From Amoebophrya sp. A120 (taxonomy: Eukaryota; Protista; Dinoflagellata): a DNA stretch of 64,000 bases. Below the pieces are notes generated by a model. It was given only the letters and a program-made list of their open reading frames with translations, had not been told where the DNA came from and did no database searches. Positions 1 through 64,000 of the stretch are shown one piece after another. The first letter of the stretch is position 1, and the number at the start of each line of letters is the position of its first letter. The stretch covers positions 853,643-917,642 of the forward strand of contig CAJINV010000001.1 in assembly GCA_905178155.1 (NCBI GenBank), in the 5' to 3' direction. The translations under genes were made by a program, and so were the position numbers.

Positions 1-1313
1 GAATCACCTGGAGAACGAAGGTGGTACAACTGATAGCTTTGTTTTTGACTTCCAGGAGCCAGCTAGTGCCATTCACTTGTACCTCTGTAGTACACGACCT
101 TAACGCAGCATAATTCCTCAGCACAGCTGCCACATGCGAACATTTTGTCAATAGCTACGACGATGGCAACACTCTTCTATCTATTGTGAATTTAAAGTTA
201 ATACCTCTTTCCCAAGTTTCGGAAAATCGGTTGCGCCGCCCTCTTCAACGTCGGTCATGAACAAGTGCAGTATGGAAGTGCCAGAATCGAAATTGACAAA
301 ATCGAAATGATTTGTCATGCATAAAATGGATTCGAGTTCGAACCCAGTTTCTAAGTGGCGCATGACAAATTCTGGTAGTGCTGCCCAAATCCAGTGCGTA
401 ATGCTGTTTAGGCAAAGAAGGCTGATTCTCTCATGCTGCTTTAGCAGCTCGAAATCTAACCCCAAACAGACTCACAATCGGCCTCACTTGCCTGCTCTGC
501 AACACACGTATTTCGGGTCATGCATTTTATGCATCACAAATTTGTCGATTTTGTCAAATTCGATCCTGACAGTTCCATATGCAGGGTGGCGATCAGGTTG
601 TTGGGTTTCCCCGGGACCACGTACTTGTTCCACCAGTCCGTGTGAATCGGGTGCCCGTTACCCGGAGAATACTGCCGAACACGGGTGGTGCCTGTAGTAG
701 GATTTGTGGTTTATCGTCCTTACGTCATAATTTTTTTGCTCTTTGAATCTGATCTTGATCCCTTGCAACTACAGCACCGATGTGCGATGCTAGGTCAGAA
801 CAAGCACCGTATCAAAAAGCGATGCAAATTCATCACATCGTGTCAAGTTGAACTAGTACCCGGCATGTGATTGTCCAAGTCCAGCAGTGCGTGTTTTCGC
901 AGCTCCACTTTGCGCAGCAGCGGGTGCGCGGTGACTTCCAGCTCCGTGACGCGGCCCGTGACCGACCCCCCGTGCGAGACGTCGAGCGCCGGCGTGGCTG
1001 CCTGCATGATGGCGTCCATCTCCGCATCGGAGGCAAAGTTGTCGATGTAGAACACCCGGGCGTCCTCGTCCAGCACCACTTTCCCCTTTTCGGCGGCGGC
1101 ATTCGCCTCTTGCTTCGCTTGCTCCACTTCGTCCCGCCCCACGTACAGCGGGCCGTTCTGGTACTTCTGCCCCAGGGGCCAGCCCTGGGCGCGGACCCCG
1201 TCGATTTCGAGTAATTCGTCCGATTTCCTCTTCATGTTCGCCTCGTTCTTCTCCCGCTTCTGCATCTCGCGCCGGTTGCAGTGTAGAGAGGAAAACGATT
1301 TTTTTGCTATCAT
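1..1313 (-). CDS. Prolyl 4-hydroxylase-like 2OG-Fe(II) oxygenase (3' partial, spliced)
   Basis: Exon RVFYIDNFASDAEMD. After GT-AG intron 692-859 and removal of element 271-579 plus one DR it reads RQYSPGNGHPIHTDWW...IATLHLFMTDVEEGGATDFPKLG (HxD and DVEEGG.T.FP motifs). A further GT-AG intron is likely at 8-204. Confidence 0.85.
271..579. mobile_element. Introner-like TIR element, family A
   Basis: Long imperfect TIR TATGGAAGTGCCAGAATCGAAATTGACAAAATCG / CGATTTTGTCAAATTCGATCCTGACAGTTCCATA; DR TGCAG at 266-270 and 580-584; removal restores the frame. Confidence 0.92.
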
Positions 1314-1441
1314 CTTTTCGTTTTGGTGTCAGTATCTATTTTGCCGCGATCATACTAGTTCAAGGACGGCTCTGGTGGTTGCGGTATGATTTTTGTGGAA
1401 CAAACGCAAGCGCTTTGATTACTCTTCACACATCTGCACCA

Positions 1442-3547
1442 TCAATTAGAGGCAAACTGCTGAATTCCTATTCTAATCCAAGATGCAAAAAGAACTACAC
1501 CGTTGCTTCTTGATAACAATATCCTGGTCACGGTTTGTATCTTGTGGCCGTTCATTTCGTCCGTGTAGGCCTGCACGCGCTTTTCGTAGGTGCGCAGGGA
1601 CTGCGCCGCGATTCCGTAGACTCCCTCGTTGTAGGTGTAGAATTTGCCGTTGCGCTCGGGGTGCGCAAAGAAATCGAACCGCACCATCGGAATGTTCCCC
1701 ATTTCCGCCGGATGGAAAGCCATGTACAGCTCCGCAACTTTCGTAATTATCTCCTCAAACTTGGCCCGCGGGTTCTCATCCAAGCCGCCCCAGTTGTTCG
1801 CCAGCACGGTCCACAGCTCCGGGTTGTTGATGCCAAACGTTCCGTTTTTGTGCAAGCAGTTGTCGAACTCGTTGCCCTCGATGCTAATCCAAAAACCCAA
1901 AATCTGCAGTTGATGTTGATCGATCATGAGAAATGCAGGGAACAAGCATGAAGCATGTTGACGAAATTTTGAAAATGATTTTTGGATGCAACAATCGCGA
2001 TCAATCTCTCGAAATCGAGACATGAAGCAAAACGGCGAAAAAATGAAATTTCTGTTGGGCATATTAAACTACTTTAAGAAGTATACCTCTCTGCACATCA
2101 CGTTAACGCGGATCTCTAGCGGCGACGTTTCCACCGACAGAACCTGTCTCGGGGTCCAGGTGACGGGCGGCATGCTGCCGACGGGAACTTTCTCTTCGAC
2201 AAACCACCGCGCCTTTCGTGTCACTTGATTCCATACGGTCTTTTGCATGTACCTTCAACATTTGTACGCAATCAGAATCACATTCATCTGTGAAGACCCA
2301 CTTCGATACTACACATGAAGATGACTAAAAATCAGAAAACTCACACAAAGATGTTCTGCTTTTTTCTGATTGAATCCATTGTCTTTATTGTACTCGTGGT
2401 AGTGCGGGATGTGTTCCGAGAGGAGGTAGGATAGCACTTGGTTCCGGGATGTGAAGAATTCGTCCTTGTTTAGGTAGAAGGCGAACGTGCGGTAGCCAAA
2501 ATCCAATTTCTCCAGTTCCTCCTCGCTCGGTTTCTTTGCGTTGATCCGGGCCTCGTGGTCGAAGTACTTGCGGATCTCAAATTTGTTCCACAAAATCTGG
2601 ATCCACACCACGCCGATGGAATTCGTCCCGTCCGACGGCTTCAGGATTATCCCGTCCGGGTGCTGTTCCATGAATTTCGTCTTCGTTACCTCGTCCAGCA
2701 TCGCCAGAAAGTGATCCGTGGTGTTCGCTTTCGACCGGTCCTTCTGCAGGTAGATGGGCTGCCCGTTCAGAATGTTGGTGGCCAAATCCTGAAACAAACC
2801 GCGTTCAAACCCGTCCTCTATCGGGCCTTTCAGAAACTCCTGCTGGTTTACGCCAAACTTGCGTAAAACCTGATCGACAAAAGTTAGTCAAGTCGTGTCG
2901 CATATTTTCATGATACTGTGTGCGAGTGCGAAACAATCATAGAATTATGTACTTGAAACGGCGACGGGGCAAATACGTAGTCACGTCAGCAATACACACG
3001 AAGATTGCGACTCAACAGCAGAAAGGTCGTGTGTGCGACCATGTTAAAGATCCAACCACAGGACAGCTTCCGCTGTATATTATCAACTGCATCTGTATAC
3101 CGGTTTCTGGCTGGCTTTCCGCGTGAGCGCTTCCAAGATGTGGTATTTTTCCCGGTGCAGTTCGTCATCGAGTGCCATGGTGTCGGCGTAATCCTCGTAC
3201 GACTGCACGCACATGTCAAAGTTGTCCTGCTCCTTCCACGTTTCGTTGATAAACCACCCCTCCAACCCGCGTCGCAGCCACGCGTCAATCTCGGCGACGC
3301 GGCTGTTGTGTTCCGCCCGAAACTGGTCTTTTTCGGCTTGGCACGTGTGTTTCCCGCACATCTGCCGCTCCTTTCGCCGGTCTTGCACCTTCTGTTTAGT
3401 GCTATCCGGGTACATCTCCCGGCTCATCACCATCGCGTTTGCGGTGGACAATATGTTACCACCTGGAAGATGCTGGTGCCCACCGGAGAAGAGCGCGGAC
3501 GCCGCGAGCGCGGAGAGCGGCGTCGCTAGTCGGCAGCTGGTGCGCAT
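1442..3547 (-). CDS. ATP-grasp-fold protein (multi-exon, GT-AG introns)
   Basis: Exons join to give IILKPSDGTNSIGV, WFVEEKV and PMVRFDFF...YNE, resembling ATP-grasp motifs. Ends are approximate. Confidence 0.6.
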
Positions 3548-4488
3548 TGTTTTAGATTTTCTCGTCGGAAACGAGGATGGTGACCTCCTGGTGAAAAAGA
3601 GTTTTCCGTCTGATGACCCCGCGTCGCTCGCGGAAGCTGTGGGTTTGATCGGGCGCTTGTTACGGACAACAGCCGACGTGCTGCAGCTTGACGGATGTGT
3701 CGCCCTGTCCAGCAGCATGACAAAGCAATGCGCCGTGTGTCACACGAGTCGCAATATGCCAGTCGCACCAGCAGCGCCGGGCGGGTGAATAGAACTGCAG
3801 CAAAGAGAAAACCGAAAGATCTTCGCCCGGAAACAAAAAAATGGCGACAGACGTGCAGGAGAGACGATGGACAATCTTGGGCTCGTCAGCGCACTTTCTC
3901 TAGTACGCTATGGTGTGCTGATGGTTCTTGAAGCTTCTCGGTATCTACTGACTGTGTGTAGATTGTCCTATACAAACAGACTACACTCGTGGATTTCTGT
4001 CACTTAATGGTTTCTCTCACGCGGCTACTTTCTCTCACTGATTCTCCTCTTCTAAGTTGTATTACGGATGTTGTACAATAACAATAAATTGAAGATCATC
4101 ATGGCACGGGAGTGTCGATCTGGATGGCAGTCCGCTGACGTAATTATACAGGTGCTACAGGCCTTCCGCCTCCGCGGAGCAAAATGGGACCCATCAATTC
4201 TTTCCCTATCTTTACTGGCTCCACACCTTCTTCTGAACACAGAACAACACTCACAGCTTGCTCACACTAAAGTAGCAGCAACCACTCCAGCCTTCCCAGG
4301 AGCTTCTTCCTTTTTTGGTTTTGAACGCGAAGGCACTACTTCTAAAAGAGACGATCCACTAAACCGCACATCTCCGTGAGTTTTATGATGTCAATCTTGC
4401 AGGAGGTTTGTTGTAGTCAAACCACACCTGCCACGACCCGGTGCTAGGATTTTGACATGGCAGATTCAACTGACTCTCCACGACCAGC

Positions 4489-5051
4489 TTAGTCGTTTTT
4501 CTTGCGGAAGGAGCAGCCCTCGGACAGGCGAGCCAAACCCCCGGTCGGCTTGCACAAGACCACGTTGCAGTTGTTGCACAACACAACGGTCTGAGCGTGG
4601 CTGTAGACGGTGGTGATCTGGAGGCAACCTGTTGTTTAAGTTTTTGTCAAACGGTTAGATTTGTGCAATTAAAAAACTTCTCCTCTCTCGCGAGCCTCCT
4701 CCTTACTACTACCTTTATTGCCACAAAGAGCAAAGCATTTGCACAGCCACACACAAACCCACATTTCAGAAAGAGAGGCTGAGGATGCAAACGAAATTTA
4801 GAAACGTGCATGAGCATCCAAATCCTAATATCGAAAGCAAAAGCATGCAGGAGGACGGTGGAAAATAATAAACTGAAATCACAACCAGAAGAGGTGCATG
4901 GAAAGGAAAATGTCAGCAATTAATTCTGTCCGTATATTATACCTGGGCATTTCACGTCCATGAAGAAGGAGTTCGGGGTCTGCACCAATTTCTTCAGCTT
5001 GTGGAGCTTCTTCTCCTCAGCCGGGAGCGGGTTCAGAAGATCGATATCCAT
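4489..5051 (-). CDS. RPS27: 40S ribosomal protein S27 (eS27)
   Basis: [37 protein letters not shown] | GT-AG intron 4629-4942 | [45 protein letters not shown]. Confidence 0.97.
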
Positions 5052-5762
5052 CTTGTTGGAGGGTTTGGAGTAGTGCCTTACTACAAAAAATGTGCGTTCG
5101 CGCGGTTCCCTGGAAAAGAGTTGAGGAGTGTGAGAAAGATACTGATTTAGATGAGAAATGGTACATCGGATGTGGAAACTCATTTAACGTAAGATCTCGT
5201 ACAGAAAATTTAGGTTTTATATGCGTTGTTCTCCTCTTGATCGTCGTATTTCCTTCGTTTATTTCAGGATCCTCTTCACGACCTCGATCGGTGATCAGAT
5301 CAAACACACGCAGATCTTTCATACTTTTCATGAGATGAATTGCCACATTTCGTACGACGTTCAAGGTACTTCTAGAGCGGCAGATCACTTTGCGCTTTGA
5401 TCTTTAAATTTCAAATGCTCGTCTGGATCAAAAAATTGGCGACCACAGCTTGATGGCATGAGAGCATATACATTCCGATTTCGTTTCAATGCTGCGGTTT
5501 CGAAAATCAAGATTGGCTATCTTCATCTTGGCTTTTGAGAAGGAAGTTTTCCAAGTTTTGATCTGTTGTTCGCCGTGATTTAGATTTTTTCCACTGGCAC
5601 TATGCAAGTACTTTACTTTGATCCTTCTTATTGAGCATGAGCAACGACCACCGGCAGGCCACATCTTCTAAAAAAGCAAGGTCCAGTCTTTGAAACGACA
5701 ATGAGTTCTATCTAAACCTCGAAAGAGAGGAGGAGGAGGACCTTATTCCGGATCATATTTCA

Positions 5763-6401
5763 TTATTTCACAGCCCCAAACATTGCTAGAGCCTTCTCAA
5801 CATCTGCGTCTGTCAAGCCTGTTGCTTTCTCGATCTTTAAAAACCGCGCTTCCAAAGCTTCGTCCGCAAACTTCAAATCCGCATCGTCCACGATGACGAC
5901 AAAATCCCTTCCCAAATCAACCCGATTCGCCGCGAGCCACGCCTCGATCTCTCCCGGCCGGCTGAGCACGTTCCCGCCACTGTGAATCGGAGTAACGTCA
6001 GCGATCTTTAAACTGAACTGTTCCAACGCTTTCCTCACGCAGTTCAGCGAGCCCGGTTTTTCGCGCCACGTCGACGTGAGGACGATCTCGACTCTTTGGT
6101 GCTGCACAGAAGTTGTAGGTGCTCCCGTACTAGACGTACGCGTTCTTTTTCCACAGCGCGCCGCATCAATATCATCTAAACGCACGATCTTCGCCAATCT
6201 TTCCAGATGTGTCGCGAGCAACTCCTTTCCTTCCAAAACTGGCCAGGACTCCTGGAGGTTTTCGTCCCGATGGATCAGTTCTGCCGCCGTGGCGCCGACT
6301 GGCAAGTGGTTCTCTCCCAGTGGGTGTAGCACGCCGTCCACATCCAGAAAGAGGATACTGCGGGGCGAAGACATGGAAGCATCTTTAATATCCGCGCTCA
6401 T
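5763..6401 (-). CDS. HAD-superfamily phosphatase (HAD_SAK-like)
   Basis: ILFLDVDGVLH, IVLTSTWR, RPGEIEAWL and FVVIVDD motifs. Confidence 0.85.
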   Translation of the reverse strand: MSADIKDASMSSPRSILFLDVDGVLHPLGENHLPVGATAAELIHRDENLQESWPVLEGKELLATHLERLAKIVRLDDIDAARCGKRTRTSSTGAPTTSVQHQRVEIVLTSTWREKPGSLNCVRKALEQFSLKIADVTPIHSGGNVLSRPGEIEAWLAANRVDLGRDFVVIVDDADLKFADEALEARFLKIEKATGLTDADVEKALAMFGAVK

Positions 6402-6751
6402 CAGAGAGTGTAGTTTAGACAGGACGACTCTCGTCCGCTATTAAAAGGTAATGTACGCTGCAAGGCAAGGTACTTAGAAGACACCGAAATCGCCGTCCCG
6501 ACCCCATATTCGGGAGTAAGTAAATCTAAGAGACGGCCCAAAGAGAGAACAAATGCTGTATCTTCAGATTTTGATATTCCAAGCACTGCTGCAGAGCGCA
6601 CTACAGTTGTCTGTCCGGGCATTCGACCTGCACCTGGAACTCAGTTTCAAAAAACCAATGTCAGTAGTACACAGTTCCACTTGTGTGTCCTAGTCTTACT
6701 TACAGTGGAAATTAACTGCCGTTGGTTCGATGCTGCTTTTCTGTGCCAATT

Positions 6752-7425
6752 CTACGCTCGATTTTCTGCCAGCAGAGGCTCTCTCGCAACGTCTTCTGCC
6801 GCTTCGTCCTCCCCAGCGTCTGTTTTCCTCCCCGCCCGGATTTTCGCAGATTCCTCCGTTCGTTCCGGGTTCGGCAGCGGCAGTAACTTCAGGTAGTAAA
6901 CCGCAATGTGCTGCAAGACGTACAGCACGAAACACGCGACAAAAGCCGCGGTAATTTCGCGAACCACCGACTTCGCTGTTTCGGACGGTGGCCAATTCTG
7001 GGAACGAAGTTCCTGAGGTGTTATTTGAACGACTATTGTTTCATTTATGTAGAAGTCGCGACAAACTTCAAGCACGTTGAGGGTGTTCCCAAAACAGCGA
7101 GGGGAAAATCACACTAGGCCTCGATTGGCCAGAGCAGGTACTTGTACTTCTCCCTATCATACTAAACTCGAAATAAGTTTTGCGCGGGATTTGGTGAGTA
7201 GAAAGATTCATTGATCATATGAATGTAAGTACTTACCTCCAGCAACACCACGAAGCAAAAGAACGTCAAGGTCACAATCACGGCAATGGTCACGCTGTAT
7301 TTCGCCCTCGTTCCTCCGGCGGGAACAGTCCGGCCGAGGTACAAAAACCCGAATAGCGAGAAGGCAACGAACACCCCGATCGCATAGTACAAGGGCATTT
7401 GAAGGGCCGCGAAATCGAGCGCCAT
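6752..7425 (-). CDS. Small membrane protein, hypothetical
   Basis: Two hydrophobic helices in 7237-7425, GTAAGT donor, and a third helix in the downstream exon. Exon structure is uncertain. Confidence 0.5.
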
Positions 7426-7428
7426 TTC

Positions 7429-7472
7429 TTTTCTTGCGATTCGCTTAAGTTTTTCTTGCGATTCGCTTAAGT
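7429..7472. repeat. 22-bp tandem duplication
   Basis: TTTTCTTGCGATTCGCTTAAGT x2, just upstream of the ATG at 7425. Confidence 0.9.
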
Positions 7473-8727
7473 TTTTGTTTTGGTCACTCGCAAGGACAGA
7501 AATAAAACGAATATGTATATGACTGAGTCAAAACCTTCCAGGTTGGGCAAAAATCTGCGCAAAGCTGACACTTCACGAAACGGAAGTAGCTCATTGATGC
7601 AGAGACATGAAAGCACCACGACCAGCATTTCTTGTTGCCCACGACAAGCATTTTTTCAATCACGCCCAAAACTGGAAGTGATCCTGACCTTCTTGAATGA
7701 CCAGTTGCTGCAACGATACAACGAAATACCAGTGCGGCACGATTTCAGCAACGATTTAGATGACGACTTTGTGCCAAGGTGGAACCCTTATCTTCAGAAC
7801 GGTACAGTAGAATGAGGATCGAACCTTGCATACATGAACTTACGACAGCCCCGACATCACCGAAAAACTGTGAACGAAGTAGTAAGTACTAGTCCTGGCT
7901 TAAAAATATCGCAGCTTTTGCCGAACAATCAGTGCGACCAGGTGCCGTGTACGCACCCGTGCGGCATTGCGCAATCAATGAATTCCTTTCAGCTGCAATT
8001 TTGGGCTCTAGTAAAAGAACGAAACGGAAACAATTTAGCGAATCACAAACACAAAAGCATTTGCAAAATCAGTCTGGTATGTTCTTCTCACAGTAACCCA
8101 AATGCTGTAAGTACAAACAGAATCAGTGTGACTCTGAACCAAAATCTTATATATGTGCAGGAGCAGGCGTGCGGTTGAGAATCAGTGTGCGTCTCTTTTA
8201 CGCAGTGCCAGTTCTTTCAGAAGGATACTATGTGATGATTCCTCTTAGCATTAGGTATTGGTTTCATCTGTGCGACCGCTGCATGACGAGGCTCTTTCCG
8301 AGCTGCTCGCGTCCACATCGACATCGCTACTGCACACAGAAACTACATGACGCCAACATCTTTCCGCCGACGTTGCCACGCACAACGAAGTTCTCTTTAC
8401 TCTTATTTCCCTCCGCAGATCGCCTGGCAGATGCCGGCCATGCAGCTCCCCCCGGATGCGACTGTGCCTCTATCGCTCTGGACTGGCGCTATGGGCATTT
8501 TTCCCTTCAGAAACACGTTCTTCGGCAAACTGTCCTCGTCAGCACACCATCGTGTTGCGGACTCACAGAGCTCTCAACTGAGAAAAAGAAAGGTAAAAGA
8601 AAAAAGAAAGCCAAACACAGATAGTTTGACTTTTACCTTGCTGTAGAGAGACAGAGAGACTGCACTACTAGAAAGTTACGGTTTTTTTTTTGTGTTTTTT
8701 ATGAATGTCGCGCCCGGAGGGCGATAT

Positions 8728-9904
8728 TGGTAACCAAATGCGTGCGCGAAAATCTAACCAGCGCGAAAGCCTAACCAGCCGCGCGGCGAAAGCGCGGNNN
8801 NNNNNNNNNNNNNNNNNNNNNNNNNNNNNNNNNNNNNNNNNNNNNNNNNNNNNNNNNNNNNNNNNNNNNNNNNNNNNNNNNNNNNNNNNNNNNNNNNNNN
8901 NNNNNNNNNNNNNNNNNNNNNNNNNNNNNNNNNNNNNNNNNNNNNNNNNNNNNNNNNNNNNNNNNNNNNNNNNNNNNNNNNNNNNNNNNNNNNNNNNNNN
9001 NNNNNNNNNNNNNNNNNNNNNNNNNNNNNNNNNNNNNNNNNNNNNNNNNNNNNNNNNNNNNNNNNNNNNNNNNNNNNNNNNNNNNNNNNNNNNNNNNNNN
9101 NNNNNNNNNNNNNNNNNNNNNNNNNNNNNNNNNNNNNNNNNNNNNNNNNNNNNNNNNNNNNNNNNNNNNNNNNNNNNNNNNNNNNNNNNNNNNNNNNNNN
9201 NNNNNNNNNNNNNNNNNNNNNNNNNNNNNNNNNNNNNNNNNNNNNNNNNNNNNNNNNNNNNNNNNNNNNNNNNNNNNNNNNNNNNNNNNNNNNNNNNNNN
9301 NNNNNNNNNNNNNNNNNNNNNNNNNNNNNNNNNNNNNNNNNNNNNNNNNNNNNNNNNNNNNNNNNNNNNNNNNNNNNNNNNNNNNNNNNNNNNNNNNNNN
9401 NNNNNNNNNNNNNNNNNNNNNNNNNNNNNNNNNNNNNNNNNNNNNNNNNNNNNNNNNNNNNNNNNNNNNNNNNNNNNNNNNNNNNNNNNNNNNNNNNNNN
9501 NNNNNNNNNNNNNNNNNNNNNNNNNNNNNNNNNNNNNNNNNNNNNNNNNNNNNNNNNNNNNNNNNNNNNNNNNNNNNNNNNNNNNNNNNNNNNNNNNNNN
9601 NNNNNNNNNNNNNNNNNNNNNNNNNNNNNNNNNNNNNNNNNNNNNNNNNNNNNNNNNNNNNNNNNNNNNNNNNNNNNNNNNNNNNNNNNNNNNNNNNNNN
9701 NNNNNNNNNNNNNNNNNNNNNNNNNNNNNNNNNNNNNNNNNCATTTCCCTGACCTTCACGCCTCCCGGCGGTTGCCCTATATGGTAACGGCAACTGCCTT
9801 CGCGCTGCGTTTGCTAAGCAATATCGCAAGCGCGCAGAGCGCGCGCGCCGGCTTCGTGGGCCGGCGCGCGCTCTGCGCGCGCGCGCGCACGCATTTGGTT
9901 ACCA
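8728..9904. mobile_element. TIR element spanning the assembly gap
   Basis: Perfect 21-bp inverted repeat TGGTAACCAAATGCGTGCGCG (8728-8748) / 9884-9904; GC-rich hairpin near 9830-9880; interior mostly N. Confidence 0.65.
8798..9741. other. Assembly gap
   Basis: Run of N. Confidence 1.
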
Positions 9905-10029
9905 GATTATTTTTGTAGCTGCAAATAGTTTTTTCAAGTGCAACTGCACACAGGCAGAAACATCAGTGGACTTCTAACTAAAAAACGCACTCCCCCAGGC
10001 TACAACCCTAGCTACTTCTAACGTACACA

Positions 10030-10638
10030 CTACCTACGAACGTCCACACCACCACCACTTTTCTTCTTTTTCGGCTTTCGCATCCGCTTCGTTTTCGCAA
10101 TGAAGGGGGCAGGGTCAAGTGTGATCTGGGTTCGTAGTGCAATTGCCGCTTCAATCGCGAGCGCACTGTTCCCGTACGCGGCTGGATCGATGTGTCGGGA
10201 TACGTGGCGCGTAGACCCATCGGGCAGCTTCGCGTTCGTCACCCTAACGAGAAGCACCCCGCCAAAAGCACGCGACGCAGCTCCAGGTATGGACGTGCAC
10301 CACGTGATGCCCTTGGGGAGCTGCATGGGCGGGTCCTCATCGACAGTGCGGGCGCTGCCGGCAGAAACATCGACGACGCGCTGCTCAGGATGCAGCTCCG
10401 AGTCAAGGGCTTGCGACGGCATCAGCTTCTTGGTCCGCTGCGGAGGGGCGTCAACGTCGAGGGCCCGCGCAGGTTTCGCACTGGTCGTAGTTTCCTTGGG
10501 TTTCTTGGGGGGGGCCGGAATTAATGCACTGAAGTCCGCCTCTGCCTGCTTCTGCTTCTTGTATCGCATGTGTCGGAACGCAGTCTTCAAATTGGCGAAC
10601 AACCGCTGCTGATCAACGGGGACACGTTCTCTGATCAA
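10030..10638 (-). CDS. Hypothetical protein with possible AP2-like DNA-binding domain
   Basis: LPKGITWC...VLLVRV...SRHIDPAAYGNSALAIEAAIALR resembles the AP2/ApiAP2 pattern; basic tail KRMRKPKKKK; no clear ATG. Confidence 0.45.
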   Translation of the reverse strand: MIRERVPVDQQRLFANLKTAFRHMRYKKQKQAEADFSALIPAPPKKPKETTTSAKPARALDVDAPPQRTKKLMPSQALDSELHPEQRVVDVSAGSARTVDEDPPMQLPKGITWCTSIPGAASRAFGGVLLVRVTNAKLPDGSTRHVSRHIDPAAYGNSALAIEAAIALRTQITLDPAPFIAKTKRMRKPKKKKSGGGVDVRR

Positions 10639-10955
10639 CCGCTGCTGATCAACCGCTGCTGAAACACGTTGTTCGGCAAACTGTCCTCGTCGTAGTACCC
10701 AACTGCCCAGGAGGGAACCAGCTCGCTCAGCACGTAACTTGGGTGCCCCATGCCTTCAAACATCTCGGTGCTATCTTAATCTTTCCCACAGTTGGCCAGC
10801 AAAATTTTCTCGCCGCCAGGGTGATCCGGGAGCCACTTGGTGACATCGCACACCATACCGTGCAGCCCGACCCAGGCATTGGTGTTCTGCTTGTGTTTGG
10901 CCACTTCGTCAAGTGAATACTGGACCGCCGGGATCTCGACGTTTTTGGGAGCCAT
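10635..10955 (-). pseudogene. Cytochrome b5 domain with in-frame stop
   Basis: MAPKNVEIPAVQYSLDEVAKHKQNTNAWVGLHGMVCDVTKWLPDHPGGEKILLANCGKD*DSTEMFEGMGHPS; TAA at 10776-10778. Not called in the ORF track. Confidence 0.8.
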
Positions 10956-12493
10956 AATTGCGAATGTTCCTACTTCGAGAGCAGATTCAGAAAAAAGCTT
11001 GCTCTTATTTTTCCTCGTGTCGGTTCTTCCGTTTACGCAAGGGCGAAAGATGGACAGTGATAAAAAAGCTACAGCTTTAGTAGTACAGATATTCTTTCCA
11101 AGTTCGACAACCTGAAATTACGCACTAAAGAGGGCTCGGGTTTTCTGGCTGAGTACGATGGTTACTTATGGAGAATTTAGAGGCAAAAACAAGTAAACTT
11201 CTCTGGTTGTCGACAATCGTCTGCCTAGCGCCAAGTAGACGACTGAATAAACTCGAAGGTCTTTTCACCGAGCCCAATAACAAGATCAGCCACAACCACA
11301 CAACCGAAACCGACTGAAACAGAAAAAATAAAAAAACGAAAAAAATTTCCAACAGATGTGCGCGCGTTTGCTGAGGAAGGTGCACCGATTCCAACCTGTT
11401 GTACGTCGATGTTGTTTTCGATACACGTTGTAGCTGTGTGCAAAATGGCGAGAGGTTCGATTTTATGTCATCACCATGAGCAAAGAGCGATTAACCCGCT
11501 CCTTTGGTTTTTGTCTGACCTGCGACCCGACATACTCGCTGTATGGCTTGTCGTAGCATTGTAAGAAACAGGACGTGCCATCATCCCGATTTCCGCAAAA
11601 ATGTGCCGCTTTGAGTGCGATTGCCACGCCTCGTATTGATAAAATAATTGTACTTAAGTAAAAAATGGGAATGAAAGAATGATCTTGAAGGTGGTACTAA
11701 CTGCTTACGCCTGTTGCGCTTAGGCTCACGACAGAGCTTGCGTGCCCGCTTCCTTCGTGTATTGGCGTGAGTGCTGTCGGAAAACAGGGGACATACGGGG
11801 GCGGATTCCCACGCTTCTGCCCCCCTCAGAAATCCCACATGCGTGCTGTTGCGCAACACTCGGCCAACTGCTGTGGAGTGAGGCTCCTGGCCGTGTGTTC
11901 GACCGATGCGTGGCCCCACGTGCGGCTCCGCGGCGCGCGTAACAACGTCAGAGGGCCGCAGGCCCTTTTCAATACATAAACATACCCGCAGCCCCGGCGT
12001 AGGCGTAGCTCGGGCCGAATTACAAAACTGAAGAGCAAGGAACTAGCTGCGGCGGCTACATACGTACCCCGCGGCCACGCTTCTACCTGCCTACTAGCTA
12101 CGTCGCCGGCGCCTTTCTTTTTTTTTTCGAGATTTTCGCGCCGCCGGAGTGTCACGGCCCAAGAGTTACACACGTGAGGAGGCCGGGCCGTTTTGATACC
12201 CGCGCCCCCGGCGTAGCTTGGGCCGAAATAGAGAAGAAGAAGAAAAATTTTGGGCGGTTTGCTGGTACGTGCGGCTGCTTGTTTCGCAATACCTGCGCGA
12301 TCGTAGAAGTGGTTGTCGTCTACGTCGGTCTTCAGCTCAATGTGAAATGCAGAAGTGCGACTACTTTAACAGTAATTTCATCATTGAGTAAAATATCAAA
12401 AATCATTATTTCATCGTGAAAATAGAAAGTCGATCAACCCCGTGAGACATCTCCACGCAGCAGACGTGTCCGAGAGGAGGTTATATATAAAAA

Positions 12494-15411
12494 TTAGGGG
12501 GCACGGTGGCACGTTTTATCCGCATCGGTAAACTTCCACGACCGGCCGTCGTATCAAATGCAAACATGTCTGGGTCTGGAAGAGTGCGAGACTTGTCATG
12601 CAGTTTTTACCTGACCCACATCTTCCTCTGGCATGCATGCCCTGGCATCACAGATTTCGAGCAGGTACCCCAATTCCACCTAATCCGCATGACAAATCCG
12701 CTCTTTCGGTATAACAAGAAGTGGGGCCTTTTCCTGGCGACGCATGACAGATTTTCTCATGATGTTGAATTCGCATCACAAATTCGGATCCTTCCAGACC
12801 CAAACATGTTTGCAATGCATACGTCGATGACTTGTACCACTTTCGTTTCGTCCTTTCCCCAAGAAACGAACGCCTCGTCCATCGTCATGGAAAATTTCCA
12901 TGACGATGGAAAGTTTCCATCGCTATGCGTTCCCACGAACCGCTCCTCCAGCAGGGTAGCAAGGGTATACTTTACCCGGGAGGACGGGTGGTTGGGATCC
13001 ATGCCCAAGACCGTGTGCGCGATATGGAAGTGTCAGGTTTGAAATCGTCAAAGTTGAAATAATTTGTCATGCATAAAACGGATACCACTTAGACCTACAG
13101 TTTGTAGTCGGCGCATGACAAATTTTCCCGGTCCTGTAAGCGAGTCTGTCATGTGGTTTAGGGCAAAAGAGCTGCCTTCTGTCATGCTAGTCAGCAGCCC
13201 AACTTTTGACCCTTACCAGGACTACAATCTGCCTCCCGTGCGTCCTCTGCAATAGAGTCACTTTTTGTATCGCATCTTATGCATGGCAAATCATTTCAAC
13301 TTTGACGATTTCAATCCTGACACATCCATACGCGATGCAATCCAGGTAGAAATGGCTGTGCTTCGGGTGCTGCATCATTAACTGGCTCTGGCGCATGTGC
13401 AGTATGACTTGCTCAAACGTTACAAACTCAACCGTTACAATAGAGTCCGGGATTTGATGTCTTGCATAATGAGCATGACAGACTCGCAGAGCGTTCCACT
13501 TTCTGCAATACAAATTTCGCCAGAGTGTACTATAGTGCGACTTGGAGCTCCGGAAGAACTTGTCATGCGCTACTTTGTGGGAAGAGGCTAGATCATGCAC
13601 GACTTCTTGCGTCACGGATTTCCATATTCTATTGCAACGTTTGAGATTGCAACACCTGAGCAGGTTATATGCAGCTGGAACAGGTTCTTGATTTCGGCCA
13701 GCTCGTGGACGAAACAGCAGTCATCGTTCCAGCCCGCGTTCAGGCGGGGATGCGCCGCATCCTTCCACGTCTGATCCGCCGCGTTGGTCGACTGGGTACC
13801 GGGAAACCGGGAAGTCTCCACCCAGTTGACCTTGTAACCCCCAGCGCTGGGGGAGAACAAAGTATGCTCTTCGATAAAATTCGGCACTCGCGAATTGCGA
13901 CAGATCTTGTTCGTCCAAAAGGGACACCGGGCAGCTAAAAAGTAGTCGATTTCCGACTGGTCGTACTTACTCTGCATGACGAACATCGGCGACTCAAGCA
14001 GGTCGCCGAAATACTGGAGGTGCAAACACTTCTTTTTGTCGTCGGCAAACTTCTCCAGGCATTTTTCGTTCAAAGCTGGGTATCCGTTGACCGCGTCCAT
14101 CAGCCGCTCCATCCCGCGACCAAAGGCGTTTTCATTATTTCCGTCGCCAAACGTGGCCGGTGTCTGAACGAAGAATCCAGACTGCGAAGCACCGCGCACA
14201 ACGAGCTTTTTGTGTTCGACGCTGACCTCGGGATTTTGATGAGCGGCGGTCCACATCTTTTGCAGCATGGCGTTTGCTCGGTCAACCGCGTAGAATGTAG
14301 CCAGGCCTCCGGCGGAATGCCCGTACAAGATCACGCGCGCCGCGTTGCCGCTTTCGGCTCCGAGATAGTACTTGTTTGGGACTGATAGGTCCTGGGGCGG
14401 CTCGGTCTCGCCAATGCGCACAATCGGCGGCGCAAAAAAACGGTCCGCGAGTTCCGCCAGGACGCTGTCAAGAATGCGTTTGCCATGAAAGTGCATCGTA
14501 GTGCCATCGGCGGCCGTTACCGGTTCCTTCAGATCCCCAGTGAACACCGTTCCGTCGCAGTAAGGCACGTACACATAAAAAAACGGATCCGCCCACGAAT
14601 CCTTGAACGCGTAGCGCGTGTGGTCCTTCCTCTCGACTGTTTCCATCGTTTTCGTTTTACGGTCGAAGTGCTCCCACGTCGCCGGCACCGCGCTGCCGTA
14701 TCCCGTCTCCCCAGTCTTCCACGTTTTGCGCGCGCGCTCTGCGCAGTCGGTCAATACGTCACCGCCCGAGTCACCGCACCAGCCTCCCCCCTCCAGCTCG
14801 ATCAACAAGCCGTTCGCAAGTTTGTTGGCAAGCTCCTTCTCATCCTCTACGACCTCGGTAAAGTAGCCCGCGGGGTCTCCGTTGAGGCAGCGCGGCGTCT
14901 CTCCGCCTTCGAAGCCGATTTTGGTTCCGGTCTCCTGCGAAATCGTGTGGTATTGCAAAGGCGCGCCCTTGTACCCCGGCCTCTTCTCGGTGAACGAGGC
15001 TGGAGCTGGTGCTCCACCCGTAGCCTCAGTGGCCTCCAGTGCCGAGTGCATATAATTACCCATGATGGTCATCTCTCCTGCAGCGCCGTTTCTAGAAGAC
15101 GCAGCTCCAGCAGGATCGCGTTTTCTACCTTCTGCGATCGTGAAAGAGCTCGACGCAGGCGCGCCCGAGGAGGAACCGACAACATGATCGCCGGCCCCAG
15201 TCATTCTGGCTGCATCAGAATCCCCGTCCACCTCCAAGGACGACGACAGAAACGCTTCTCCTGAGCGTTTGTTCGTTATACCGCCCTGGTTCATGCTCAG
15301 CGCCTCCGCGTGATGCAGGAAAAGCAATGCGCCGCGGCATAACAATGCTCCATTTATTTTGGTCGCACGACTGCTCCCAAGGGTTGATGCGGCTGTCTTC
15401 GGCATTTTCAA
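12494..15411 (-). CDS. Pectinacetylesterase/Notum-family esterase
   Basis: CLNGDPAGY, LEGGGWC, YVPYCDG, GHSAGG and SKYDQ motifs. Removing three elements gives FYLDCIAHTVLG (likely catalytic His) and VIDGRSWKFTDADKTCHRAP*. Confidence 0.9.
12552..12821. mobile_element. Introner-like element, family B
   Basis: TIR TATCAAATGCAAACATGTCTGGGTCTGGAAG; DR CGTCG; junction VIDG in frame. Confidence 0.92.
13023..13330. mobile_element. Introner-like element, family A
   Basis: TIR TATGGAAGTGTCAGG; DR CGCGA; junction CIA|HTV in frame. Confidence 0.92.
13403..13669. mobile_element. Introner-like element, family C
   Basis: TIR TATGACTTGCTCAAACGTTACAAACTC / GAGATTGCAACACCTGAGCAGGTTATA; DR TGCAG; junction QLH|MRQ. 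Confidence 0.88.
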
Positions 15412-15783
15412 CTGCAGCTTGCAAGAATTTTTTAAAAGATAAATTATGAGAGTACGAGTTGTACTATGGGAAAACGATAAACCAAAGAAGTTGTGTCTTA
15501 GTTCGTGATAAAGGTGTAGCGACCACGGGCGCGAAGTGTGTGCAAGACAAACCTCGATAGCACGGTCACGGATTCGAAGTTGTCGAAATACACCTGTTGA
15601 GCCGGAAATTGCGTAGTAAACAGAGTGTTGATTCTACCGACGATTTTCGTGAAAGTTGAGCGCTTGAAGTCTCATGTGGTTGTTCACAAGCCAACGTACT
15701 ATTTCGCAAATAAGTACCCTTCGCATCAAGTTCTTGTTCTATGCGAATGAAATTCAAGGCGTCTTCAAAATTTTCACCAAATT

Positions 15784-15810
15784 ATCATCATCATCATCAT
15801 CATCATCATC
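15784..15810. repeat. (ATC)n microsatellite
   Basis: Nine ATC units. Confidence 0.9.
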
Positions 15811-16108
15811 TTGCTAGCCACAAGACAACCGACTCAAGAGACAGAAAAATATGAAAAATAAACGCCCGATTGATAGACTTCTGTGCATTTGCTGAGGAAG
15901 GTGCACCGATTTCACTGATGTCGCGACTTCGTGTACGTCCATTTTGCTTTCGACGCATGTTGGAGCTGCGTCTGAATATTAAATGAGAGCTTTCATAATG
16001 ATGTTCTGTCATCACCTTTACTGAGAAAGGAGTGATTCGCTCGCTTTAGTTTCTGTCTGAGCTGTGACACATCATTGTAGTCGTTGTTGCCCCCTTGTAG
16101 AGCCATAA

Positions 16109-19100
16109 TCACATGGACACGACGGCACCATCTCGATTTCCGCCCCAGTGTGCCGCTTTCAGTGCGAGATCCAACTTCTGCGACCACTTTTGCATCTCTG
16201 TTTCCACCGCTGCATGTCTTGCATCTTCTACTACAGCCTGCGTATCCACCACCTCGGGCGCAGGAACTCCTGCAGTGAGTCGCTTCACGGACGCACGGAG
16301 CGTGCGAAGGCAGGCACGGAACCATTTTTCTATGGCGTTCTCAAACGTTACATTCTCAACTGTTACATAATTTGTCATGCAAAAACGCTATCACTATTCA
16401 CACAGCCAAGCCTTCTTCGCAAGACAACTTCTCGACGCGCTAAATAGCACTATAATCCGTCCCAAATCTGTAATGCAAAAGGCGCAATCTCCCTCCTTTC
16501 ACTTTTGCCACTCTAGCATTGCAAATTCATGTAACAGTTGAGAATGTAACAGTTGAGAACGCCATATTTTCACATCCACGGTTCGAGGAGAGTCCTGCAT
16601 GATCGACACCTGACAGCAATACGGCGTCTTCATGATCAAGGGCAAGCTCGCCAGCATTCTTCTGCGTGGACCGGACGTAGTCGCGGATGCGAGACGCGGG
16701 AGATGAGGGCGTGGTTTGTGATGAACCTGCACCTACAACTTCCTCCGCACACGCCCCGAGCGGGTCTCCATCAATACTGTTCTTATCAGCTCCCTGGTTG
16801 AATACAGTTGGCTCCTCGTCGCCCGCTTCTACTTCTGATGCAAAGGTCGTACTTGTACTTCTATTGCTAGCGGTAGCGGTTTTATTCGCGCTTTTCATGC
16901 TCTCCATTTGATGTTGTTCCCGCAGCAGCCGGCAGAGGCCCTTCCACTCCGGAGTTCGCTGCAACTGTGCCAACAACGCGAGGAGAAACGGCTGCGAAAA
17001 CAAGGAGCACTCGAAGAAGGTTTTGGAGATCACACGAATGTGGGCTGCGCACAGGTCCAGAGGCGAAGGTGGAGTTGTAACTGAGTCTTCAGCATCATGA
17101 TCTGCTCGACCAGGTAAACAACTGTCGTTTTTGACGACAATGGCCGCGACATGCATCAGTATCTCCTCATGACGGTTTAGGTTTTGCTCGATTTGTTCCG
17201 GCGATAATTCGGTCGCTGGTTGAAATTTATCGCCGCGTGATGTTTTATTCCCTGCTTTTAGAGTTGAAGATGTTCTCGCAGCACTATTGCTGCGGCCGAT
17301 GAAGTAGCAAATCTGGGACAGGTCCACTGCAGTGACGTGAAGATTTTCCAATGACCCCTCCTCGGGCCCCCCGTCCCTTCGTACCATGGTGCTAGAAGTG
17401 CAGTCTGAGTCTCCCTCTTCCTCTTCAGCAGCTGCACCGCGGCTGTCCTTTATTTCCCAAATTCGGAAGAAGTGTAGCAACGCGGAAGACATTTTCTCAC
17501 AGTAGACATCAAGCTGCTGGTGCCGATTTTCATCTAGCCCTTCGACTGAGAGACGACTCGATCCATCGCGTATTTTCGCGAGCGCGTAACAGGTCTGCGC
17601 AAGCGGCTGCAAAGTGTTGTAGCTCCAGCTGCCCCTTGCTTGAACGCCGGAGTCGTGGTCACCTTGCAGGTATCTTGCATCCTTATGCTCCTTCTCCCTG
17701 CTCGTGCCGCCGCTGCTGAGAAGTGCCAGTCTTCTTACAGCAGCAGCATTCCACGCGTCCAACGTATTGTCCAGGGCGGTGAATGCTGCGCGCGCCAGTC
17801 GCGTGATCGGCGCGTTATTTTCCTCCTGATGTGCTGGCATTGCAACTCCAACTTCACGACCCGTTTGATGAAGATGCGCTGCTGCAGTTTTCTGTAGTAT
17901 CTGCCTTGGAAATCTGTCCCAGTGCCACAACAAGAAATGCAACGCGTGTGCGACGTTGTCAGCGGTAGGTGTTTGTTCTTTTTCATGAGCACTCTCTTCT
18001 TGGCTCAACTTCCGCACCATTTCTTGTACGCATAGCTCTGCGATAGTGGATGTAGTATGCGGCGTGGCCCCAACACTTCTTCTACTCGCGGCTACCTCCC
18101 TGGAGGAGGAGATGTCATCAAAACCACTACCCCGCGTGAGAAACGGCTTCGCAAATTGTGCCACGTCCTGCATCGGAAAGGCCGCCAGGCGGGTCGGGGT
18201 CAGCCACTTGGTGAGTATTCTCGTCAGCCGGGAGTTTTCCGAGAACGGGTCTGGCTCGCTACGCCTCCGGCTCGTGGTCCCTATTCCTATACCTCCGTCG
18301 GAGAGCATTGATGTTCTCTGCTGCGTCGAACCAAAAGCTCCTGCTCCAGACGTCGACGAGGCTCCCAAACTCCTATCTTGTGCTTCTCCTACTCCTTCGC
18401 TTTTCTCCGCTCCCGTCTCCGGCCGTGCGACAGCGAGGTACGGATCTGGCTGTACCGAACTTTCGTTGTCACCGCCACAACTGTCGGAACTCATTGAATC
18501 GTTCCTCGGGTAGTGCTGACTGAGCCCTGCCAACGCGACCACGACGTCGCGGCGGCTGCGGCGGAAGAGGTTCTGCTCCAACTCGACCAGGACGGAGTGC
18601 CAAAAACTCGGATCCCGAACTCTCCCTGCCCTCTTTATCACGAGAGGTAGCGGCTCCTGAAAGAGCCGCTTGTCGGGCTTCGGCGGCCTTGTGTTCTTCT
18701 TCTTTGAATTAGTCGCGGCGCCGGGTTTATGTATTTCATTCCGAGAGCCTTTATATTGTCCGTTTGTAGCAGCTGTAGCGTATTTGGTCATTCTTAAATC
18801 ATCAGGTGAAGATGTTGGCGAGGACTCTTTGCTATTCATCCCTTTTGCCTTTTTCTTCTTTTTAGATTTCTTGGCGGGCCGTAACGGCTCTTCCGCGTCG
18901 AAAATTCCGCACTCTTCACCTTCAGCAACAGCAGCTGGTTGGCGATTTTTGTCTTCATCGCGTCGTCGTCCAGACTCCTTATTCGAGGGCACTCGGCTGC
19001 GCGATGACGTAGCTGCACCATTCCCGCTTCTTACAGTTGCGCATGCACGAAAGGCATCTGCATTTTCACAATTGAAATTGTGAGCGTCGTAGCGGTAGCC

Positions 19101-19352
19101 CCCCTCGTTTGTGACTGAATTGTTCTTGCTCCTCTGCTCCTCCACTTGTTTCTCATTGCCCTGCGATGCGGTCACAACAGCTGGCGTCGGTCGCCCCCGG
19201 CGGTCTGCAGCCACTGCTCCTGACGTGGAGAAGCTTCTCGCAATTTCGACCTGCTGCCCAAAAAAAAAGGTCCAACCTCGGCTGGGTTTTTTGCCCCGCG
19301 ACGCGGAGGTAGCTGCCCTCGTGATGCCGACCAGGCAGCTCGCGTACAGCAT
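16109..19352 (-). CDS. Large hypothetical protein, possibly an organellar helical-repeat protein
   Basis: 941-aa ORF continues in frame (GCE|KWFR) after removal of element 16331-16566; basic N-terminus with ARSFST. Function unresolved. Confidence 0.65.
16331..16566. mobile_element. Introner-like element, family C-related
   Basis: TIR TATGGCGTTCTCAA..GTTACATTCTCAACTGTTACAT; DR TTTTC. Confidence 0.92.
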
Positions 19353-20024
19353 TGTATGTTGTGTAGCCAGAAGCTGTAAAAACTAGGGTTTAGGATTTAG
19401 GATTCCTTTATAGATTTCATCGTAGCACACAAATCCAGTTGCAGAAGAAGCGAATCGCTGCTCACTTGTTGAGCAGGCACTAATCATCCAACCGAACCTG
19501 AGGCTAAACACGAATAAAACGCTTGTCATGCATGAACAGGGAATGATCAGGAAAAGAAAGGATCAGCGAAATCCATGCAGTGCGGAAGAAGCATCACGAA
19601 ACCGAAAGAAGTGGAAGTTCAGATCTGAAAGACATCGCTGATGGAAAACCCGTTCTTGCTGGGTCAAGAGGTTTTATCTTTGGCTGTTGATTCGATCTAT
19701 CGAAAAGTTCTTTCACTCTGATCCTCCCAGGAAGATCGGCATTGTCGTAGAGACACAGACCAACAAATCCAGAGAGAGAGACCAATCTTCATCAGAACAA
19801 TTTTTTCAAAGCCGGAAGCAAACTGCGTCGGCCTTCAACGCTTTTCTTTTCGTCAAGCACCCTCAGTGCCACAGTTTTTTTCTCTACTTCTTGGAAGCAG
19901 CATTGAAGCTGCCGCACTTCGTCGATGAGGCGCCTTTCTTGCTTTGTTCGCTGATTTCGGTGTCAGTGCGCTTCAAAAACAGGTGACGCACGAAAAAATG
20001 CGCATCACCGATCGATGAGCGCCT

Positions 20025-23000
20025 TCACGCAGGACCAGCAGGCCCGCCGCCACTGCCTCTCGTCAACATTTGCGTCATCTCAATGTCAACCTCTCCTTCT
20101 GTCCCTCGAGACATCAGAAGTCGCTCCCGAGATTCCTCGTTACGGCTGGCGCTTTTCACGCGTTTTTCTTTTTTCTCCTTCTTGCTCTTCCGGTGGTCCT
20201 CGTTCTTCGCGTCCGCCTGTTCAACGACGTCTTCCGCACTTTGCTTTGTGCCTCGACTCAGCAGCATGTTGTGCGCTTGTTCTCCCTCTTGCGGCCTTGT
20301 GTAGTTCTTTGATCTTCCAACTATTCCACCACCCGTCTTTTTGAAAGCGCTTGATCTCACTGTCACCGGAGGTGCAGGTGCCAAGCCGGTACTAAAGCTG
20401 ACCTGCTTCGAAAAAGCCGCTCGTTGCCCGGAGGAGGCCAGTTGTAGTACCTCCTCCCGGTCATCTTCGACACCTCGCAAATGATCTTCCTCCTCGCGGC
20501 CCCCTGGTCCCGCTGGCGAGGTTCCGCCCCCGCCCAAAGGTTTGCTTATGGTGCCTGTGCGCTCCAGAAGTGACCTGCTACTGGCCGCTGTAGTCACAGC
20601 ACCAGTCGCGCGGCCTAGCATTGCGGTTTGCTGAAAGCGCGGCATTACCGTTTCCCGTTCTTCGTCTAGTTCATCCATCTCCGTCGTCGGCCTTCGTCGG
20701 TTCTCCGGATTCACCGTCCCTCCAAATCGCATCTTGGCGGGCATAGGAGAGTGATCGTCGTCCAAATGATGTTGAAAATCATTCCGCTCCGCTGCAGCAT
20801 CTGCATTTCTTTGTAGGTGCAGTTCCTCGGCCGTGTTTGATGTTCGGAAGTCGTGCCGAAACAACTCACTTTGCATGCGTGCGCTGTTCTGCTGATTTCT
20901 CCGGTGCGCCAGAACTTTTCGCAAGTCTCCAATCTCCTGTTTCGTTTTCGCCCGATACAGCTCGATATCGCGCTTCGCGCGGTCCAAATCCCGCCGGACC
21001 TCCAGCTCCTCGGGCTCCGCGGGTATCATGACGTGAATGTATAGGAAAAACGCCATGCACAGCATGGCGAGCATGAGCACGTAGTTACTGAAAATCCCGC
21101 CCACGTTCAGCCGCGTGTATAAATGCGCCCAGTTGAAGGCGATAAACAGCAAGCTGGACCCGGTGGTGAGCAGGAGAAAGGACCCGACAAAATTCGTCGC
21201 GTCGTCCTCCACGAGATTTCGGTACACCCGCCGACACCCGTGCGACACGCGCCACGAGACCGTCCGACACATCACCCACAGGTGGATCCACGCGAGGGGC
21301 GCGATCAGGGGCACGACCGGAAAGAGGAAGGTGAGGAAGCACAGATTCACCAAAATCTCCAAATACTCCGTGTACAGATTCAACTTCGGGCCCTGCAGCT
21401 CGTGCGAGAGGTAGTAGTTGTGCAGGACCCGGTCCCGCAGCGACAAGTAGCTGTCGCCCCCGGACGGCGCACTCGCGGACCGCTTCGCGAGGGACTCCTT
21501 GGTGGTCGCGATTTCGTAGGGGCGCTCCTTCACGACGCGCCGGTCCGCCTGCCGGGAGAACTCCAGTTGCGGGTCGTAGTCCACAACTTGGTGCTTCCGC
21601 ACGGTGAAGAAGAAGGAGGGCAGAGTATCATTTGTAAAAACGTCCCCACCTCCCCAGAGTTGTAATGCAAATCTGCATGCTGAACATGTTTCTCATGCGG
21701 AGACCCATGTGAAGCAGTCTCTCTTGGTGTTTTGCGATCCATCTGTGATGCCCGCATCCGCATGGTATGCTAAATCTGTGATGCTGCTTCGCTAGCTGAA
21801 GACGACCACATTGCGCGCCCAGCTTTCTCATGCGCAACAGCCAAAGCTGGTTGGTTTGTGTAGCAGACTTGCCATCTTGATTCTGCGGTGGGGACGTTCT
21901 TGCTCACCATACAGCGACAGCGTCGTCCGTCGGGCCTTGTACAGCGTCCACAGGTACGGTACGAGAATTAACAGGCAAGGGTTCATGAACAACGCGCGCA
22001 GCAGAATGTGCAGGATGCAGTAGCTGACCGCGCGCTGCTGCTCGTTCACGGCGATGAGCAGGTACAGGGGGAGCGCGAGGTTGCCCGCTGCGTCCAACAC
22101 GGCCTCCTTCAAAGCCAAGGAGACGTTGTACTGGTCGCGCAGGATGTGCCCCTCCAATTTCGTCAGGAGTTTCCCGATCACGCAGAAAATCGGCCGCAGC
22201 AGCACCTGGAAGCCGAGGATGTAGACCAAACTCGGGATGTTCACGAACACCTGAAAACGGATGATACTCGTGCCGATCGCCGCCTGCACCTTCTCGTCGG
22301 TGAAGGCCAGGTGCTCAAAGTCGAGAAACAGCTGCAGCATGCGCTGCAGAAAGGACGCCGACACCACCAGCATCAGCGCCAAAACGATAAAAACCGCTGC
22401 GTACCGACTGGCGGAGATGCCGCCCTGGGCTTCCAGATTCCGCTATTACAATGAAAAATGCCCCCTCCCCATATCAAAAAGGAAATCTGTGATGCAGATT
22501 TGTGCTCACAGATCAGCTTTGTGATGCTAGAAGGCAAAAGATGCGGACTGCAGTGCTGCCTAGCTTGGGAAAGCCTTGCAGCTCCCGGATGACAGGAGGC
22601 AGCTGGAAGTGTTAAACAGCATGACAGATTACCTGCAATTTAGGCCGTAGCTTCCTCGTCTCTTGGCCTTCTAGCAATACAAGTCGATTTGTGTACTCAA
22701 ATACAGCATCACAAATTCGCGCATCTTCCGTTTCCGATATGGGATGGGGGCTTTTTTCACTTTGATATCCGCTCCGTCAGCCGCAAACTCACCTCCATAA
22801 ACCGCGAGGTTTCGTGCCCGTAATCGAAGTCGATGGGTTTTCTCGGCAGGTGCGCGACGTTTTTGTTGCTGTTGAATAATACATCAACCGAGGGGGAAGA
22901 TGATGAAGTTCTTGCAATAGTACTATCTTCACGACCTCCTTCCGTAGTTTCGTCCATTCTTGTCATGATCGTCTTGTTGATGTTCCCATTTATTGTTTGA

Positions 23001-26000
23001 CCCCCACCCTGCGGGACCAGAATCAATTGCTCCGCGACATGCTCGAGTCTGAGTTTGAGGAACTCCGTCTGGGTGTTTTGTTCGTAAAATTCCGCTAGCA
23101 GGGTGCTCTTCAGCGTGTCCGAGTCGAGGATGACCTTGCCGTGCACGCTGGCCGCGGTGTGCTGCTGAAAAATTTGGAAGTGGTGCCGCAGCTGCTCCAC
23201 GTCGTTGTCGTGGTGTACGCGCACTAGCTCCTCCAGCGCCTTCTTGCTGCGGAACTCCTTCTCGCGGCTCATGCTCATGTGGTCCACGATGTCCCCATGC
23301 ATCGACCACCGGACGCAGTACAGATTCCGGTGGCGGGTCAGTTCCACATTGTAATCCACAAAACGCACCTTCCGCTTCTGCTTCACCGTGTAGAACGTCG
23401 CCCAGATGGGGAGCACGAGGTATCAACTGCAAAAGTGTCTGGGTCTGGAAGAATCCAACTTCTCATGCTAAATCTGAAGCAGCGAAAAATCTGTGTTGCA
23501 TGATTACCAAAAGTCGTCCAGTTTTGACCAAGTCGCGAGGGAGTTTCTCATGCAGGATAGGCATGAGAGGGATCGCACAGAATCTGTCATGCTAGGTCCT
23601 GCATTCCAGACCTCATGGGTCATGGAAAAGCTGCATGACAAATCGCGCATTCTTCCAGACCCAGACATTTTTACATTTGATACGAGGGAGAGAAACGCAA
23701 CGTAACTCGCGTACGCCTGCTCCTCCATATCCTGTGCAAAAGTATCGTACTCGTATAAATGCATTACAAATTCCCTCAGCATGAGAAGGAAAATTTGTAA
23801 TGCAGATTGACCTTAGGTAAAGGATTTGTAATGCATGATTGCAATACGAGTACGATAGTTTTGCACTGGATACTCCAGACTCCACATCAAAATCGCCTTT
23901 TCCGCCGGGTCCTGCGCTGGTTGTTGCGTCAACAGTTGCCGCCGTTTCCGTGGAGGGGGATCATTTATCTGGCTCGTTGTTCTTGTACCCTCGTCAGCAG
24001 ATAGTCCTGTCATTCTTCTCCTCTTATCTATTTGATGTTCATCCACCTGCTTCGTCATTTTTCTCCTTGCGTTCTTTTCTCTCTGCTGAGCCTGGGTCTT
24101 TGCTTTCTGGTACGCAAGGAGATACCGGTCCGGTGTGTACCGCCAAAAATCCGGGTCGGCTTCGCGCTGCATTTGCATTTGCTCTGCAGTATTGGTGGAA
24201 AAAAGTTCGTCTTTCGAACGACTCGCTCCCTTCTCCTCGTTGCGAGATGAAAACTTTCTTCCCACTGAAGAGGCAATCGTGGCATGCTCTACTCCACTGC
24301 CACTGCTACCCGAGTGTCTCCCATGATCCGAATCGTCCACGCCGACTTCCTCTTCTTCTCCCTGGCTGGCTTGCAGCATTCTTGCGGAAGTAGAGCCAGA
24401 AGTTCCGGCAGCAGCACTAGAGGAAGGTCCGAGTGGAGTAGAGGACCCGAAATCAGCATAATCCGCAGTCTGTTCCTCGATCTCCTCCTCTTCTTCGGTA
24501 AACAGGAAATCTCCAAACGTGCGGCGCAGGCTATTACAGTGAAAAATGCCCCCCACCCCTGAAATTGGAAAAATTTGTGATGCGAAGTTTCCAAATGAAA
24601 ACTTTTTGTCATGCATGAAAGGAGTATGAATCTTTCTGCTGCAGAATCTAGGTGTGTATCCGTATCGCATCGCTTGCATGACAAGCGCCGCTCTTGCTGG
24701 GGTCTTTTGCAATACCAATGTTTGCTATTCACCATTGGAAACCTGTGATGCTGATAGGAGCAAGAGGGCGAATGTTTCATTTGGAAAGGTTTGCAATACA
24801 AATGCTCCCAAGTTCGGGGGTGGGGGCATTCTTCATTGTAATACAGGCCGATCGTGTAGTCCATCTGCGGGCCAGACAACCCGGTGGTCTATCCTGAGTA
24901 AAAACGTACCCACGCCAGAGTTGTAATGCAAATCTGCATGCTGAAAATGTTTCTCATGCGGAGCGTCATGAGAAGCAATTTCTAGTCGTGTTTTGCAATT
25001 TGTCATGCTCCAATCAGCATGGTATGCGATATCTGTGATGCTGCTGAGCTACCTCAAACAGCACTACACTACGAATCCAAATTTGTCATGCAAAAGAGCC
25101 AAAACTTGTGGATTTGTCTAGCCGATTCCCCATCTTGACTATGGTGTGGGTACGTTTTTACTCAGGATATGGTCAGGAACATCATTATCGTTACTAAGAT
25201 TCCCAGCACCACCGGGTAGGTGGACAGGGCGCGCAAGTAGCCCTGCATGATGCTCATGTGCTCCACCACCTCGACCGAGTTGAAGTACGCGTCCACGCGG
25301 GCGAGAAACGCGGGACTCGTGCCCTGTACGAACGGTGCGTCAAAAGCATCGTCGACCGAGTAGCTCAGGCCAGTGAATGACGCCCGGCCGCGGGGCAGGT
25401 GTGCCGCCCTGGTGCTCGACGTGTTGCCCTTGTTCGTTCTTCTGCTACCTGCTGTACCTCTATCTTTATTATTTCCCGCTCGACCACGACCCGGCGGCGC
25501 CGTGCTGTGGTTGCCCTCGGAAAGGACATTAAAATCGCTTTCCTCGTCCGTTCTCCGCCCGCGCGTCGCCGCACGCGTCGCTCGGCTGCTCGAATTGGAC
25601 CGCTGCTGCGTGGTCAGCTCCACCTCCGCGGCGAGCATTTCGCTGGGCGGTTTTCTGTTGTTCCCGAGCAACATGTGACTCGTTCGCTTCATTGTCGACC
25701 GGACGAAGGTCCCTGCGCGCTGAAAAAATTTCTTGGTGAAGTCTGCCGGGCTGCTTGCCGACGGCTGATCGTCCAAGTCCTCGTCGTCGTCAGTTGAAAC
25801 ATCGCCGCCGTGGTCTCTTCGTCGTGTCCGTCCACCTACGTTGGAAGATGCTTGACCTTCCTCGTCGGAAGTCAGTATGCTTGCATCCCGCTCTCCATCC
25901 TCATCCGCGGTGGTGGTCAACCCTCGGGCCAAAAACCCGAACAGGGATGGAGGACTTGTTCCGCCGATCGTTATTCTGTCGGACGTGGAATTGAGTACGT

Positions 26001-28133
26001 CTGCGCTGGCACCGTTGGCATAATTTCGACGTACATCACGCTCATGGGCCTCCGACAACTTTTCCCTTTCGCCATCGAATGTTCTTGATGATCCCATACT
26101 CCCTCTGTCCGTAGCCCCATGACTATTTCCGTCGCAACGAATCGGCTGCAGACCTTCGCGCAGGCTGATGTGCGGCGCGCCCTCGTCGTCCCACTGCTCG
26201 TGCAGCGCAAAGACGTCCTTGACAAACCCAATGGCCTGGGCGAAGGGGAGCACGGGTACCGCGTCCAAGCATGCCGCCTGCTCCAGCTTCTTGGTCACGA
26301 ACTTTTCCGCGAAGGGGAGGGATTGTTCTGTTGGTGCAGCTGGTGGTGCCGGGAGGCCAGAACTAGTGGAGCCTTTGCTTCTATCCGGCGAACTTCCATG
26401 GGGCGAAGAAGCGGCTCCGCCGGCACCTCCCCCGCCGGGGCCGTACACGAGTCCCTCGGCTTCGCGCAGCATCAGAGCGAGCTTTGACTCGGTGTCGAAG
26501 CAGATCTGGTCCAGCGCGGCGTGGAGCAGCTCCAGTTGGATATGAAAGTACACAACTCCCCCTCCCCCTCATTTGTCATGCTTAACAGACTGCGCTACTG
26601 AGCCCGGGGGGGTGCGGGGTCCGAGGGGTGCACAAAGCACAGCCCGGAACACCCGAACATGCCCCGCGACTGGCACAGGACCAGCAACGCAACTATTATC
26701 GTCGATCTCAGTTGTCATGCAAAATTTCAAATCCACCCTTTGCCTGTTAGTACTGTTTGCATGACAGATTCCGGAATACGAAAAAGCCCGCCAAACCCCT
26801 AGGAATTTGCCATGCAAAAGTTGCATCTTTGCCAGCGCTCGTGTTGCTGTTCATGCAACACAAATGAGCGGGAGGGGGAGTTGTGCACTGTCATATTGGA
26901 AACTGTGGGTGCATTCGAAGACCGAGGTCGGCAGGAGGTGCAGATCCCGGTGGAGCCGCAACGTCGCGCGCACGTGGAAAGGATCGAAGTGGTTGGTACC
27001 CTGATGAAAAAGTAGAGTGGTGCACTCACTTCTTTGTTGGTCTTGTTCCTACTGGTGCCCGCCCTACTTCGTATAAATACGCATGTTGACCACGACGACA
27101 ACATCTTCAGTAAACAACGACGAAAGAGGTCGGTCTTTCTCCTTAGTACCAAGCGAATTAAATGATGAAGCATGACAAAAGTGATATTTATTCTAGTACT
27201 TACAATGTTCGCCGCTTGGCCGCCGCCTCCTCCAGAGTCTCCCGCGTCCTCCTCCTCTTCCTCCTCCCCGCGCTTCCTGGCCCGCTCCCGGTGCTCCCGA
27301 CTGGAAATCGTTCGCCAGTCCGGCGGTTCGTAGAACATGACCCCCAGGAACGCCTTGTTTTTCACGATGTGGAGGGCCGGCGGGTTCAGGATGCTGTACT
27401 GTTTTGTCTTCGCCAAGTGGATCCAGTTCCCCGCCCGCGGGTCCAGCGCGTCGAAGAGGCACATGCCCTGCCGCGCGCACCCCGCGACCAGCTCGGAAAG
27501 GATCAGCTTGTGCAGGAAGTTGCGGTTTAGCTGGAGCTTTTTCCGCAAAACCATTTTGTCCAGGCCGTACGTGTCGGGACTGCTGCTTTTTAATAACCGC
27601 GCCACCTTCCTCACGTACTTTTCCTCCAACTCGAACTTCCCGCCCACGCGCAAGCAAATCACCAAAACCGCGCGCATATCCCGCTCACGGTGGGTGTGGG
27701 ACCGCACGCCGGCGGTGAGGGCCGCGATCTGGCGAGCCCGCCCAGAGAGTGTGCGCAGCAGGCTGGGAGTGGAGGCAGTAGAGTCTCTCGTGGAGGAGAG
27801 TTTCCGAGCGTGGGCCGCTTCGTCGAAAGAGCTGCTGGTTGAATTGCTTGAGGAAGTGCTGCTCGTAGCTTCATCTTCGCTGCTACGAGGAATGTCCTCC
27901 TCGTCCTCCTCACTGTCGTTTTGTACAGCATCGTCGTTTCTATCTTGTCCGGTGCCGCGGGATGCTTGGTTGTTCCTTGTTCGCTTTCCGCCGGGAAAAA
28001 TCGCACGGGCGCCCGAGCTGGAACTCGCATCGTCGACGCTCTCCGGAAACGGGATTCGCTCAGCGCTGTAGTTTCGGGATTTAGTCTCCCTATTCGCGAA
28101 AGAGCCGGCGCTGTTGCGCAAAAAGTCCATCAT
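20025..28133 (-). CDS. Anoctamin/TMEM16-like membrane protein
   Basis: One frame after removing 7 elements and GT-AG intron 27001-27203. Motifs LPIWATFY, LTKLEGHILRDQYNVSLALK and EYLEILVNLCFLTFLFPVVPLIAP match anoctamin segments. Confidence 0.8.
21626..21911. mobile_element. Introner-like element, family D
   Basis: TIR core AACGTCCCCACC; imperfect DR CAGAG/CAGCG; junction SL|PSFF in frame. Confidence 0.85.
22444..22767. mobile_element. Introner-like element, family E
   Basis: TIR TATTACAATGAAAAATGCCCCCTCCCCATATC (imperfect); DR TCCGC. Confidence 0.88.
23421..23682. mobile_element. Introner-like element, family B
   Basis: TIR core TGTCTGGGTCTGGAAGAAT; DR CGAGG. Confidence 0.93.
23728..23872. 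mobile_element. Introner-like element, family F (145 bp)
   Basis: TIR TATCCTGTGCAAAAGTATCGTACTCGTAT; DR CTCCA. Confidence 0.92.
24532..24843. mobile_element. Introner-like element, family E
   Basis: TIR TATTACAGTGAAAAATGCCCCC; DR CAGGC. Confidence 0.92.
24890..25169. mobile_element. Introner-like element, family D
   Basis: Perfect TIR TATCCTGAGTAAAAACGTACCCAC; DR TGGTC. Confidence 0.94.
26541..26895. mobile_element. Introner-like element, family G
   Basis: TIR TATGAAAGTACACAACTCCCCCTCCC; DR TTGGA. Confidence 0.92.
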
Positions 28134-28668
28134 CTGCTGGAGTGAAGAGATGAAACACCCATAGATATAGATGTATTTTAGAACTGAGGCGTGAAGAAAA
28201 AAATCACTTAAAGTAGCGGTTCATTTTTTCAACCTCTGTGCAGATTGAGATTCCTTGTCAAAATAACTACTCAAGCAATACCGCCTCCTGTTCAATTTTT
28301 CACTCGGCACGATCAAAACAAGGCTCTCTCGCTTGTCCCCTCTCCATACTCTCTTTCAAGTTTGCGCAGCCTCAGTCCGTCGTCCCTCATCATGAGAGAG
28401 AAGAAAAAAAGAAAAACGAGGAAGCGGTTGCCTTTCGCTTTCTGGAGAAGAAAGCGAACTCAAGATCAAAAAACAAAGAGAGCTGAAGGTGATGAAGCAT
28501 GCTGATGCACCGCACCAGGTCCAGCGATTTGCAATCACTCGAGTTATCGAAAAATGGAACTAGATATATGTCGTTTTATTTCAGAGGTTCGATAGCCGCT
28601 TGATGAGGTACAAAATGTCCTATGGCATTAATCTGGTCATCTCAACTCATGTCGCTAACAAGTCAACT

Positions 28669-29964
28669 TTAATTCCCAAACGAGATGCAGAAGTCCTCTG
28701 CACCATCTTCCGCTGGATCATCTTCCAAAATGCTTCCAGTTTCTCGAATTCGGTGCAAGAGCTCCCCTGTCGCAGCATCTGGGTCGTATTCGACCTTCGC
28801 AGCGGAGCCGTCTCTCCGGCCGATGACCGTCACGAAACGCAAGTCCCGCTCTCCTCGAGCGGCCGAAACGTAGGTGTGGCAGAAGTGGGAGTCGCCGTAT
28901 TTCGTATTTCCTTTGGCTTTTGAAACAGTAGACCTCAAATGGGAATGGCTCTTATTCGACATCGGACTTATTTCCGTCCTACTTGTCTCTACTTCCACCC
29001 CGAAGAGCCGGTCCAGGAACTGCACCCGCTGAGCCGCGGCAAAACTGACAGACACGAAAACCGCTTGCGATCCTGGGTGAAGCAGAGATAGGCACTGATC
29101 GAGCATCTGCTCTCGGTCACCGTCGTTGTCCAGCGCGTCTAAGGTGCCCTTGTCGAGGACGGTCGTCATTATAGCAGGAAAATTATCGCCATTCGAAGTT
29201 CTTTTCGACGAGTTCAGGAAGGCATCACGCATCACCCTCGCGTCGCCCAGATGCGGCTCGACGACTACCCAATTGTCAGATCCAGCTTGATGTTGTTCCT
29301 TGATCCTCGGCGGCAGGTAGTACACAGTTTTATCATATTTTCGTGAAGATGTCACTGCCTTTATTTCGTCTGAATCGTCGAGGGACATGGCGCTTCGTTC
29401 CCGCACAACTGTCTGTCGCAAATTTTCCCGTTCGTTCCCCGCCGTCTCTTCCTCAAGTTTCGCTTTTATCGTGTCGTATATGACCGGTGAGACGTCGACT
29501 AAATGAACCTCCGCGAAGCCGCTCGCCAAGGGGACTCTTCGTGCCAGTTCCAAGCCGAGCGTGCTGCTCCCGCATCCCACGTCGATGACGCAGTGGGTGG
29601 GAGGACGGGTGGGCGGCGCCGAGTCTTCTGGTCTTGCACTATGAACCGTCGTGACAATTGAACTTCTTCCCTGTATTTCTGTGGCGGTTCCACCCGTCTC
29701 CTGAGTCGGTGCAACATCCACATAACAGTAGTACTTCTGCACTACCTCGAGAACTTTGTCGCACGTCAAGTGCCACTCGAAGTCGGTCCTCTTGTGCGCC
29801 GCGCTGAGGTACTGCTCGTCCCAATGCCCTGCGTAGCAGGCAGCGGACCGGGACAAAGAGTTCTCGAGGGTAGTTTTCCTCGTCCCATCCACGTCGTTCG
29901 ACGACCGCGCTGCGTCAAGATCAGCGTCGGCCGCTGGTGATTCTAAGCCATGAGGTATAGGCAT
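28669..29964 (-). CDS. Class I SAM-dependent methyltransferase (METTL13/EEF1AKMT4-like)
   Basis: HWDEQY...FEWH, VIDVGCGSSTLG and VLDKGTLDAL motifs. Confidence 0.85.
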   Translation of the reverse strand: MPIPHGLESPAADADLDAARSSNDVDGTRKTTLENSLSRSAACYAGHWDEQYLSAAHKRTDFEWHLTCDKVLEVVQKYYCYVDVAPTQETGGTATEIQGRSSIVTTVHSARPEDSAPPTRPPTHCVIDVGCGSSTLGLELARRVPLASGFAEVHLVDVSPVIYDTIKAKLEEETAGNERENLRQTVVRERSAMSLDDSDEIKAVTSSRKYDKTVYYLPPRIKEQHQAGSDNWVVVEPHLGDARVMRDAFLNSSKRTSNGDNFPAIMTTVLDKGTLDALDNDGDREQMLDQCLSLLHPGSQAVFVSVSFAAAQRVQFLDRLFGVEVETSRTEISPMSNKSHSHLRSTVSKAKGNTKYGDSHFCHTYVSAARGERDLRFVTVIGRRDGSAAKVEYDPDAATGELLHRIRETGSILEDDPAEDGAEDFCISFGN

Positions 29965-30947
29965 TTTTGATGTTGGGTGACGATTTTTTCAATTTCAAAG
30001 TTGTCTTGTTCTGCTATTTGACTTCGCTAAATCATTTATGTATATGCGTTTCTGCTATCCTCTGTCTCTCCCGCCTCTGCTGGTCATCGAATGAGAAAGG
30101 ATACATCTGACTTTCTTCACCTAAACAAAGCGGACCCGGACGCGGTCCAATAAACGCGGTGGGCACGACGCTCACATTGATGCGTGTCATCGACGTTTGT
30201 CCTTTGTGGTAGCCCACAACATTCATTGGTTTTTGTATTCTTTGAAGATGAGGATCAACGTTCAATTTGCTGCTTGGCAAGTAGCGCAATTATCTCATTT
30301 TGATTTATTTAGTTTTACAGTGAGGCCTAAACCTAATGCGACGTAGTAGAGTGCAGTCATTTTTGGAACTAAGGTACAGGTAGGACGATCGTTTAGTTTT
30401 CCGGTAGAGTACAACAGACGAGAGAAGACGAAAAGTTGAATTTACAATTTACAAACTGATTTTGTTTTTTACAAGATTTCGTGACTTTTGATACAGAGAC
30501 GAACGGAGCGAAAATTACAAATTGTGAGCAAGAATAGAGATGCTGAAACTTTTGTACAACAAGGTCAGGACTTTACCAGTAAGATACGAATAACATAGAT
30601 ACACTGTGCTTTCAGACATTTTTAACAAGTAGTAAGCTGAAGTAGTGTGGTAGAGTTTTTTTCCCTGCATCTGTACATGTACATGAGGATGAGGTGGGTC
30701 AACAACAATAAACCGGGATGCAGAATTTCAATTTCTTAGGGCTAAAAGCTAATCCTACCGTGCCCGTGGGAACCCTTAATCATGAATTACACACAGTCAG
30801 CAAGCTGCTCGGCAAGATAGCCGTCAGGAACTCGGACGATAATCACAAACATGATCAATAATTATTTTTCGTTAATCCATCGGCTCGGCGATCGCGATTA
30901 GTTAATACCAGTGGTTTGTTGTGGTAGTAGACGAATTATTCGCCCAT

Positions 30948-33900
30948 CTACACTTGGTGGTAGTTACAGTTGTCATTGTCTCCGTACCCAACTTCTTGGT
31001 CCCCCTCCGCCCAGCAGACGTTGTGATATGCTTCGCCTAGCTGACTTCCATCTCGCGGACCATTGCAGCTGCCTCCGGGCGGCCCGCCAATATTAATCTG
31101 GTGGTTTGTGCCGCCGCTGGCAGTGTGCATGTACACGGAAGGATAAGGATTTGGATTCTTCCCCCCGTTGTAGTTGTTCATTCCGTTGCCCCCGTGCTGG
31201 TGACAAGATGAACCAAAAGCACGACCAGATGCAGCTGTTGTATTAAAACTGCTGTTGTTTCCACCAGCAGATACGGCTGAATTCGCATTCGTAGTGACCG
31301 CCAGCACGAAGGACACGGAGTCCACAAGCGGCTTCAGCGCGGCTAACCGGTCGTGCAGATCCGCAATTTGTGGGTTCAGCGGGTGGTCCTTCCACTGCAC
31401 AGTCACTCGGTGCGTGTTCCTCGTGTAGGTGTTGAAGTCCTGGTAGACGAGGGTGAGCAGTTTCGTGGTCAGCGCTTTCACACGAACGTAGTTGTCGCTC
31501 CCATGGCAGGAGATGAAAAGCTGCAGGGGCTGTTTGGAAACGTTTGAGACTTTATTTCATGCCGAAGCAGGGGTGCGAAGAAGAATAGATGAAGATGCAG
31601 ACTCATTCATTTTCACTCATGAATTATGAAAATGAATCGCATCGGGATTTATTTCTACATGATATAGAACATCACAGAAAGGAATCCAACTATCCCATCT
31701 ACAATACTACCTGTTCCGGCGCTCCCCCCACCCGCTGCGCGTCCTCATTGGTCGAACTGCCCTTGAGCCGCAATTTCGCCCCTGGCACCAGGGACGATAT
31801 GGGAGTGTCAGGATCGAAATCGACAAAATCGCAAAACTTGTATATGCATAGAATGTAGGGCACATAAGGCCTGTGTTGGGAAGAAGGCAAATGAGACCGA
31901 TTGCAAGCCTGTTTATTAATAGGGGAAGAAGACGCGTTGCCAGAGCAGCATGACAGGAGCAGTCTAAGTACTTTGCCCAAACAGCATGACAGACTGGATT
32001 TATCAGCCCCCAAAATTTGTCATGCGCCACTTGAAAACTGGGGGTCCAACTGGTATCGATTTCATGCATCGCAAATTTTTCGCTTTTGTTGATTTCGATC
32101 CTGACGCATCCATAGACGAGATCAGCTTCATGTTGTGCCCCCGGGGCCCGATCAGCCGTTTCGCGGCGCCGAACGGGTGGCGCGCGGGGATGCCGATCTT
32201 CACCGTGGCCAAAAACTTCTTGGACACCACGATCTCGCGAATCACCGCCCCGGTGCTCAGGTCGCGCTGCAGGAACAGCGCGCGCTCGTTGCCCAGCCCC
32301 GGCTTCTGAAACACTTTTGGGTGGTCCATCGACAGCTGTTGCTGCTGTTGCTGCTCGGAATTGCTCTTGTTCTCGTTTAATTGTTCCTGGTTGACAATAA
32401 TATTACAACCACTCTCGGCCCCAACTACAGCAGCAGTTGTATTGGAGTGCATCGCGGAGGACGCAGTGGTCTCTGAAGAACCGCTACGGCTCGTGCTCGG
32501 CGAAATGATCGCAGGCTGCACGGGGGCGAAGCCGGAAACGAAGTCGTGTATTGAGAGGAAAGATCCCCCCTCCCCATATTGAAAAGGTATGTCTCCGGAA
32601 ATTTGTGTTGCTGATTTGAGGTCACAAATCACATCTGTCTTGCAAGAAGACAAGGGCAAAAGCTTCCGCCATATTATCGAGGCGTTTTGTCATGCCGTTG
32701 GGCCTAAAGGGAGGCCGTTTGCCATGCTGAGCAACTAGACCCATACGCCCCCAGCTAGCCGGCGGATCTGGCCGCCATGCCTTTCTGCAACACAAATTTG
32801 TGTACCCAAATCCAGCATCAGAAATTTCGTTTTGATATGGGGAGGGGGGATTTTTCCTTTTGATATCGTGCTGCTGTTGCTCCTCCTGCGATTTCAGGTT
32901 TTGATGATTGCCCGCACACATCATTCCTGTCGCAGTCTGCGTCCGCTCCTGCTGCTCAAAGTAGTCGACCGGAATTTGTGGCTATGGTGTGAATCACCTC
33001 CCCACGCATCACCTCCCCACCTCCCTACCTCCCCACCCTGAGGAGGTGCCTCCCCACGTGTGGGGAGGTGCCTCCCCAGTAGTGGGGAGGTGGGGAGGTA
33101 CTTCCCCACCTCCCCATCTCCCTGCCGTCCAACACTTCCCCACCGCGTTGCGCTTCCCCGCGATGGTCGACCAGAACGTGCCTACGTCTGGATGCTTGTT
33201 GCTTGGCTTCGTTCTGTGCTATCGATCTACCTCGCGGCCATGAAGCCAGCAGCTATCTGCCACAACGCACGTGAGCCCTCATCCTGCATGACAGATGCGC
33301 CTATGTACGCGGCCACCAGATGTCGGCCGGTGGCCCTAACGTGGCGAGCATGGAACGACCCACGGGGCACGCAAACCAATGCCGCAAGGAGTCAAGGCAG
33401 GGAGGCACGCCGGGGGCCAAGAGCGCACAACATTCAGAAGGGCCAGGGAGAAGGGGAAGGCAAAAGGGTGACGCGCAAGGGCGGAGAAGGGAAAGAGCAC
33501 ACGAGGAGGAGACAATCGTCGGAGCCAGCCGGCGCGACGGCGCCATCGCGCCAGCTGGCCTCGACGAGCCTAAACCCCGAGCCCTAAACCATAGACCCGA
33601 AACAACCAAGGCCGCAGCCGGCTCTGCTTCTGCATCACCTCCGGCCGTTGCGGTGGTGATGCGGTCGCGTCACGAGGTGATGCGGGGGAGGTGGGTAGGT
33701 GATACGGGTGGGGGGGTGATGCGTGGGGAGGTGATTCAAAGGGGTGGGGAGGTGATTCACACTCCTACCGGAATTTGTTCTTTGCTCGTGGTAGGCGAAA
33801 TGATCGCAGGCTGCACGGGGGCGCAGCCGGAAATGAAGTCGTGCTGCTGTTGCTCATCCTGCGATTTCAGGTTGTGATGATTGCCCGCACACATCATTCC

Positions 33901-35520
33901 TGTCGCAGTCTGCGCCCGCTTCTGCTGCTCAAAGTAGTCGACCGGAATTTGTGGCTATGGTGTGAATCACCTCCCCACGCATCACCTCCCCACCTCCCTA
34001 CCTCCCCACCCTGAGGAGGTGCCTCCCCACGTGTGGGGAGGTGCCTCCCCAGTAGTGGGGAGGTGGGGAGGTACTTCCCCACCTCCCTGCCGTCCAACAC
34101 TTCCCCACCGCGTTGCGCTTCCCCGCGATGGTCGACCAGAACGTGCCTACGTCTGGATGCTTGTTGCTTGGCTTCGTTCTGTGCTATCGATCTACCTCGC
34201 GGCCATGAAGCCAGCAGCTATCTGCCACAACGCACGTGAGCCCTCATCCTGCATGACAGATGCGCCTATGTACGCGGCCACCAGATGTCGGCCGGTGGCC
34301 CTAACGTGGCGAGCATGGAACGACCCACGGGGCACGCAAACCAATGCCGCAGGGAGTCAAGGCAGGGAGGCACGCCGGGGGCCAAGAGCGCACAACATTC
34401 AGAAGGGCCAGGGAGAAGGGGAAGGCAAAAGGGTGACGCGCAAGGGCGGAGAAGGGAAAGAGCACACGAGGAGGAGACGCGGGGTGATGCGGTCGCGTCA
34501 CGAGGTGATGCGGGGGAGGTGGGTAGGTGATACGGGTGGGGGGGTGATGCGTGGGGAGGTGATTCAAAGGGGTGGGGAGGTGATTCACACTCCTACCGGA
34601 ATTTGTTCTTTGCTCGTGCTCGGCGAAATGATCGCAGGCTGCACGGGGGCGAAGCCGGAAATGAAATCGTGCTCCTGTAGGTGCTTCTCCTGCGATTTCA
34701 GGTTTTGATGATTGTCCGCAAAAATCATTCCTGTCGCGGTCTGCGTCCGCTCCTGCTGCCCAAAGTAGTCGCCCGGAATTTGGTCTTCGCTCGCAGATGA
34801 AAATGAGGAAAAGTGGTGGTAGATGTTGTTTCCACTGGTCGAGGTCGGGTTCAAAATCGACGTCCCGGTTTCTCGTCCAGCCACTTGTTGCCACTCCGGC
34901 AACATCGACGGAGAAATTTCGATTTCAACGTCAGACAGTCGCCGCACCGCATGATTTGGGATCGAGTCTGGAAGTGGATCACGGTGAGAAGCTGCTTCAT
35001 CATGGTAATCCTGAACATGATCATCTACACTTCGTCCTGGATTGTTGAAATGAATCTCGGCCCTCACCACAGACGACGAACCGATTTTATGCTGGTGTCC
35101 ACAAGCCGAAGCCATTCCTCCACCCCGTGTACTAGTTGCGCTGTGCGCCAATCCGGTGCGAGACTGATACGAGTTTCGACGGGTCGGCTGGTGATTAGTA
35201 CACGACGGTCTCCCGGAAGGACTGTAGAAGGAGTCCTGTTCGAATGTGCCACTGGTGCTGTTGTGCTTGGTAGCGTGCGGCTGGTGGAAGGACGTTCGTG
35301 TCTGGCCGATTGTCTGCGGATAATTTGCAAAATGAGAATTCTTCATCCGGCTGTGGTTGTGCGAGTTGTTGTACGCAACGGGCGGGTCGTGGTCCTGCGG
35401 CTTAGACGTACAACAGACCTCCTTGGGCCCCATCGCACTATTGGCAGCAGGTGGAATGTTGCCACTAGCACGACGACCACGGGCGTGGTGATTATGTTTG
35501 TAGTTGTACTGGTACACCAT
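30948..35520 (-). CDS. KH-domain RNA-binding protein (SF1/STAR-type KH) with internal tandem repeat
   Basis: RLIGPRGHNMKLISS|LVPGAKLRLKG...EQ|PLQLFISC after removing 31798-32114, 32549-32865, 32982-33768, 33955-34596 and GT-AG intron 31530-31710. Confidence 0.8.
31798..32114. mobile_element. Introner-like element, family A (opposite orientation to 271-579)
   Basis: TIR TATGGGAGTGTCAGGATCGAAATC; DR GACGA. Confidence 0.93.
32549..32865. mobile_element. Introner-like element, family E-related
   Basis: TIR core ATCCCCCCTCCCCATAT; DR TCGTG; empty paralogous sites at 33839-33843 and 34667-34671. Confidence 0.93.
32980..33766. mobile_element. Larger foldback-like element forming a GT-AG intron (copy 1)
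   Basis: 19-bp inverted repeat GTGTGAATCACCTCCCCAC (32987-33005 / 33744-33762); many CACCTCCCCA subrepeats; 12-bp DR ACCGGAATTTGT. Confidence 0.85.
33953..34594. mobile_element. Larger foldback-like element (copy 2, shorter)
   Basis: Near-identical to copy 1 but lacks about 140 bp; same 12-bp DR at 33941-33952 and 34595-34606. Confidence 0.85.
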
Positions 35521-36434
35521 TTTTATTTCTGTTAATTGCTCTTACGTAGAACTAGAAACATCCAAACACAGCTTGGACCTGAAAGAATACGATAGTACAG
35601 GACGAAGAGGAGACTCCTGCGACCAACAAAACCACACACAACTCTAGAACTGCTTCATGGTCCTGATCGAGGAATGATCAAAATCGTGAGAGAGCGGCTC
35701 TTTCAAAGTGTAGTCTAACTCTTTTATCCATGATACCATTCACGAAAAATCCGATCACGATGAGAGCAAGGACTTGAGCATGTTTCTTTCGAAAAGCCGT
35801 ATCCAACATACTTTCTCATGAACTAACGTCGGACGACGATGGTCGATGTTGTACTATGTTGATGTGCGATACGATGACGATCAGTGTGACGACCTTCGAT
35901 GAGATCATTTTTACGATTACGACAGCTATTCGATGCTGCAAATTAGTTAGTACTAGTTTGTTAAAGCGCCATACTTTACCAACTGGAGGCTGACGGGAGG
36001 ACTCAAGGCCGTTCAGTCACGTGCAAGAAGTGAACAGAAAGCTCCGTCAAGCCGGCGAGCAAACGCACGCGGAACGGGACTGTACTAACAAACTGCGGGT
36101 GCAAGTCGTCCTTTCGCGTTATTTTTCGTGCACACTTCATACCATAAAAGGTTGAAATTGCGCTGGCGGCGCAGTAAGTACATCATGCAAGGAAGCCATG
36201 GACTTGGACAGATCATCATGCGTAACACTTCATGTTCATCACATCACAATTACGTGCTTCATAATCAAAAGACCAATCGCGTCCACCGACTCTGGATTAA
36301 ATAAAATTAAATTCCGAGGCGAACATAGAAAAAGGAAAACGAAAAGGGCCGCGACACAGATCCACATATGGGCCTGTGTATGAAAGTCTTTTACTCTTCC
36401 TGCACTTATTCTCAAAAAAGTATGTTCTAAAATG

Positions 36435-37587
36435 TCACCTGCAACAAGGATCACCATGACCCCTAGTAGACCTAACCGTGCTATTTCGCGCACACCAGGC
36501 GACCACAGATATTCGTGTGAAAGGGGAGGTCGACGCATCAACAGCTGTTGGTACTTCATTGTCCACGCCTGCTACCCGTAGGTCTGGTACGCCATGCTCC
36601 AGCACTTTGTTCACAACCGTATCGAAAATAAGCACGTCGCCGTTGTTTTGCAACAAGTTCAAATTGAACAGATCTTGATTGTTGTGCAAGGCACTTCTAC
36701 CAGTGGTCACTCCAGAACTACTTCGCAACGGGCGGAACGCAACGTCCCGTGCGGCGCCAAAGGTGGCGGCAATAGTGATCTCCTCCTGGATTCCCGTCGG
36801 CTCGTGCACACAGTGCGAGTCCTGGTGGAAGGGCTTGTAGTCACTGTCCTTGTAAAAATTCACGCGTTTTTCCAGCACTCGGACGTCAATATCCCAAAGA
36901 AAAAAGCTGGCAGGTCATATTTGTAATGCGAAAATAAATACACAAGAAAATCTGCATTGCATATCCGAAGCAGCATGCTATGGGGCCGCCCATGGCAAGT
37001 CTTTCATTTCTGTGTATTTATTTTTGCATTACAAATATGCCCTGCCAGCTTTTTTCTGTGGGATAGTCAAAGCGCCTTTCCCAGTCGCGGAATAAAGCTT
37101 CAAGCATCTCCATCGCAGCGGGTTTCGACCTGTTATCCGCGGATTTACTGTTCTCGAGCTTGTCTAAATCCAGCTTGTGATGGCAGCTCCACGGGATAAC
37201 AGGATTGCCTTCAGAAATTCTTGATTCTGTCTGCGCCGAAACGAGCAAGTCAAAACAGTCCCGGGCGTCAGCGTCTTCGTAGTACCCGGGAAGCAGAATG
37301 ATTTCACCCAAACCGATTGGCCACGACGAAACGCTTTCGACGGTATCCTGATGATCGGGAGATGAGCTACAAGGCTTCGGCCTACTTCTGTCGCACCTCC
37401 TCAGCTGCTCCCTGTGTATGACGCGCAAACGCAACTGCGGCGGTTGCTTTTTTTCGTTCCACCAAGCCCAACAGCTTTTGCAGAAGTACTTGTCCCGCCA
37501 AGACGCCCCGTCTGTTGTCTCCGCGGGACACCAGGCGCATTTTTGGACCGGTGGCTGGATTCTTGTGGGGGAAAATTGTTCTGGCAT
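36435..37587 (-). CDS. AlkB-like 2OG-Fe(II) dioxygenase with N-terminal CxxC...CxxC
   Basis: VNFY...FHQD...ATFGAARDVAF...GDVLIF...HGVP...RISVVAW; junction RFD|VRV after element removal. Confidence 0.85.
36890..37065. mobile_element. Introner-like element, family H (mostly hairpin)
   Basis: TIR over 50 bp, TATCCCAAAGAAAAAAGCTGGCAGGTCATATTTGTAATGC; DR GTCAA. Confidence 0.93.
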
Positions 37588-38333
37588 CTTTGTTGAAATT
37601 CGAGTAATAAAATATACACAGAAGTTCAACTACATGGCGTCAAACCAGTGCGAACGCGAAGAATTTGAGTCTAGAATTAGAGCCAACAAAGCTAATTCCA
37701 ATTTTGAAACTGAAGCGTTTACCACGACCCGTCTGAGAGGTCACACTACACCAGAATGAACCGCACACACGACAAACAAAGGTTGGTGATGTCGGTTTTA
37801 CATGACGATAAACAAAAAGACAAATGCTCGGTACGCACGTCGACGTCCATTCGACAATCATATATCTTCCATTTGATTTTACTTTATTTTCGTTTCCGTG
37901 CGTCGTGGTCGCGTCGCAACACCTTACAATCACGACCGAAAAATCGCGATGCCAGAAGAAACAAGGTGCCCGGAACACCTGCTACAAGCGCGGCTGCAGA
38001 GGCAAACATGACGAGAGCTCCCTGTCTGCGTGTTGTATGTAACCATTGTCACACATGGCGTGGATCATGTTGTCGTTGTTGTAGAGCCCCGTGCTGTCCA
38101 TATCCTCTTTGACTTTTGTTTTTGCTTTTCTCGTCGCTTACCGGAAAAATAAACTGACTAGATCGCATGTGGTTGCAGGGACAGTCGCGGTGCCCGGGCA
38201 GACAGACTTCTTAAGAAGCGAATCACCACCATGACTTTGCTTTCTACGAATACACGTGATCATTGCGCAGTGACTTCTTCGGTTTAGCGGAAATTTGCGT
38301 TACTGTAGATCTCATCATCATGATGATCTATCT

Positions 38334-40033
38334 TCATGCCCCACTCCGCGCCTCCAAAATCGCTTCCTCCAGCGAGCCGTCTCGCACGGCTTCGTTGATA
38401 ATGTCCAAACCGCCGATGAGTTCCCCCTTGATGTAGAGCTGCGGATAGGTCGGCCAATTGCTGTACTCCTTCAACTTTTGCCTGACCCACTCGTCGGTCA
38501 AAATGTCGAAGGTGTTGTACCCGGTTCTTCCGCAATACTCGTCCAGAACCGCCACTGCCTTCCGGCTGAACCCGCACTTCGGGTTACCCGGGTTGCCCTT
38601 CATAAACAGCATGACGGTAGACTGGTTCAACAAAGGCTCGAGTCTGTGCTTCATCTCCAGCTCATCTGGGGATAAGTTGTCCGGATTATTTTCATCTTCT
38701 TCGGGGGTAGAAGTTTTGAGGAGCTCCATTAACGACCCGTCGTCAGCCATTTCCTTCATGACGTCTAAACCACCCTGCAGTTCCGCATGAACGTAAAGCT
38801 GCGGGTACGTCGGCCACGCAGAATATTTCTTCAGGCCCTGGTGGGGATATGGAGAGTTTTTGGTTTGGTTAGAAGTACTGGCCCGGACCATGGCAGTACC
38901 AGTAGATGAGAAGACATCAAGGTATGGAGATACGATCAATTTTTTCTTTCAAAAAAATCCTGAGTATTAACCACGACAAACACAGACTGAACTCGTATTT
39001 CTATTTGGTGTCCTCGCGGTAAGTTGTGCTATCTTTCGAAAGGCTATGTACTGTAACATCAAACATATTGTTGTACCTGCCTAATCTCCTCGTCTTGTAG
39101 GATATCGAAGGTCGCGTAGGCTTTTTCTCCGATGAGATCGTTCAGCAGTGCCACCGCCTTCTTCGAAAACCCGCACTTCGGCTGGTCCTTGTTGCCCTTC
39201 ATGAATAAGACAACTTTCTCCTTGGAAATCTCCGCAGCGCACCGCGTGTCTAAAGCCGGATCTCCCGTGGTGCGGGAGCTGCTAGAGGTGGATCCCCCTG
39301 CAGATAGCGTGGAACCTGCGGCGGCTCCTGGGGTAGTTGGGGAAGTAACTTCTGCCAGTTCCAACTTTTCTCGGGGATACCTGGGGTTTGTCACCGTTCT
39401 AGTCGAGGAGGGTTTATCGTTAGCTGCTGCTCGGGAAGAGGGAAAAAAGAAACTGGTTTTGTTGCTGCTGGATGATAAAGATGTTGAATAAAACACGTGC
39501 CCCAACGCCTCCGCATGCAGAATGATCTGCGGAACGTTTGCCCCCGTGACCAATCCCCCACCAGATTGCTCCTGAAACGAAGCCGCTGCACGACCCGTCG
39601 TACTACTACCTCCTGGTCCACCTCTTTCGAGGAACACGACAGCGGGGAGGTGAGTGATTCGGGCTTTCACCTTTTTCTGCACCCAGTCCAATTCCTTCTC
39701 GGAAGAAAGCTTTAGAGAAAACGCCGACAGAGTTGTCCTGCGTATATTTCTACTCTTTGAAGTTGATGCTGTACTAGCTGCAGCAGAACTTTTCCTCGGT
39801 AGTCTGGAAACCACGCTCTCGCACTGCGCTCTCGCGCCAGCCGCGCAGTTGGCCGTCCAGAGTATCAGAACCGCGAGGTCGCTTTTTTCGGCTTTTTCTT
39901 CAAACTCCGCTTCGCCATTTGTTAGCGGGAGGATTTGCACGAAAGCCCGGCTTCCAGCAGTATCCTGTTCGTCTTCGGTGTCAGAGCCGCTGTCAGCGGC
40001 AGTCGAATCTCTCCCGAGAAGCCAAGACAACAT
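38334..40033 (-). CDS. Multidomain monothiol glutaredoxin (Grx3/4, PICOT type)
   Basis: Degenerate thioredoxin domain plus two LFMKG...PKCGFS...WPTYPQLY domains; GT-AG intron 38838-39076; start uncertain. Confidence 0.92.
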
Positions 40034-41102
40034 GTTTTCAGGTAGTCCTTTCGCGTCGTTAGCGTTAGGGGTGGGGTTACCGTACACTTTATTTCTTTTC
40101 AAGAAATTATCGCAATAAACCAAAGCGTGTCAAAAAGCAGCTAAGAGTGCTTGATGCGTCGCGACACTGCTCTCTGCCATATATCACTTCGAAAAAGTTC
40201 GAGTATGAAGGGGTGCTGTGATCGGAAAAAATATAAAGGTCCCACACGGTCTCGGTCGCTGCGGTTCAAATTTGTCAAACGAGAAAACTCAAACAATGGA
40301 TCGCAAAAAAAAGTGCGAGCCTGATGGCCAATTACTTTGTCCGTTGGAGATCGAGATCTTCGTTTTCTTTCGTACGAATAAAATACCGAGGTACAAGAGC
40401 ATTTTGGTTTCTAACACTACTGGATCTGTTATCCTTGTGTCATCAGGATTAAGCACGAACAAAACGCGAGCCTGGACCGGAAGATTTGAACTTATAGTTC
40501 AGGAGGAGTTCGTTTTCGTTTTGATTTGATTTGATATTGATTCCATATCCGTCATCCACATGTTGCTTTCGTGCATTACTTCCGTTTTGACATTAAGAGT
40601 TGGAGTGTCTTTGAGCCATGCGTTTCCGCGACTCTTGGCTGACTTTGCCTACGACTACAACCTGATCTGGCTTATACTCGAAATTTTCCAATTTCTTCGA
40701 AACAATCCTATCATAATCTTACATTTTAAGTGCTGGGCCCAAGCGCATCTTGCCTCCGCAGATGCAGGGCAACCCTATATTTTTTTTTGAAAATTCAAGA
40801 TGAAGATGAAAACATTCCGCTTCCAAGAAGTGGCTCTTTTCAAATCAAAGACATACGGAGAGCTGATTCTGATTGATGAGATTTCTATAAATTCTTCAAC
40901 ATAACAAACTTACCGGATCATTGTAAAAACATTGGCAGCAATGACATCACCATCTTCCTCACCCTCATCTTATGAACAAAACCTACATCTGTCTGTCTGT
41001 ATTCTCAACAAAAAAAATCGTGTAACGTAAGTACTTTCAGTCCGTCTATTTCAATTTCTTCACTACGCAGTACCGAGTGTGACGAATAACAATCTTTATC
41101 GC

Positions 41103-44100
41103 CTAGTTTTTGATGGCTTTGAGTTTCAGCGACAGCGAGTCGGGCTCGTCCGATACCATAATGAGTGCGAGGCCGAAGCAAATGGGCACCAAACCGTACA
41201 GCGCCTCTCCGGGAAGCTGCAAGAGGTGCTTGCCAGTCTCGCCGTCCTTGGGGTTGAACCTGATATTTATTGGGAATAGCGATAGCCAGCACATCATCTT
41301 ACTTGCATTTCTGCAGCAAATTCTGCGACTAAATGCCCTTAGAAAAGCGAAACGCAACGCCTGCAATCCGTCAACGAGCGAGTTGTATGAAAATCTACCC
41401 CGCCTCAATGAGTCCCGCCGTGAAAAGCATGGAGGCTGCAGTCTGCAGGACGGAATAAAACGCCACCTTCGACGCCGCTACCCGTGCAACCGCCCAGTTT
41501 TGAATCGCGTAGCAGGTGATCCCCGGCACAAACACCAGCCAGAGCACCAACCAAAGGCTGGGCAGGCGCCAGGGGTGCTGCATGCACTCCTTCTCGGCGG
41601 CGCACAGCTCGTGCAGCAACGTTGGCGCATGCCCATCGTTTACGAGAATCGCGAAAGCCTGAAGGGAATTCATATTTTTATTCTTGAGCGCATGCGTGAA
41701 GATGAACAAATAATCGGCAACAGCTCCTTATGCATCTAAACCTAAAAATTCCTAAAAAAGCGAGAAGAAGAAAGGCAAAAAAAACAATTTTTACCAGCGA
41801 CAGCACAGACGCACACACGTAGGAGTAGACGGTGATTTCTAGAGGCGTGAAGTGCTTCAGCAAACTTTTGCTGCCCACAATGTACATCGCGCCGCCAAGG
41901 TCGTTGAGCAGGAAGAGCCCGCACGCCACCAACGGCGGGGAGGACGCGAGGAGTGCCAGAAAGGTCGTGGGCACGGTGCTGTCGCTTTGGTCCTTCAACT
42001 TGTCGCGAATGAGCAGTTTCTGTTCTTCTTTTTCCTTGTTCAGAACGACGTCTTTATTCGCCTTCGCCGCTTTGCTGGACTTCTGCGCAAGTTTGGACTG
42101 TACGATCTCGACCGCCGTGGGAAGAACCTGTTGCTGCGGATCCTGCTTCTGGTTCTGCTGCTGCTCTTGCGCAATCAGGTTCTTGTCGTCCATCTGATAG
42201 GGTGAATCTTCATTTACTCCGCCGATATTCAACATTTCACCTCCTGCACGAGCGACGCGGCCTGTTGCGGCTGGGCCTTGCTTCATCACTGTTGTAGTCG
42301 CCGCAGCTGCAGGGGCTGTGCCCTGCTGCTCAGGCGCCGGGAATGTGTTGTTCAACGCACTACGCTGTTCGAACGTGAACGTGAGCTCCCGGTTCAAGCG
42401 CTGTAGCGGCTTCTTCGCACTGATATCCTCCAATCCCATGGTCCTTTCGACTTGCAATTCATCAGGGGAATCCGGCACCGCCGCCGTCCCGTTTCCACCG
42501 TCAAAACCCAAAGCGGGGTTGGGTGAAGCATCTGGCAAGTGAACTCGTTCATTATTTGTTCCAACGTTTATTTGTTGGTGCTCGTCCTGCTGCTGCTGCT
42601 GCTGCTGCGAGTTCGGGTTTTCCCTGCGCGTCGCATCGAGGATAAGGTCGGGTCCCGCCGGGTTGTTCCGTTGAACAAAAGAAGCATCTTCTTCTTCACC
42701 TCCGAAGCTCCTATCAGCGAACCCTTTATTTTCATCCCGTCGCCGGGCGGCCGATTTCATTGCGCGAAGTTGTTGCAGCAACGAGAGCCACTTTTCCTTT
42801 TGCTTTTCGCGCGCCTCACGGTCAATTTCGGTTTCCCGCAAGTTATTAAACGTGTTGCTGTTCGTAATTTCCTCGACTTGTAAAAAGCTCGTCGTGGTAC
42901 TACCTTCAGGAAGCGATCGCGATGCGGATGCCGCTTTCCTATTATCGTTATCCAGCAATGAGGACGTCGAAAAGCTTTCCATTTCCGATTGCTCGGAAGA
43001 GGAAGAGCCCGAGCCGTCTGGGGAACCACTACTTCCACCATTCGTCACCGGCGAGGAGGAAGATTTCGCGTTGTCGAGCACGTTCTGGAATTCGCGCACG
43101 AGCTTGCGCTTTTGCTTGTCCGTGAACATGGGACGGCGCTGCAGCAGGGAATTCATGGCTTGATACGGTTTGCTGTTCGTGTTCGTGTTCGTGTTCATCT
43201 TCAGTTGTTGGGAAAGCAAATCCTGCTGCTCGTTCATTACGTCATTGTGCAAGCCCGTAATTTCCCCGCGTTCTGCCAGTAGTTCATCTTCGAGATTTTT
43301 CTGACCTGCGGGACGAGAACTTGCGAGATGAGCAGTCGTGTCGTAGCCGGGGTCATCATCTCCTCTCGGCACAGTCCCCTCGGACGACGTCCTCCACGCG
43401 GCTCCTTCACGTCGATGGGACAAGCCATCCGCTTCATTTTCTCCCGCAACTTCCTCTTGCCGCGCAGCTTGTTCGGCGCCGTTGTCATCTTCTAATGCCA
43501 ACTCACTGCCTCGACGCCCGTTCTGAAGATCTTGACTCATTTTCTGACTTGTTTGACCAACCGAAGCTGCGTTCTTGTTCTTCATCCCGCGCTGGTCGTG
43601 CTGCTGTTCACTACTCATCTTCTTCGTGTCGACCATGTAAGACAGCAGTTCGCGCTCTAACTCGTCCATCTGCTGGTCACCTTCTTTCCGCAACGTCTGC
43701 TCCACATGTTGCTCCTGTAGTTCGACGTCCTGGCGGCGGGAATTCATCTCGAGCTCCGGCATTTTCTGCAGCTCCACCCCTGCAGCAACTTTTCGATCGG
43801 GATTGTGTGGTTGTTCCTGACCTTGTTCCACCAACTCAGGCATCCCTGCAGAAGGAGGCGCTCGGGAGGTCTTGCGCGCTCCTGGTTCTGTCACTGTCTC
43901 AAGAGCAGCCTTTTCTGCACCCGCGCCGGCCGCAACTCCGGAGCCTGTGGTCTTTGCTGTTGTAGACGGGTCGTGGGCCGGCATTTTTGCATCCACGTTG
44001 TGGGCAGTCACTGCTGGTGGTGAAGATGCAACAGATGAAGGGGCCACCGCGAAGGCGATGCTAGTGGTCTTTTTAATATTTTTCGGGTGAGGACCACCTT

Positions 44101-46327
44101 CATGCAATCCCGCTGCGAGTTGGACAGCACCTCGCTCCACCAAGTGGTCCAATGCAGGAGTTCCAGAAGCGACCGTCGCGGCACTTGCAGCAGCGGCCGT
44201 GCTCTTCTGCGATTTCGGCGTGACGAAGATCGCAGGGCGGCGGTGGAAAAAAAAACCGCTCAGCTCGTCGCTGCTGCGGAAAATCATGTAGGTCGCGCCG
44301 ATGATGCCCAGCAAGATCCCCACCACCTTCGGGACGGTGATGCGCTCGGTGCGCACGATACAGCTGGTGATAAACAGGGTGCAAATGGGGCACCAGGGCT
44401 GAAACGCGGTCCCAATCACCGCCCCGGCGGGCCCGTACACCTTCACGCCCAGAATGCAAAACATCTGCGCAGCCCAGAGACAGGTGGCCACCGGCGCGAT
44501 GTGGATGATTTTTCCGAAGTTCGACAGCGGGTGCGGCCGGGGAGAGTAGTTATTTGCGGAAGCGACGAGGCCCCCTGGAGGAGCTCCTCCTCGTCGGCCA
44601 CTGTAGCTCTTGTAGGCATGTTGCACTAGTACTCCCCCGTTTTGATGTTCTTGCATGTTGAGCTCGTGCGCACGTTGCTGTTGCCCGCCAGGTGAGAACA
44701 GCGATAGCGCGTGTTGATCGTAACTGCCAGTGAAATCATCATCGTCAACATCACTCAACATCTCCTGTCCGTCCCAATGAATCCTGTCCACACCGTGGTC
44801 GTGCCGATTCTTGATACCACTATGTTGGCCCGTCGTCTCGGAGTTGTCCCACCGCACGCGCGACAAAAGTTGGTGGCCCCCGCGGCCGATGCCACCACTC
44901 CTTCCCCGCGTCTGAATCTGATTCGCGGCCTCCGGATCTGCGAGGAAATCCTCGTCGTCGTCGTCGTCATCCTCGATAAAATCCTGGTTCATTGCATTCG
45001 GGTCAAACCGCGCAATGCCGATGTGATCGCTCTCCTCGGTGAGTAGGATCTCTTCGCCATCCTGCGGGAGGAGAGAAGAACTCCGATCTTCGTCGTAGGC
45101 GGGTGCAAGGATGGTGGTGCCGCGGCTTCGGCTGCGGTTGTCCTCGCGGTTTGTTGTAATCTTATTCCGTGCAGATGCACTTGCCGATCGACCTCGGTAG
45201 TTGCAGTTCTCCTTCTGCTCGTCGTGGATAACGTGGCCGTAGCGCGAAGAAGTACAACTAGAGCCCCCGCCAACTTCGGTGCGTTCCGGCGCGTCAGATT
45301 TTTCGTCGTCGTTCTTTTCCTCGAGGTTGTAGGTGGAAGTTCTTGCGCCGCTAGTACCAAAAAACCGCCCGCCCTGTGGAAATGATGTTTGTTGACCGTG
45401 GTACAACGGTTGCGCTTCTTCCCGATTTTGGCCCCCCTCGTCCACCAGCTGCTGCACGTCGTCATGAAGCCGGCGGCCCCGCCCCTGCTCGTCTGTGAAA
45501 AGAACTCGGTCGTCCCTCGAGCTCGGTCGCCGCCGATCATTCCCGGAGGTTCGTCCCTTCGGCGCTGCTCCAATGGACGACGACCGATTATACGCTCGCG
45601 CAGAAGTTGTAGAGCTGTAAACGGCGTGGTATCCGGGGCTGCCTCTGCGCGTCGTCCGATGCTGCCCGGCAGCACTTGTCGGCGGGGAAGATGCCAGCGT
45701 GTGCGATGACCGGCACCGACCGGCGGCCAAATTACGGTGCGCATCGTTGCTCCCTTGCAGCTGCATTTTAAACGAACTACTGCCAACTCGGCCGAATCGT
45801 TTCTGACTGCGTCCAAAGCCGCGGAAATTTTCCCCTCTGTTCATTGTAGAGCCTGATGCCGGCGACTCACTTCCGTCGTACCGGTCCAAGCAGTGCTGGT
45901 GGTTTTTCGAGGAGTGCTTGACAACGGTAACGCGGTCATCTGCGCTGTCTTCCGCGTAGTTGCCCTTGCCGCCATTATCATTTTCATGATCTTCCGGGTA
46001 GTACAGAAATGTACTAGAGGTGCCGTTCTTCATACCATTCCCCGCTCCTGCGCCTTTGCTGTTTTTCCGGCTGTTGCTGTTCTCGCCTCCACCGGGCTTG
46101 TAGCTTCCGCCCCCTCGCGCGAGCCCACCCGGTTGGGAGGAGAGGTACCACAGGTAGAGGCAGAGCACCACGGCCGCGCCCGCCTCGCGAGCGAGACAGA
46201 GCGTGAGTGGGTTCAAATTGGGCAGGAACAGCTTGTACAAGACCATAGACACCCCGAACAGGCACTGTTGGAGGACCAGCCCGGCGTGCGCAGTATACAC
46301 CTCTCCGCAGCACCACGACATCTTCAT
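41103..46327 (-). CDS. EamA/DMT-family transporter with very large low-complexity insertions
   Basis: PLTLCLARE, PICTLFIT...ERIT..KVVGI.LGI.G, YAIQNWAVARV.AS.V.FY..LQ; two GT-AG introns (41659-41794 and about 41260-41398). Confidence 0.85.
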
Positions 46328-46941
46328 GCATAGCGGGAGCGGTTTACCGTTACCGAAGTGGTCGAAACATATTAATTCAGTCTATGGAATCTTGTTCGCG
46401 TGGAAAGCTTCAGACGACAATTAAGCCGCGGAATTCATGGCGATGGATTGGAGGTTTCTAGAAAATTACTTCACCTGCAGCAGGAACTACTTAGGTGACC
46501 ACGCGTGCCCAATTTGTTATCTTTACTGCTCTGTGAGGTTTCCTCTTCGCCCCTCTACTGCACAACTCACGAAGGCTGCTTCAACATTTTTCCCATACAA
46601 CACACTAGCGGCTAGTAGCCGCCACCCCCTCCTCTATGGCACCCTGAAAACTGCTCCCAAATAGCACGGGCAGTTGGAATACAAACAAGAAACGCAATTT
46701 CTATGAACAGACAACATAGGTATCAGATTGCACACGTGTGGTGAAATATCGGTCTGGAAACCTCCAGCGCTTTATGTTCATTTGGATCGTCATCACCCCG
46801 TGTGCGTGTGGTGGTAAAAGACAGAAGAACTTCTGCGCCTCATCTCCAGAGGCAACACACAGGTTGTACGACTCAGATTCAAATCGAAACGCAAATAAGT
46901 TACGAACCTGCCGGCGCCACCTGCGCACATCAATTCTTGAC

Positions 46942-48535
46942 TCACAAGTTGATTTTCGCCGCCCCCTGTTTCCCGTCCTCGTAGGCGGTCTTTTTGCTAC
47001 CACTTCCGGCGACCACCATGCCGAGAGCAGGCCCGTTCTGTTGTTGTCCTGCCGGAAGATGTTGGTCCGGCTTCAACGCACGAGGTGGCGCAGGAACAAC
47101 GGCAGCTGTAGTACTCGCACCGTCCTCTCCCGCAACCACCTCTTGTTGCTCCACGTCCATTTCCGAGCCCGCCGGCTCGGACGCCGCCGCCGCCGTCGCC
47201 GCCTGCTGCTGCGCCCGCTCGTGCTTTCGCTTCCACAGTTCGAGCAGGAAATGCCGCTCCGTGGTGGTGATGTCGCGACTGTCAATTTTTTCCAACCGCG
47301 ACGCGGAGAGAATCAGAGGCTCCTGGTACTTTTTGTCGGCCACGGTACAGGGGTTCGGGTGGATGGTCAGGATGGTCAACTCATTTGCCGGCAACTGCTC
47401 TACCACCGCGGGCAGGTTGTCAATTTCGTTGTGCTCGCAGTGCAAACTCTTCAAATTGCGCAGGCAGCTCAGCGCGGACAAGTCCAGGAGCCGGCAGTGG
47501 GTGACGTCCAGAAATTCCAGGGAGTGCGCGACGCCCGAGAGCCGCAACGTGGTCAGAAAGGGGTTTCGGGAAAGCGACAGCCACGAAAGCCGGTCGGCGC
47601 GTGTGAAGAACATGCGGTCCTGCGAAAAATCCAATTCTTCCAACTTGTTAGAACTCAAATTCAGCGTGCGGAGCTGCGCGGCTTCGATCACCAGCTTGCT
47701 TGGCTGCTGATGTTCTGTGTTACTTTTTTGCGAAGTAGTCGGACCAGGTTTCGCCGGCGGTACAACTGCTGCAGCCTCACTCGCCGTCGTCTCTCCACCA
47801 GCTGCGCCCTCTGTCGTTGACGTTCCTGCATCTGGGTCTTCCTCAGCAGCAGTTGTGCTTCCAGCATGCTCTTCCGCCTTTTCCCTATCCCTACTCGCGT
47901 TGATTACTGCGCTGATCGCGTCTTTCTGTGCGGCGGAAAGGAATATTCGGTCCCAATCGAATCGATACAGGTCATTGTGCTGCAAGTACAGCAGTTCCAG
48001 CTTCAGCGGCAGAACGTCCACGCGGAGCAACGCATTTTCGTACGCGTACAAAACCCGCACATTCGGAAGTTGCTCGGCGAACGATTCACCAAAGCGCGTG
48101 ATACCCAGCTCCTCGAGGTGCAGGTGCGAAATCCGCCGCAGCCACCCCTTTACGCTCTCGTCCTTCCCGCGCTTCACCTAAAGTTTGGTTTATGGTTTTG
48201 CTGTTCGTTGTTGAAGATCACTGAACATCTTCTCGCCATGCTTCCTCATGCAAGGGCGTCGGGCTAATTGGCATCATTGGGGAACAACCTCGTAGTACTA
48301 CGTAGTACTACCACGTCATGGTCGTCACATCGCACTAGGTGCACTAAGATTCACAATTCCTCAAAAAAAAAACTACCGTGTTCACCCGTTTCTTCAGCAT
48401 GGACATGGTCAGCGTCCGTGCGTCGATGGGCTGGATCGTAGTGTCTTGCACCTCAGTCATTTCCGAAGACCCGGATACCAAACTGGTCATCCCAGTCAAC
48501 GGCTGCGTGCTCGTGATGCCACTGGTGTCCGTCAT
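46942..48535 (-). CDS. Leucine-rich repeat protein, PPP1R42/LRRC67-like
   Basis: LTMSMLKK...|VKRGKDESVKGWLRRISHLHL, LRRs, NPC...YQE cap; GT-AG intron 48178-48376. Confidence 0.75.
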
Positions 48536-49347
48536 TGTTTCTGCGAGGTGGGTAAGGTGGAAATGACCACAGGCACGGTCCCTCGCCTCGCCACAATTGC
48601 ACCACGTTTCTCTGTCGGCAAAGAAAGCAATAGCTGCCCTTTTCTAGTGACGTCATTTGCAGTGATTTTGTTTCTGACGCTTGCAAACAGAAATAAGCAA
48701 CAAATCAGGACGCTCGTCTCAACGATAACCAAAGACACTCATAACTTGCACGGTGGCACGACGGTCAGATGATGCAAGAATTTCATTATTTCTGTAAATA
48801 AAGACGTAGCAGGCACTCGTTCTCTCACACCATCAGGTGGGTGCAAGCTCATACGGTGTTGCAATCCACCTATTTTTGTCTCGAGAGTCATAGGCAAAAA
48901 GAAAAGAGTCGTCATCGGGAAAACGCGCAGGGGGCTCTCGCAGAAAGTCGGCCTAGGCAGTGGACAAGGGTCTGGAATCTGATCGATCGATCCATGTCCC
49001 CGTTGACCGGTTTTCTTCTTTCAGACCTTCTGATATACCATTACTACTTCATTGAAATTATACAGAGTCATTGTATCGAAATTCATCTTGAAACAAAAAA
49101 AAACGCAGTTGCTTCTTGGAAACAACTGCCCCCACCTCGCGACTTCTATCTTTCCTTTCTCAAAGCAGCTTAAAAAACTTCGCGCCATGCTTTGGTGACG
49201 TCCAATTTTTCATCATACCCATACGGAAACATAAAAAACGCAATACTTTTTCACTTAGCTGGTTGCAAAAAAAAACTACGTACATACTTCGACCTCACCA
49301 AAAAGATGAACAAGCGACTACTATAAGAATCGCCTTCTCTACGACTC

Positions 49348-49600
49348 TATCAAATGCAAAAATGTCTGGGTCTGGAAGATTTTGAGATTTGTCATGCTTG
49401 TCTGGCATGACCAAAAAGTTTGTGATGTGTGTCCAAGAAGAGACCCTTTTGCCTGTCATGCAAAAACGCAGTCTGTCATGCGAAAAACGCAACACAAAGA
49501 AGCGCAGCTATTTCTCATGCTTGCCTGTGCATTACAGAGCATTCACTATTCCCAACGCAGCATTACAAGTTTCCAGACCCAGACATTTTTGCAATGCATA
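49348..49600. mobile_element. Introner-like element, family B, apparently in the 3'UTR
   Basis: TIR core AAAAATGTCTGGGTCTGGAA; DR GACTC; lies 8 nt after the predicted stop (49609-49611). Confidence 0.88.
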
Positions 49601-49608
49601 GACTCCTT

Positions 49609-50928
49609 CTACGACAGTGTCATCGCGGTTCTCGCAGCGGCCACCATAGCCAGCGCCCCCTTGGTCAACGAGTAGGCTTTATGGATTGCAAAAGTGTCTG
49701 GGTCTGGAAGATTCTAAACTTGTAATGCTGTCGCTGGATTCTAAAAAAATTTGTATTGCATGACCAGCAGCAAGGGGACTCCAGTGTGTGCTACGCGGAA
49801 AGGGCATTTCTCATGCGGTAGAGGCATCACAAAGCCCCCTAAAAATATGTGATGCTAGGGCATGCATCATAGATATCATGGGTCATTCAAAATATGCATG
49901 ACAAACCTGGCAATCATCCAGACCCAGACACTTTTGCAGTTCATAGGCTTGCTGCTGCTCGGTCTTCATCAGGGTGCTGGTTCGCAAATACTGGACCGCC
50001 GCCGTGCTGCCCACCGCCACCTGGGCTAGACCACTAGTCGACGCGACAAAAACCACCGGCGGACCGCAGATGGCCGCGGGCGACCCATTGGCGGCATCGA
50101 AGCTGGCGTGCTCCGAGTCGGCCCGCAGCCGCAGCCCCTGCGTCACTTTGCCGACTGTGATGGAGAGGTATGGAACAAAAGCGGAAAAACAAAAAAGCTC
50201 TCCATAATTGGGCCCCCAAACCCCTCATTCGCTGAAATGCTGCTGCTGTTGCTGCTCCTTCTGTGCAAAAAAAAATACTTAAACAAACGGTGCAGAGATT
50301 ACAGAACAATTCGCAGCGCAACTCAAGACACACGGGGTCGGGAAACAACGGAAGCAGCTTTATTCCTGTGCGCGGTTCATACCACGGACCGATCGGTGCC
50401 GGCGGCGACGTTGAAGAAATCGGCCAGGGTCGCCGGGCTGCTTGCCTCCAGGGCGACGGGCCCGGTTGCGTTCATGGTCGGGGTGTAGACGTTGGTGCCG
50501 TCCGCCTTAGTCGTTTCGGGATCGAGCCCGCCAAGGACCGCGTAAGTGCCGTCCGACTTCTGGTACTCCAGGAACATACTCTTCGTCAAAGCGGCGTCCG
50601 CATCCCCCACGTTTTTGATGGTGATGTATTTCACGTCCTGCGTCTGAGTGAACGAAATTCTGACCTCCTCGTCTGCGGGCGCAGAATCCGCATTTGCGTT
50701 CGGGTTGCCGAGAGCCGTGTAGCGGCTCTGGTAGTCGGTGGCATTCGTGATGGCGCAGGTCACGTTGTTTACTTCCGTGGGCTGCGTAACCGAGAACGCA
50801 TCCGCAGCCAACTGCTCCACCTCGGCGGCACTGCCTTGGCCCGCCACAAATACCGGGGAGGAGGAGAGCTGTCCGAATGTGAGCAGCTTTGCGGCGAGGG
50901 AAACGCACCGGAACTGCGACATCATCAT
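49609..50928 (-). CDS. Hypothetical secreted or surface protein
   Basis: Signal-like N-terminus; 183-aa ORF joined to 49883-50146 by a putative intron 50168-50382; last exon follows element 49680-49945. Confidence 0.55.
49680..49945. mobile_element. Introner-like element, family B
   Basis: TIR core TGCAAAAGTGTCTGGGTCTGGA; DR GGCTT. Confidence 0.92.
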
Positions 50929-51383
50929 TTTGGAGGATAAACAAACGAAAATCGAGAAATACTCTTTTCGGCCTCCTTCCGCCGATTTACTTAACTTGAC
51001 AGAAGAGAAGAAAATCTTTAGATTCCTCTACCGCTTTCACTCATGCACTATTCTCTCTGCGCGCATGCTCGCTCTGGATACGATCCGGCTTAGGCTTTTG
51101 ATTTTGATGAATAGCAATGATGTACGCGCTAGACTGCGCGTGAGCAGGCGTTTCTACCTTGCACGACTGCTAAGGATCGCAAAAACAGGAGCTCCTGCAC
51201 GTGCGCGCTCGAACTCTCAGTCACTCCCTGGTAAATGCTGTCAAGCAACACGCGACACTGCGGACGGGCAAATTTCCCTTCAACAAACAAGCTTCGGTAA
51301 GTGTTGGGAAGAATTGTCAAGAATCTCACTTTTCAACAATTTTTCCCACCCAAGAAATCGCTGCGTTGGTTCGCATAGCGAAA

Positions 51384-53186
51384 TCAGTTTTTATTTGATA
51401 CAAATACCGCATGAACCCGCCTTTCATGTTTCAAATGTGGCAGTTGACTCGGTCGTGGATGTAGTAAGACGCTCCAGTCCTCTATTTTGGAACCGGTACC
51501 TTGTTCAAACACCTTAGCGGCACTACGCAGGGTATCCCCGTGCTCCGCGAGTACTGCTGAAGTTGTTACCAGATTCTCAGCTTGTTCGGGAAAAAAAGAG
51601 TCGCTCGCACTCGCTTCTCGTGCCGCTGCGGAAGTACTGGATACGGTGTCGTGGCTTTCTTCTACACTCATGACGCACGTGCGACGGTATAGCTCCGACT
51701 GAAAGGCGAAATACGGATCTTGAAGCGGAATGAAAGCACGCCAATTTGTGTGGGCATTCTTCCGGGTAACTACATGTTGCCCAGTAGTTGTGCGTCGTGC
51801 CTGGCCCTGGTCGTGTTCCTCATGCAAGTCTGGACTCGTCGGCACAAATCCGCCGGCGTAGCGCTGATACTGCCATCCGAAATTCTCGAAAAACAGCATT
51901 TTCGGTCCACACTGTCGAAAAATGTTGCCCAAAACGTGCTCCGGTAACCCGGGTGGAGGGTCTAGGGCAAGCAGGTCGAGCGACGAGGAGTGCTGGCGGT
52001 TTGGCGAATCTCTTCCTCCGTTGCTCTTCGGGCAGAGTATTTCCGTCGCCTTTTGCGGGTCTTCGGGCAGAGGGCCCAGTGGGAAACTCACGTTAGCAAA
52101 TGGAGGTTGCGGGACGAGACCCGCGGTCTTAATAGTACCCACAATATTGTCCTCGTCACCGTTTGACGAGAAAAGAATCTCTCTCGTTCGGTCAAATGAG
52201 TCGGAGTTACGTCCGGCTTCAGATGAGGTTTGCATCGCATGACGAAACTGTTCCTCTAATCGCCGAAATACCCTTTGTGAGTTTTCAATCGCGTCCGCAT
52301 CCACATCGGGCGCGACCAGCTCGAATTGCAGCAATTCAGCTGCAAGCACTGGATCTAGTTCGGCTCCCCCACTACTGATCTCCGTCTCCACCCAAGCCCT
52401 TCTTGTTCCAAGTACCGCACGCCGTGCCAGGTACCCCGCGGCCAGTGACAGCGCGGGCCCGTAGCCGCTGTAGCCCAGGAAAAAGACCGCGACTCGCCGC
52501 ACGGCAGGGTGAAAACCCAGGCAGAAAAGCGCTTGCCCCGACGCAGACAGGAGATCCTGGTGACCGCGCGGCCGCCCATCGGAACCACTTTCGTCCACCC
52601 CGGAGTTGCGGCACACACCGCCCCAAACGTAGCTGCGGAGCAAAGGGGCAATGGCGGTTCGGAAAAAACGAAAGAGCAGGGGCCCACTTTGCGTTGATCC
52701 ATCTTCTCCCGGTTGTAGTGCTCCAGTTTTCAAGCCACCGGCGAGAACACTACCTTCCGTGTTCGTTGCCTCATCCACTTGGACGCTGCTCGGGAGAACT
52801 TCCCGGAGAGCCCGCAGAAGAAATTCCTCGGCTGTTCGTGTTCTTTGCGCGTGCTGTTCTTCCGTGGTTTTCTCTGCAGCAAGAACAGTGCTGCTGTAGC
52901 TCGCTCCATCCTCGTGGCTTTCTCCCGCCTCGTCGAGTGCAGTATCGAAGGCCACACTGCTAGATGTGATGTTTGTCGGGAGAAGGTGTCGCAAAATGCT
53001 TCGCACATTCTCGACGCAGCGTGGCAAAAAGGTGCTAGAGGGCGGTAGAAAAATTTCTTTATCATTTTGCAGCTCTACTGATACTGTCATCGTTAGTACG
53101 TACTGGTGCAGCTCTGTGAAGAACGCGTTCTTGTTGGGGTGCTCTGCAACACTGCTCACAAACAAGAGAAGCCACCTAGTACTCAC
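51384..53186 (-). CDS. Hypothetical protein (about 600 aa)
   Basis: Long ORF on the same strand as its neighbours; no recognised domain; start uncertain. Confidence 0.6.
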   Translation of the reverse strand: MSTRWLLLFVSSVAEHPNKNAFFTELHQYVLTMTVSVELQNDKEIFLPPSSTFLPRCVENVRSILRHLLPTNITSSSVAFDTALDEAGESHEDGASYSSTVLAAEKTTEEQHAQRTRTAEEFLLRALREVLPSSVQVDEATNTEGSVLAGGLKTGALQPGEDGSTQSGPLLFRFFRTAIAPLLRSYVWGGVCRNSGVDESGSDGRPRGHQDLLSASGQALFCLGFHPAVRRVAVFFLGYSGYGPALSLAAGYLARRAVLGTRRAWVETEISSGGAELDPVLAAELLQFELVAPDVDADAIENSQRVFRRLEEQFRHAMQTSSEAGRNSDSFDRTREILFSSNGDEDNIVGTIKTAGLVPQPPFANVSFPLGPLPEDPQKATEILCPKSNGGRDSPNRQHSSSLDLLALDPPPGLPEHVLGNIFRQCGPKMLFFENFGWQYQRYAGGFVPTSPDLHEEHDQGQARRTTTGQHVVTRKNAHTNWRAFIPLQDPYFAFQSELYRRTCVMSVEESHDTVSSTSAAAREASASDSFFPEQAENLVTTSAVLAEHGDTLRSAAKVFEQGTGSKIEDWSVLLHPRPSQLPHLKHERRVHAVFVSNKN

Positions 53187-53876
53187 TAAATAGGTCGTCT
53201 CGTCTCGACTTCTGTCGTTGTATCAAGGCGCTACGAGGATAAGCAACTTCTCTTCGGAGAATAAGAAAGGACTCCGAATGAAGGCAAGCACCTTAGAGGA
53301 ATTTTAATCTTTAGTGCGCATGGAGCAAACGGAACACACGAAGGTGTGACGACAAAATGTTAGCTGTGTGCGACACGTGGGGTTTTCACCGTCAGTTTGG
53401 TATCATGGTCCTCTCCAAGCTCCAAAGCGAACTTTTCATTTTTCACCGATTCTCTGGTGCGGTTCTCTTCGTATCTTCTTCGCATGCATTTTGTTACATT
53501 CTACAAGTTCTGGCGGCTTGATGCTCCGTCCGTGCCTGGTCCGGCGTGAGGTACTTGTGCATTGATTTCAGGTTCTTGGCATTCATTGGCACCCAACCGA
53601 ACGGGGCTCATTGAAAATCATAGCCCGAGCTTCTTCAAACAACAACAAGCTCATCTTGTGCATTATTAGTTACGGATGAAAAGTCAATAGTGTCTAAAGC
53701 AGGTTGTATGACGCAATATCGAGAGAGTTCTTCATACAAAGGAAATTCAGCTTTTAATTTTTCAGCGCATTGATGAGTCAAGAAAATAAGTCGAAAATTC
53801 GTAAAAGTGTGTCTAGGTTTAGTAATCGGCTGCAAGCAAGTAAGCAAGTTGTCAACGCATCCTGCTGACGTGGTCC

Positions 53877-55830
53877 TCACGCACGCCCAACTTCCATTTC
53901 GAACTTCGAAATGGCGCCATTCATTTTCGTGACTACCCGCTGCATTTCCACGGCTTCTGTCTCCATTTCGGCAAGGTCCTGTGCAAGGAAGTCGTCATTT
54001 ACTGGTTGGTTACAACACAACCTTCGAAGAGAGAACGAGATGCATCAAGGCTGTCGTCATCAGACGCCTGCACGATTGGAAAAAGAGTGTCGGTTTTTCA
54101 TAGTACGCGAAAAGTAGCAGTAGATAACAATTATGGATACGAAAATACCTCTTCCATGAGTTCCCTATCGCTGTCGAGCATGGCAAATATGTCCCGCATT
54201 TCCGCTCGCACCTCGCCAATCTCTTGCCCCACGTCCGTCTTCATCGTTTGCACCGATTTGTAGAAGTTCACGAAAACTGTTGAGAGTCAAAAACAATGAA
54301 GTAAACACTCGTTTGGTTTTGGAATAGTGCTAGTTCATCATCCGTGAAATGCTGTTGCGGATTATCATGCCAATTTGCAACGTGTGAGTCAAGCTCAAAG
54401 AGTTCCATGTGTCTGCTTCTGGTTCAGTCTGTTTCTGAGGTCGACACTACTTACGTTAAAATTCAACCAACCAAGAACATATTTCATACTCTTCTCGTCC
54501 ACATGTGGCTTTGCTGGGTCGGACCCTAAGTCACGGAGTATGTCGCGCGCGGCGTCTGACCTATCTTGATTCGTGTTTAAATCGCGCACCATTTTCAACA
54601 TCTGCAGCTTTAGACCGGTGGCTGAATCGAAGAGTGAAGACGCCTGAGTGTGTTTCAAGAAAAAGATTTTTTACCATTTATGCCTCGTCCTTGCAAATGG
54701 AGTTTTTTCTTTGTTTGTTTCAAACGAAAAGAGTTCGGAAAAAGCTAAAGGCAATGCAAATCGATCAAATGCTGTTTCTTATGATAAATACCATGTCCCT
54801 GGTGACTGGACTGCCGCGACCGGTGGTATCGATAAACGGTTTCGCTGCTCCTCTTGACCCCGACTTTCCCTTGGACGGCGAGCTCTTCTCGGGTGTGCCG
54901 GCAAACGCGCTAAGGTACCTGTTCAACATTGATGTCTTGCATGTTGTACTCTCTCCGGAATAGAGACAGCTCCACCCGACCACATACATTCAATCATTGA
55001 CTTTCGTGCTTTCTTACCAGCGAACGCGTGCAAGTTGCAAACACAACCAATTCTCGAAAAACTACCAACATCAAGACAGTACGACTGGTCATATTTGCTT
55101 GCGTTTGGCCTTGGAAATGCAGCTTGGCTCACTTGCGCTGGTCGCTTCATCCCTGCAAAGGGCTTGCTCTTCAGCTTGCTGGCGCTACTTGACGACGAGG
55201 ACGAAGAGCCCTGGATTATGGTCGGGGAAGTGTTTGTTTGAAATTGAAGCTATTTTGTTTTTCATTATAGCGTCACGCCACAACCAGAACTTAGTGCCTG
55301 TGCCAGTGCCCGTATAATGTTAATGCAGTACTAAATGTAAGTACAGATAACCGACAACACCAATCAACCCAAGACGTACCCTTGGCTGCGACGAAGACAG
55401 ACTCCTGGCTCGTGCGTCCGAGGTTTTGTTAAAGGTCAACGGGTCGTACATGTTTACTTGCGGCAGCCTGGTTTGCGTCTTCGCTATGATGTTCAGGTCG
55501 TCGAGCGAGGGCGAATTCCTGATGTTCATGTTCCGCGACAGCGGATTGCGGGGTGCGGCCGTTCCCACCATGCTTGTTGGAGATGAGCGAGTAGTTGACT
55601 ATCACTCTAGTGGGTGCAGCGGGACAACAGGACACGACCTGTGGATGAACCGCCTTACTCGGCAGCGAAGACGAGCGTGGTTTGTTTTTGTCGTCAACTT
55701 CTGCGTCACAGAACCGGCGGTACTCTTGTTTCAACACGTAATTCTTGTTCGTCTTCGTTGGAATCAATGTGAAGTGGCTGCAGTAGCAATCTTCTCGACT
55801 GGAGCGGACCTTCGTGGGTGGAGACTACGA
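53877..55830 (-). CDS. Hypothetical multi-exon protein with C-terminal coiled coil
   Basis: Short exons with GT donors, ending ...LDSDRELMEE|DLAEMETEAVEMQRVVTKMNGAISKFEMEVGRA*; 5' end approximate. Confidence 0.4.
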
Positions 55831-56449
55831 CCACAAATAGTGCAGGTACAACAGTGGTCCAGTTTTTACAAGCCCAATAATTTTTGATGGAAGCTACACT
55901 GCATTGTGCTTGTGATTCTTGCGTCACCGAATTCGAACGTTCAAAATTTTTTAGCTTGTTGCCATGAAAACGATCGACGGGCGGTTAGAAGTTAGAAAAC
56001 GATTGCTCGAGTGGTCATGATCACGTTAGTTTTACAACGAAGCACCATGCACCTCTTCTACGGAACGACAAGACACGGTATACGATATCCATTCGTAAAG
56101 CCTCGTCTCTCCGGACTGGCGACCGATCTCTTCTATACCCTGCTCCGCGCTCGACTGATCCTCGGGTAAAGCACGACGAACCACTCTCAACGAAGCAGGC
56201 CGAGTCCAGCAAAGGCGCCTTTCACGAAAATTCACTGATTCGACAGCGGGCGCAGCCGTGCTTTTATTTGTTGGTGTGCACAGATGGACCAAGGAGCACC
56301 AGCAGCAAACTTTTTCGTGGAAAAAAGCAAGTCAGTGGGAAAATACTTCTTGTTGGACGCATTCCCTGCTCCTTCATTCTTCGGTGTAAAGATGAAGTTC
56401 GCCGTGCAGAGAGGCATGGCAGCAAAAGCTTGCCAGGGTCTCACATAGA

Positions 56450-59400
56450 CTACCTGTCCTCATCTGATTTGTCGCGCTGTCCTACAGCATTTTTTCCCCC
56501 AGAAGCGTCCACCGCGCTTTTTTGTTTATCCAGTTCATCTTCCTGCTCGCCCTCGGCAACTTCTACACCCTCCCCCTCCCCCTGGTTCGCAGCTTCTTCC
56601 CCCTCCACACCACCCTCCGCCGCGCCGGTAAACATTTCCGAAAGACTTGCGGAGATACGCTGGAACAGTCCCTGTCCACCCGCCGCCTTTTTACGCATTT
56701 CGCGCTCCCGCACGCCCTGCACACTCCACATGCAGCAGAACTGCACCTTGCAGCGCTCGAGCTCGAACTGCTTGTCCACCATGGGCCGACCGGTGTCCGG
56801 ATCTGGCACAATCAATGGCTGGATGTTCAGAGTGTGCAGCTTGTAATTGCGGTGGAGCAACCCGGGCGTTTCCGCGTAGCTCAGCGTCGGATCCGCGATC
56901 GAAGGATCGTTCTCGATGGACAGTGGTCTCATACTATCGCCGCTTTTGTCCTTTGATGATGATCCACGACCACCGAACAAGCCCTTCATTAATCTCCTTC
57001 CCACGCCGGTCCTCACCCGCACGCCATTGTCGTATTCCAACAACTCCGCCGGGCCCTCGCAGTAGTCCTTGAGACTAAATTCCACCGTGCCGATCGGCGT
57101 GTCGCTGACGCTGAAGACGCCATTCGCGTCCAGCAGAACCAGCTCGCACTTCAGCTCCTGAAACCGCAACTCCATTTCCCGCACCTCGATCTCCACCACT
57201 TCGCTCCACTCCGGGAACTCCGTGTCGTCGAGCGCGCGGGTGTTTCCGATGGCGCGCTTGTTCGCAAACCGGAGTAGCTGGAAATCATCGGTGTCCAGCA
57301 CGTCCGCGGACGGGGAGATGTAGTGAAAGGTCTCCGAGTTGCCCGGCGGCGCGGGATCGCCGGGGACCAGCGGCTGTTGTTCTGTGCCAGAAGTATCTTC
57401 CTTTTTCTCCGGATCGCGCAGCCGTAGCCGCACTTGTATATATGGGTCGCTGAGCGTGAGCACGTCCGCCTGGGGCACGTTGCTGGCGCCGCGGAGGTAA
57501 ACGGCGAACACAAAGCATTTTTCCTCGTCGTCGCCGAGGAGGTCCCCAACCGTCTCGTACCGACTGCCAAGGTCATTCGACTCGAGCTTCGTGGACCCCG
57601 GAACGCGGCGCCGCTCCGCGCGGCGCTCGTTAAACGCCTGCGCCACCGCGCCTGACTGTGTATCTGCTTCGTTTTGGCCTTGTTGTGCTTGCGCTTGCGC
57701 CCCCGTTGAACTAGAACTCGAACTTCCCCCCGCTGCCCCAGCGGCCGTGCTTTGCGGCGCACCACCCGCTTTCCGAAGCCCTGAGGGGACGGCGTCCGCA
57801 AAGCCGGCCGGCGACTCGCCCGCAACGACCTGTGGGCGATCGTCAATCCAATCCGGCATGCCGACCACTCCCTGACGGAACAGCTTCTGTAAGATCTGGC
57901 TGGGTCGCTCGCGCCCCTGGTTCGCGTCCCGCACCAGCACCGGCTGCAGCCGGCGCAGCTCCGGCAGTACCTCGTCTTTCAGCCGCAAGGCGTCGATCGC
58001 TTTTTCGTACTGACCGCACAGCTATCAAATGTAAAAATGTCTGGGTCTGGAAGAATGCCAGTTTGTCATGCTTGTCTGGCATGACTCTTAAATCTGTCAT
58101 GCACATTACGAAAGAGCCCCACTTTTCTGTCATGCAGAAACGTAGTTTGTCATGCAGAATAGGCAACACCTAGAAGCTCAGAAACTTGTCATGCTGAGCC
58201 AGCAATTGTGGCCTCCTCATGATATGCCACACAGCATCACAAGTTTCCAGACCCAGACACTTTTACATTTGATAACAGCTTCTGGAAGATCTCCAGATAG
58301 TAGGCGTGGTTGGTCACGTCGGACAGCCGGTCCCGCAGTCTCACGTTCTCGTTCGCGAGCACCCTTGCGTATGCATTGCAAAAAATATGTCTGGGTCTGC
58401 AAGATTCTGAGACCTGTCATGCACGTTTTGCACGAGCCATGAAGATGTCTGTGATGCACGCCCTAGCACCACAGTATTTTTGAGGGTTTCTTGATGCCTA
58501 TTCCGCATGAGAAACAAAGGCCCTCTCCGCGCAGAAAAAATTGCATATCCAGCCTTTGCTGCTCATGCAATACAGATTTTTTCGGAATCGCAATGCAGCA
58601 TCACAAGTTGCATTCTTCCAGACCGAGACATATTTGCACTGGATAGTGCGGCCCCGGACCCCAAATCCAGTTTCGCCAGCGGGTCGGGCATATCTAGTGT
58701 AAAAGTGTCTGGGTCTGGAAGGATGCAACTTGTGATGCGACCTTTGGACTCTACATAAAATCTGTATTGCATGAACAGCAAAAGGTCCAACTTTTGCTAC
58801 GCTAAGAGGACATTTCTCATGCGGTATGAGCATCAGAAAGCCCTCGCAGAATCTCTGATGCTAGGGCATGCATCACAAACCTCAAGGGTCATGCAAAATC
58901 AGCATGTTGACAAACTCCTGCATTGTTCCAGACCCAGACATTTTTACATTTGATAGGGCAGAAACGTGCACACCTCCGGCCGAAACAGCCGGTTGTTTTT
59001 CACGCTGGCTTCGTGCTCCTGAAACCGCTCGCAGTTCAGGAACCGCGCCGGCCCGCGGACGTGCAGTAAGGGGATGAGTTTCGTCTTCTTAGCCTGCTGG
59101 TCGACCTTGTTAGTACTCTTCTCGTGACCGCCGGTTTTGTCAACAAACTGCGTGACCTCCTCTGGCTGGAGCGGGCGCTCCCCGGAGGTCAGCAATAGCT
59201 CCACGTGGTCCCGATGGCACGCGGCGAACTCCGCCATCTCGTTCTGGACGGCGCCGAGAAACGCGTCCTTCCGCTGCTCCAGCACCCGGTAGGGCACGTC
59301 GAATTCGAAGCGGCCCAGCGTGCGGATCTGGCCCCCGGAGCTCACGTCCGCCTCCGCCAGAATGTATGAGAGTGAACAACAACTCCACCTCTCGTCTATT

Positions 59401-62400
59401 TGTATAGCATAAGCAGCAACAGAAGCAATGCCACAAAGGTAGCTTCTGCATGACAAACCCGCACATAGATTGTAGTCCTGTTTGGGCGACGTCCAAAACT
59501 TGCCATGCGAAGAGTGTTTAAAGGCAAGAGGTGGCCTCGGTATTTTGCATGACAAATGAGGGAGAGGCGGAGCTGTGCACTCTCCTAGAATGCCGTCGGG
59601 GGCGAGAAACATGTCCCGGTTCAACTGCTCCATCTGCGCCTTTCTCAAATGTAAAACTGTCTGGGTCTGGAAGAGTGCGCGGTTTGTCATGCAGCTTTTC
59701 CATGTCCCATGAAGCCTGGAATGCAGGACTTAGCATGACAGATTCTGCGCAATCTCTCTCATGCCTATCCTGCATGAGAAACTCCCTCCCGACTTGGTAA
59801 AAACTGGACGACTCTTGGTAATCACGCAACGCAGATTTTTGCATGCTTCAGATTTAGCATGACAAGTTGCATTCTTCCAGACCCAGACACTTTTACATAT
59901 CATAGCCTTCTGCAGCTCCCAGAACCGCTTCTCGACCGGATCCCAGGAACTGAGCATGCGATCGTGCTCCTTGCCCATGTTCACCAGGTCCTTCTGGTCG
60001 AACTTCGGCCCAGCGGTGCGGCGCTGCTGTTGAACAAAAGAACCAGATGCACTTTGATGCTGTTGTTCCTTTTGCTCGTGAAGCATTTTGCGCTGCAGTG
60101 TGCCAAGCACGACGAGGTCGGCGTGCAGCTGCGACAGGAGCTTGTGCGTCTGCACATGGGGGCCGGACTCCTCGAAGTTGTGATTCATCTCGGCTTTGTT
60201 GTGCTTTTTCGGCCGCGCCAATATGTCGCGCAACGCGGTGTCCTCGATGTGCCGGTTCTGATCCTGCTCTGCCACCAGGTTCGTCACACGTTGGACCATG
60301 GAAATGTCGTCCTTCTTTTTCCCAGCAGGACGATTGCCTCCAGAAGTAATTATCTCGGGAACAACCTCCTCCTTCTTGCCGCCACTCGACCCTCGCGCCA
60401 CGTAGTTGAGTCGCTGCCGGTCGGGGTCGTTCAACGCCTCCACTTCCGCCACCAGTTCCTCTATTCTGAGTAAAAACGTCCCCATCCCTTAGTTGTAATG
60501 CTAATCCGCATGCTGGCAATGTTTCTCATGCGCATCCCCATGAGAAGCATTTTCTAGTCCTGTTTCGGAATTTGTCATGCTCCAATTATATAAATTCACA
60601 TTCCTGGCGCAATTCACCCAACGAGCGAAAGCGCGCGGAAACGATGATAATCGAAGGCAGTGCTGACGCGCGCTGCAGTCCTCGTCGCGGGACGCCCTGC
60701 GACGGTCACACTGGCGAGCAAGAAGAGAACCCGGCCGGCACAGCGAGCTACAAGTAGCAAGCCGCGCGAGCCAAGCTCTCAAACCCCACAGAGCCACGCC
60801 CCGGACGTGAAGGTGGGCCAAGCCGTGGAACACGACATGGCCCACCGAACATCTGGGGAGGCTTGCGGGGGGTGCCGCAGGGTATCTCGCAATGAAGCTG
60901 CAGCAGCTGGGTGGGAGGGCGGGGAAAAAACGCCGAGTCCAGGCAAGCCCGGACGAAGCGGAGATTCTAGATAGAGGACAGAGAACCAGCGGAAGCTGGT
61001 CGACATCGGGCAGCCAGCCCGACGTCGGAGTGTGCAACCCTCTTGCTTGATCATGTAAATTGATATAACTGCTACGCACGTTATATAAATTCACATTCCT
61101 GGCGCAATTCACCCAACGAGCGAAAGCGCGCGGAAACGATGATAATCGAAGGCAGTGCTGACGCGCGCTGCAGTCCTCGTCGCGGGACGCCCTGCGACGG
61201 TCACACTGGCGAGCAAGAAGAGAACCCGGCCGGCACAGCGAGCTACAAGTAGCAAGCCGCGCGAGCCAAGCTCTCAAACCCCACAGAGCCACGCCCCGGA
61301 CGTGAAGGTGGGCCAAGCCGTGGAACACGACATGGCCCACCGAACATCTGGGGAGGCTTGCGGGGGGTGCCGCAGGGTATCTCGCAATGAAGCTGCAGCA
61401 GCTGGGTGGGAGGGCGGGGAAAAAACGCCGAGTCCAGGCAAGCCCGGACGAAGCGGAGATTCTAGATAGAGGACAGAGAACCAGCGGAAGCTGGTCGACA
61501 TCGGGCAGCCAGCCCGACGTCGGAGTGTGCAACCCTCTTGCTTGATCATGTAAATTGATATAACTGCTACGCACGTTATATAAATTCACATTCCTGGCGC
61601 AATTCACCCAACGAGCGAAAGCGCGCGGAAACGATGATAATCGAAGGCAGTGCTGACGCGCGCTGCAGTCCTCGTCGCGGGACGCCCTGCGACGGTCACA
61701 CTGGCGAGCAAGAAGAGAACCCGGCCGGCACAGCGAGCTACAAGTAGCAAGCCGCGCGAGCCAAGCTCTCAAACCCCACAGAGCCACGCCCCGGACGTGA
61801 AGGTGGGCCAAGCCGTGGAACACGACATGGCCCACCGAACATCTGGGGAGGCTTGCGGGGGGTGCCGCAGGGTATCTCGCAATGAAGCTGCAGCAGCTGG
61901 GTGGGAGGGCGGGGAAAAAACGCCGAGTCCAGGCAAGCCCGGACGAAGCGGAGATTCTAGATAGAGGACAGAGAACCAGCGGAAGCTGGTCGACATCGGG
62001 CAGCCAGCCCGACGTCGGAGTGTGCAACCCTCTTGCTTGATCATGTAAATTGATATAACTGCTACGCACGTTATATAAATTCACATTCCTGGCGCAATTC
62101 ACCCAACGAGCGAAAGCGCGCGGAAACGATGATAATCGAAGGCAGTGCTGACGCGCGCTGCAGTCCTCGTCGCGGGACGCCCTGCGACGGTCACACTGGC
62201 GAGCAAGAAGAGAACCCGGCCGGCACAGCGAGCTACAAGTAGCAAGCCGCGCGAGCCAAGCTCTCAAACCCCACAGAGCCACGCCCCGGACGTGAAGGTG
62301 GGCCAAGCCGTGGAACACGACATGGCCCACCGAACATCTGGGGAGGCTTGCGGGGGGTGCCGCAGGGTATCTCGCAATGAAGCTGCAGCAGCTGGGTGGG

Positions 62401-64000
62401 AGGGCGGGGAAAAAACGCCGAGTCCAGGCAAGCCCGGACGAAGCGGAGATTCTAGATAGAGGACAGAGAACCAGCGGAAGCTGGTCGACATCGGGCAGCC
62501 AGCCCGACGTCGGAGTGTGCAACCCTCTTGCTTGATCATGTAAATTGATATAACTGCTACGCACGACATATATATTATATAAGGCAAACTTTGGGGCCGG
62601 AGAGGGTAGGGTAGAGGTTGGGGAGAGGTTCGGGAGAGGTAAAATAGAGGGTCGGAGAGGTAAAGTAGAGGGTCGGAGAAAATGAGAGGGTCGGGGAGAG
62701 GTAAAACGAGAGGGAAAATAGAGGTAAGGGAGAGGGTGCGTAGTATGTACGCCCTTAAAGCGCGCCTATACGCGCGCAGAGGTAGGGTAGAGGTTGGAGA
62801 GAGGTCAAATAGAGGATAGGGGAAGAGGGTGCAGAGGGTCGGAGAGGGTGCGCAGTATAGGGAGACCCTCTAGGCGACCCTCTACCGCGACCCTCTCCCG
62901 GGGCCTCTATTTTACCTCTCGGCCGACCCTCTCGGGACCTCCCCGACCCTCTCCCGGACCCTCTCCCGGACCCTCTCCGGGAACCTCTCCGACCCTCTCC
63001 CGGAACCTCTCAGAAGCTCTCTCCCCGACCCTCTCCCGGACCCTCTCCCGGACCCTCTCCCGGAACCTCTACCGGAACCGCCCTTGCAGTGCAGTTCGCC
63101 CGCCTGCGCGCACTACCTGTATCTTAAAGTAAGAATGCAACTAGGGCCCAAAAGTTAAGGTCTGCAAGTCTTTTGACTCCAGGCCAGGGCGGCTGTTCAA
63201 AGTGCATGCGCCGCTCTGCGTCCCCCTGGGGGGGCGCGGCGCCGCGCCTTAACGTAGGCGGCCACCTAGGGTGGCCGCAACTTCACACAACGCCCGCGCG
63301 CGGGCAACAGGTGCGGCGACTTTGTAGCGCAGTGAAAGTGGTTGTGACCAAAGTAGCGAAAGTGTTTCTGTGCCCGCTGTCTCTCGGCGCATAAGTAGCT
63401 AATAACTCTCGGCATGCACAGGCAAGCCTCGCGGCGTGCTCGCCGATTTAGCTTATTGCAGCGCGCTAGTTTTTTAAGGGCGTCTTTCGTGTTCAGGGTG
63501 CACATCTACAGCAAACTCCGCCCCTAAGAAAGGCCAAAAACCTCCGTTCCCAGGCGCTGCTGTTTTCGGAAGCAAAGTAGGAGCACAGGCCGCGGCGGTT
63601 TCGCTGCGGGTGTGCGTTGCGCTTTCTGGGCCAAAGCCGTCAGAGCGGCGCGGCCCCGCCTGCCTTTTTGGCTGTGTAGCGGCGCGCTACCCTTGGCACC
63701 GCCTTCCCCGTTGGAACACCTCCCCCGAACAGCCTCCCTCCCCGGCGGCCTCCGCCGGGGGGTGGCTGGTAAGAATGATATGCTAGATCTGTGATGCTGC
63801 TGGTGCTGGACCAGCTAAACAGCATTACACTACGAAGCAAAACCTGTCATGCGCAACAACCATAGCTGGCTGATTTGTGTAGCAGATTTCCCATCTTGAC
63901 TCTGGGGTGGGGACGTTCTTACACAGGATATCCTCCGCGGCGCCGTCACTCTCCTCGGACACCGCATATTCGTCGATGGGGTCTGGCTCGAAATCCGCAC
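56450..64000 (-). CDS. C2-domain protein (5' partial) with six introner introns
   Basis: VYLRGASNVPQADVLTLSDPYIQV...PEWSE...LLDANGVFSVSDTPIG. Continuous frame across GAAEE|LV, QKA|QM, DGI|LA, FLP|DP, AA|RV and KL|CG. Confidence 0.85.
58023..58274. mobile_element. Introner-like element, family B
   Basis: TIR TATCAAATGTAAAA.TGTCTGGGTCTGGAA; DR ACAGC. Confidence 0.94.
58370..58645. mobile_element. Introner-like element, family B
   Basis: Degenerate family B TIR; imperfect DR TTGCG/GTGCG. Confidence 0.88.
58691..58955. mobile_element. Introner-like element, family B
   Basis: TIR core TGTAAAA.TGTCTGGGTCTGGAA; DR GGGCA. Confidence 0.93.
59365..59587. mobile_element. Introner-like element, family G-related (degenerate)
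   Basis: TATGAGAGTG...CACTCTCCTA; DR GAATG. Confidence 0.8.
59643..59904. mobile_element. Introner-like element, family B (inverted homolog of 23421-23682)
   Basis: TIR with TCT in place of TAT at the left end; DR GCCTT. Confidence 0.92.
60586..62565. repeat. Tandem array, 4 x 495 bp
   Basis: Units start at 60586, 61081, 61576 and 62071 (TTATATAAATTCAC...); they appear identical. Confidence 0.97.
62598..63075. repeat. GAGAGGGT / ACCCTCTC inverted minisatellite (foldback)
   Basis: Purine-rich GAGAGG(G)T units to about 62860, followed by complementary ACCCTCTCCCGG units. Confidence 0.8.

Follow-up and report, generated by a model that had tools for sequence, protein, structure and literature searches.

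The introner elements of Amoebophrya sp. A120, a parasite of algae, described by Farhat et al. (2021, PMC7789003) are RNA-seq-supported introns of ~240 nt on average that carry no dinucleotide signature and occur among GT-AG introns; their inverted-repeat ends consist of TAT, 7 variable nt and at least 3 A, with a 5-bp direct repeat (DR) in the example given, and their cut register was left unknown in that study. Gozashti et al. (2025, PMC12130899) likewise describe A120 TIR introner families, whose DNA elements measure 150-350 bp and end, for the most part, non-canonically; no superfamily is given in the 32 rows covered of the 58 for A120, and family 38 combines TIRs with Copia/Gypsy-like ORFs. 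In the unrelated Euglena lineage, nonconventional introns (Nomura et al. 2025, PMC12501133) also lack GT-AG, have paired ends and coexist with GT-AG introns; their cut is set by spacing from a paired motif, and a MITE origin has been proposed. Euglenid introns of this kind leave the RNA in circular form, with no lariat. The spliceosomal introners of Aureococcus, Symbiodinium and Polarella are intron-creating TIR elements with a TSD, some in both orientations, in which GT, GC or GA and AG are supplied by the TIR or TSD.

Here we analyse 23 elements in a 64-kb stretch of A120 DNA (henceforth referred to as the window). The intron class is known and in print as the A120 introner elements, and our finding is not a discovery: the window elements show TAT-7nt-A ends, boundary DRs (3-5 nt in the published definition), non-canonical removal and repeated families, and we found no feature that separates them from the class in PMC7789003. 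A GC content of ~52% and co-oriented genes likewise fit A120. The preliminary description of this DNA had drawn a link to Amoebophrya introner elements, which proves closer than claimed since both the A120 terminal motif and a 5-bp DR are in print. Added here are arms of 37-68 nt (local alignment, window elements) compared with the published 8-20, a TSD strictly of 5 bp, removal whichever way round the element lies, and a limit on the cut register. No match was established between the window elements and the family numbers in the part of PMC12130899 covered. The elements differ from the Euglena introns, whose code is N3CDG...CH'GN5-6|R, in their TAT...ATA ends, long arms and exact TSDs, and the purine rule after the 3' site is absent from 151 elements of a second assembly (JACKZZ01); they differ from the spliceosomal introners in that TIR and TSD do not supply the splice dinucleotides.

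Results

All 23 of the TAT...ATA elements reported previously were located (Table 1), the two with one altered terminal base being those at 59365 and 59643. A strict scan (exact TAT/ATA, exact 5-bp DR and an arm match of at least 14/20) returned 19 elements in the window, compared with a total of one across 30 local shuffles; the four outside these limits are the two with altered ends and those at 21626 and 58370. A 5-bp DR had been described at every element, and it is exact at 21, the one-base mismatches at 21626 and 58370 having gone unmentioned. Over the 46 arms the terminal letters are T (46), A (45) and T (45), and A occupies positions 11-15 in 33, 36, 39, 35 and 29 arms, respectively. 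Apart from 60462-63930 (3,469 bp), the elements measure 145-355 bp. They form families whose window copies are 67-92% identical to one another, and 17,450 contigs of the DNA-like run X1 map to 20 kb of the window, stacked on the elements. The copies at 23421 and 59643 are 91.7% identical and lie in opposite orientation. Two further elements, at 32980 and 33953, have a 9-bp TSD. Rfam at gathering threshold gave no matches in the window.

Table 1. Positions of the TIR elements and of the ordinary intron in the window
Feature	Positions	Strand	Context and transcript evidence
TIR element, DR TGCAG	271..579		P4H-like gene (presumed label, motif-based)
TIR element, DR CGTCG	12552..12821		pectinacetylesterase-like gene; no element-free junction among joints listed
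TIR element, DR CGCGA	13023..13330		pectinacetylesterase-like gene; no element-free junction among joints listed
TIR element, DR TGCAG	13403..13669		pectinacetylesterase-like gene; no element-free junction among joints listed
TIR element, DR TTTTC	16331..16566		1010-aa ORF; no element-free junction among joints listed
TIR element, DR CAGAG/CAGCG	21626..21911		anoctamin-like gene; 21621-21911 skipped in X3 record 10 and X6 record 13; CAGCG kept in transcripts
TIR element, DR TCCGC	22444..22767		anoctamin-like gene; 329 nt skipped in X3 record 10
TIR element, DR CGAGG	23421..23682		skip deduced from record coordinates, X3 and X6
TIR element (145 bp), DR CTCCA	23728..23872		skip deduced from record coordinates, X3 and X6
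TIR element, DR CAGGC	24532..24843		skip deduced from record coordinates, X3 and X6
TIR element, DR TGGTC	24890..25169		skip deduced from record coordinates, X3 and X6
TIR element, DR TTGGA	26541..26895		skip deduced from record coordinates, X3
Ordinary GT-AG intron, 5' start GTAAGT	27001..27203	minus	spliced out in same transcript contig (X3 record 10)
TIR element, DR GACGA	31798..32114		directly after KH-like segment; no element-free junction among joints listed
TIR element, DR TCGTG	32549..32865		empty sites at paralogous units 33839, 34667
TIR element, DR GTCAA	36890..37065		337-aa ORF; AlkB label without Pfam support
TIR element, DR GACTC	49348..49600		3 nt beyond predicted stop; likely 3' UTR
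TIR element, DR GGCTT	49680..49945		close to end of weakly supported ORF
TIR element, DR ACAGC	58023..58274		C2-domain gene; X6 joint omits 257 nt
TIR element, DR TTGCG/GTGCG	58370..58645		no bridging joint among those listed
TIR element, DR GGGCA	58691..58955		no bridging joint among those listed
TIR element, one altered end, DR GAATG	59365..59587		X6 joint omits 228 nt
TIR element, one altered end, DR GCCTT	59643..59904		X6 joint omits 267 nt
TIR element, DR TCCTC	60462..63930		24890-family (280-bp family) plus ~3.2 kb nested DNA

The elements are best read as non-autonomous TIR transposons, the 5-bp repeat being an insertion scar because paralogous sites are empty: the repeat units related to the 32549 site carry a single TCGTG. 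Like IS3EU/GingerRoot elements, whose termini are TA..TA (TAYGG..CCRTA in rust fungi), the window elements end in TA..TA; they differ in that the usual TSD there is 6 bp, whereas pairs defined by TIRs only in JACKZZ01 have an exact 5-bp TSD in 54 of 57 cases and 6 bp in none, and the integrase-like DDE enzyme of IS3EU/GingerRoot was not found in the window elements. The nested DNA in 60462-63930 consists of four identical 495-bp tandem copies and CT-rich repeats; its longest ORF (754 aa, repeat) has no transposase-like Pfam match, and the matches obtained, ORC_WH_C and, weakly, bL31_N, were taken as repeat noise. Five long candidates in the JACKZZ01 loci (457-1,104 bp) showed no long transposase-like ORF by eye and were rejected as autonomous copies, being nested or chance pairs; the TIR pattern had no matches in viral contigs. 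The mobilising enzyme had been called unresolved; it is less so than stated, Copia/Gypsy-like ORFs having been reported for one TIR family of A120.

The interrupted genes are read from the minus strand, and removing each element with 5 nt yields ORFs of 759, 1010, 1674, 337 and 923 aa. In an automatic frame test this removal ranked top for 17 of the 23 elements, the other six being placed at the edge of an ORF or of the window, next to a GT-AG intron, or in the 49348/49680 gene, which has weak support. Frame restoration had been asserted for all 22 coding insertions; the count of 22 is plausible because 49348 sits just past the predicted stop. Among the gene regions named earlier, Pfam supports the esterase as pectinacetylesterase and, weakly, KH (E 0.017), as well as anoctamin and C2, and gave no match for P4H and AlkB on exons searched separately; the latter two labels rest on sequence motifs.

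Transcript contigs bear out precise removal without GT-AG. Contig mapping covered 17 whole elements of the 23, and at least 10 of these are absent together with exactly one DR among the joints listed, the remaining seven having no junction there. One contig (X3 record 10, 6,184 nt, depth 25) skips seven elements, five of the skips being deduced from record coordinates, and also lacks a GT-AG intron. Rebuilding this record by element-plus-5 removals gave exactly 6,184 nt and an ORF of 1,997 aa, compared with at most 555 aa unspliced. Run X6, from another sample, repeats five of the X3 skips and adds three joints, so that both altered-end elements are among its exact skips; the opposite-oriented copies at 23421 and 59643 are both removed. 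These contigs come from cDNA-based runs that are presumed to be RNA, which for X3 is backed by removal of the GT-AG intron; X9 and X10, both raw RNA runs, yielded 6 and 0 reads, respectively. In X1 the GT-AG intron is kept and flanks continue into elements at no fewer than 13 junctions among the joints listed, at depth 39-48, which is the depth of unique DNA; two of the 13 satisfy a 31-letter bridging rule, and the overlap of the rest with the repeat is 25-29 nt. The assembly may itself derive from X1, and contigs lose rare variants. Since transcripts lack the elements, one of them lacking a GT-AG intron as well, and DNA-like contigs contain them, removal occurs at the RNA level; we regard this and identity with the A120 class, taken jointly, as very probable.

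Programmed DNA deletion of the ciliate IES type, which would leave element-free genes in the expressing stage, had been offered as one option. A transposase-derived excisase could read the TIR and DR geometry, and contigs would not reveal alleles that are rare or limited to certain stages, but in X1 the elements are present at the depth of single-copy DNA, and GT-AG splicing accompanies the element-free form. Amoebophrya is not known to have a germline nucleus of its own; any deletion would therefore pass to the progeny and the element would disappear. We consider this the most improbable of the explanations, and the data do not support the option.

The predicted folds (-70 to -175 kcal/mol) and the DRs, a combination that PMC4176328 presents as a known recipe for false junctions, could let reverse transcriptase switch template between DRs across the hairpin, all transcript evidence being cDNA; bypass in the cell, e.g. 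ribosome hopping between matched codons, is conceivable since a 5-nt repeat contains one whole codon in every frame. However, a single unbranched contig crosses seven junctions, so the retained form must be rare at each, and elements with unpaired ends are skipped just as exactly. Against matched hopping, the whole-codon DR mismatch encodes different amino acids in five of eight cases drawn from 15 mismatched elements with a clear ORF. Such artefacts or bypass are therefore very unlikely. A jump of RNA polymerase II from DR to DR across an extruded DNA hairpin, leaving the element untranscribed, would by inference fit the geometry and need no splice signal; yet the DR copies differ by one base at 43 of 351 JACKZZ01 elements, exact skipping is seen at one element of this kind in the window, and RNA-type runs contain loose ends in which the end of an element is attached to the flank of another locus, DNA carry-over being a possible source of these. 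We give this explanation slightly less weight still.

Sliding the junction through the DR on the transcribed strand gave GT-AG at none of the 23 elements, as stated earlier; in addition to the reported GC-AG at 59643, it gave GA-AG at 60462 and AT-AC at 59365. At 21626, the single site on which the register limit rests, the base that both X3 and X6 show at DR position 2 is that of the upstream copy. The intron thus ends with two bases of the variable DR: the cut lies 2 nt or more inside the upstream copy, and the 3' site therefore has no fixed dinucleotide. Homologue searches aimed at fixing the register through mismatched DRs returned nothing apart from one distant homologue (P0002, ~40% identity); it has Gly at the residue for which the DR copies at L036:10464 encode Asn or Ser, which weakly hints at a cut after DR position 2. 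Arguments from mutation direction at other DR mismatches conflict.

In JACKZZ01 (145 loci, 760 kb, genomic sequence alone), 151 elements with a clear ORF gave GT-AG by sliding in 6, GC-AG in 3, GA-AG in 5 and AT-AC in 4. Related pairs lie in the same orientation 126 times and in opposite orientation 97 times, arm composition is symmetric without 5'/3' polarity, and no flank consensus was found around these elements; neither the subterminal motif nor an A/U tract showed a 3'-side bias in 174 elements. G.U pairs are not in excess among the arm mismatches of JACKZZ01 (136 vs 136) or of the window (52 vs 58), and arm positions 4 and 7 are paired in only 87 and 61 of the 151 elements, which leaves selection for RNA pairing unsupported; the conserved ends could instead be a protein-read motif.

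These data bear on whether a U2/U5/U6 spliceosome core removes the elements, with recognition by U1 and U2AF handed over to the terminal stem or to an adaptor that binds it. In A120, 83 of 89 spliceosomal proteins are present and U1 went undetected; a U tract lies 11-15 nt from the end in the 3' arm in either orientation; and the tunicate Fritillaria provides a precedent of non-canonical introns handled via divergent U2AF and altered snRNA m6A. Set against this, the 3' dinucleotide is not fixed if the cut lies at least 2 nt into the DR, arms and motifs lack polarity, a branch-site polarity test on elements was negative, and the branch-optimal A very rarely occupies the N of the GCATNACA repeat (5/523); the 12 candidate ordinary introns, some false, were too few for a branch consensus. 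Moreover, the confirmed ordinary intron retains a perfect GTAAGT, and U1-type recognition is therefore probably still functional. We hold removal by such a core to be possible, if doubtful.

Discussion

We lean, by a little, towards reading the elements as short TIR transposons whose excision from pre-mRNA is positioned by distance from the paired TAT...ATA ends and not by GT-AG; a stem-anchored ruler pathway, by analogy with Euglena, is the best reading. An integrase-like DDE transposase acting in trans would bind the TIRs and the subterminal TGTNATGC repeats and insert the element either way round, with target cuts staggered by 5 bp. The gene is then broken unless the element and one DR copy are taken out. 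The arms are predicted to fold into a 40-65 bp stem that would juxtapose both DR copies; the distance from the stem would place both cuts at one and the same register, 2 nt or more inside each copy, to give the transcript without exactly the element and one DR that was observed for 10 elements. The machinery would be apart from the U1/U2AF route serving GT-AG introns of the same genes. The second, stem-guided excision pathway of the preliminary description thus survives as an RNA-level process that fits the symmetry and orientation data, with a remodelled spliceosome as its main rival; asked as a choice between these two, a separate pathway seems the likelier, the remodelled spliceosome retaining a substantial chance. 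It is rather unlikely, in our estimate, that the system is free of the spliceosome and erases any inverted-repeat transposon plus one target copy, blind to junction, orientation and TSD length, possibly by means of a domesticated transposase or an endonuclease-ligase pair; if so, the 9-bp-TSD elements would also be removed scarlessly.

The window offers substrates with which to address this: a transcript with seven elements and one GT-AG intron, two near-identical copies in opposite orientation, mismatched DRs that report the cut register, and the two 9-bp-TSD elements, for which scarless and GT-AG products would lie 12 nt apart. Overall, the results bear on how most introns of the Amoebophrya lineage are removed without a splice signal. 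A sequence-blind scarless intron remover, if true, would be the second such system beside that of Euglena, and would explain how transposons could flood coding sequence at little cost.

Inverted-repeat elements and their direct repeats

A scan of the window for inverted ends with flanking direct repeats (DRs) recovered all 23 TAT...ATA elements of the preliminary description, here named by start coordinate, and the two said to have an altered terminal base proved to be 59365 and 59643. Under strict criteria 19 were retained, compared with a single hit in 30 local shuffles combined. The 46 arms (37-68 nt) share a consensus of TAT, seven variable bases and an A tract, and the TGTNATGC/GCATNACA motif has 69 copies in the 5,961 nt of the 22 short elements versus 5 in 53,626 nt outside. 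The 5-bp DR claimed for every element was present throughout, but with a one-base mismatch at 21626 and 58370, the only two such cases of the 23. The tandem units inside the long element may be of recent origin or an assembly artefact; the adjoining 820 bp matches L062, a locus of JACKZZ01 (a second public assembly with the same TIR), at 84%, there outside any detected TIR element.

Features of the window other than the short TAT...ATA elements
Feature	Position	Characteristics
TIR element outside the 23	32980-33769	GG...CC ends, 9-bp TSD
TIR element outside the 23	33953-34597	GG...CC ends, 9-bp TSD
Long TAT...ATA element	60462-63930	24890 family member; ~3.2 kb nested within
Tandem units in the long element	60586-62565	four 495-bp units, identity 100%
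KH segment	31700-32200	resembles KHDC4/branch-point-binding-protein type (PF22675, E 0.017)
Run of N	8798-9741	944 bases

The DR is an insertion scar, because of the three units of a coding repeat only one holds 32549, and the two others have a single TCGTG (33839, 34667). A TIR pattern scan of JACKZZ01 gave 153 stretches in 145 loci (760 kb; L001-L145), whose contigs share the window's element families at 73-97% identity and among which no gene in common with the window was found. An exact 5-bp repeat was present at 54 of 57 pairs picked there by TIR alone, and none of the 57 had a longer one. In the 151 of 351 JACKZZ01 elements with a clear ORF (the remainder being left out for unclear frame), the first DR base fell at codon position 3, 2 or 1 in 78, 40 and 33 cases, respectively (p 9e-6), and all five position-1 DR mismatches in clear ORFs were synonymous.

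The two elements with a 9-bp TSD are presumably Mutator-like by their traits, and JACKZZ01 locus L056 carries a 92% copy. If both are removed without a scar, the predicted ORF has 581 aa and its three repeat units match; use of their internal GT-AG sites predicts one of 589 aa, with a 12-nt footprint per element.

Evidence for removal at the RNA level

Deleting each element with five bases gave minus-strand ORFs of 759, 1010, 1674, 337 and 923 aa, in keeping with the earlier claim that loss of the element and one DR restores the frame; Pfam supports pectinacetylesterase, anoctamin and C2 matches, the KH match being weak. The gene of the KH segment, which itself carries four TIR elements, is by its sequence possibly a candidate splicing factor gene. 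On the transcribed (minus) strand, sliding the junction never yielded GT-AG in the 23 elements, as described previously, but GC-AG is not the sole exception, since GA-AG and AT-AC are likewise each allowed in single cases.

Eleven sequencing runs were available for comparison; two raw RNA runs gave just 6 and 0 reads. In the RNA-type run X3, the aligned piece ends of one transcript contig (record 10; 6,184 nt) fit the loss of seven elements, each with one DR, and of a 203-nt GT-AG intron. Two of these skips are adjacent aligned pieces, and the other five were deduced from coordinates within the record on either side of short exons (41, 41 and 104 nt); rebuilding the record from the window gives exactly 6,184 nt and an ORF of 1,997 aa. 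Five of the seven removals recur in X6, an RNA-type run from a different sample of the same study, which has joints of 257 nt at 58023, 228 nt at 59365 and 267 nt at 59643. Among the joints listed, removal was seen for 10 of the 17 whole elements compared with RNA-type runs (a set that leaves out five elements outside the compared stretches and the long element); the other seven had no junction, and no alternative junction for the 17 was among those listed. The X3 and X6 contigs thus bear out precise removal without GT-AG. That the junctions are template-switch artefacts, with ribosomes hopping over the elements, is unlikely, since one unbranched contig crosses seven of them and, against hopping, the amino acid differs in 5 of 8 DR mismatches inside the shared codon.

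The run X1, DNA-like by its content and possibly the assembly's own source, spans every bin, retains the 203-nt intron and continues from flank into element at at least 13 junctions (depth 39-48), only 2 of the 13 meeting a 31-letter bridging rule. Because the element-free form accompanies ordinary splicing and is not among the joints listed for X1, removal is at the RNA level; of the two routes first proposed, programmed DNA deletion is not supported.

What the removal recognises

Elements 23421 and 59643 (91.7% identical) lie in opposite orientation and are both removed. Among the 151 JACKZZ01 elements, related pairs share orientation in 126 cases and oppose it in 97, 5' and 3' arms are equal in composition, no flank consensus was found, and sliding reaches GT-AG in 6; neither the subterminal motif (34 vs 40) nor the A/U tract (147 vs 150) has a 3' bias. 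At 21626 the DR copy kept in both X3 and X6 is CAGCG, which lies upstream when the transcribed strand is read. This places the 5' cut two or more bases inside the DR, and the last two bases of the intron then belong to the variable DR; if the register of this one site is general, no dinucleotide is fixed at the 3' site. In neither the window nor the JACKZZ01 elements are G.U pairs in excess among arm mismatches, and arm positions 4 and 7 are often unpaired, which argues against a simple pairing model; the signal may therefore be a motif displayed on a stem and read by a protein.

We lean towards the elements being non-autonomous TIR transposons whose RNA copy would be cut in both DRs, a constant distance away from the terminal stem; the pathway responsible would be distinct from ordinary splice-site recognition. 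The main rival, removal by a remodelled spliceosome, is a tentative but real possibility. No removal intermediate or responsible enzyme was seen in the data examined.

Relation to known elements

The elements are real and their class is already known: as the preliminary description supposed, they match published Amoebophrya introners, the accessible part of Farhat 2021 (PMC7789003) describing A120 elements with the same terminal motif and a 5-bp DR example. That part also gives 29,850 repeated introns with border position left undetermined, no U1 detected and no transposase found. In Gozashti 2025 (PMC12130899, accessible part), one A120 TIR family has Copia/Gypsy-like ORFs, which makes the mobiliser less obscure than the preliminary description had it, and A120 TIR families carry no superfamily in the 32 supplement rows covered (of 58). 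Another strain has canonical introns and U1 (PMC12005148, in part). The terminal motif, a GC content of about 52% and the shared orientation of the genes point to A120 or a near relative as the probable host of the window. Our search, mostly outside subscription literature, found no paper testing the removal mechanism in Amoebophrya, and one review on Amoebophrya splicing/lariat.

From the portions available of the sources cited, IS3EU/GingerRoot elements typically share the TA..TA termini, with a TSD usually of 6 bp rather than the 5 bp here (PMC10045372, PMC12730594), so that kinship is a lead only; Euglena nonconventional introns are removed by spacing from a paired motif (PMC12501133) and reported as circles (PMC11282704); Fritillaria relies on a divergent U2AF (PMC13326754); and Polarella and Symbiodinium introners splice at GT/GC/GA-AG (bioRxiv 2020.10.14.339549), whereas the window elements never allow GT-AG by sliding, and GC-AG or GA-AG only in single cases. 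Our TSD and orientation results may already be in published figures or supplements, and the value of the window elements lies in the tests they make possible.

What the first reader, a model, noticed from the sequence alone, without database searches (positions are those of the whole stretch)
23421..59904. The same 262-bp element serves as an intron in opposite orientations
Seen: 59643-59904 is the reverse complement of 23421-23682 along its whole length (e.g. GAGGGAGTTTCTCATGCAGGATAGGCATGAGAG), and both hosts are minus-strand genes. Adjacent elements 58370-58645 and 58691-58955 are also mutually inverted in one gene. Known: spliceosomal signals (donor, branch point, acceptor) are directional. 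Inference: removal depends only on symmetric features such as the TIR stem and DR.
Basis: partly seen in the sequence, partly recalled or inferred. Interest (0 to 1): 0.85.

Follow-up and report, generated by a model that had tools for sequence, protein, structure and literature searches.

The report
Transposon introns spliced in both orientations
In the marine parasite Amoebophrya, copies of one small inverted-repeat transposon sit in genes facing either way and are cut cleanly out of the RNA in both; these introns are already described, and the cut is likely guided by the element's mirror-image ends.

Summary
Observation holds with one correction: 59643-59904 is the reverse complement of 23421-23682 at 237/262 nt, not identical. 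Both lie in intact minus-strand genes of Amoebophrya sp. A120. They are the introner elements of Farhat 2021 (PMC7789003): MITE-like, TAT...ATA ends, 5-bp target duplication, 23 in this window. RNA-like contigs (one sample) skip 23421 exactly (element + 5 nt), and one contig lacks both mutually inverted elements 58370 and 58691. The 59643 joint was not displayed; annotation and the A25 orthologue support it. Inverted repeats carry the same 5' and 3' motifs in either orientation, so directional signals are not excluded, and one old intron is removed without a direct repeat. That intron gives a cut 1 nt before TAT and 4 nt after ATA, so introns would begin N-U-A like the canonical GUA; Farhat's Table S4 agrees (18 of 18 top classes begin NT). 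Introners in both orientations are reported elsewhere (review PMC10228655); I found no such statement for Amoebophrya. Known system, open mechanism. No earlier scan note on this DNA.

The parts
23421..23682 (+). Element A, 262 bp, family F1 introner (orientation 1); intron of the anoctamin gene, removed as 267 nt
   Evidence: Joint 23414>23682 skipping 267 nt in 3 of 4 RNA-like contig sets; P0003 junction
23416..23420 (.). Left copy of A's 5-bp target-site duplication (right copy 23683-23687)
59643..59904 (-). Element B, 262 bp, family F1 (orientation 2); intron of the C2-domain gene, 267 nt with one duplication copy
   Evidence: 237/262 to A inverted; P0001 junction of 267 nt and gap-free A25 orthologue; RNA joint row not displayed
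59638..59642 (.). Left copy of B's 5-bp duplication (right copy 59905-59909)
58370..58645 (-). F1 element, orientation 2, duplication with one mismatch; intron of 281 nt
   Evidence: Absent from X1 record 4, which holds 130 nt where the genome has 938; difference 808 = 257+281+270; P0001
58691..58955 (+). F1 element, orientation 1; intron of 270 nt, 45 nt from its inverted neighbour
58023..58274 (+). F1 element, orientation 1; intron of 257 nt
49348..49600 (+). F1 element, orientation 1; intron of 258 nt
   Evidence: Joint displayed in X1
49680..49945 (+). F1 element, orientation 1; intron of 271 nt
   Evidence: Joint displayed in X1
12552..12821 (-). F1 element, orientation 2; annotated intron of 275 nt in a pectinacetylesterase-family gene
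   Evidence: P0004 junction and gap-free paralogue P0005; no RNA laid here
50165..50382 (-). Old, eroded introner-like intron (GT...TC, 218 nt) with a short terminal stem and no direct repeat; fixes the cut at 1 nt before TAT and 4 nt after ATA
   Evidence: Joint 50164>50383, both=0, one X1 contig; ends read; fold
21626..21911 (.). Element of another family with a mismatched duplication; the RNA keeps the transcript-upstream copy, so the intron starts 0-3 nt before TAT
   Evidence: Joint 21620>21912, both=3, in 4 of 4 runs
20028..28133 (-). Host gene of A: anoctamin-family protein P0003, 7 introner introns and 1 GT-AG intron
56606..63998 (-). Host gene of B (runs past the window end): C2-domain protein P0001, 6 introner introns

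Best explanation
These are copies of a small non-autonomous inverted-repeat transposon (an Amoebophrya A120 introner) inserted either way round in genes and removed from the RNA with exactly one copy of the 5-bp target duplication, likely by a relaxed major spliceosome that reads the element's symmetric ends. Shown: the anatomy, both orientations, exact removal, intact proteins. Inferred from one unambiguous junction plus one compatible one: the cut lies 1 nt before the terminal TAT and 4 nt after the terminal ATA. Inferred: the intron then starts N-U-A-U, the genome's canonical GUAU/GUAC/GUAA donor without the need for G, supplied by either TIR; the predicted 20-30 bp terminal stem would hold the ends together and set the 3' cut by distance instead of by AG. 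Orientation would not matter because both the motif and the stem are in the TIR.
For: Exact removal: 7 of 7 elements in 19900-27300 skipped as element+5 nt; 16 of 16 introner junctions in three annotated proteins equal element+5; X1 record 4 coordinates match removal of both orientations. Register: 50165-50382, 21626. In that register +2 is T and +3 is A in 23 of 23, +1 is free (A8 C8 G6 T1) and none ends in AG. The six GT-AG introns seen here begin GTAT (3), GTAC (2), GTAA (1). Farhat Table S4: all 9 top A120 classes and all 9 top A25 classes have T at +2; A25 IRs begin TTA. Pyrimidine-rich CAG sites 9-11 nt inside the 3' arm of 23421, 23728 and 24890 are not used in the displayed contigs. 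A terminal stem is predicted on both strands for 22 of 22 elements; z about -7.2 for A and B. Farhat reports nearly all spliceosomal proteins and U2, U4, U5, U6 in A120, with U1 not detected. A U2-type spliceosome handles non-GT/AG introns in Fritillaria.
Against: No lariat, branch point or enzyme was tested. The TAT/ATA conservation is partly built into my scan (at most 1 mismatch allowed) and is equally explained by transposase needs. The register rests on one contig at one eroded intron that begins with GT, and Table S4 boundaries may carry aligner bias. G-U and A-C mismatches in the sense-strand stem are equal (16 and 16 of 420 pairs), which gives no sign of RNA-level selection on the stem. 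I saw no consistent branch-point motif at the 3' ends (by eye). A long stem would hide the very motifs a spliceosome must read. Euglenid introns with the same anatomy are reported to leave as full-length circles without lariats.
Confidence: 0.5

Rival explanations
1. A non-spliceosomal, structure-guided cut-and-ligate system (like euglenid nonconventional introns, or in principle an endonuclease plus RNA ligase) recognises the TIR stem and cuts at fixed distances from its base; the TAT/ATA ends matter only to the transposase. This is closest to the first reader's idea.
For: No GT/GC-AG reading for 21 of 22 elements; good AG sites inside the stem are ignored; U1 not detected; euglenid introns have TIRs, offset pairing and circular excision products; 3 of 8 F1 copies show a compensated TIR pair at columns 15/282 (related sequences, weak).
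Against: U at +2 and A at +3 match the canonical donor in A120 and, from the paper, in A25 with a different TIR offset; 1% (A25) and 15% (A120) of canonical introns share the IR/DR layout, which suggests one machinery; no G-U bias in the stem.
Confidence: 0.37
2. The skips are reverse-transcriptase template switches across a hairpin at direct repeats; the mRNA keeps the elements and the genes are dead or are read by ribosome bypass.
For: Hairpin plus short direct repeat is the classic layout for this artefact (established knowledge, recalled); all RNA evidence here is cDNA-type contigs from one sample.
Against: 50165-50382 is skipped with no shared letters; depth inside 21626-21911 is zero in 4 of 4 runs while flanks are covered; retention breaks the ORF for 7 of 7 elements in gene A and 4 of 5 tested in gene B; the A25 orthologue is gap-free across the sites and 43% identical.
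Confidence: 0.06
3. The elements are cut out of the DNA (somatic excision, as with ciliate IESs) before transcription.
For: Transposon anatomy; exact removal with one duplication copy is what a clean DNA excision could give.
Against: Run X5, flat at about 25x over exons and canonical introns alike, has contigs running from exons into the elements, and none of its 7 displayed joints is an exact skip (378 joints not shown). X1 also carries five GT-AG splice joints, so it is RNA.
Confidence: 0.03
4. The elements are self-splicing ribozymes.
For: Strong predicted folding.
Against: A ribozyme core is strand-specific, yet both strands work; interiors differ between families; no Rfam match in the window at gathering thresholds.
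Confidence: 0.02

Closest known systems
Amoebophrya A120 introner elements / non-canonical introns (Farhat et al. 2021, PMC7789003)
   Same: Same strain by protein identity; IR starting TAT, then about seven variable bases and a run of A; 3-5 nt DR; hairpin; repeated families; these introns are implied by the NCBI protein models.
   Different: The paper's 'orientation' hits concern gene order only; it reports no clear end signature and variable DR positions, whereas the window shows a uniform 5-bp duplication (21 of 23 perfect), TIRs of about 25-35 nt and one inferred cut register.
Micromonas / Aureococcus introners (Huff et al. 2016, seen only through review PMC10228655; Gozashti et al. 2022, PMC9860276)
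   Same: TIR/TSD transposons that become introns; reported to insert in both orientations; opposite-orientation pairs are allowed for in the 2022 search.
   Different: They carry or co-opt canonical splice sites; here 21 of 22 elements offer no GT/GC-AG reading.
Fritillaria borealis non-canonical introns (review PMC11282704; Soo et al. 2026, PMC13326754)
   Same: MITE-derived introns with TIR and TSD and non-GT/AG ends, removed by a modified U2 spliceosome.
   Different: Preferred AG-AC/AG-AT ends, U1 kept, U2AF paralogues; A120 ends are free at +1 and at the last four bases, and U1 was not detected.
Euglenid nonconventional introns (PMC6221363; review PMC11282704)
   Same: TIR-based stem joining the ends, offset pairing (+4..6 with -8..-6), TSD-like repeats, suspected MITE origin, mechanism unknown.
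   Different: Offsets differ (here +2 pairs with -5); Y|R borders there; excised as circles there, untested here.

Membership tests
Amoebophrya A120 introner elements | Located in the A120 genome | tested here: met
   Three exon queries hit A120 proteins at 100% identity
Amoebophrya A120 introner elements | Terminal inverted repeats starting TAT, variable bases, then a run of A | tested here: met
   against the description
Amoebophrya A120 introner elements | 3-5 nt direct repeat at the exon-intron borders | tested here: met
   5-bp duplication perfect in 21 of 23, one mismatch in 2
Amoebophrya A120 introner elements | Repeated family with RNA-supported, non-GT-AG removal | tested here: met
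   8 F1 copies in the window; joints; no GT-AG reading in 22 of 22
Non-autonomous TIR DNA transposon (MITE) | Short, non-coding, TIRs, fixed-length TSD, many copies | tested here: met
   145-355 bp, stops in all three sense frames of A and B
Non-autonomous TIR DNA transposon (MITE) | A cognate autonomous transposase with matching ends | not testable with these tools
   No genome held; Farhat found no transposase in A120, Gozashti 2025 assigns some A120 introners to TIR transposons
Major (U2) spliceosomal intron | GT/GC...AG ends | tested here: not met
   Possible for 1 of 22 (B, GC-AG) in any of 6 registers
Major (U2) spliceosomal intron | Donor core U+2, A+3 | tested here: inconclusive
   23 of 23 in the inferred register, but partly imposed by the scan and the register rests on 1-2 junctions
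Major (U2) spliceosomal intron | Lariat with branch adenosine, snRNP dependence | not testable with these tools
   Only contigs cover the locus; raw-read runs X8 and X9 do not
Euglenid-type nonconventional intron | Stem joining the intron ends | tested here: met
   Predicted only: 20-30 terminal pairs in 22 of 22
Euglenid-type nonconventional intron | CAG/CTG at +4..6 / -8..-6 and Y|R borders | tested here: not met
   Position counts
Euglenid-type nonconventional intron | Excision as full-length circle without lariat | not testable with these tools
   No suitable reads

The most novel reading that the evidence does not exclude
Amoebophrya's 'signature-free' introns obey one hidden rule: cut 1 nt before the TIR and 4 nt after it, exactly one target duplication in total, leaving N-U-A at +1..+3. 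Its spliceosome has dropped U1, G+1 and the AG and uses the transposon's own terminal stem as a ruler, so that any such transposon becomes a perfect intron at any site and in either orientation.
Probability: 0.3. Interest if true: 0.78.

Novelty: already known. Interest (0 to 1): 0.4.

Why it matters
How Amoebophrya removes about 60% of its introns without GT-AG ends is an open question (PMC7789003). Natural flipped copies show that nothing strand-specific in the element's interior is required, which confines the signals to about 35 nt at each end plus flanks. If the single cut register holds genome-wide, the apparent diversity of splice sites is just target-site sequence, and the mechanism becomes testable with a few mutations. 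It would also explain why these transposons spread through coding exons at little cost. The elements and their intron role are already published, and two-way insertion is reported for other introners, so the surprise is moderate.

Tried and rejected
No whole genome is held for this window, so no genome-wide orientation or register count. No listed holder is on record as RNA; X1-X4 are guessed RNA and I treat them as RNA because X1 carries five GT-AG joints. The joint table was crowded by the DNA-like run (15 shown, 378 not), so the joint at B was not seen, and both lay calls are spent. A TIR motif scan of metagenome contigs found 0 matches. Rfam: 0 matches. Wobble test: no bias. A relaxed scan for more eroded elements gave only unconvincing candidates. 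Two rows (5709-6110, 11847-12291) were dropped as weak; 58370-58645 and 60462-63930 were added by hand. The apparent inversion of 26541 against 59365 is supported by local score only (94 against 44), not by global identity, and is not used. Two short joints inside elements (52 and 59 nt, sides 21-25 nt) were set aside as probably from other copies. F1 orientations 5:3 do not differ from even (p 0.73), with little power. Huff 2016 and Roy 2023 are not held; Farhat's supplementary figures (S19-S25, snRNA alignments) are pictures and could not be seen, and may bear on the register and on U6. Earlier scan notes: none for this genome or sequence, one unrelated.
Full report
Observation. Element A (23421-23682) and the reverse complement of element B (59643-59904) align without gaps at 237/262 nt; with 35 nt trimmed from each end the interiors match at 175/192 inverted and 50/192 same-strand. 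So they are two related copies in opposite orientation, not one identical sequence. 58370-58645 and 58691-58955 are also inverted relatives, at 199/281. A strict scan for TAT...ATA ends, a TIR and a perfect 5-bp flanking duplication finds 18 elements in the window against 0-1 in 10 shuffles. The relaxed list had 23 rows; I dropped 2 weak ones and added 58370-58645 and the interrupted 60462-63930, giving 23, of which 21 have a perfect duplication. Family F1 has 8 copies: 5 oriented like A (23421, 49348, 49680, 58023, 58691) and 3 like B (12552, 58370, 59643). A second family also occurs both ways (271 and 13023 against 31798).

Identity of the DNA. Three exon queries hit proteins named Amoebophrya sp. 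A120 at 100%. A lies in an anoctamin-family gene (P0003), B in a C2-domain gene (P0001), 12552 in a pectinacetylesterase-family gene (P0004); all map to the minus strand. The elements fit the introner elements of Farhat et al. 2021 (PMC7789003; I read the abstract, sections 10, 11, 12 and 16, search passages and text passages of the supplement, not its figures): IRs starting TAT, short DRs, hairpins, 29,850 repeated introns in 1,954 families in A120.

Are they introns in both orientations? In four contig sets from one sample, guessed to be RNA, 7 of 7 elements in 19900-27300 are skipped by exactly element + 5 nt; A is skipped (267 nt) in 3 of 4 runs. In 48000-60440, X1 shows joints for 49348 and 49680 and five GT-AG introns. 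The joints of the B host gene were not among the 15 rows shown. However, X1 record 4 holds 130 nt where the genome has 938, and the 808-nt difference equals 58023, 58370 and 58691 each plus 5. Since 58370 and 58691 face opposite ways in one contig, both orientations are removed whichever strand is read. For B itself the support is the annotated protein (267-nt intron) and the A25 orthologue, which aligns without a gap across the site; the annotation may rest on the same kind of RNA data and need not be independent. All 16 of 16 introner junctions in the three proteins equal element + 5. Retention breaks the reading frame for 7 of 7 elements in gene A and 4 of 5 tested in gene B; 59365 is open in frame yet the contig piece ends at its border. 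Run X5, which behaves as DNA, runs into the elements.

Where is the cut? A perfect duplication leaves six equivalent positions. Only B can be read as GC-AG and none of 22 as GT-AG. Two junctions narrow it. The eroded intron 50165-50382 is skipped with no shared letters, starting 1 nt before TAT and ending 4 nt after ATA. At 21626 the duplication has a mismatch and the RNA keeps the transcript-upstream copy, so the intron starts 0-3 nt before TAT. In the -1/+4 register all 23 introns have T at +2 and A at +3, any base at +1 (A8, C8, G6, T1) and none ends in AG; the TAT conservation is partly imposed by my scan. The six canonical introns seen begin GTAT, GTAC or GTAA. Farhat's Table S4 lists 9 predominant A120 classes and 9 A25 classes, all with T second, and A25 IRs begin TTA, though the paper concludes there is no clear end signature. 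The scarcity of T at duplication position 5 is mirrored by scarcity of A at position 1 (1 and 2 of 23), which looks like a symmetric target preference, not splicing selection.

Stem. A and B fold with z about -7.2 and a terminal stem; 22 of 22 elements are predicted to pair 20-30 terminal bases on either strand. Pyrimidine-rich CAG sites 9-11 nt inside the 3' arm of three RNA-verified introns are not used in the displayed contigs, which drop rare variants. Against RNA-level selection on the stem, G-U and A-C mismatches are equal, 16 and 16 of 420 pairs. One TIR pair is compensated in 3 of 8 F1 copies, which DNA-level symmetry could also give.

Mechanism. That does not follow, because each TIR presents the same motif at the 5' end and the same motif at the 3' end in either orientation. 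What the flip does show is that the interior carries no required strand-specific signal. I favour a relaxed major spliceosome that reads N-U-A-U from the TIR and sets the 3' cut by distance from the stem (0.5): A120 keeps nearly all spliceosomal proteins and U2, U4, U5, U6 but no detected U1, and Fritillaria offers a precedent (PMC11282704 section 6 and passages; PMC13326754 abstract and passages). A structure-guided non-spliceosomal route as in euglenids is a close rival (0.37; PMC6221363 passages). Template switching (0.06), DNA excision (0.03) and self-splicing (0.02) fit poorly. No step of the chemistry was tested here.

Novelty. The elements and their removal are published. A review states that Huff et al. 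2016 found introners inserting in both orientations (PMC10228655, one passage), and Gozashti et al. 2022 allowed for opposite-orientation pairs (PMC9860276, passages and section 7). Gozashti et al. 2025 discuss A120 introners without an orientation result in the passages seen (PMC12130899). Ten searches gave no statement of two-way splicing or of a fixed register for Amoebophrya, but Huff 2016 and Roy 2023 were not held and may contain one. Verdict: real, already known as a system, with a modest addition that sharpens an open question. Interest 0.4.

Noticed in passing
window 60462-63930: An element of the 21626/24890 family (232/285 identity once the insert is left out, perfect 5-bp duplication) is interrupted by about 3.2 kb at 60587-63771 holding four 495-bp tandem copies and purine/pyrimidine inverted arrays; the annotated protein treats the whole 3,474 nt as one intron, so the ends may work over long distance. 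No RNA laid here.
   Followed up: partly
window 60504-62765 (-): The open frame through the 495-bp tandem array has a summed Pfam hit to ORC_WH_C (E 3.6e-9, no single stretch passing); possibly a captured gene fragment or a repeat artefact.
   Followed up: no
all elements, e.g. 23421-23682: TCATGC/GCATGA motifs are about 12-25 times denser inside elements than outside (6.7 and 4.5 against 0.26 and 0.37 per kb), shared across families, often 35-48 nt from the ends and roughly 40 nt apart; a candidate transposase or splicing-factor site.
   Followed up: partly
window 59643-59904: B is the only element with a damaged 3' terminus on the sense strand (AGA for ATA) and also the only one with a possible GC-AG reading; chance or compensation.
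   Followed up: no
window 59365-59587: This element is 228 nt with its duplication and has no stop in the host frame, so retention would give a longer protein; the annotation removes it.
   Followed up: partly
window 23683-23727, 24844-24889, 58646-58690: Elements often sit 45-46 nt apart, leaving exons of 40-41 nt after removal; may reflect local hopping or a chromatin spacing preference.
   Followed up: no
window 53409-55778 (-): A well-covered transcript with five GT-AG introns and no detected introner, in line with the reported split between canonical-only and NCI genes.
   Followed up: no
window 59818-59898: Raw RNA run X8, which does not cover this locus, has about 150 reads matching the TIR part of family F1 at 90-95% with foreign flanks: a relative of the family is transcribed in that sample.
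   Followed up: no
window 32861-34782: Near-identical tandem duplications (973 and 828 bp spacing) with G-rich/C-rich palindromic arrays, next to element 32549-32865.
   Followed up: no
window 8798-9741: Run of 944 N (assembly gap).
   Followed up: no
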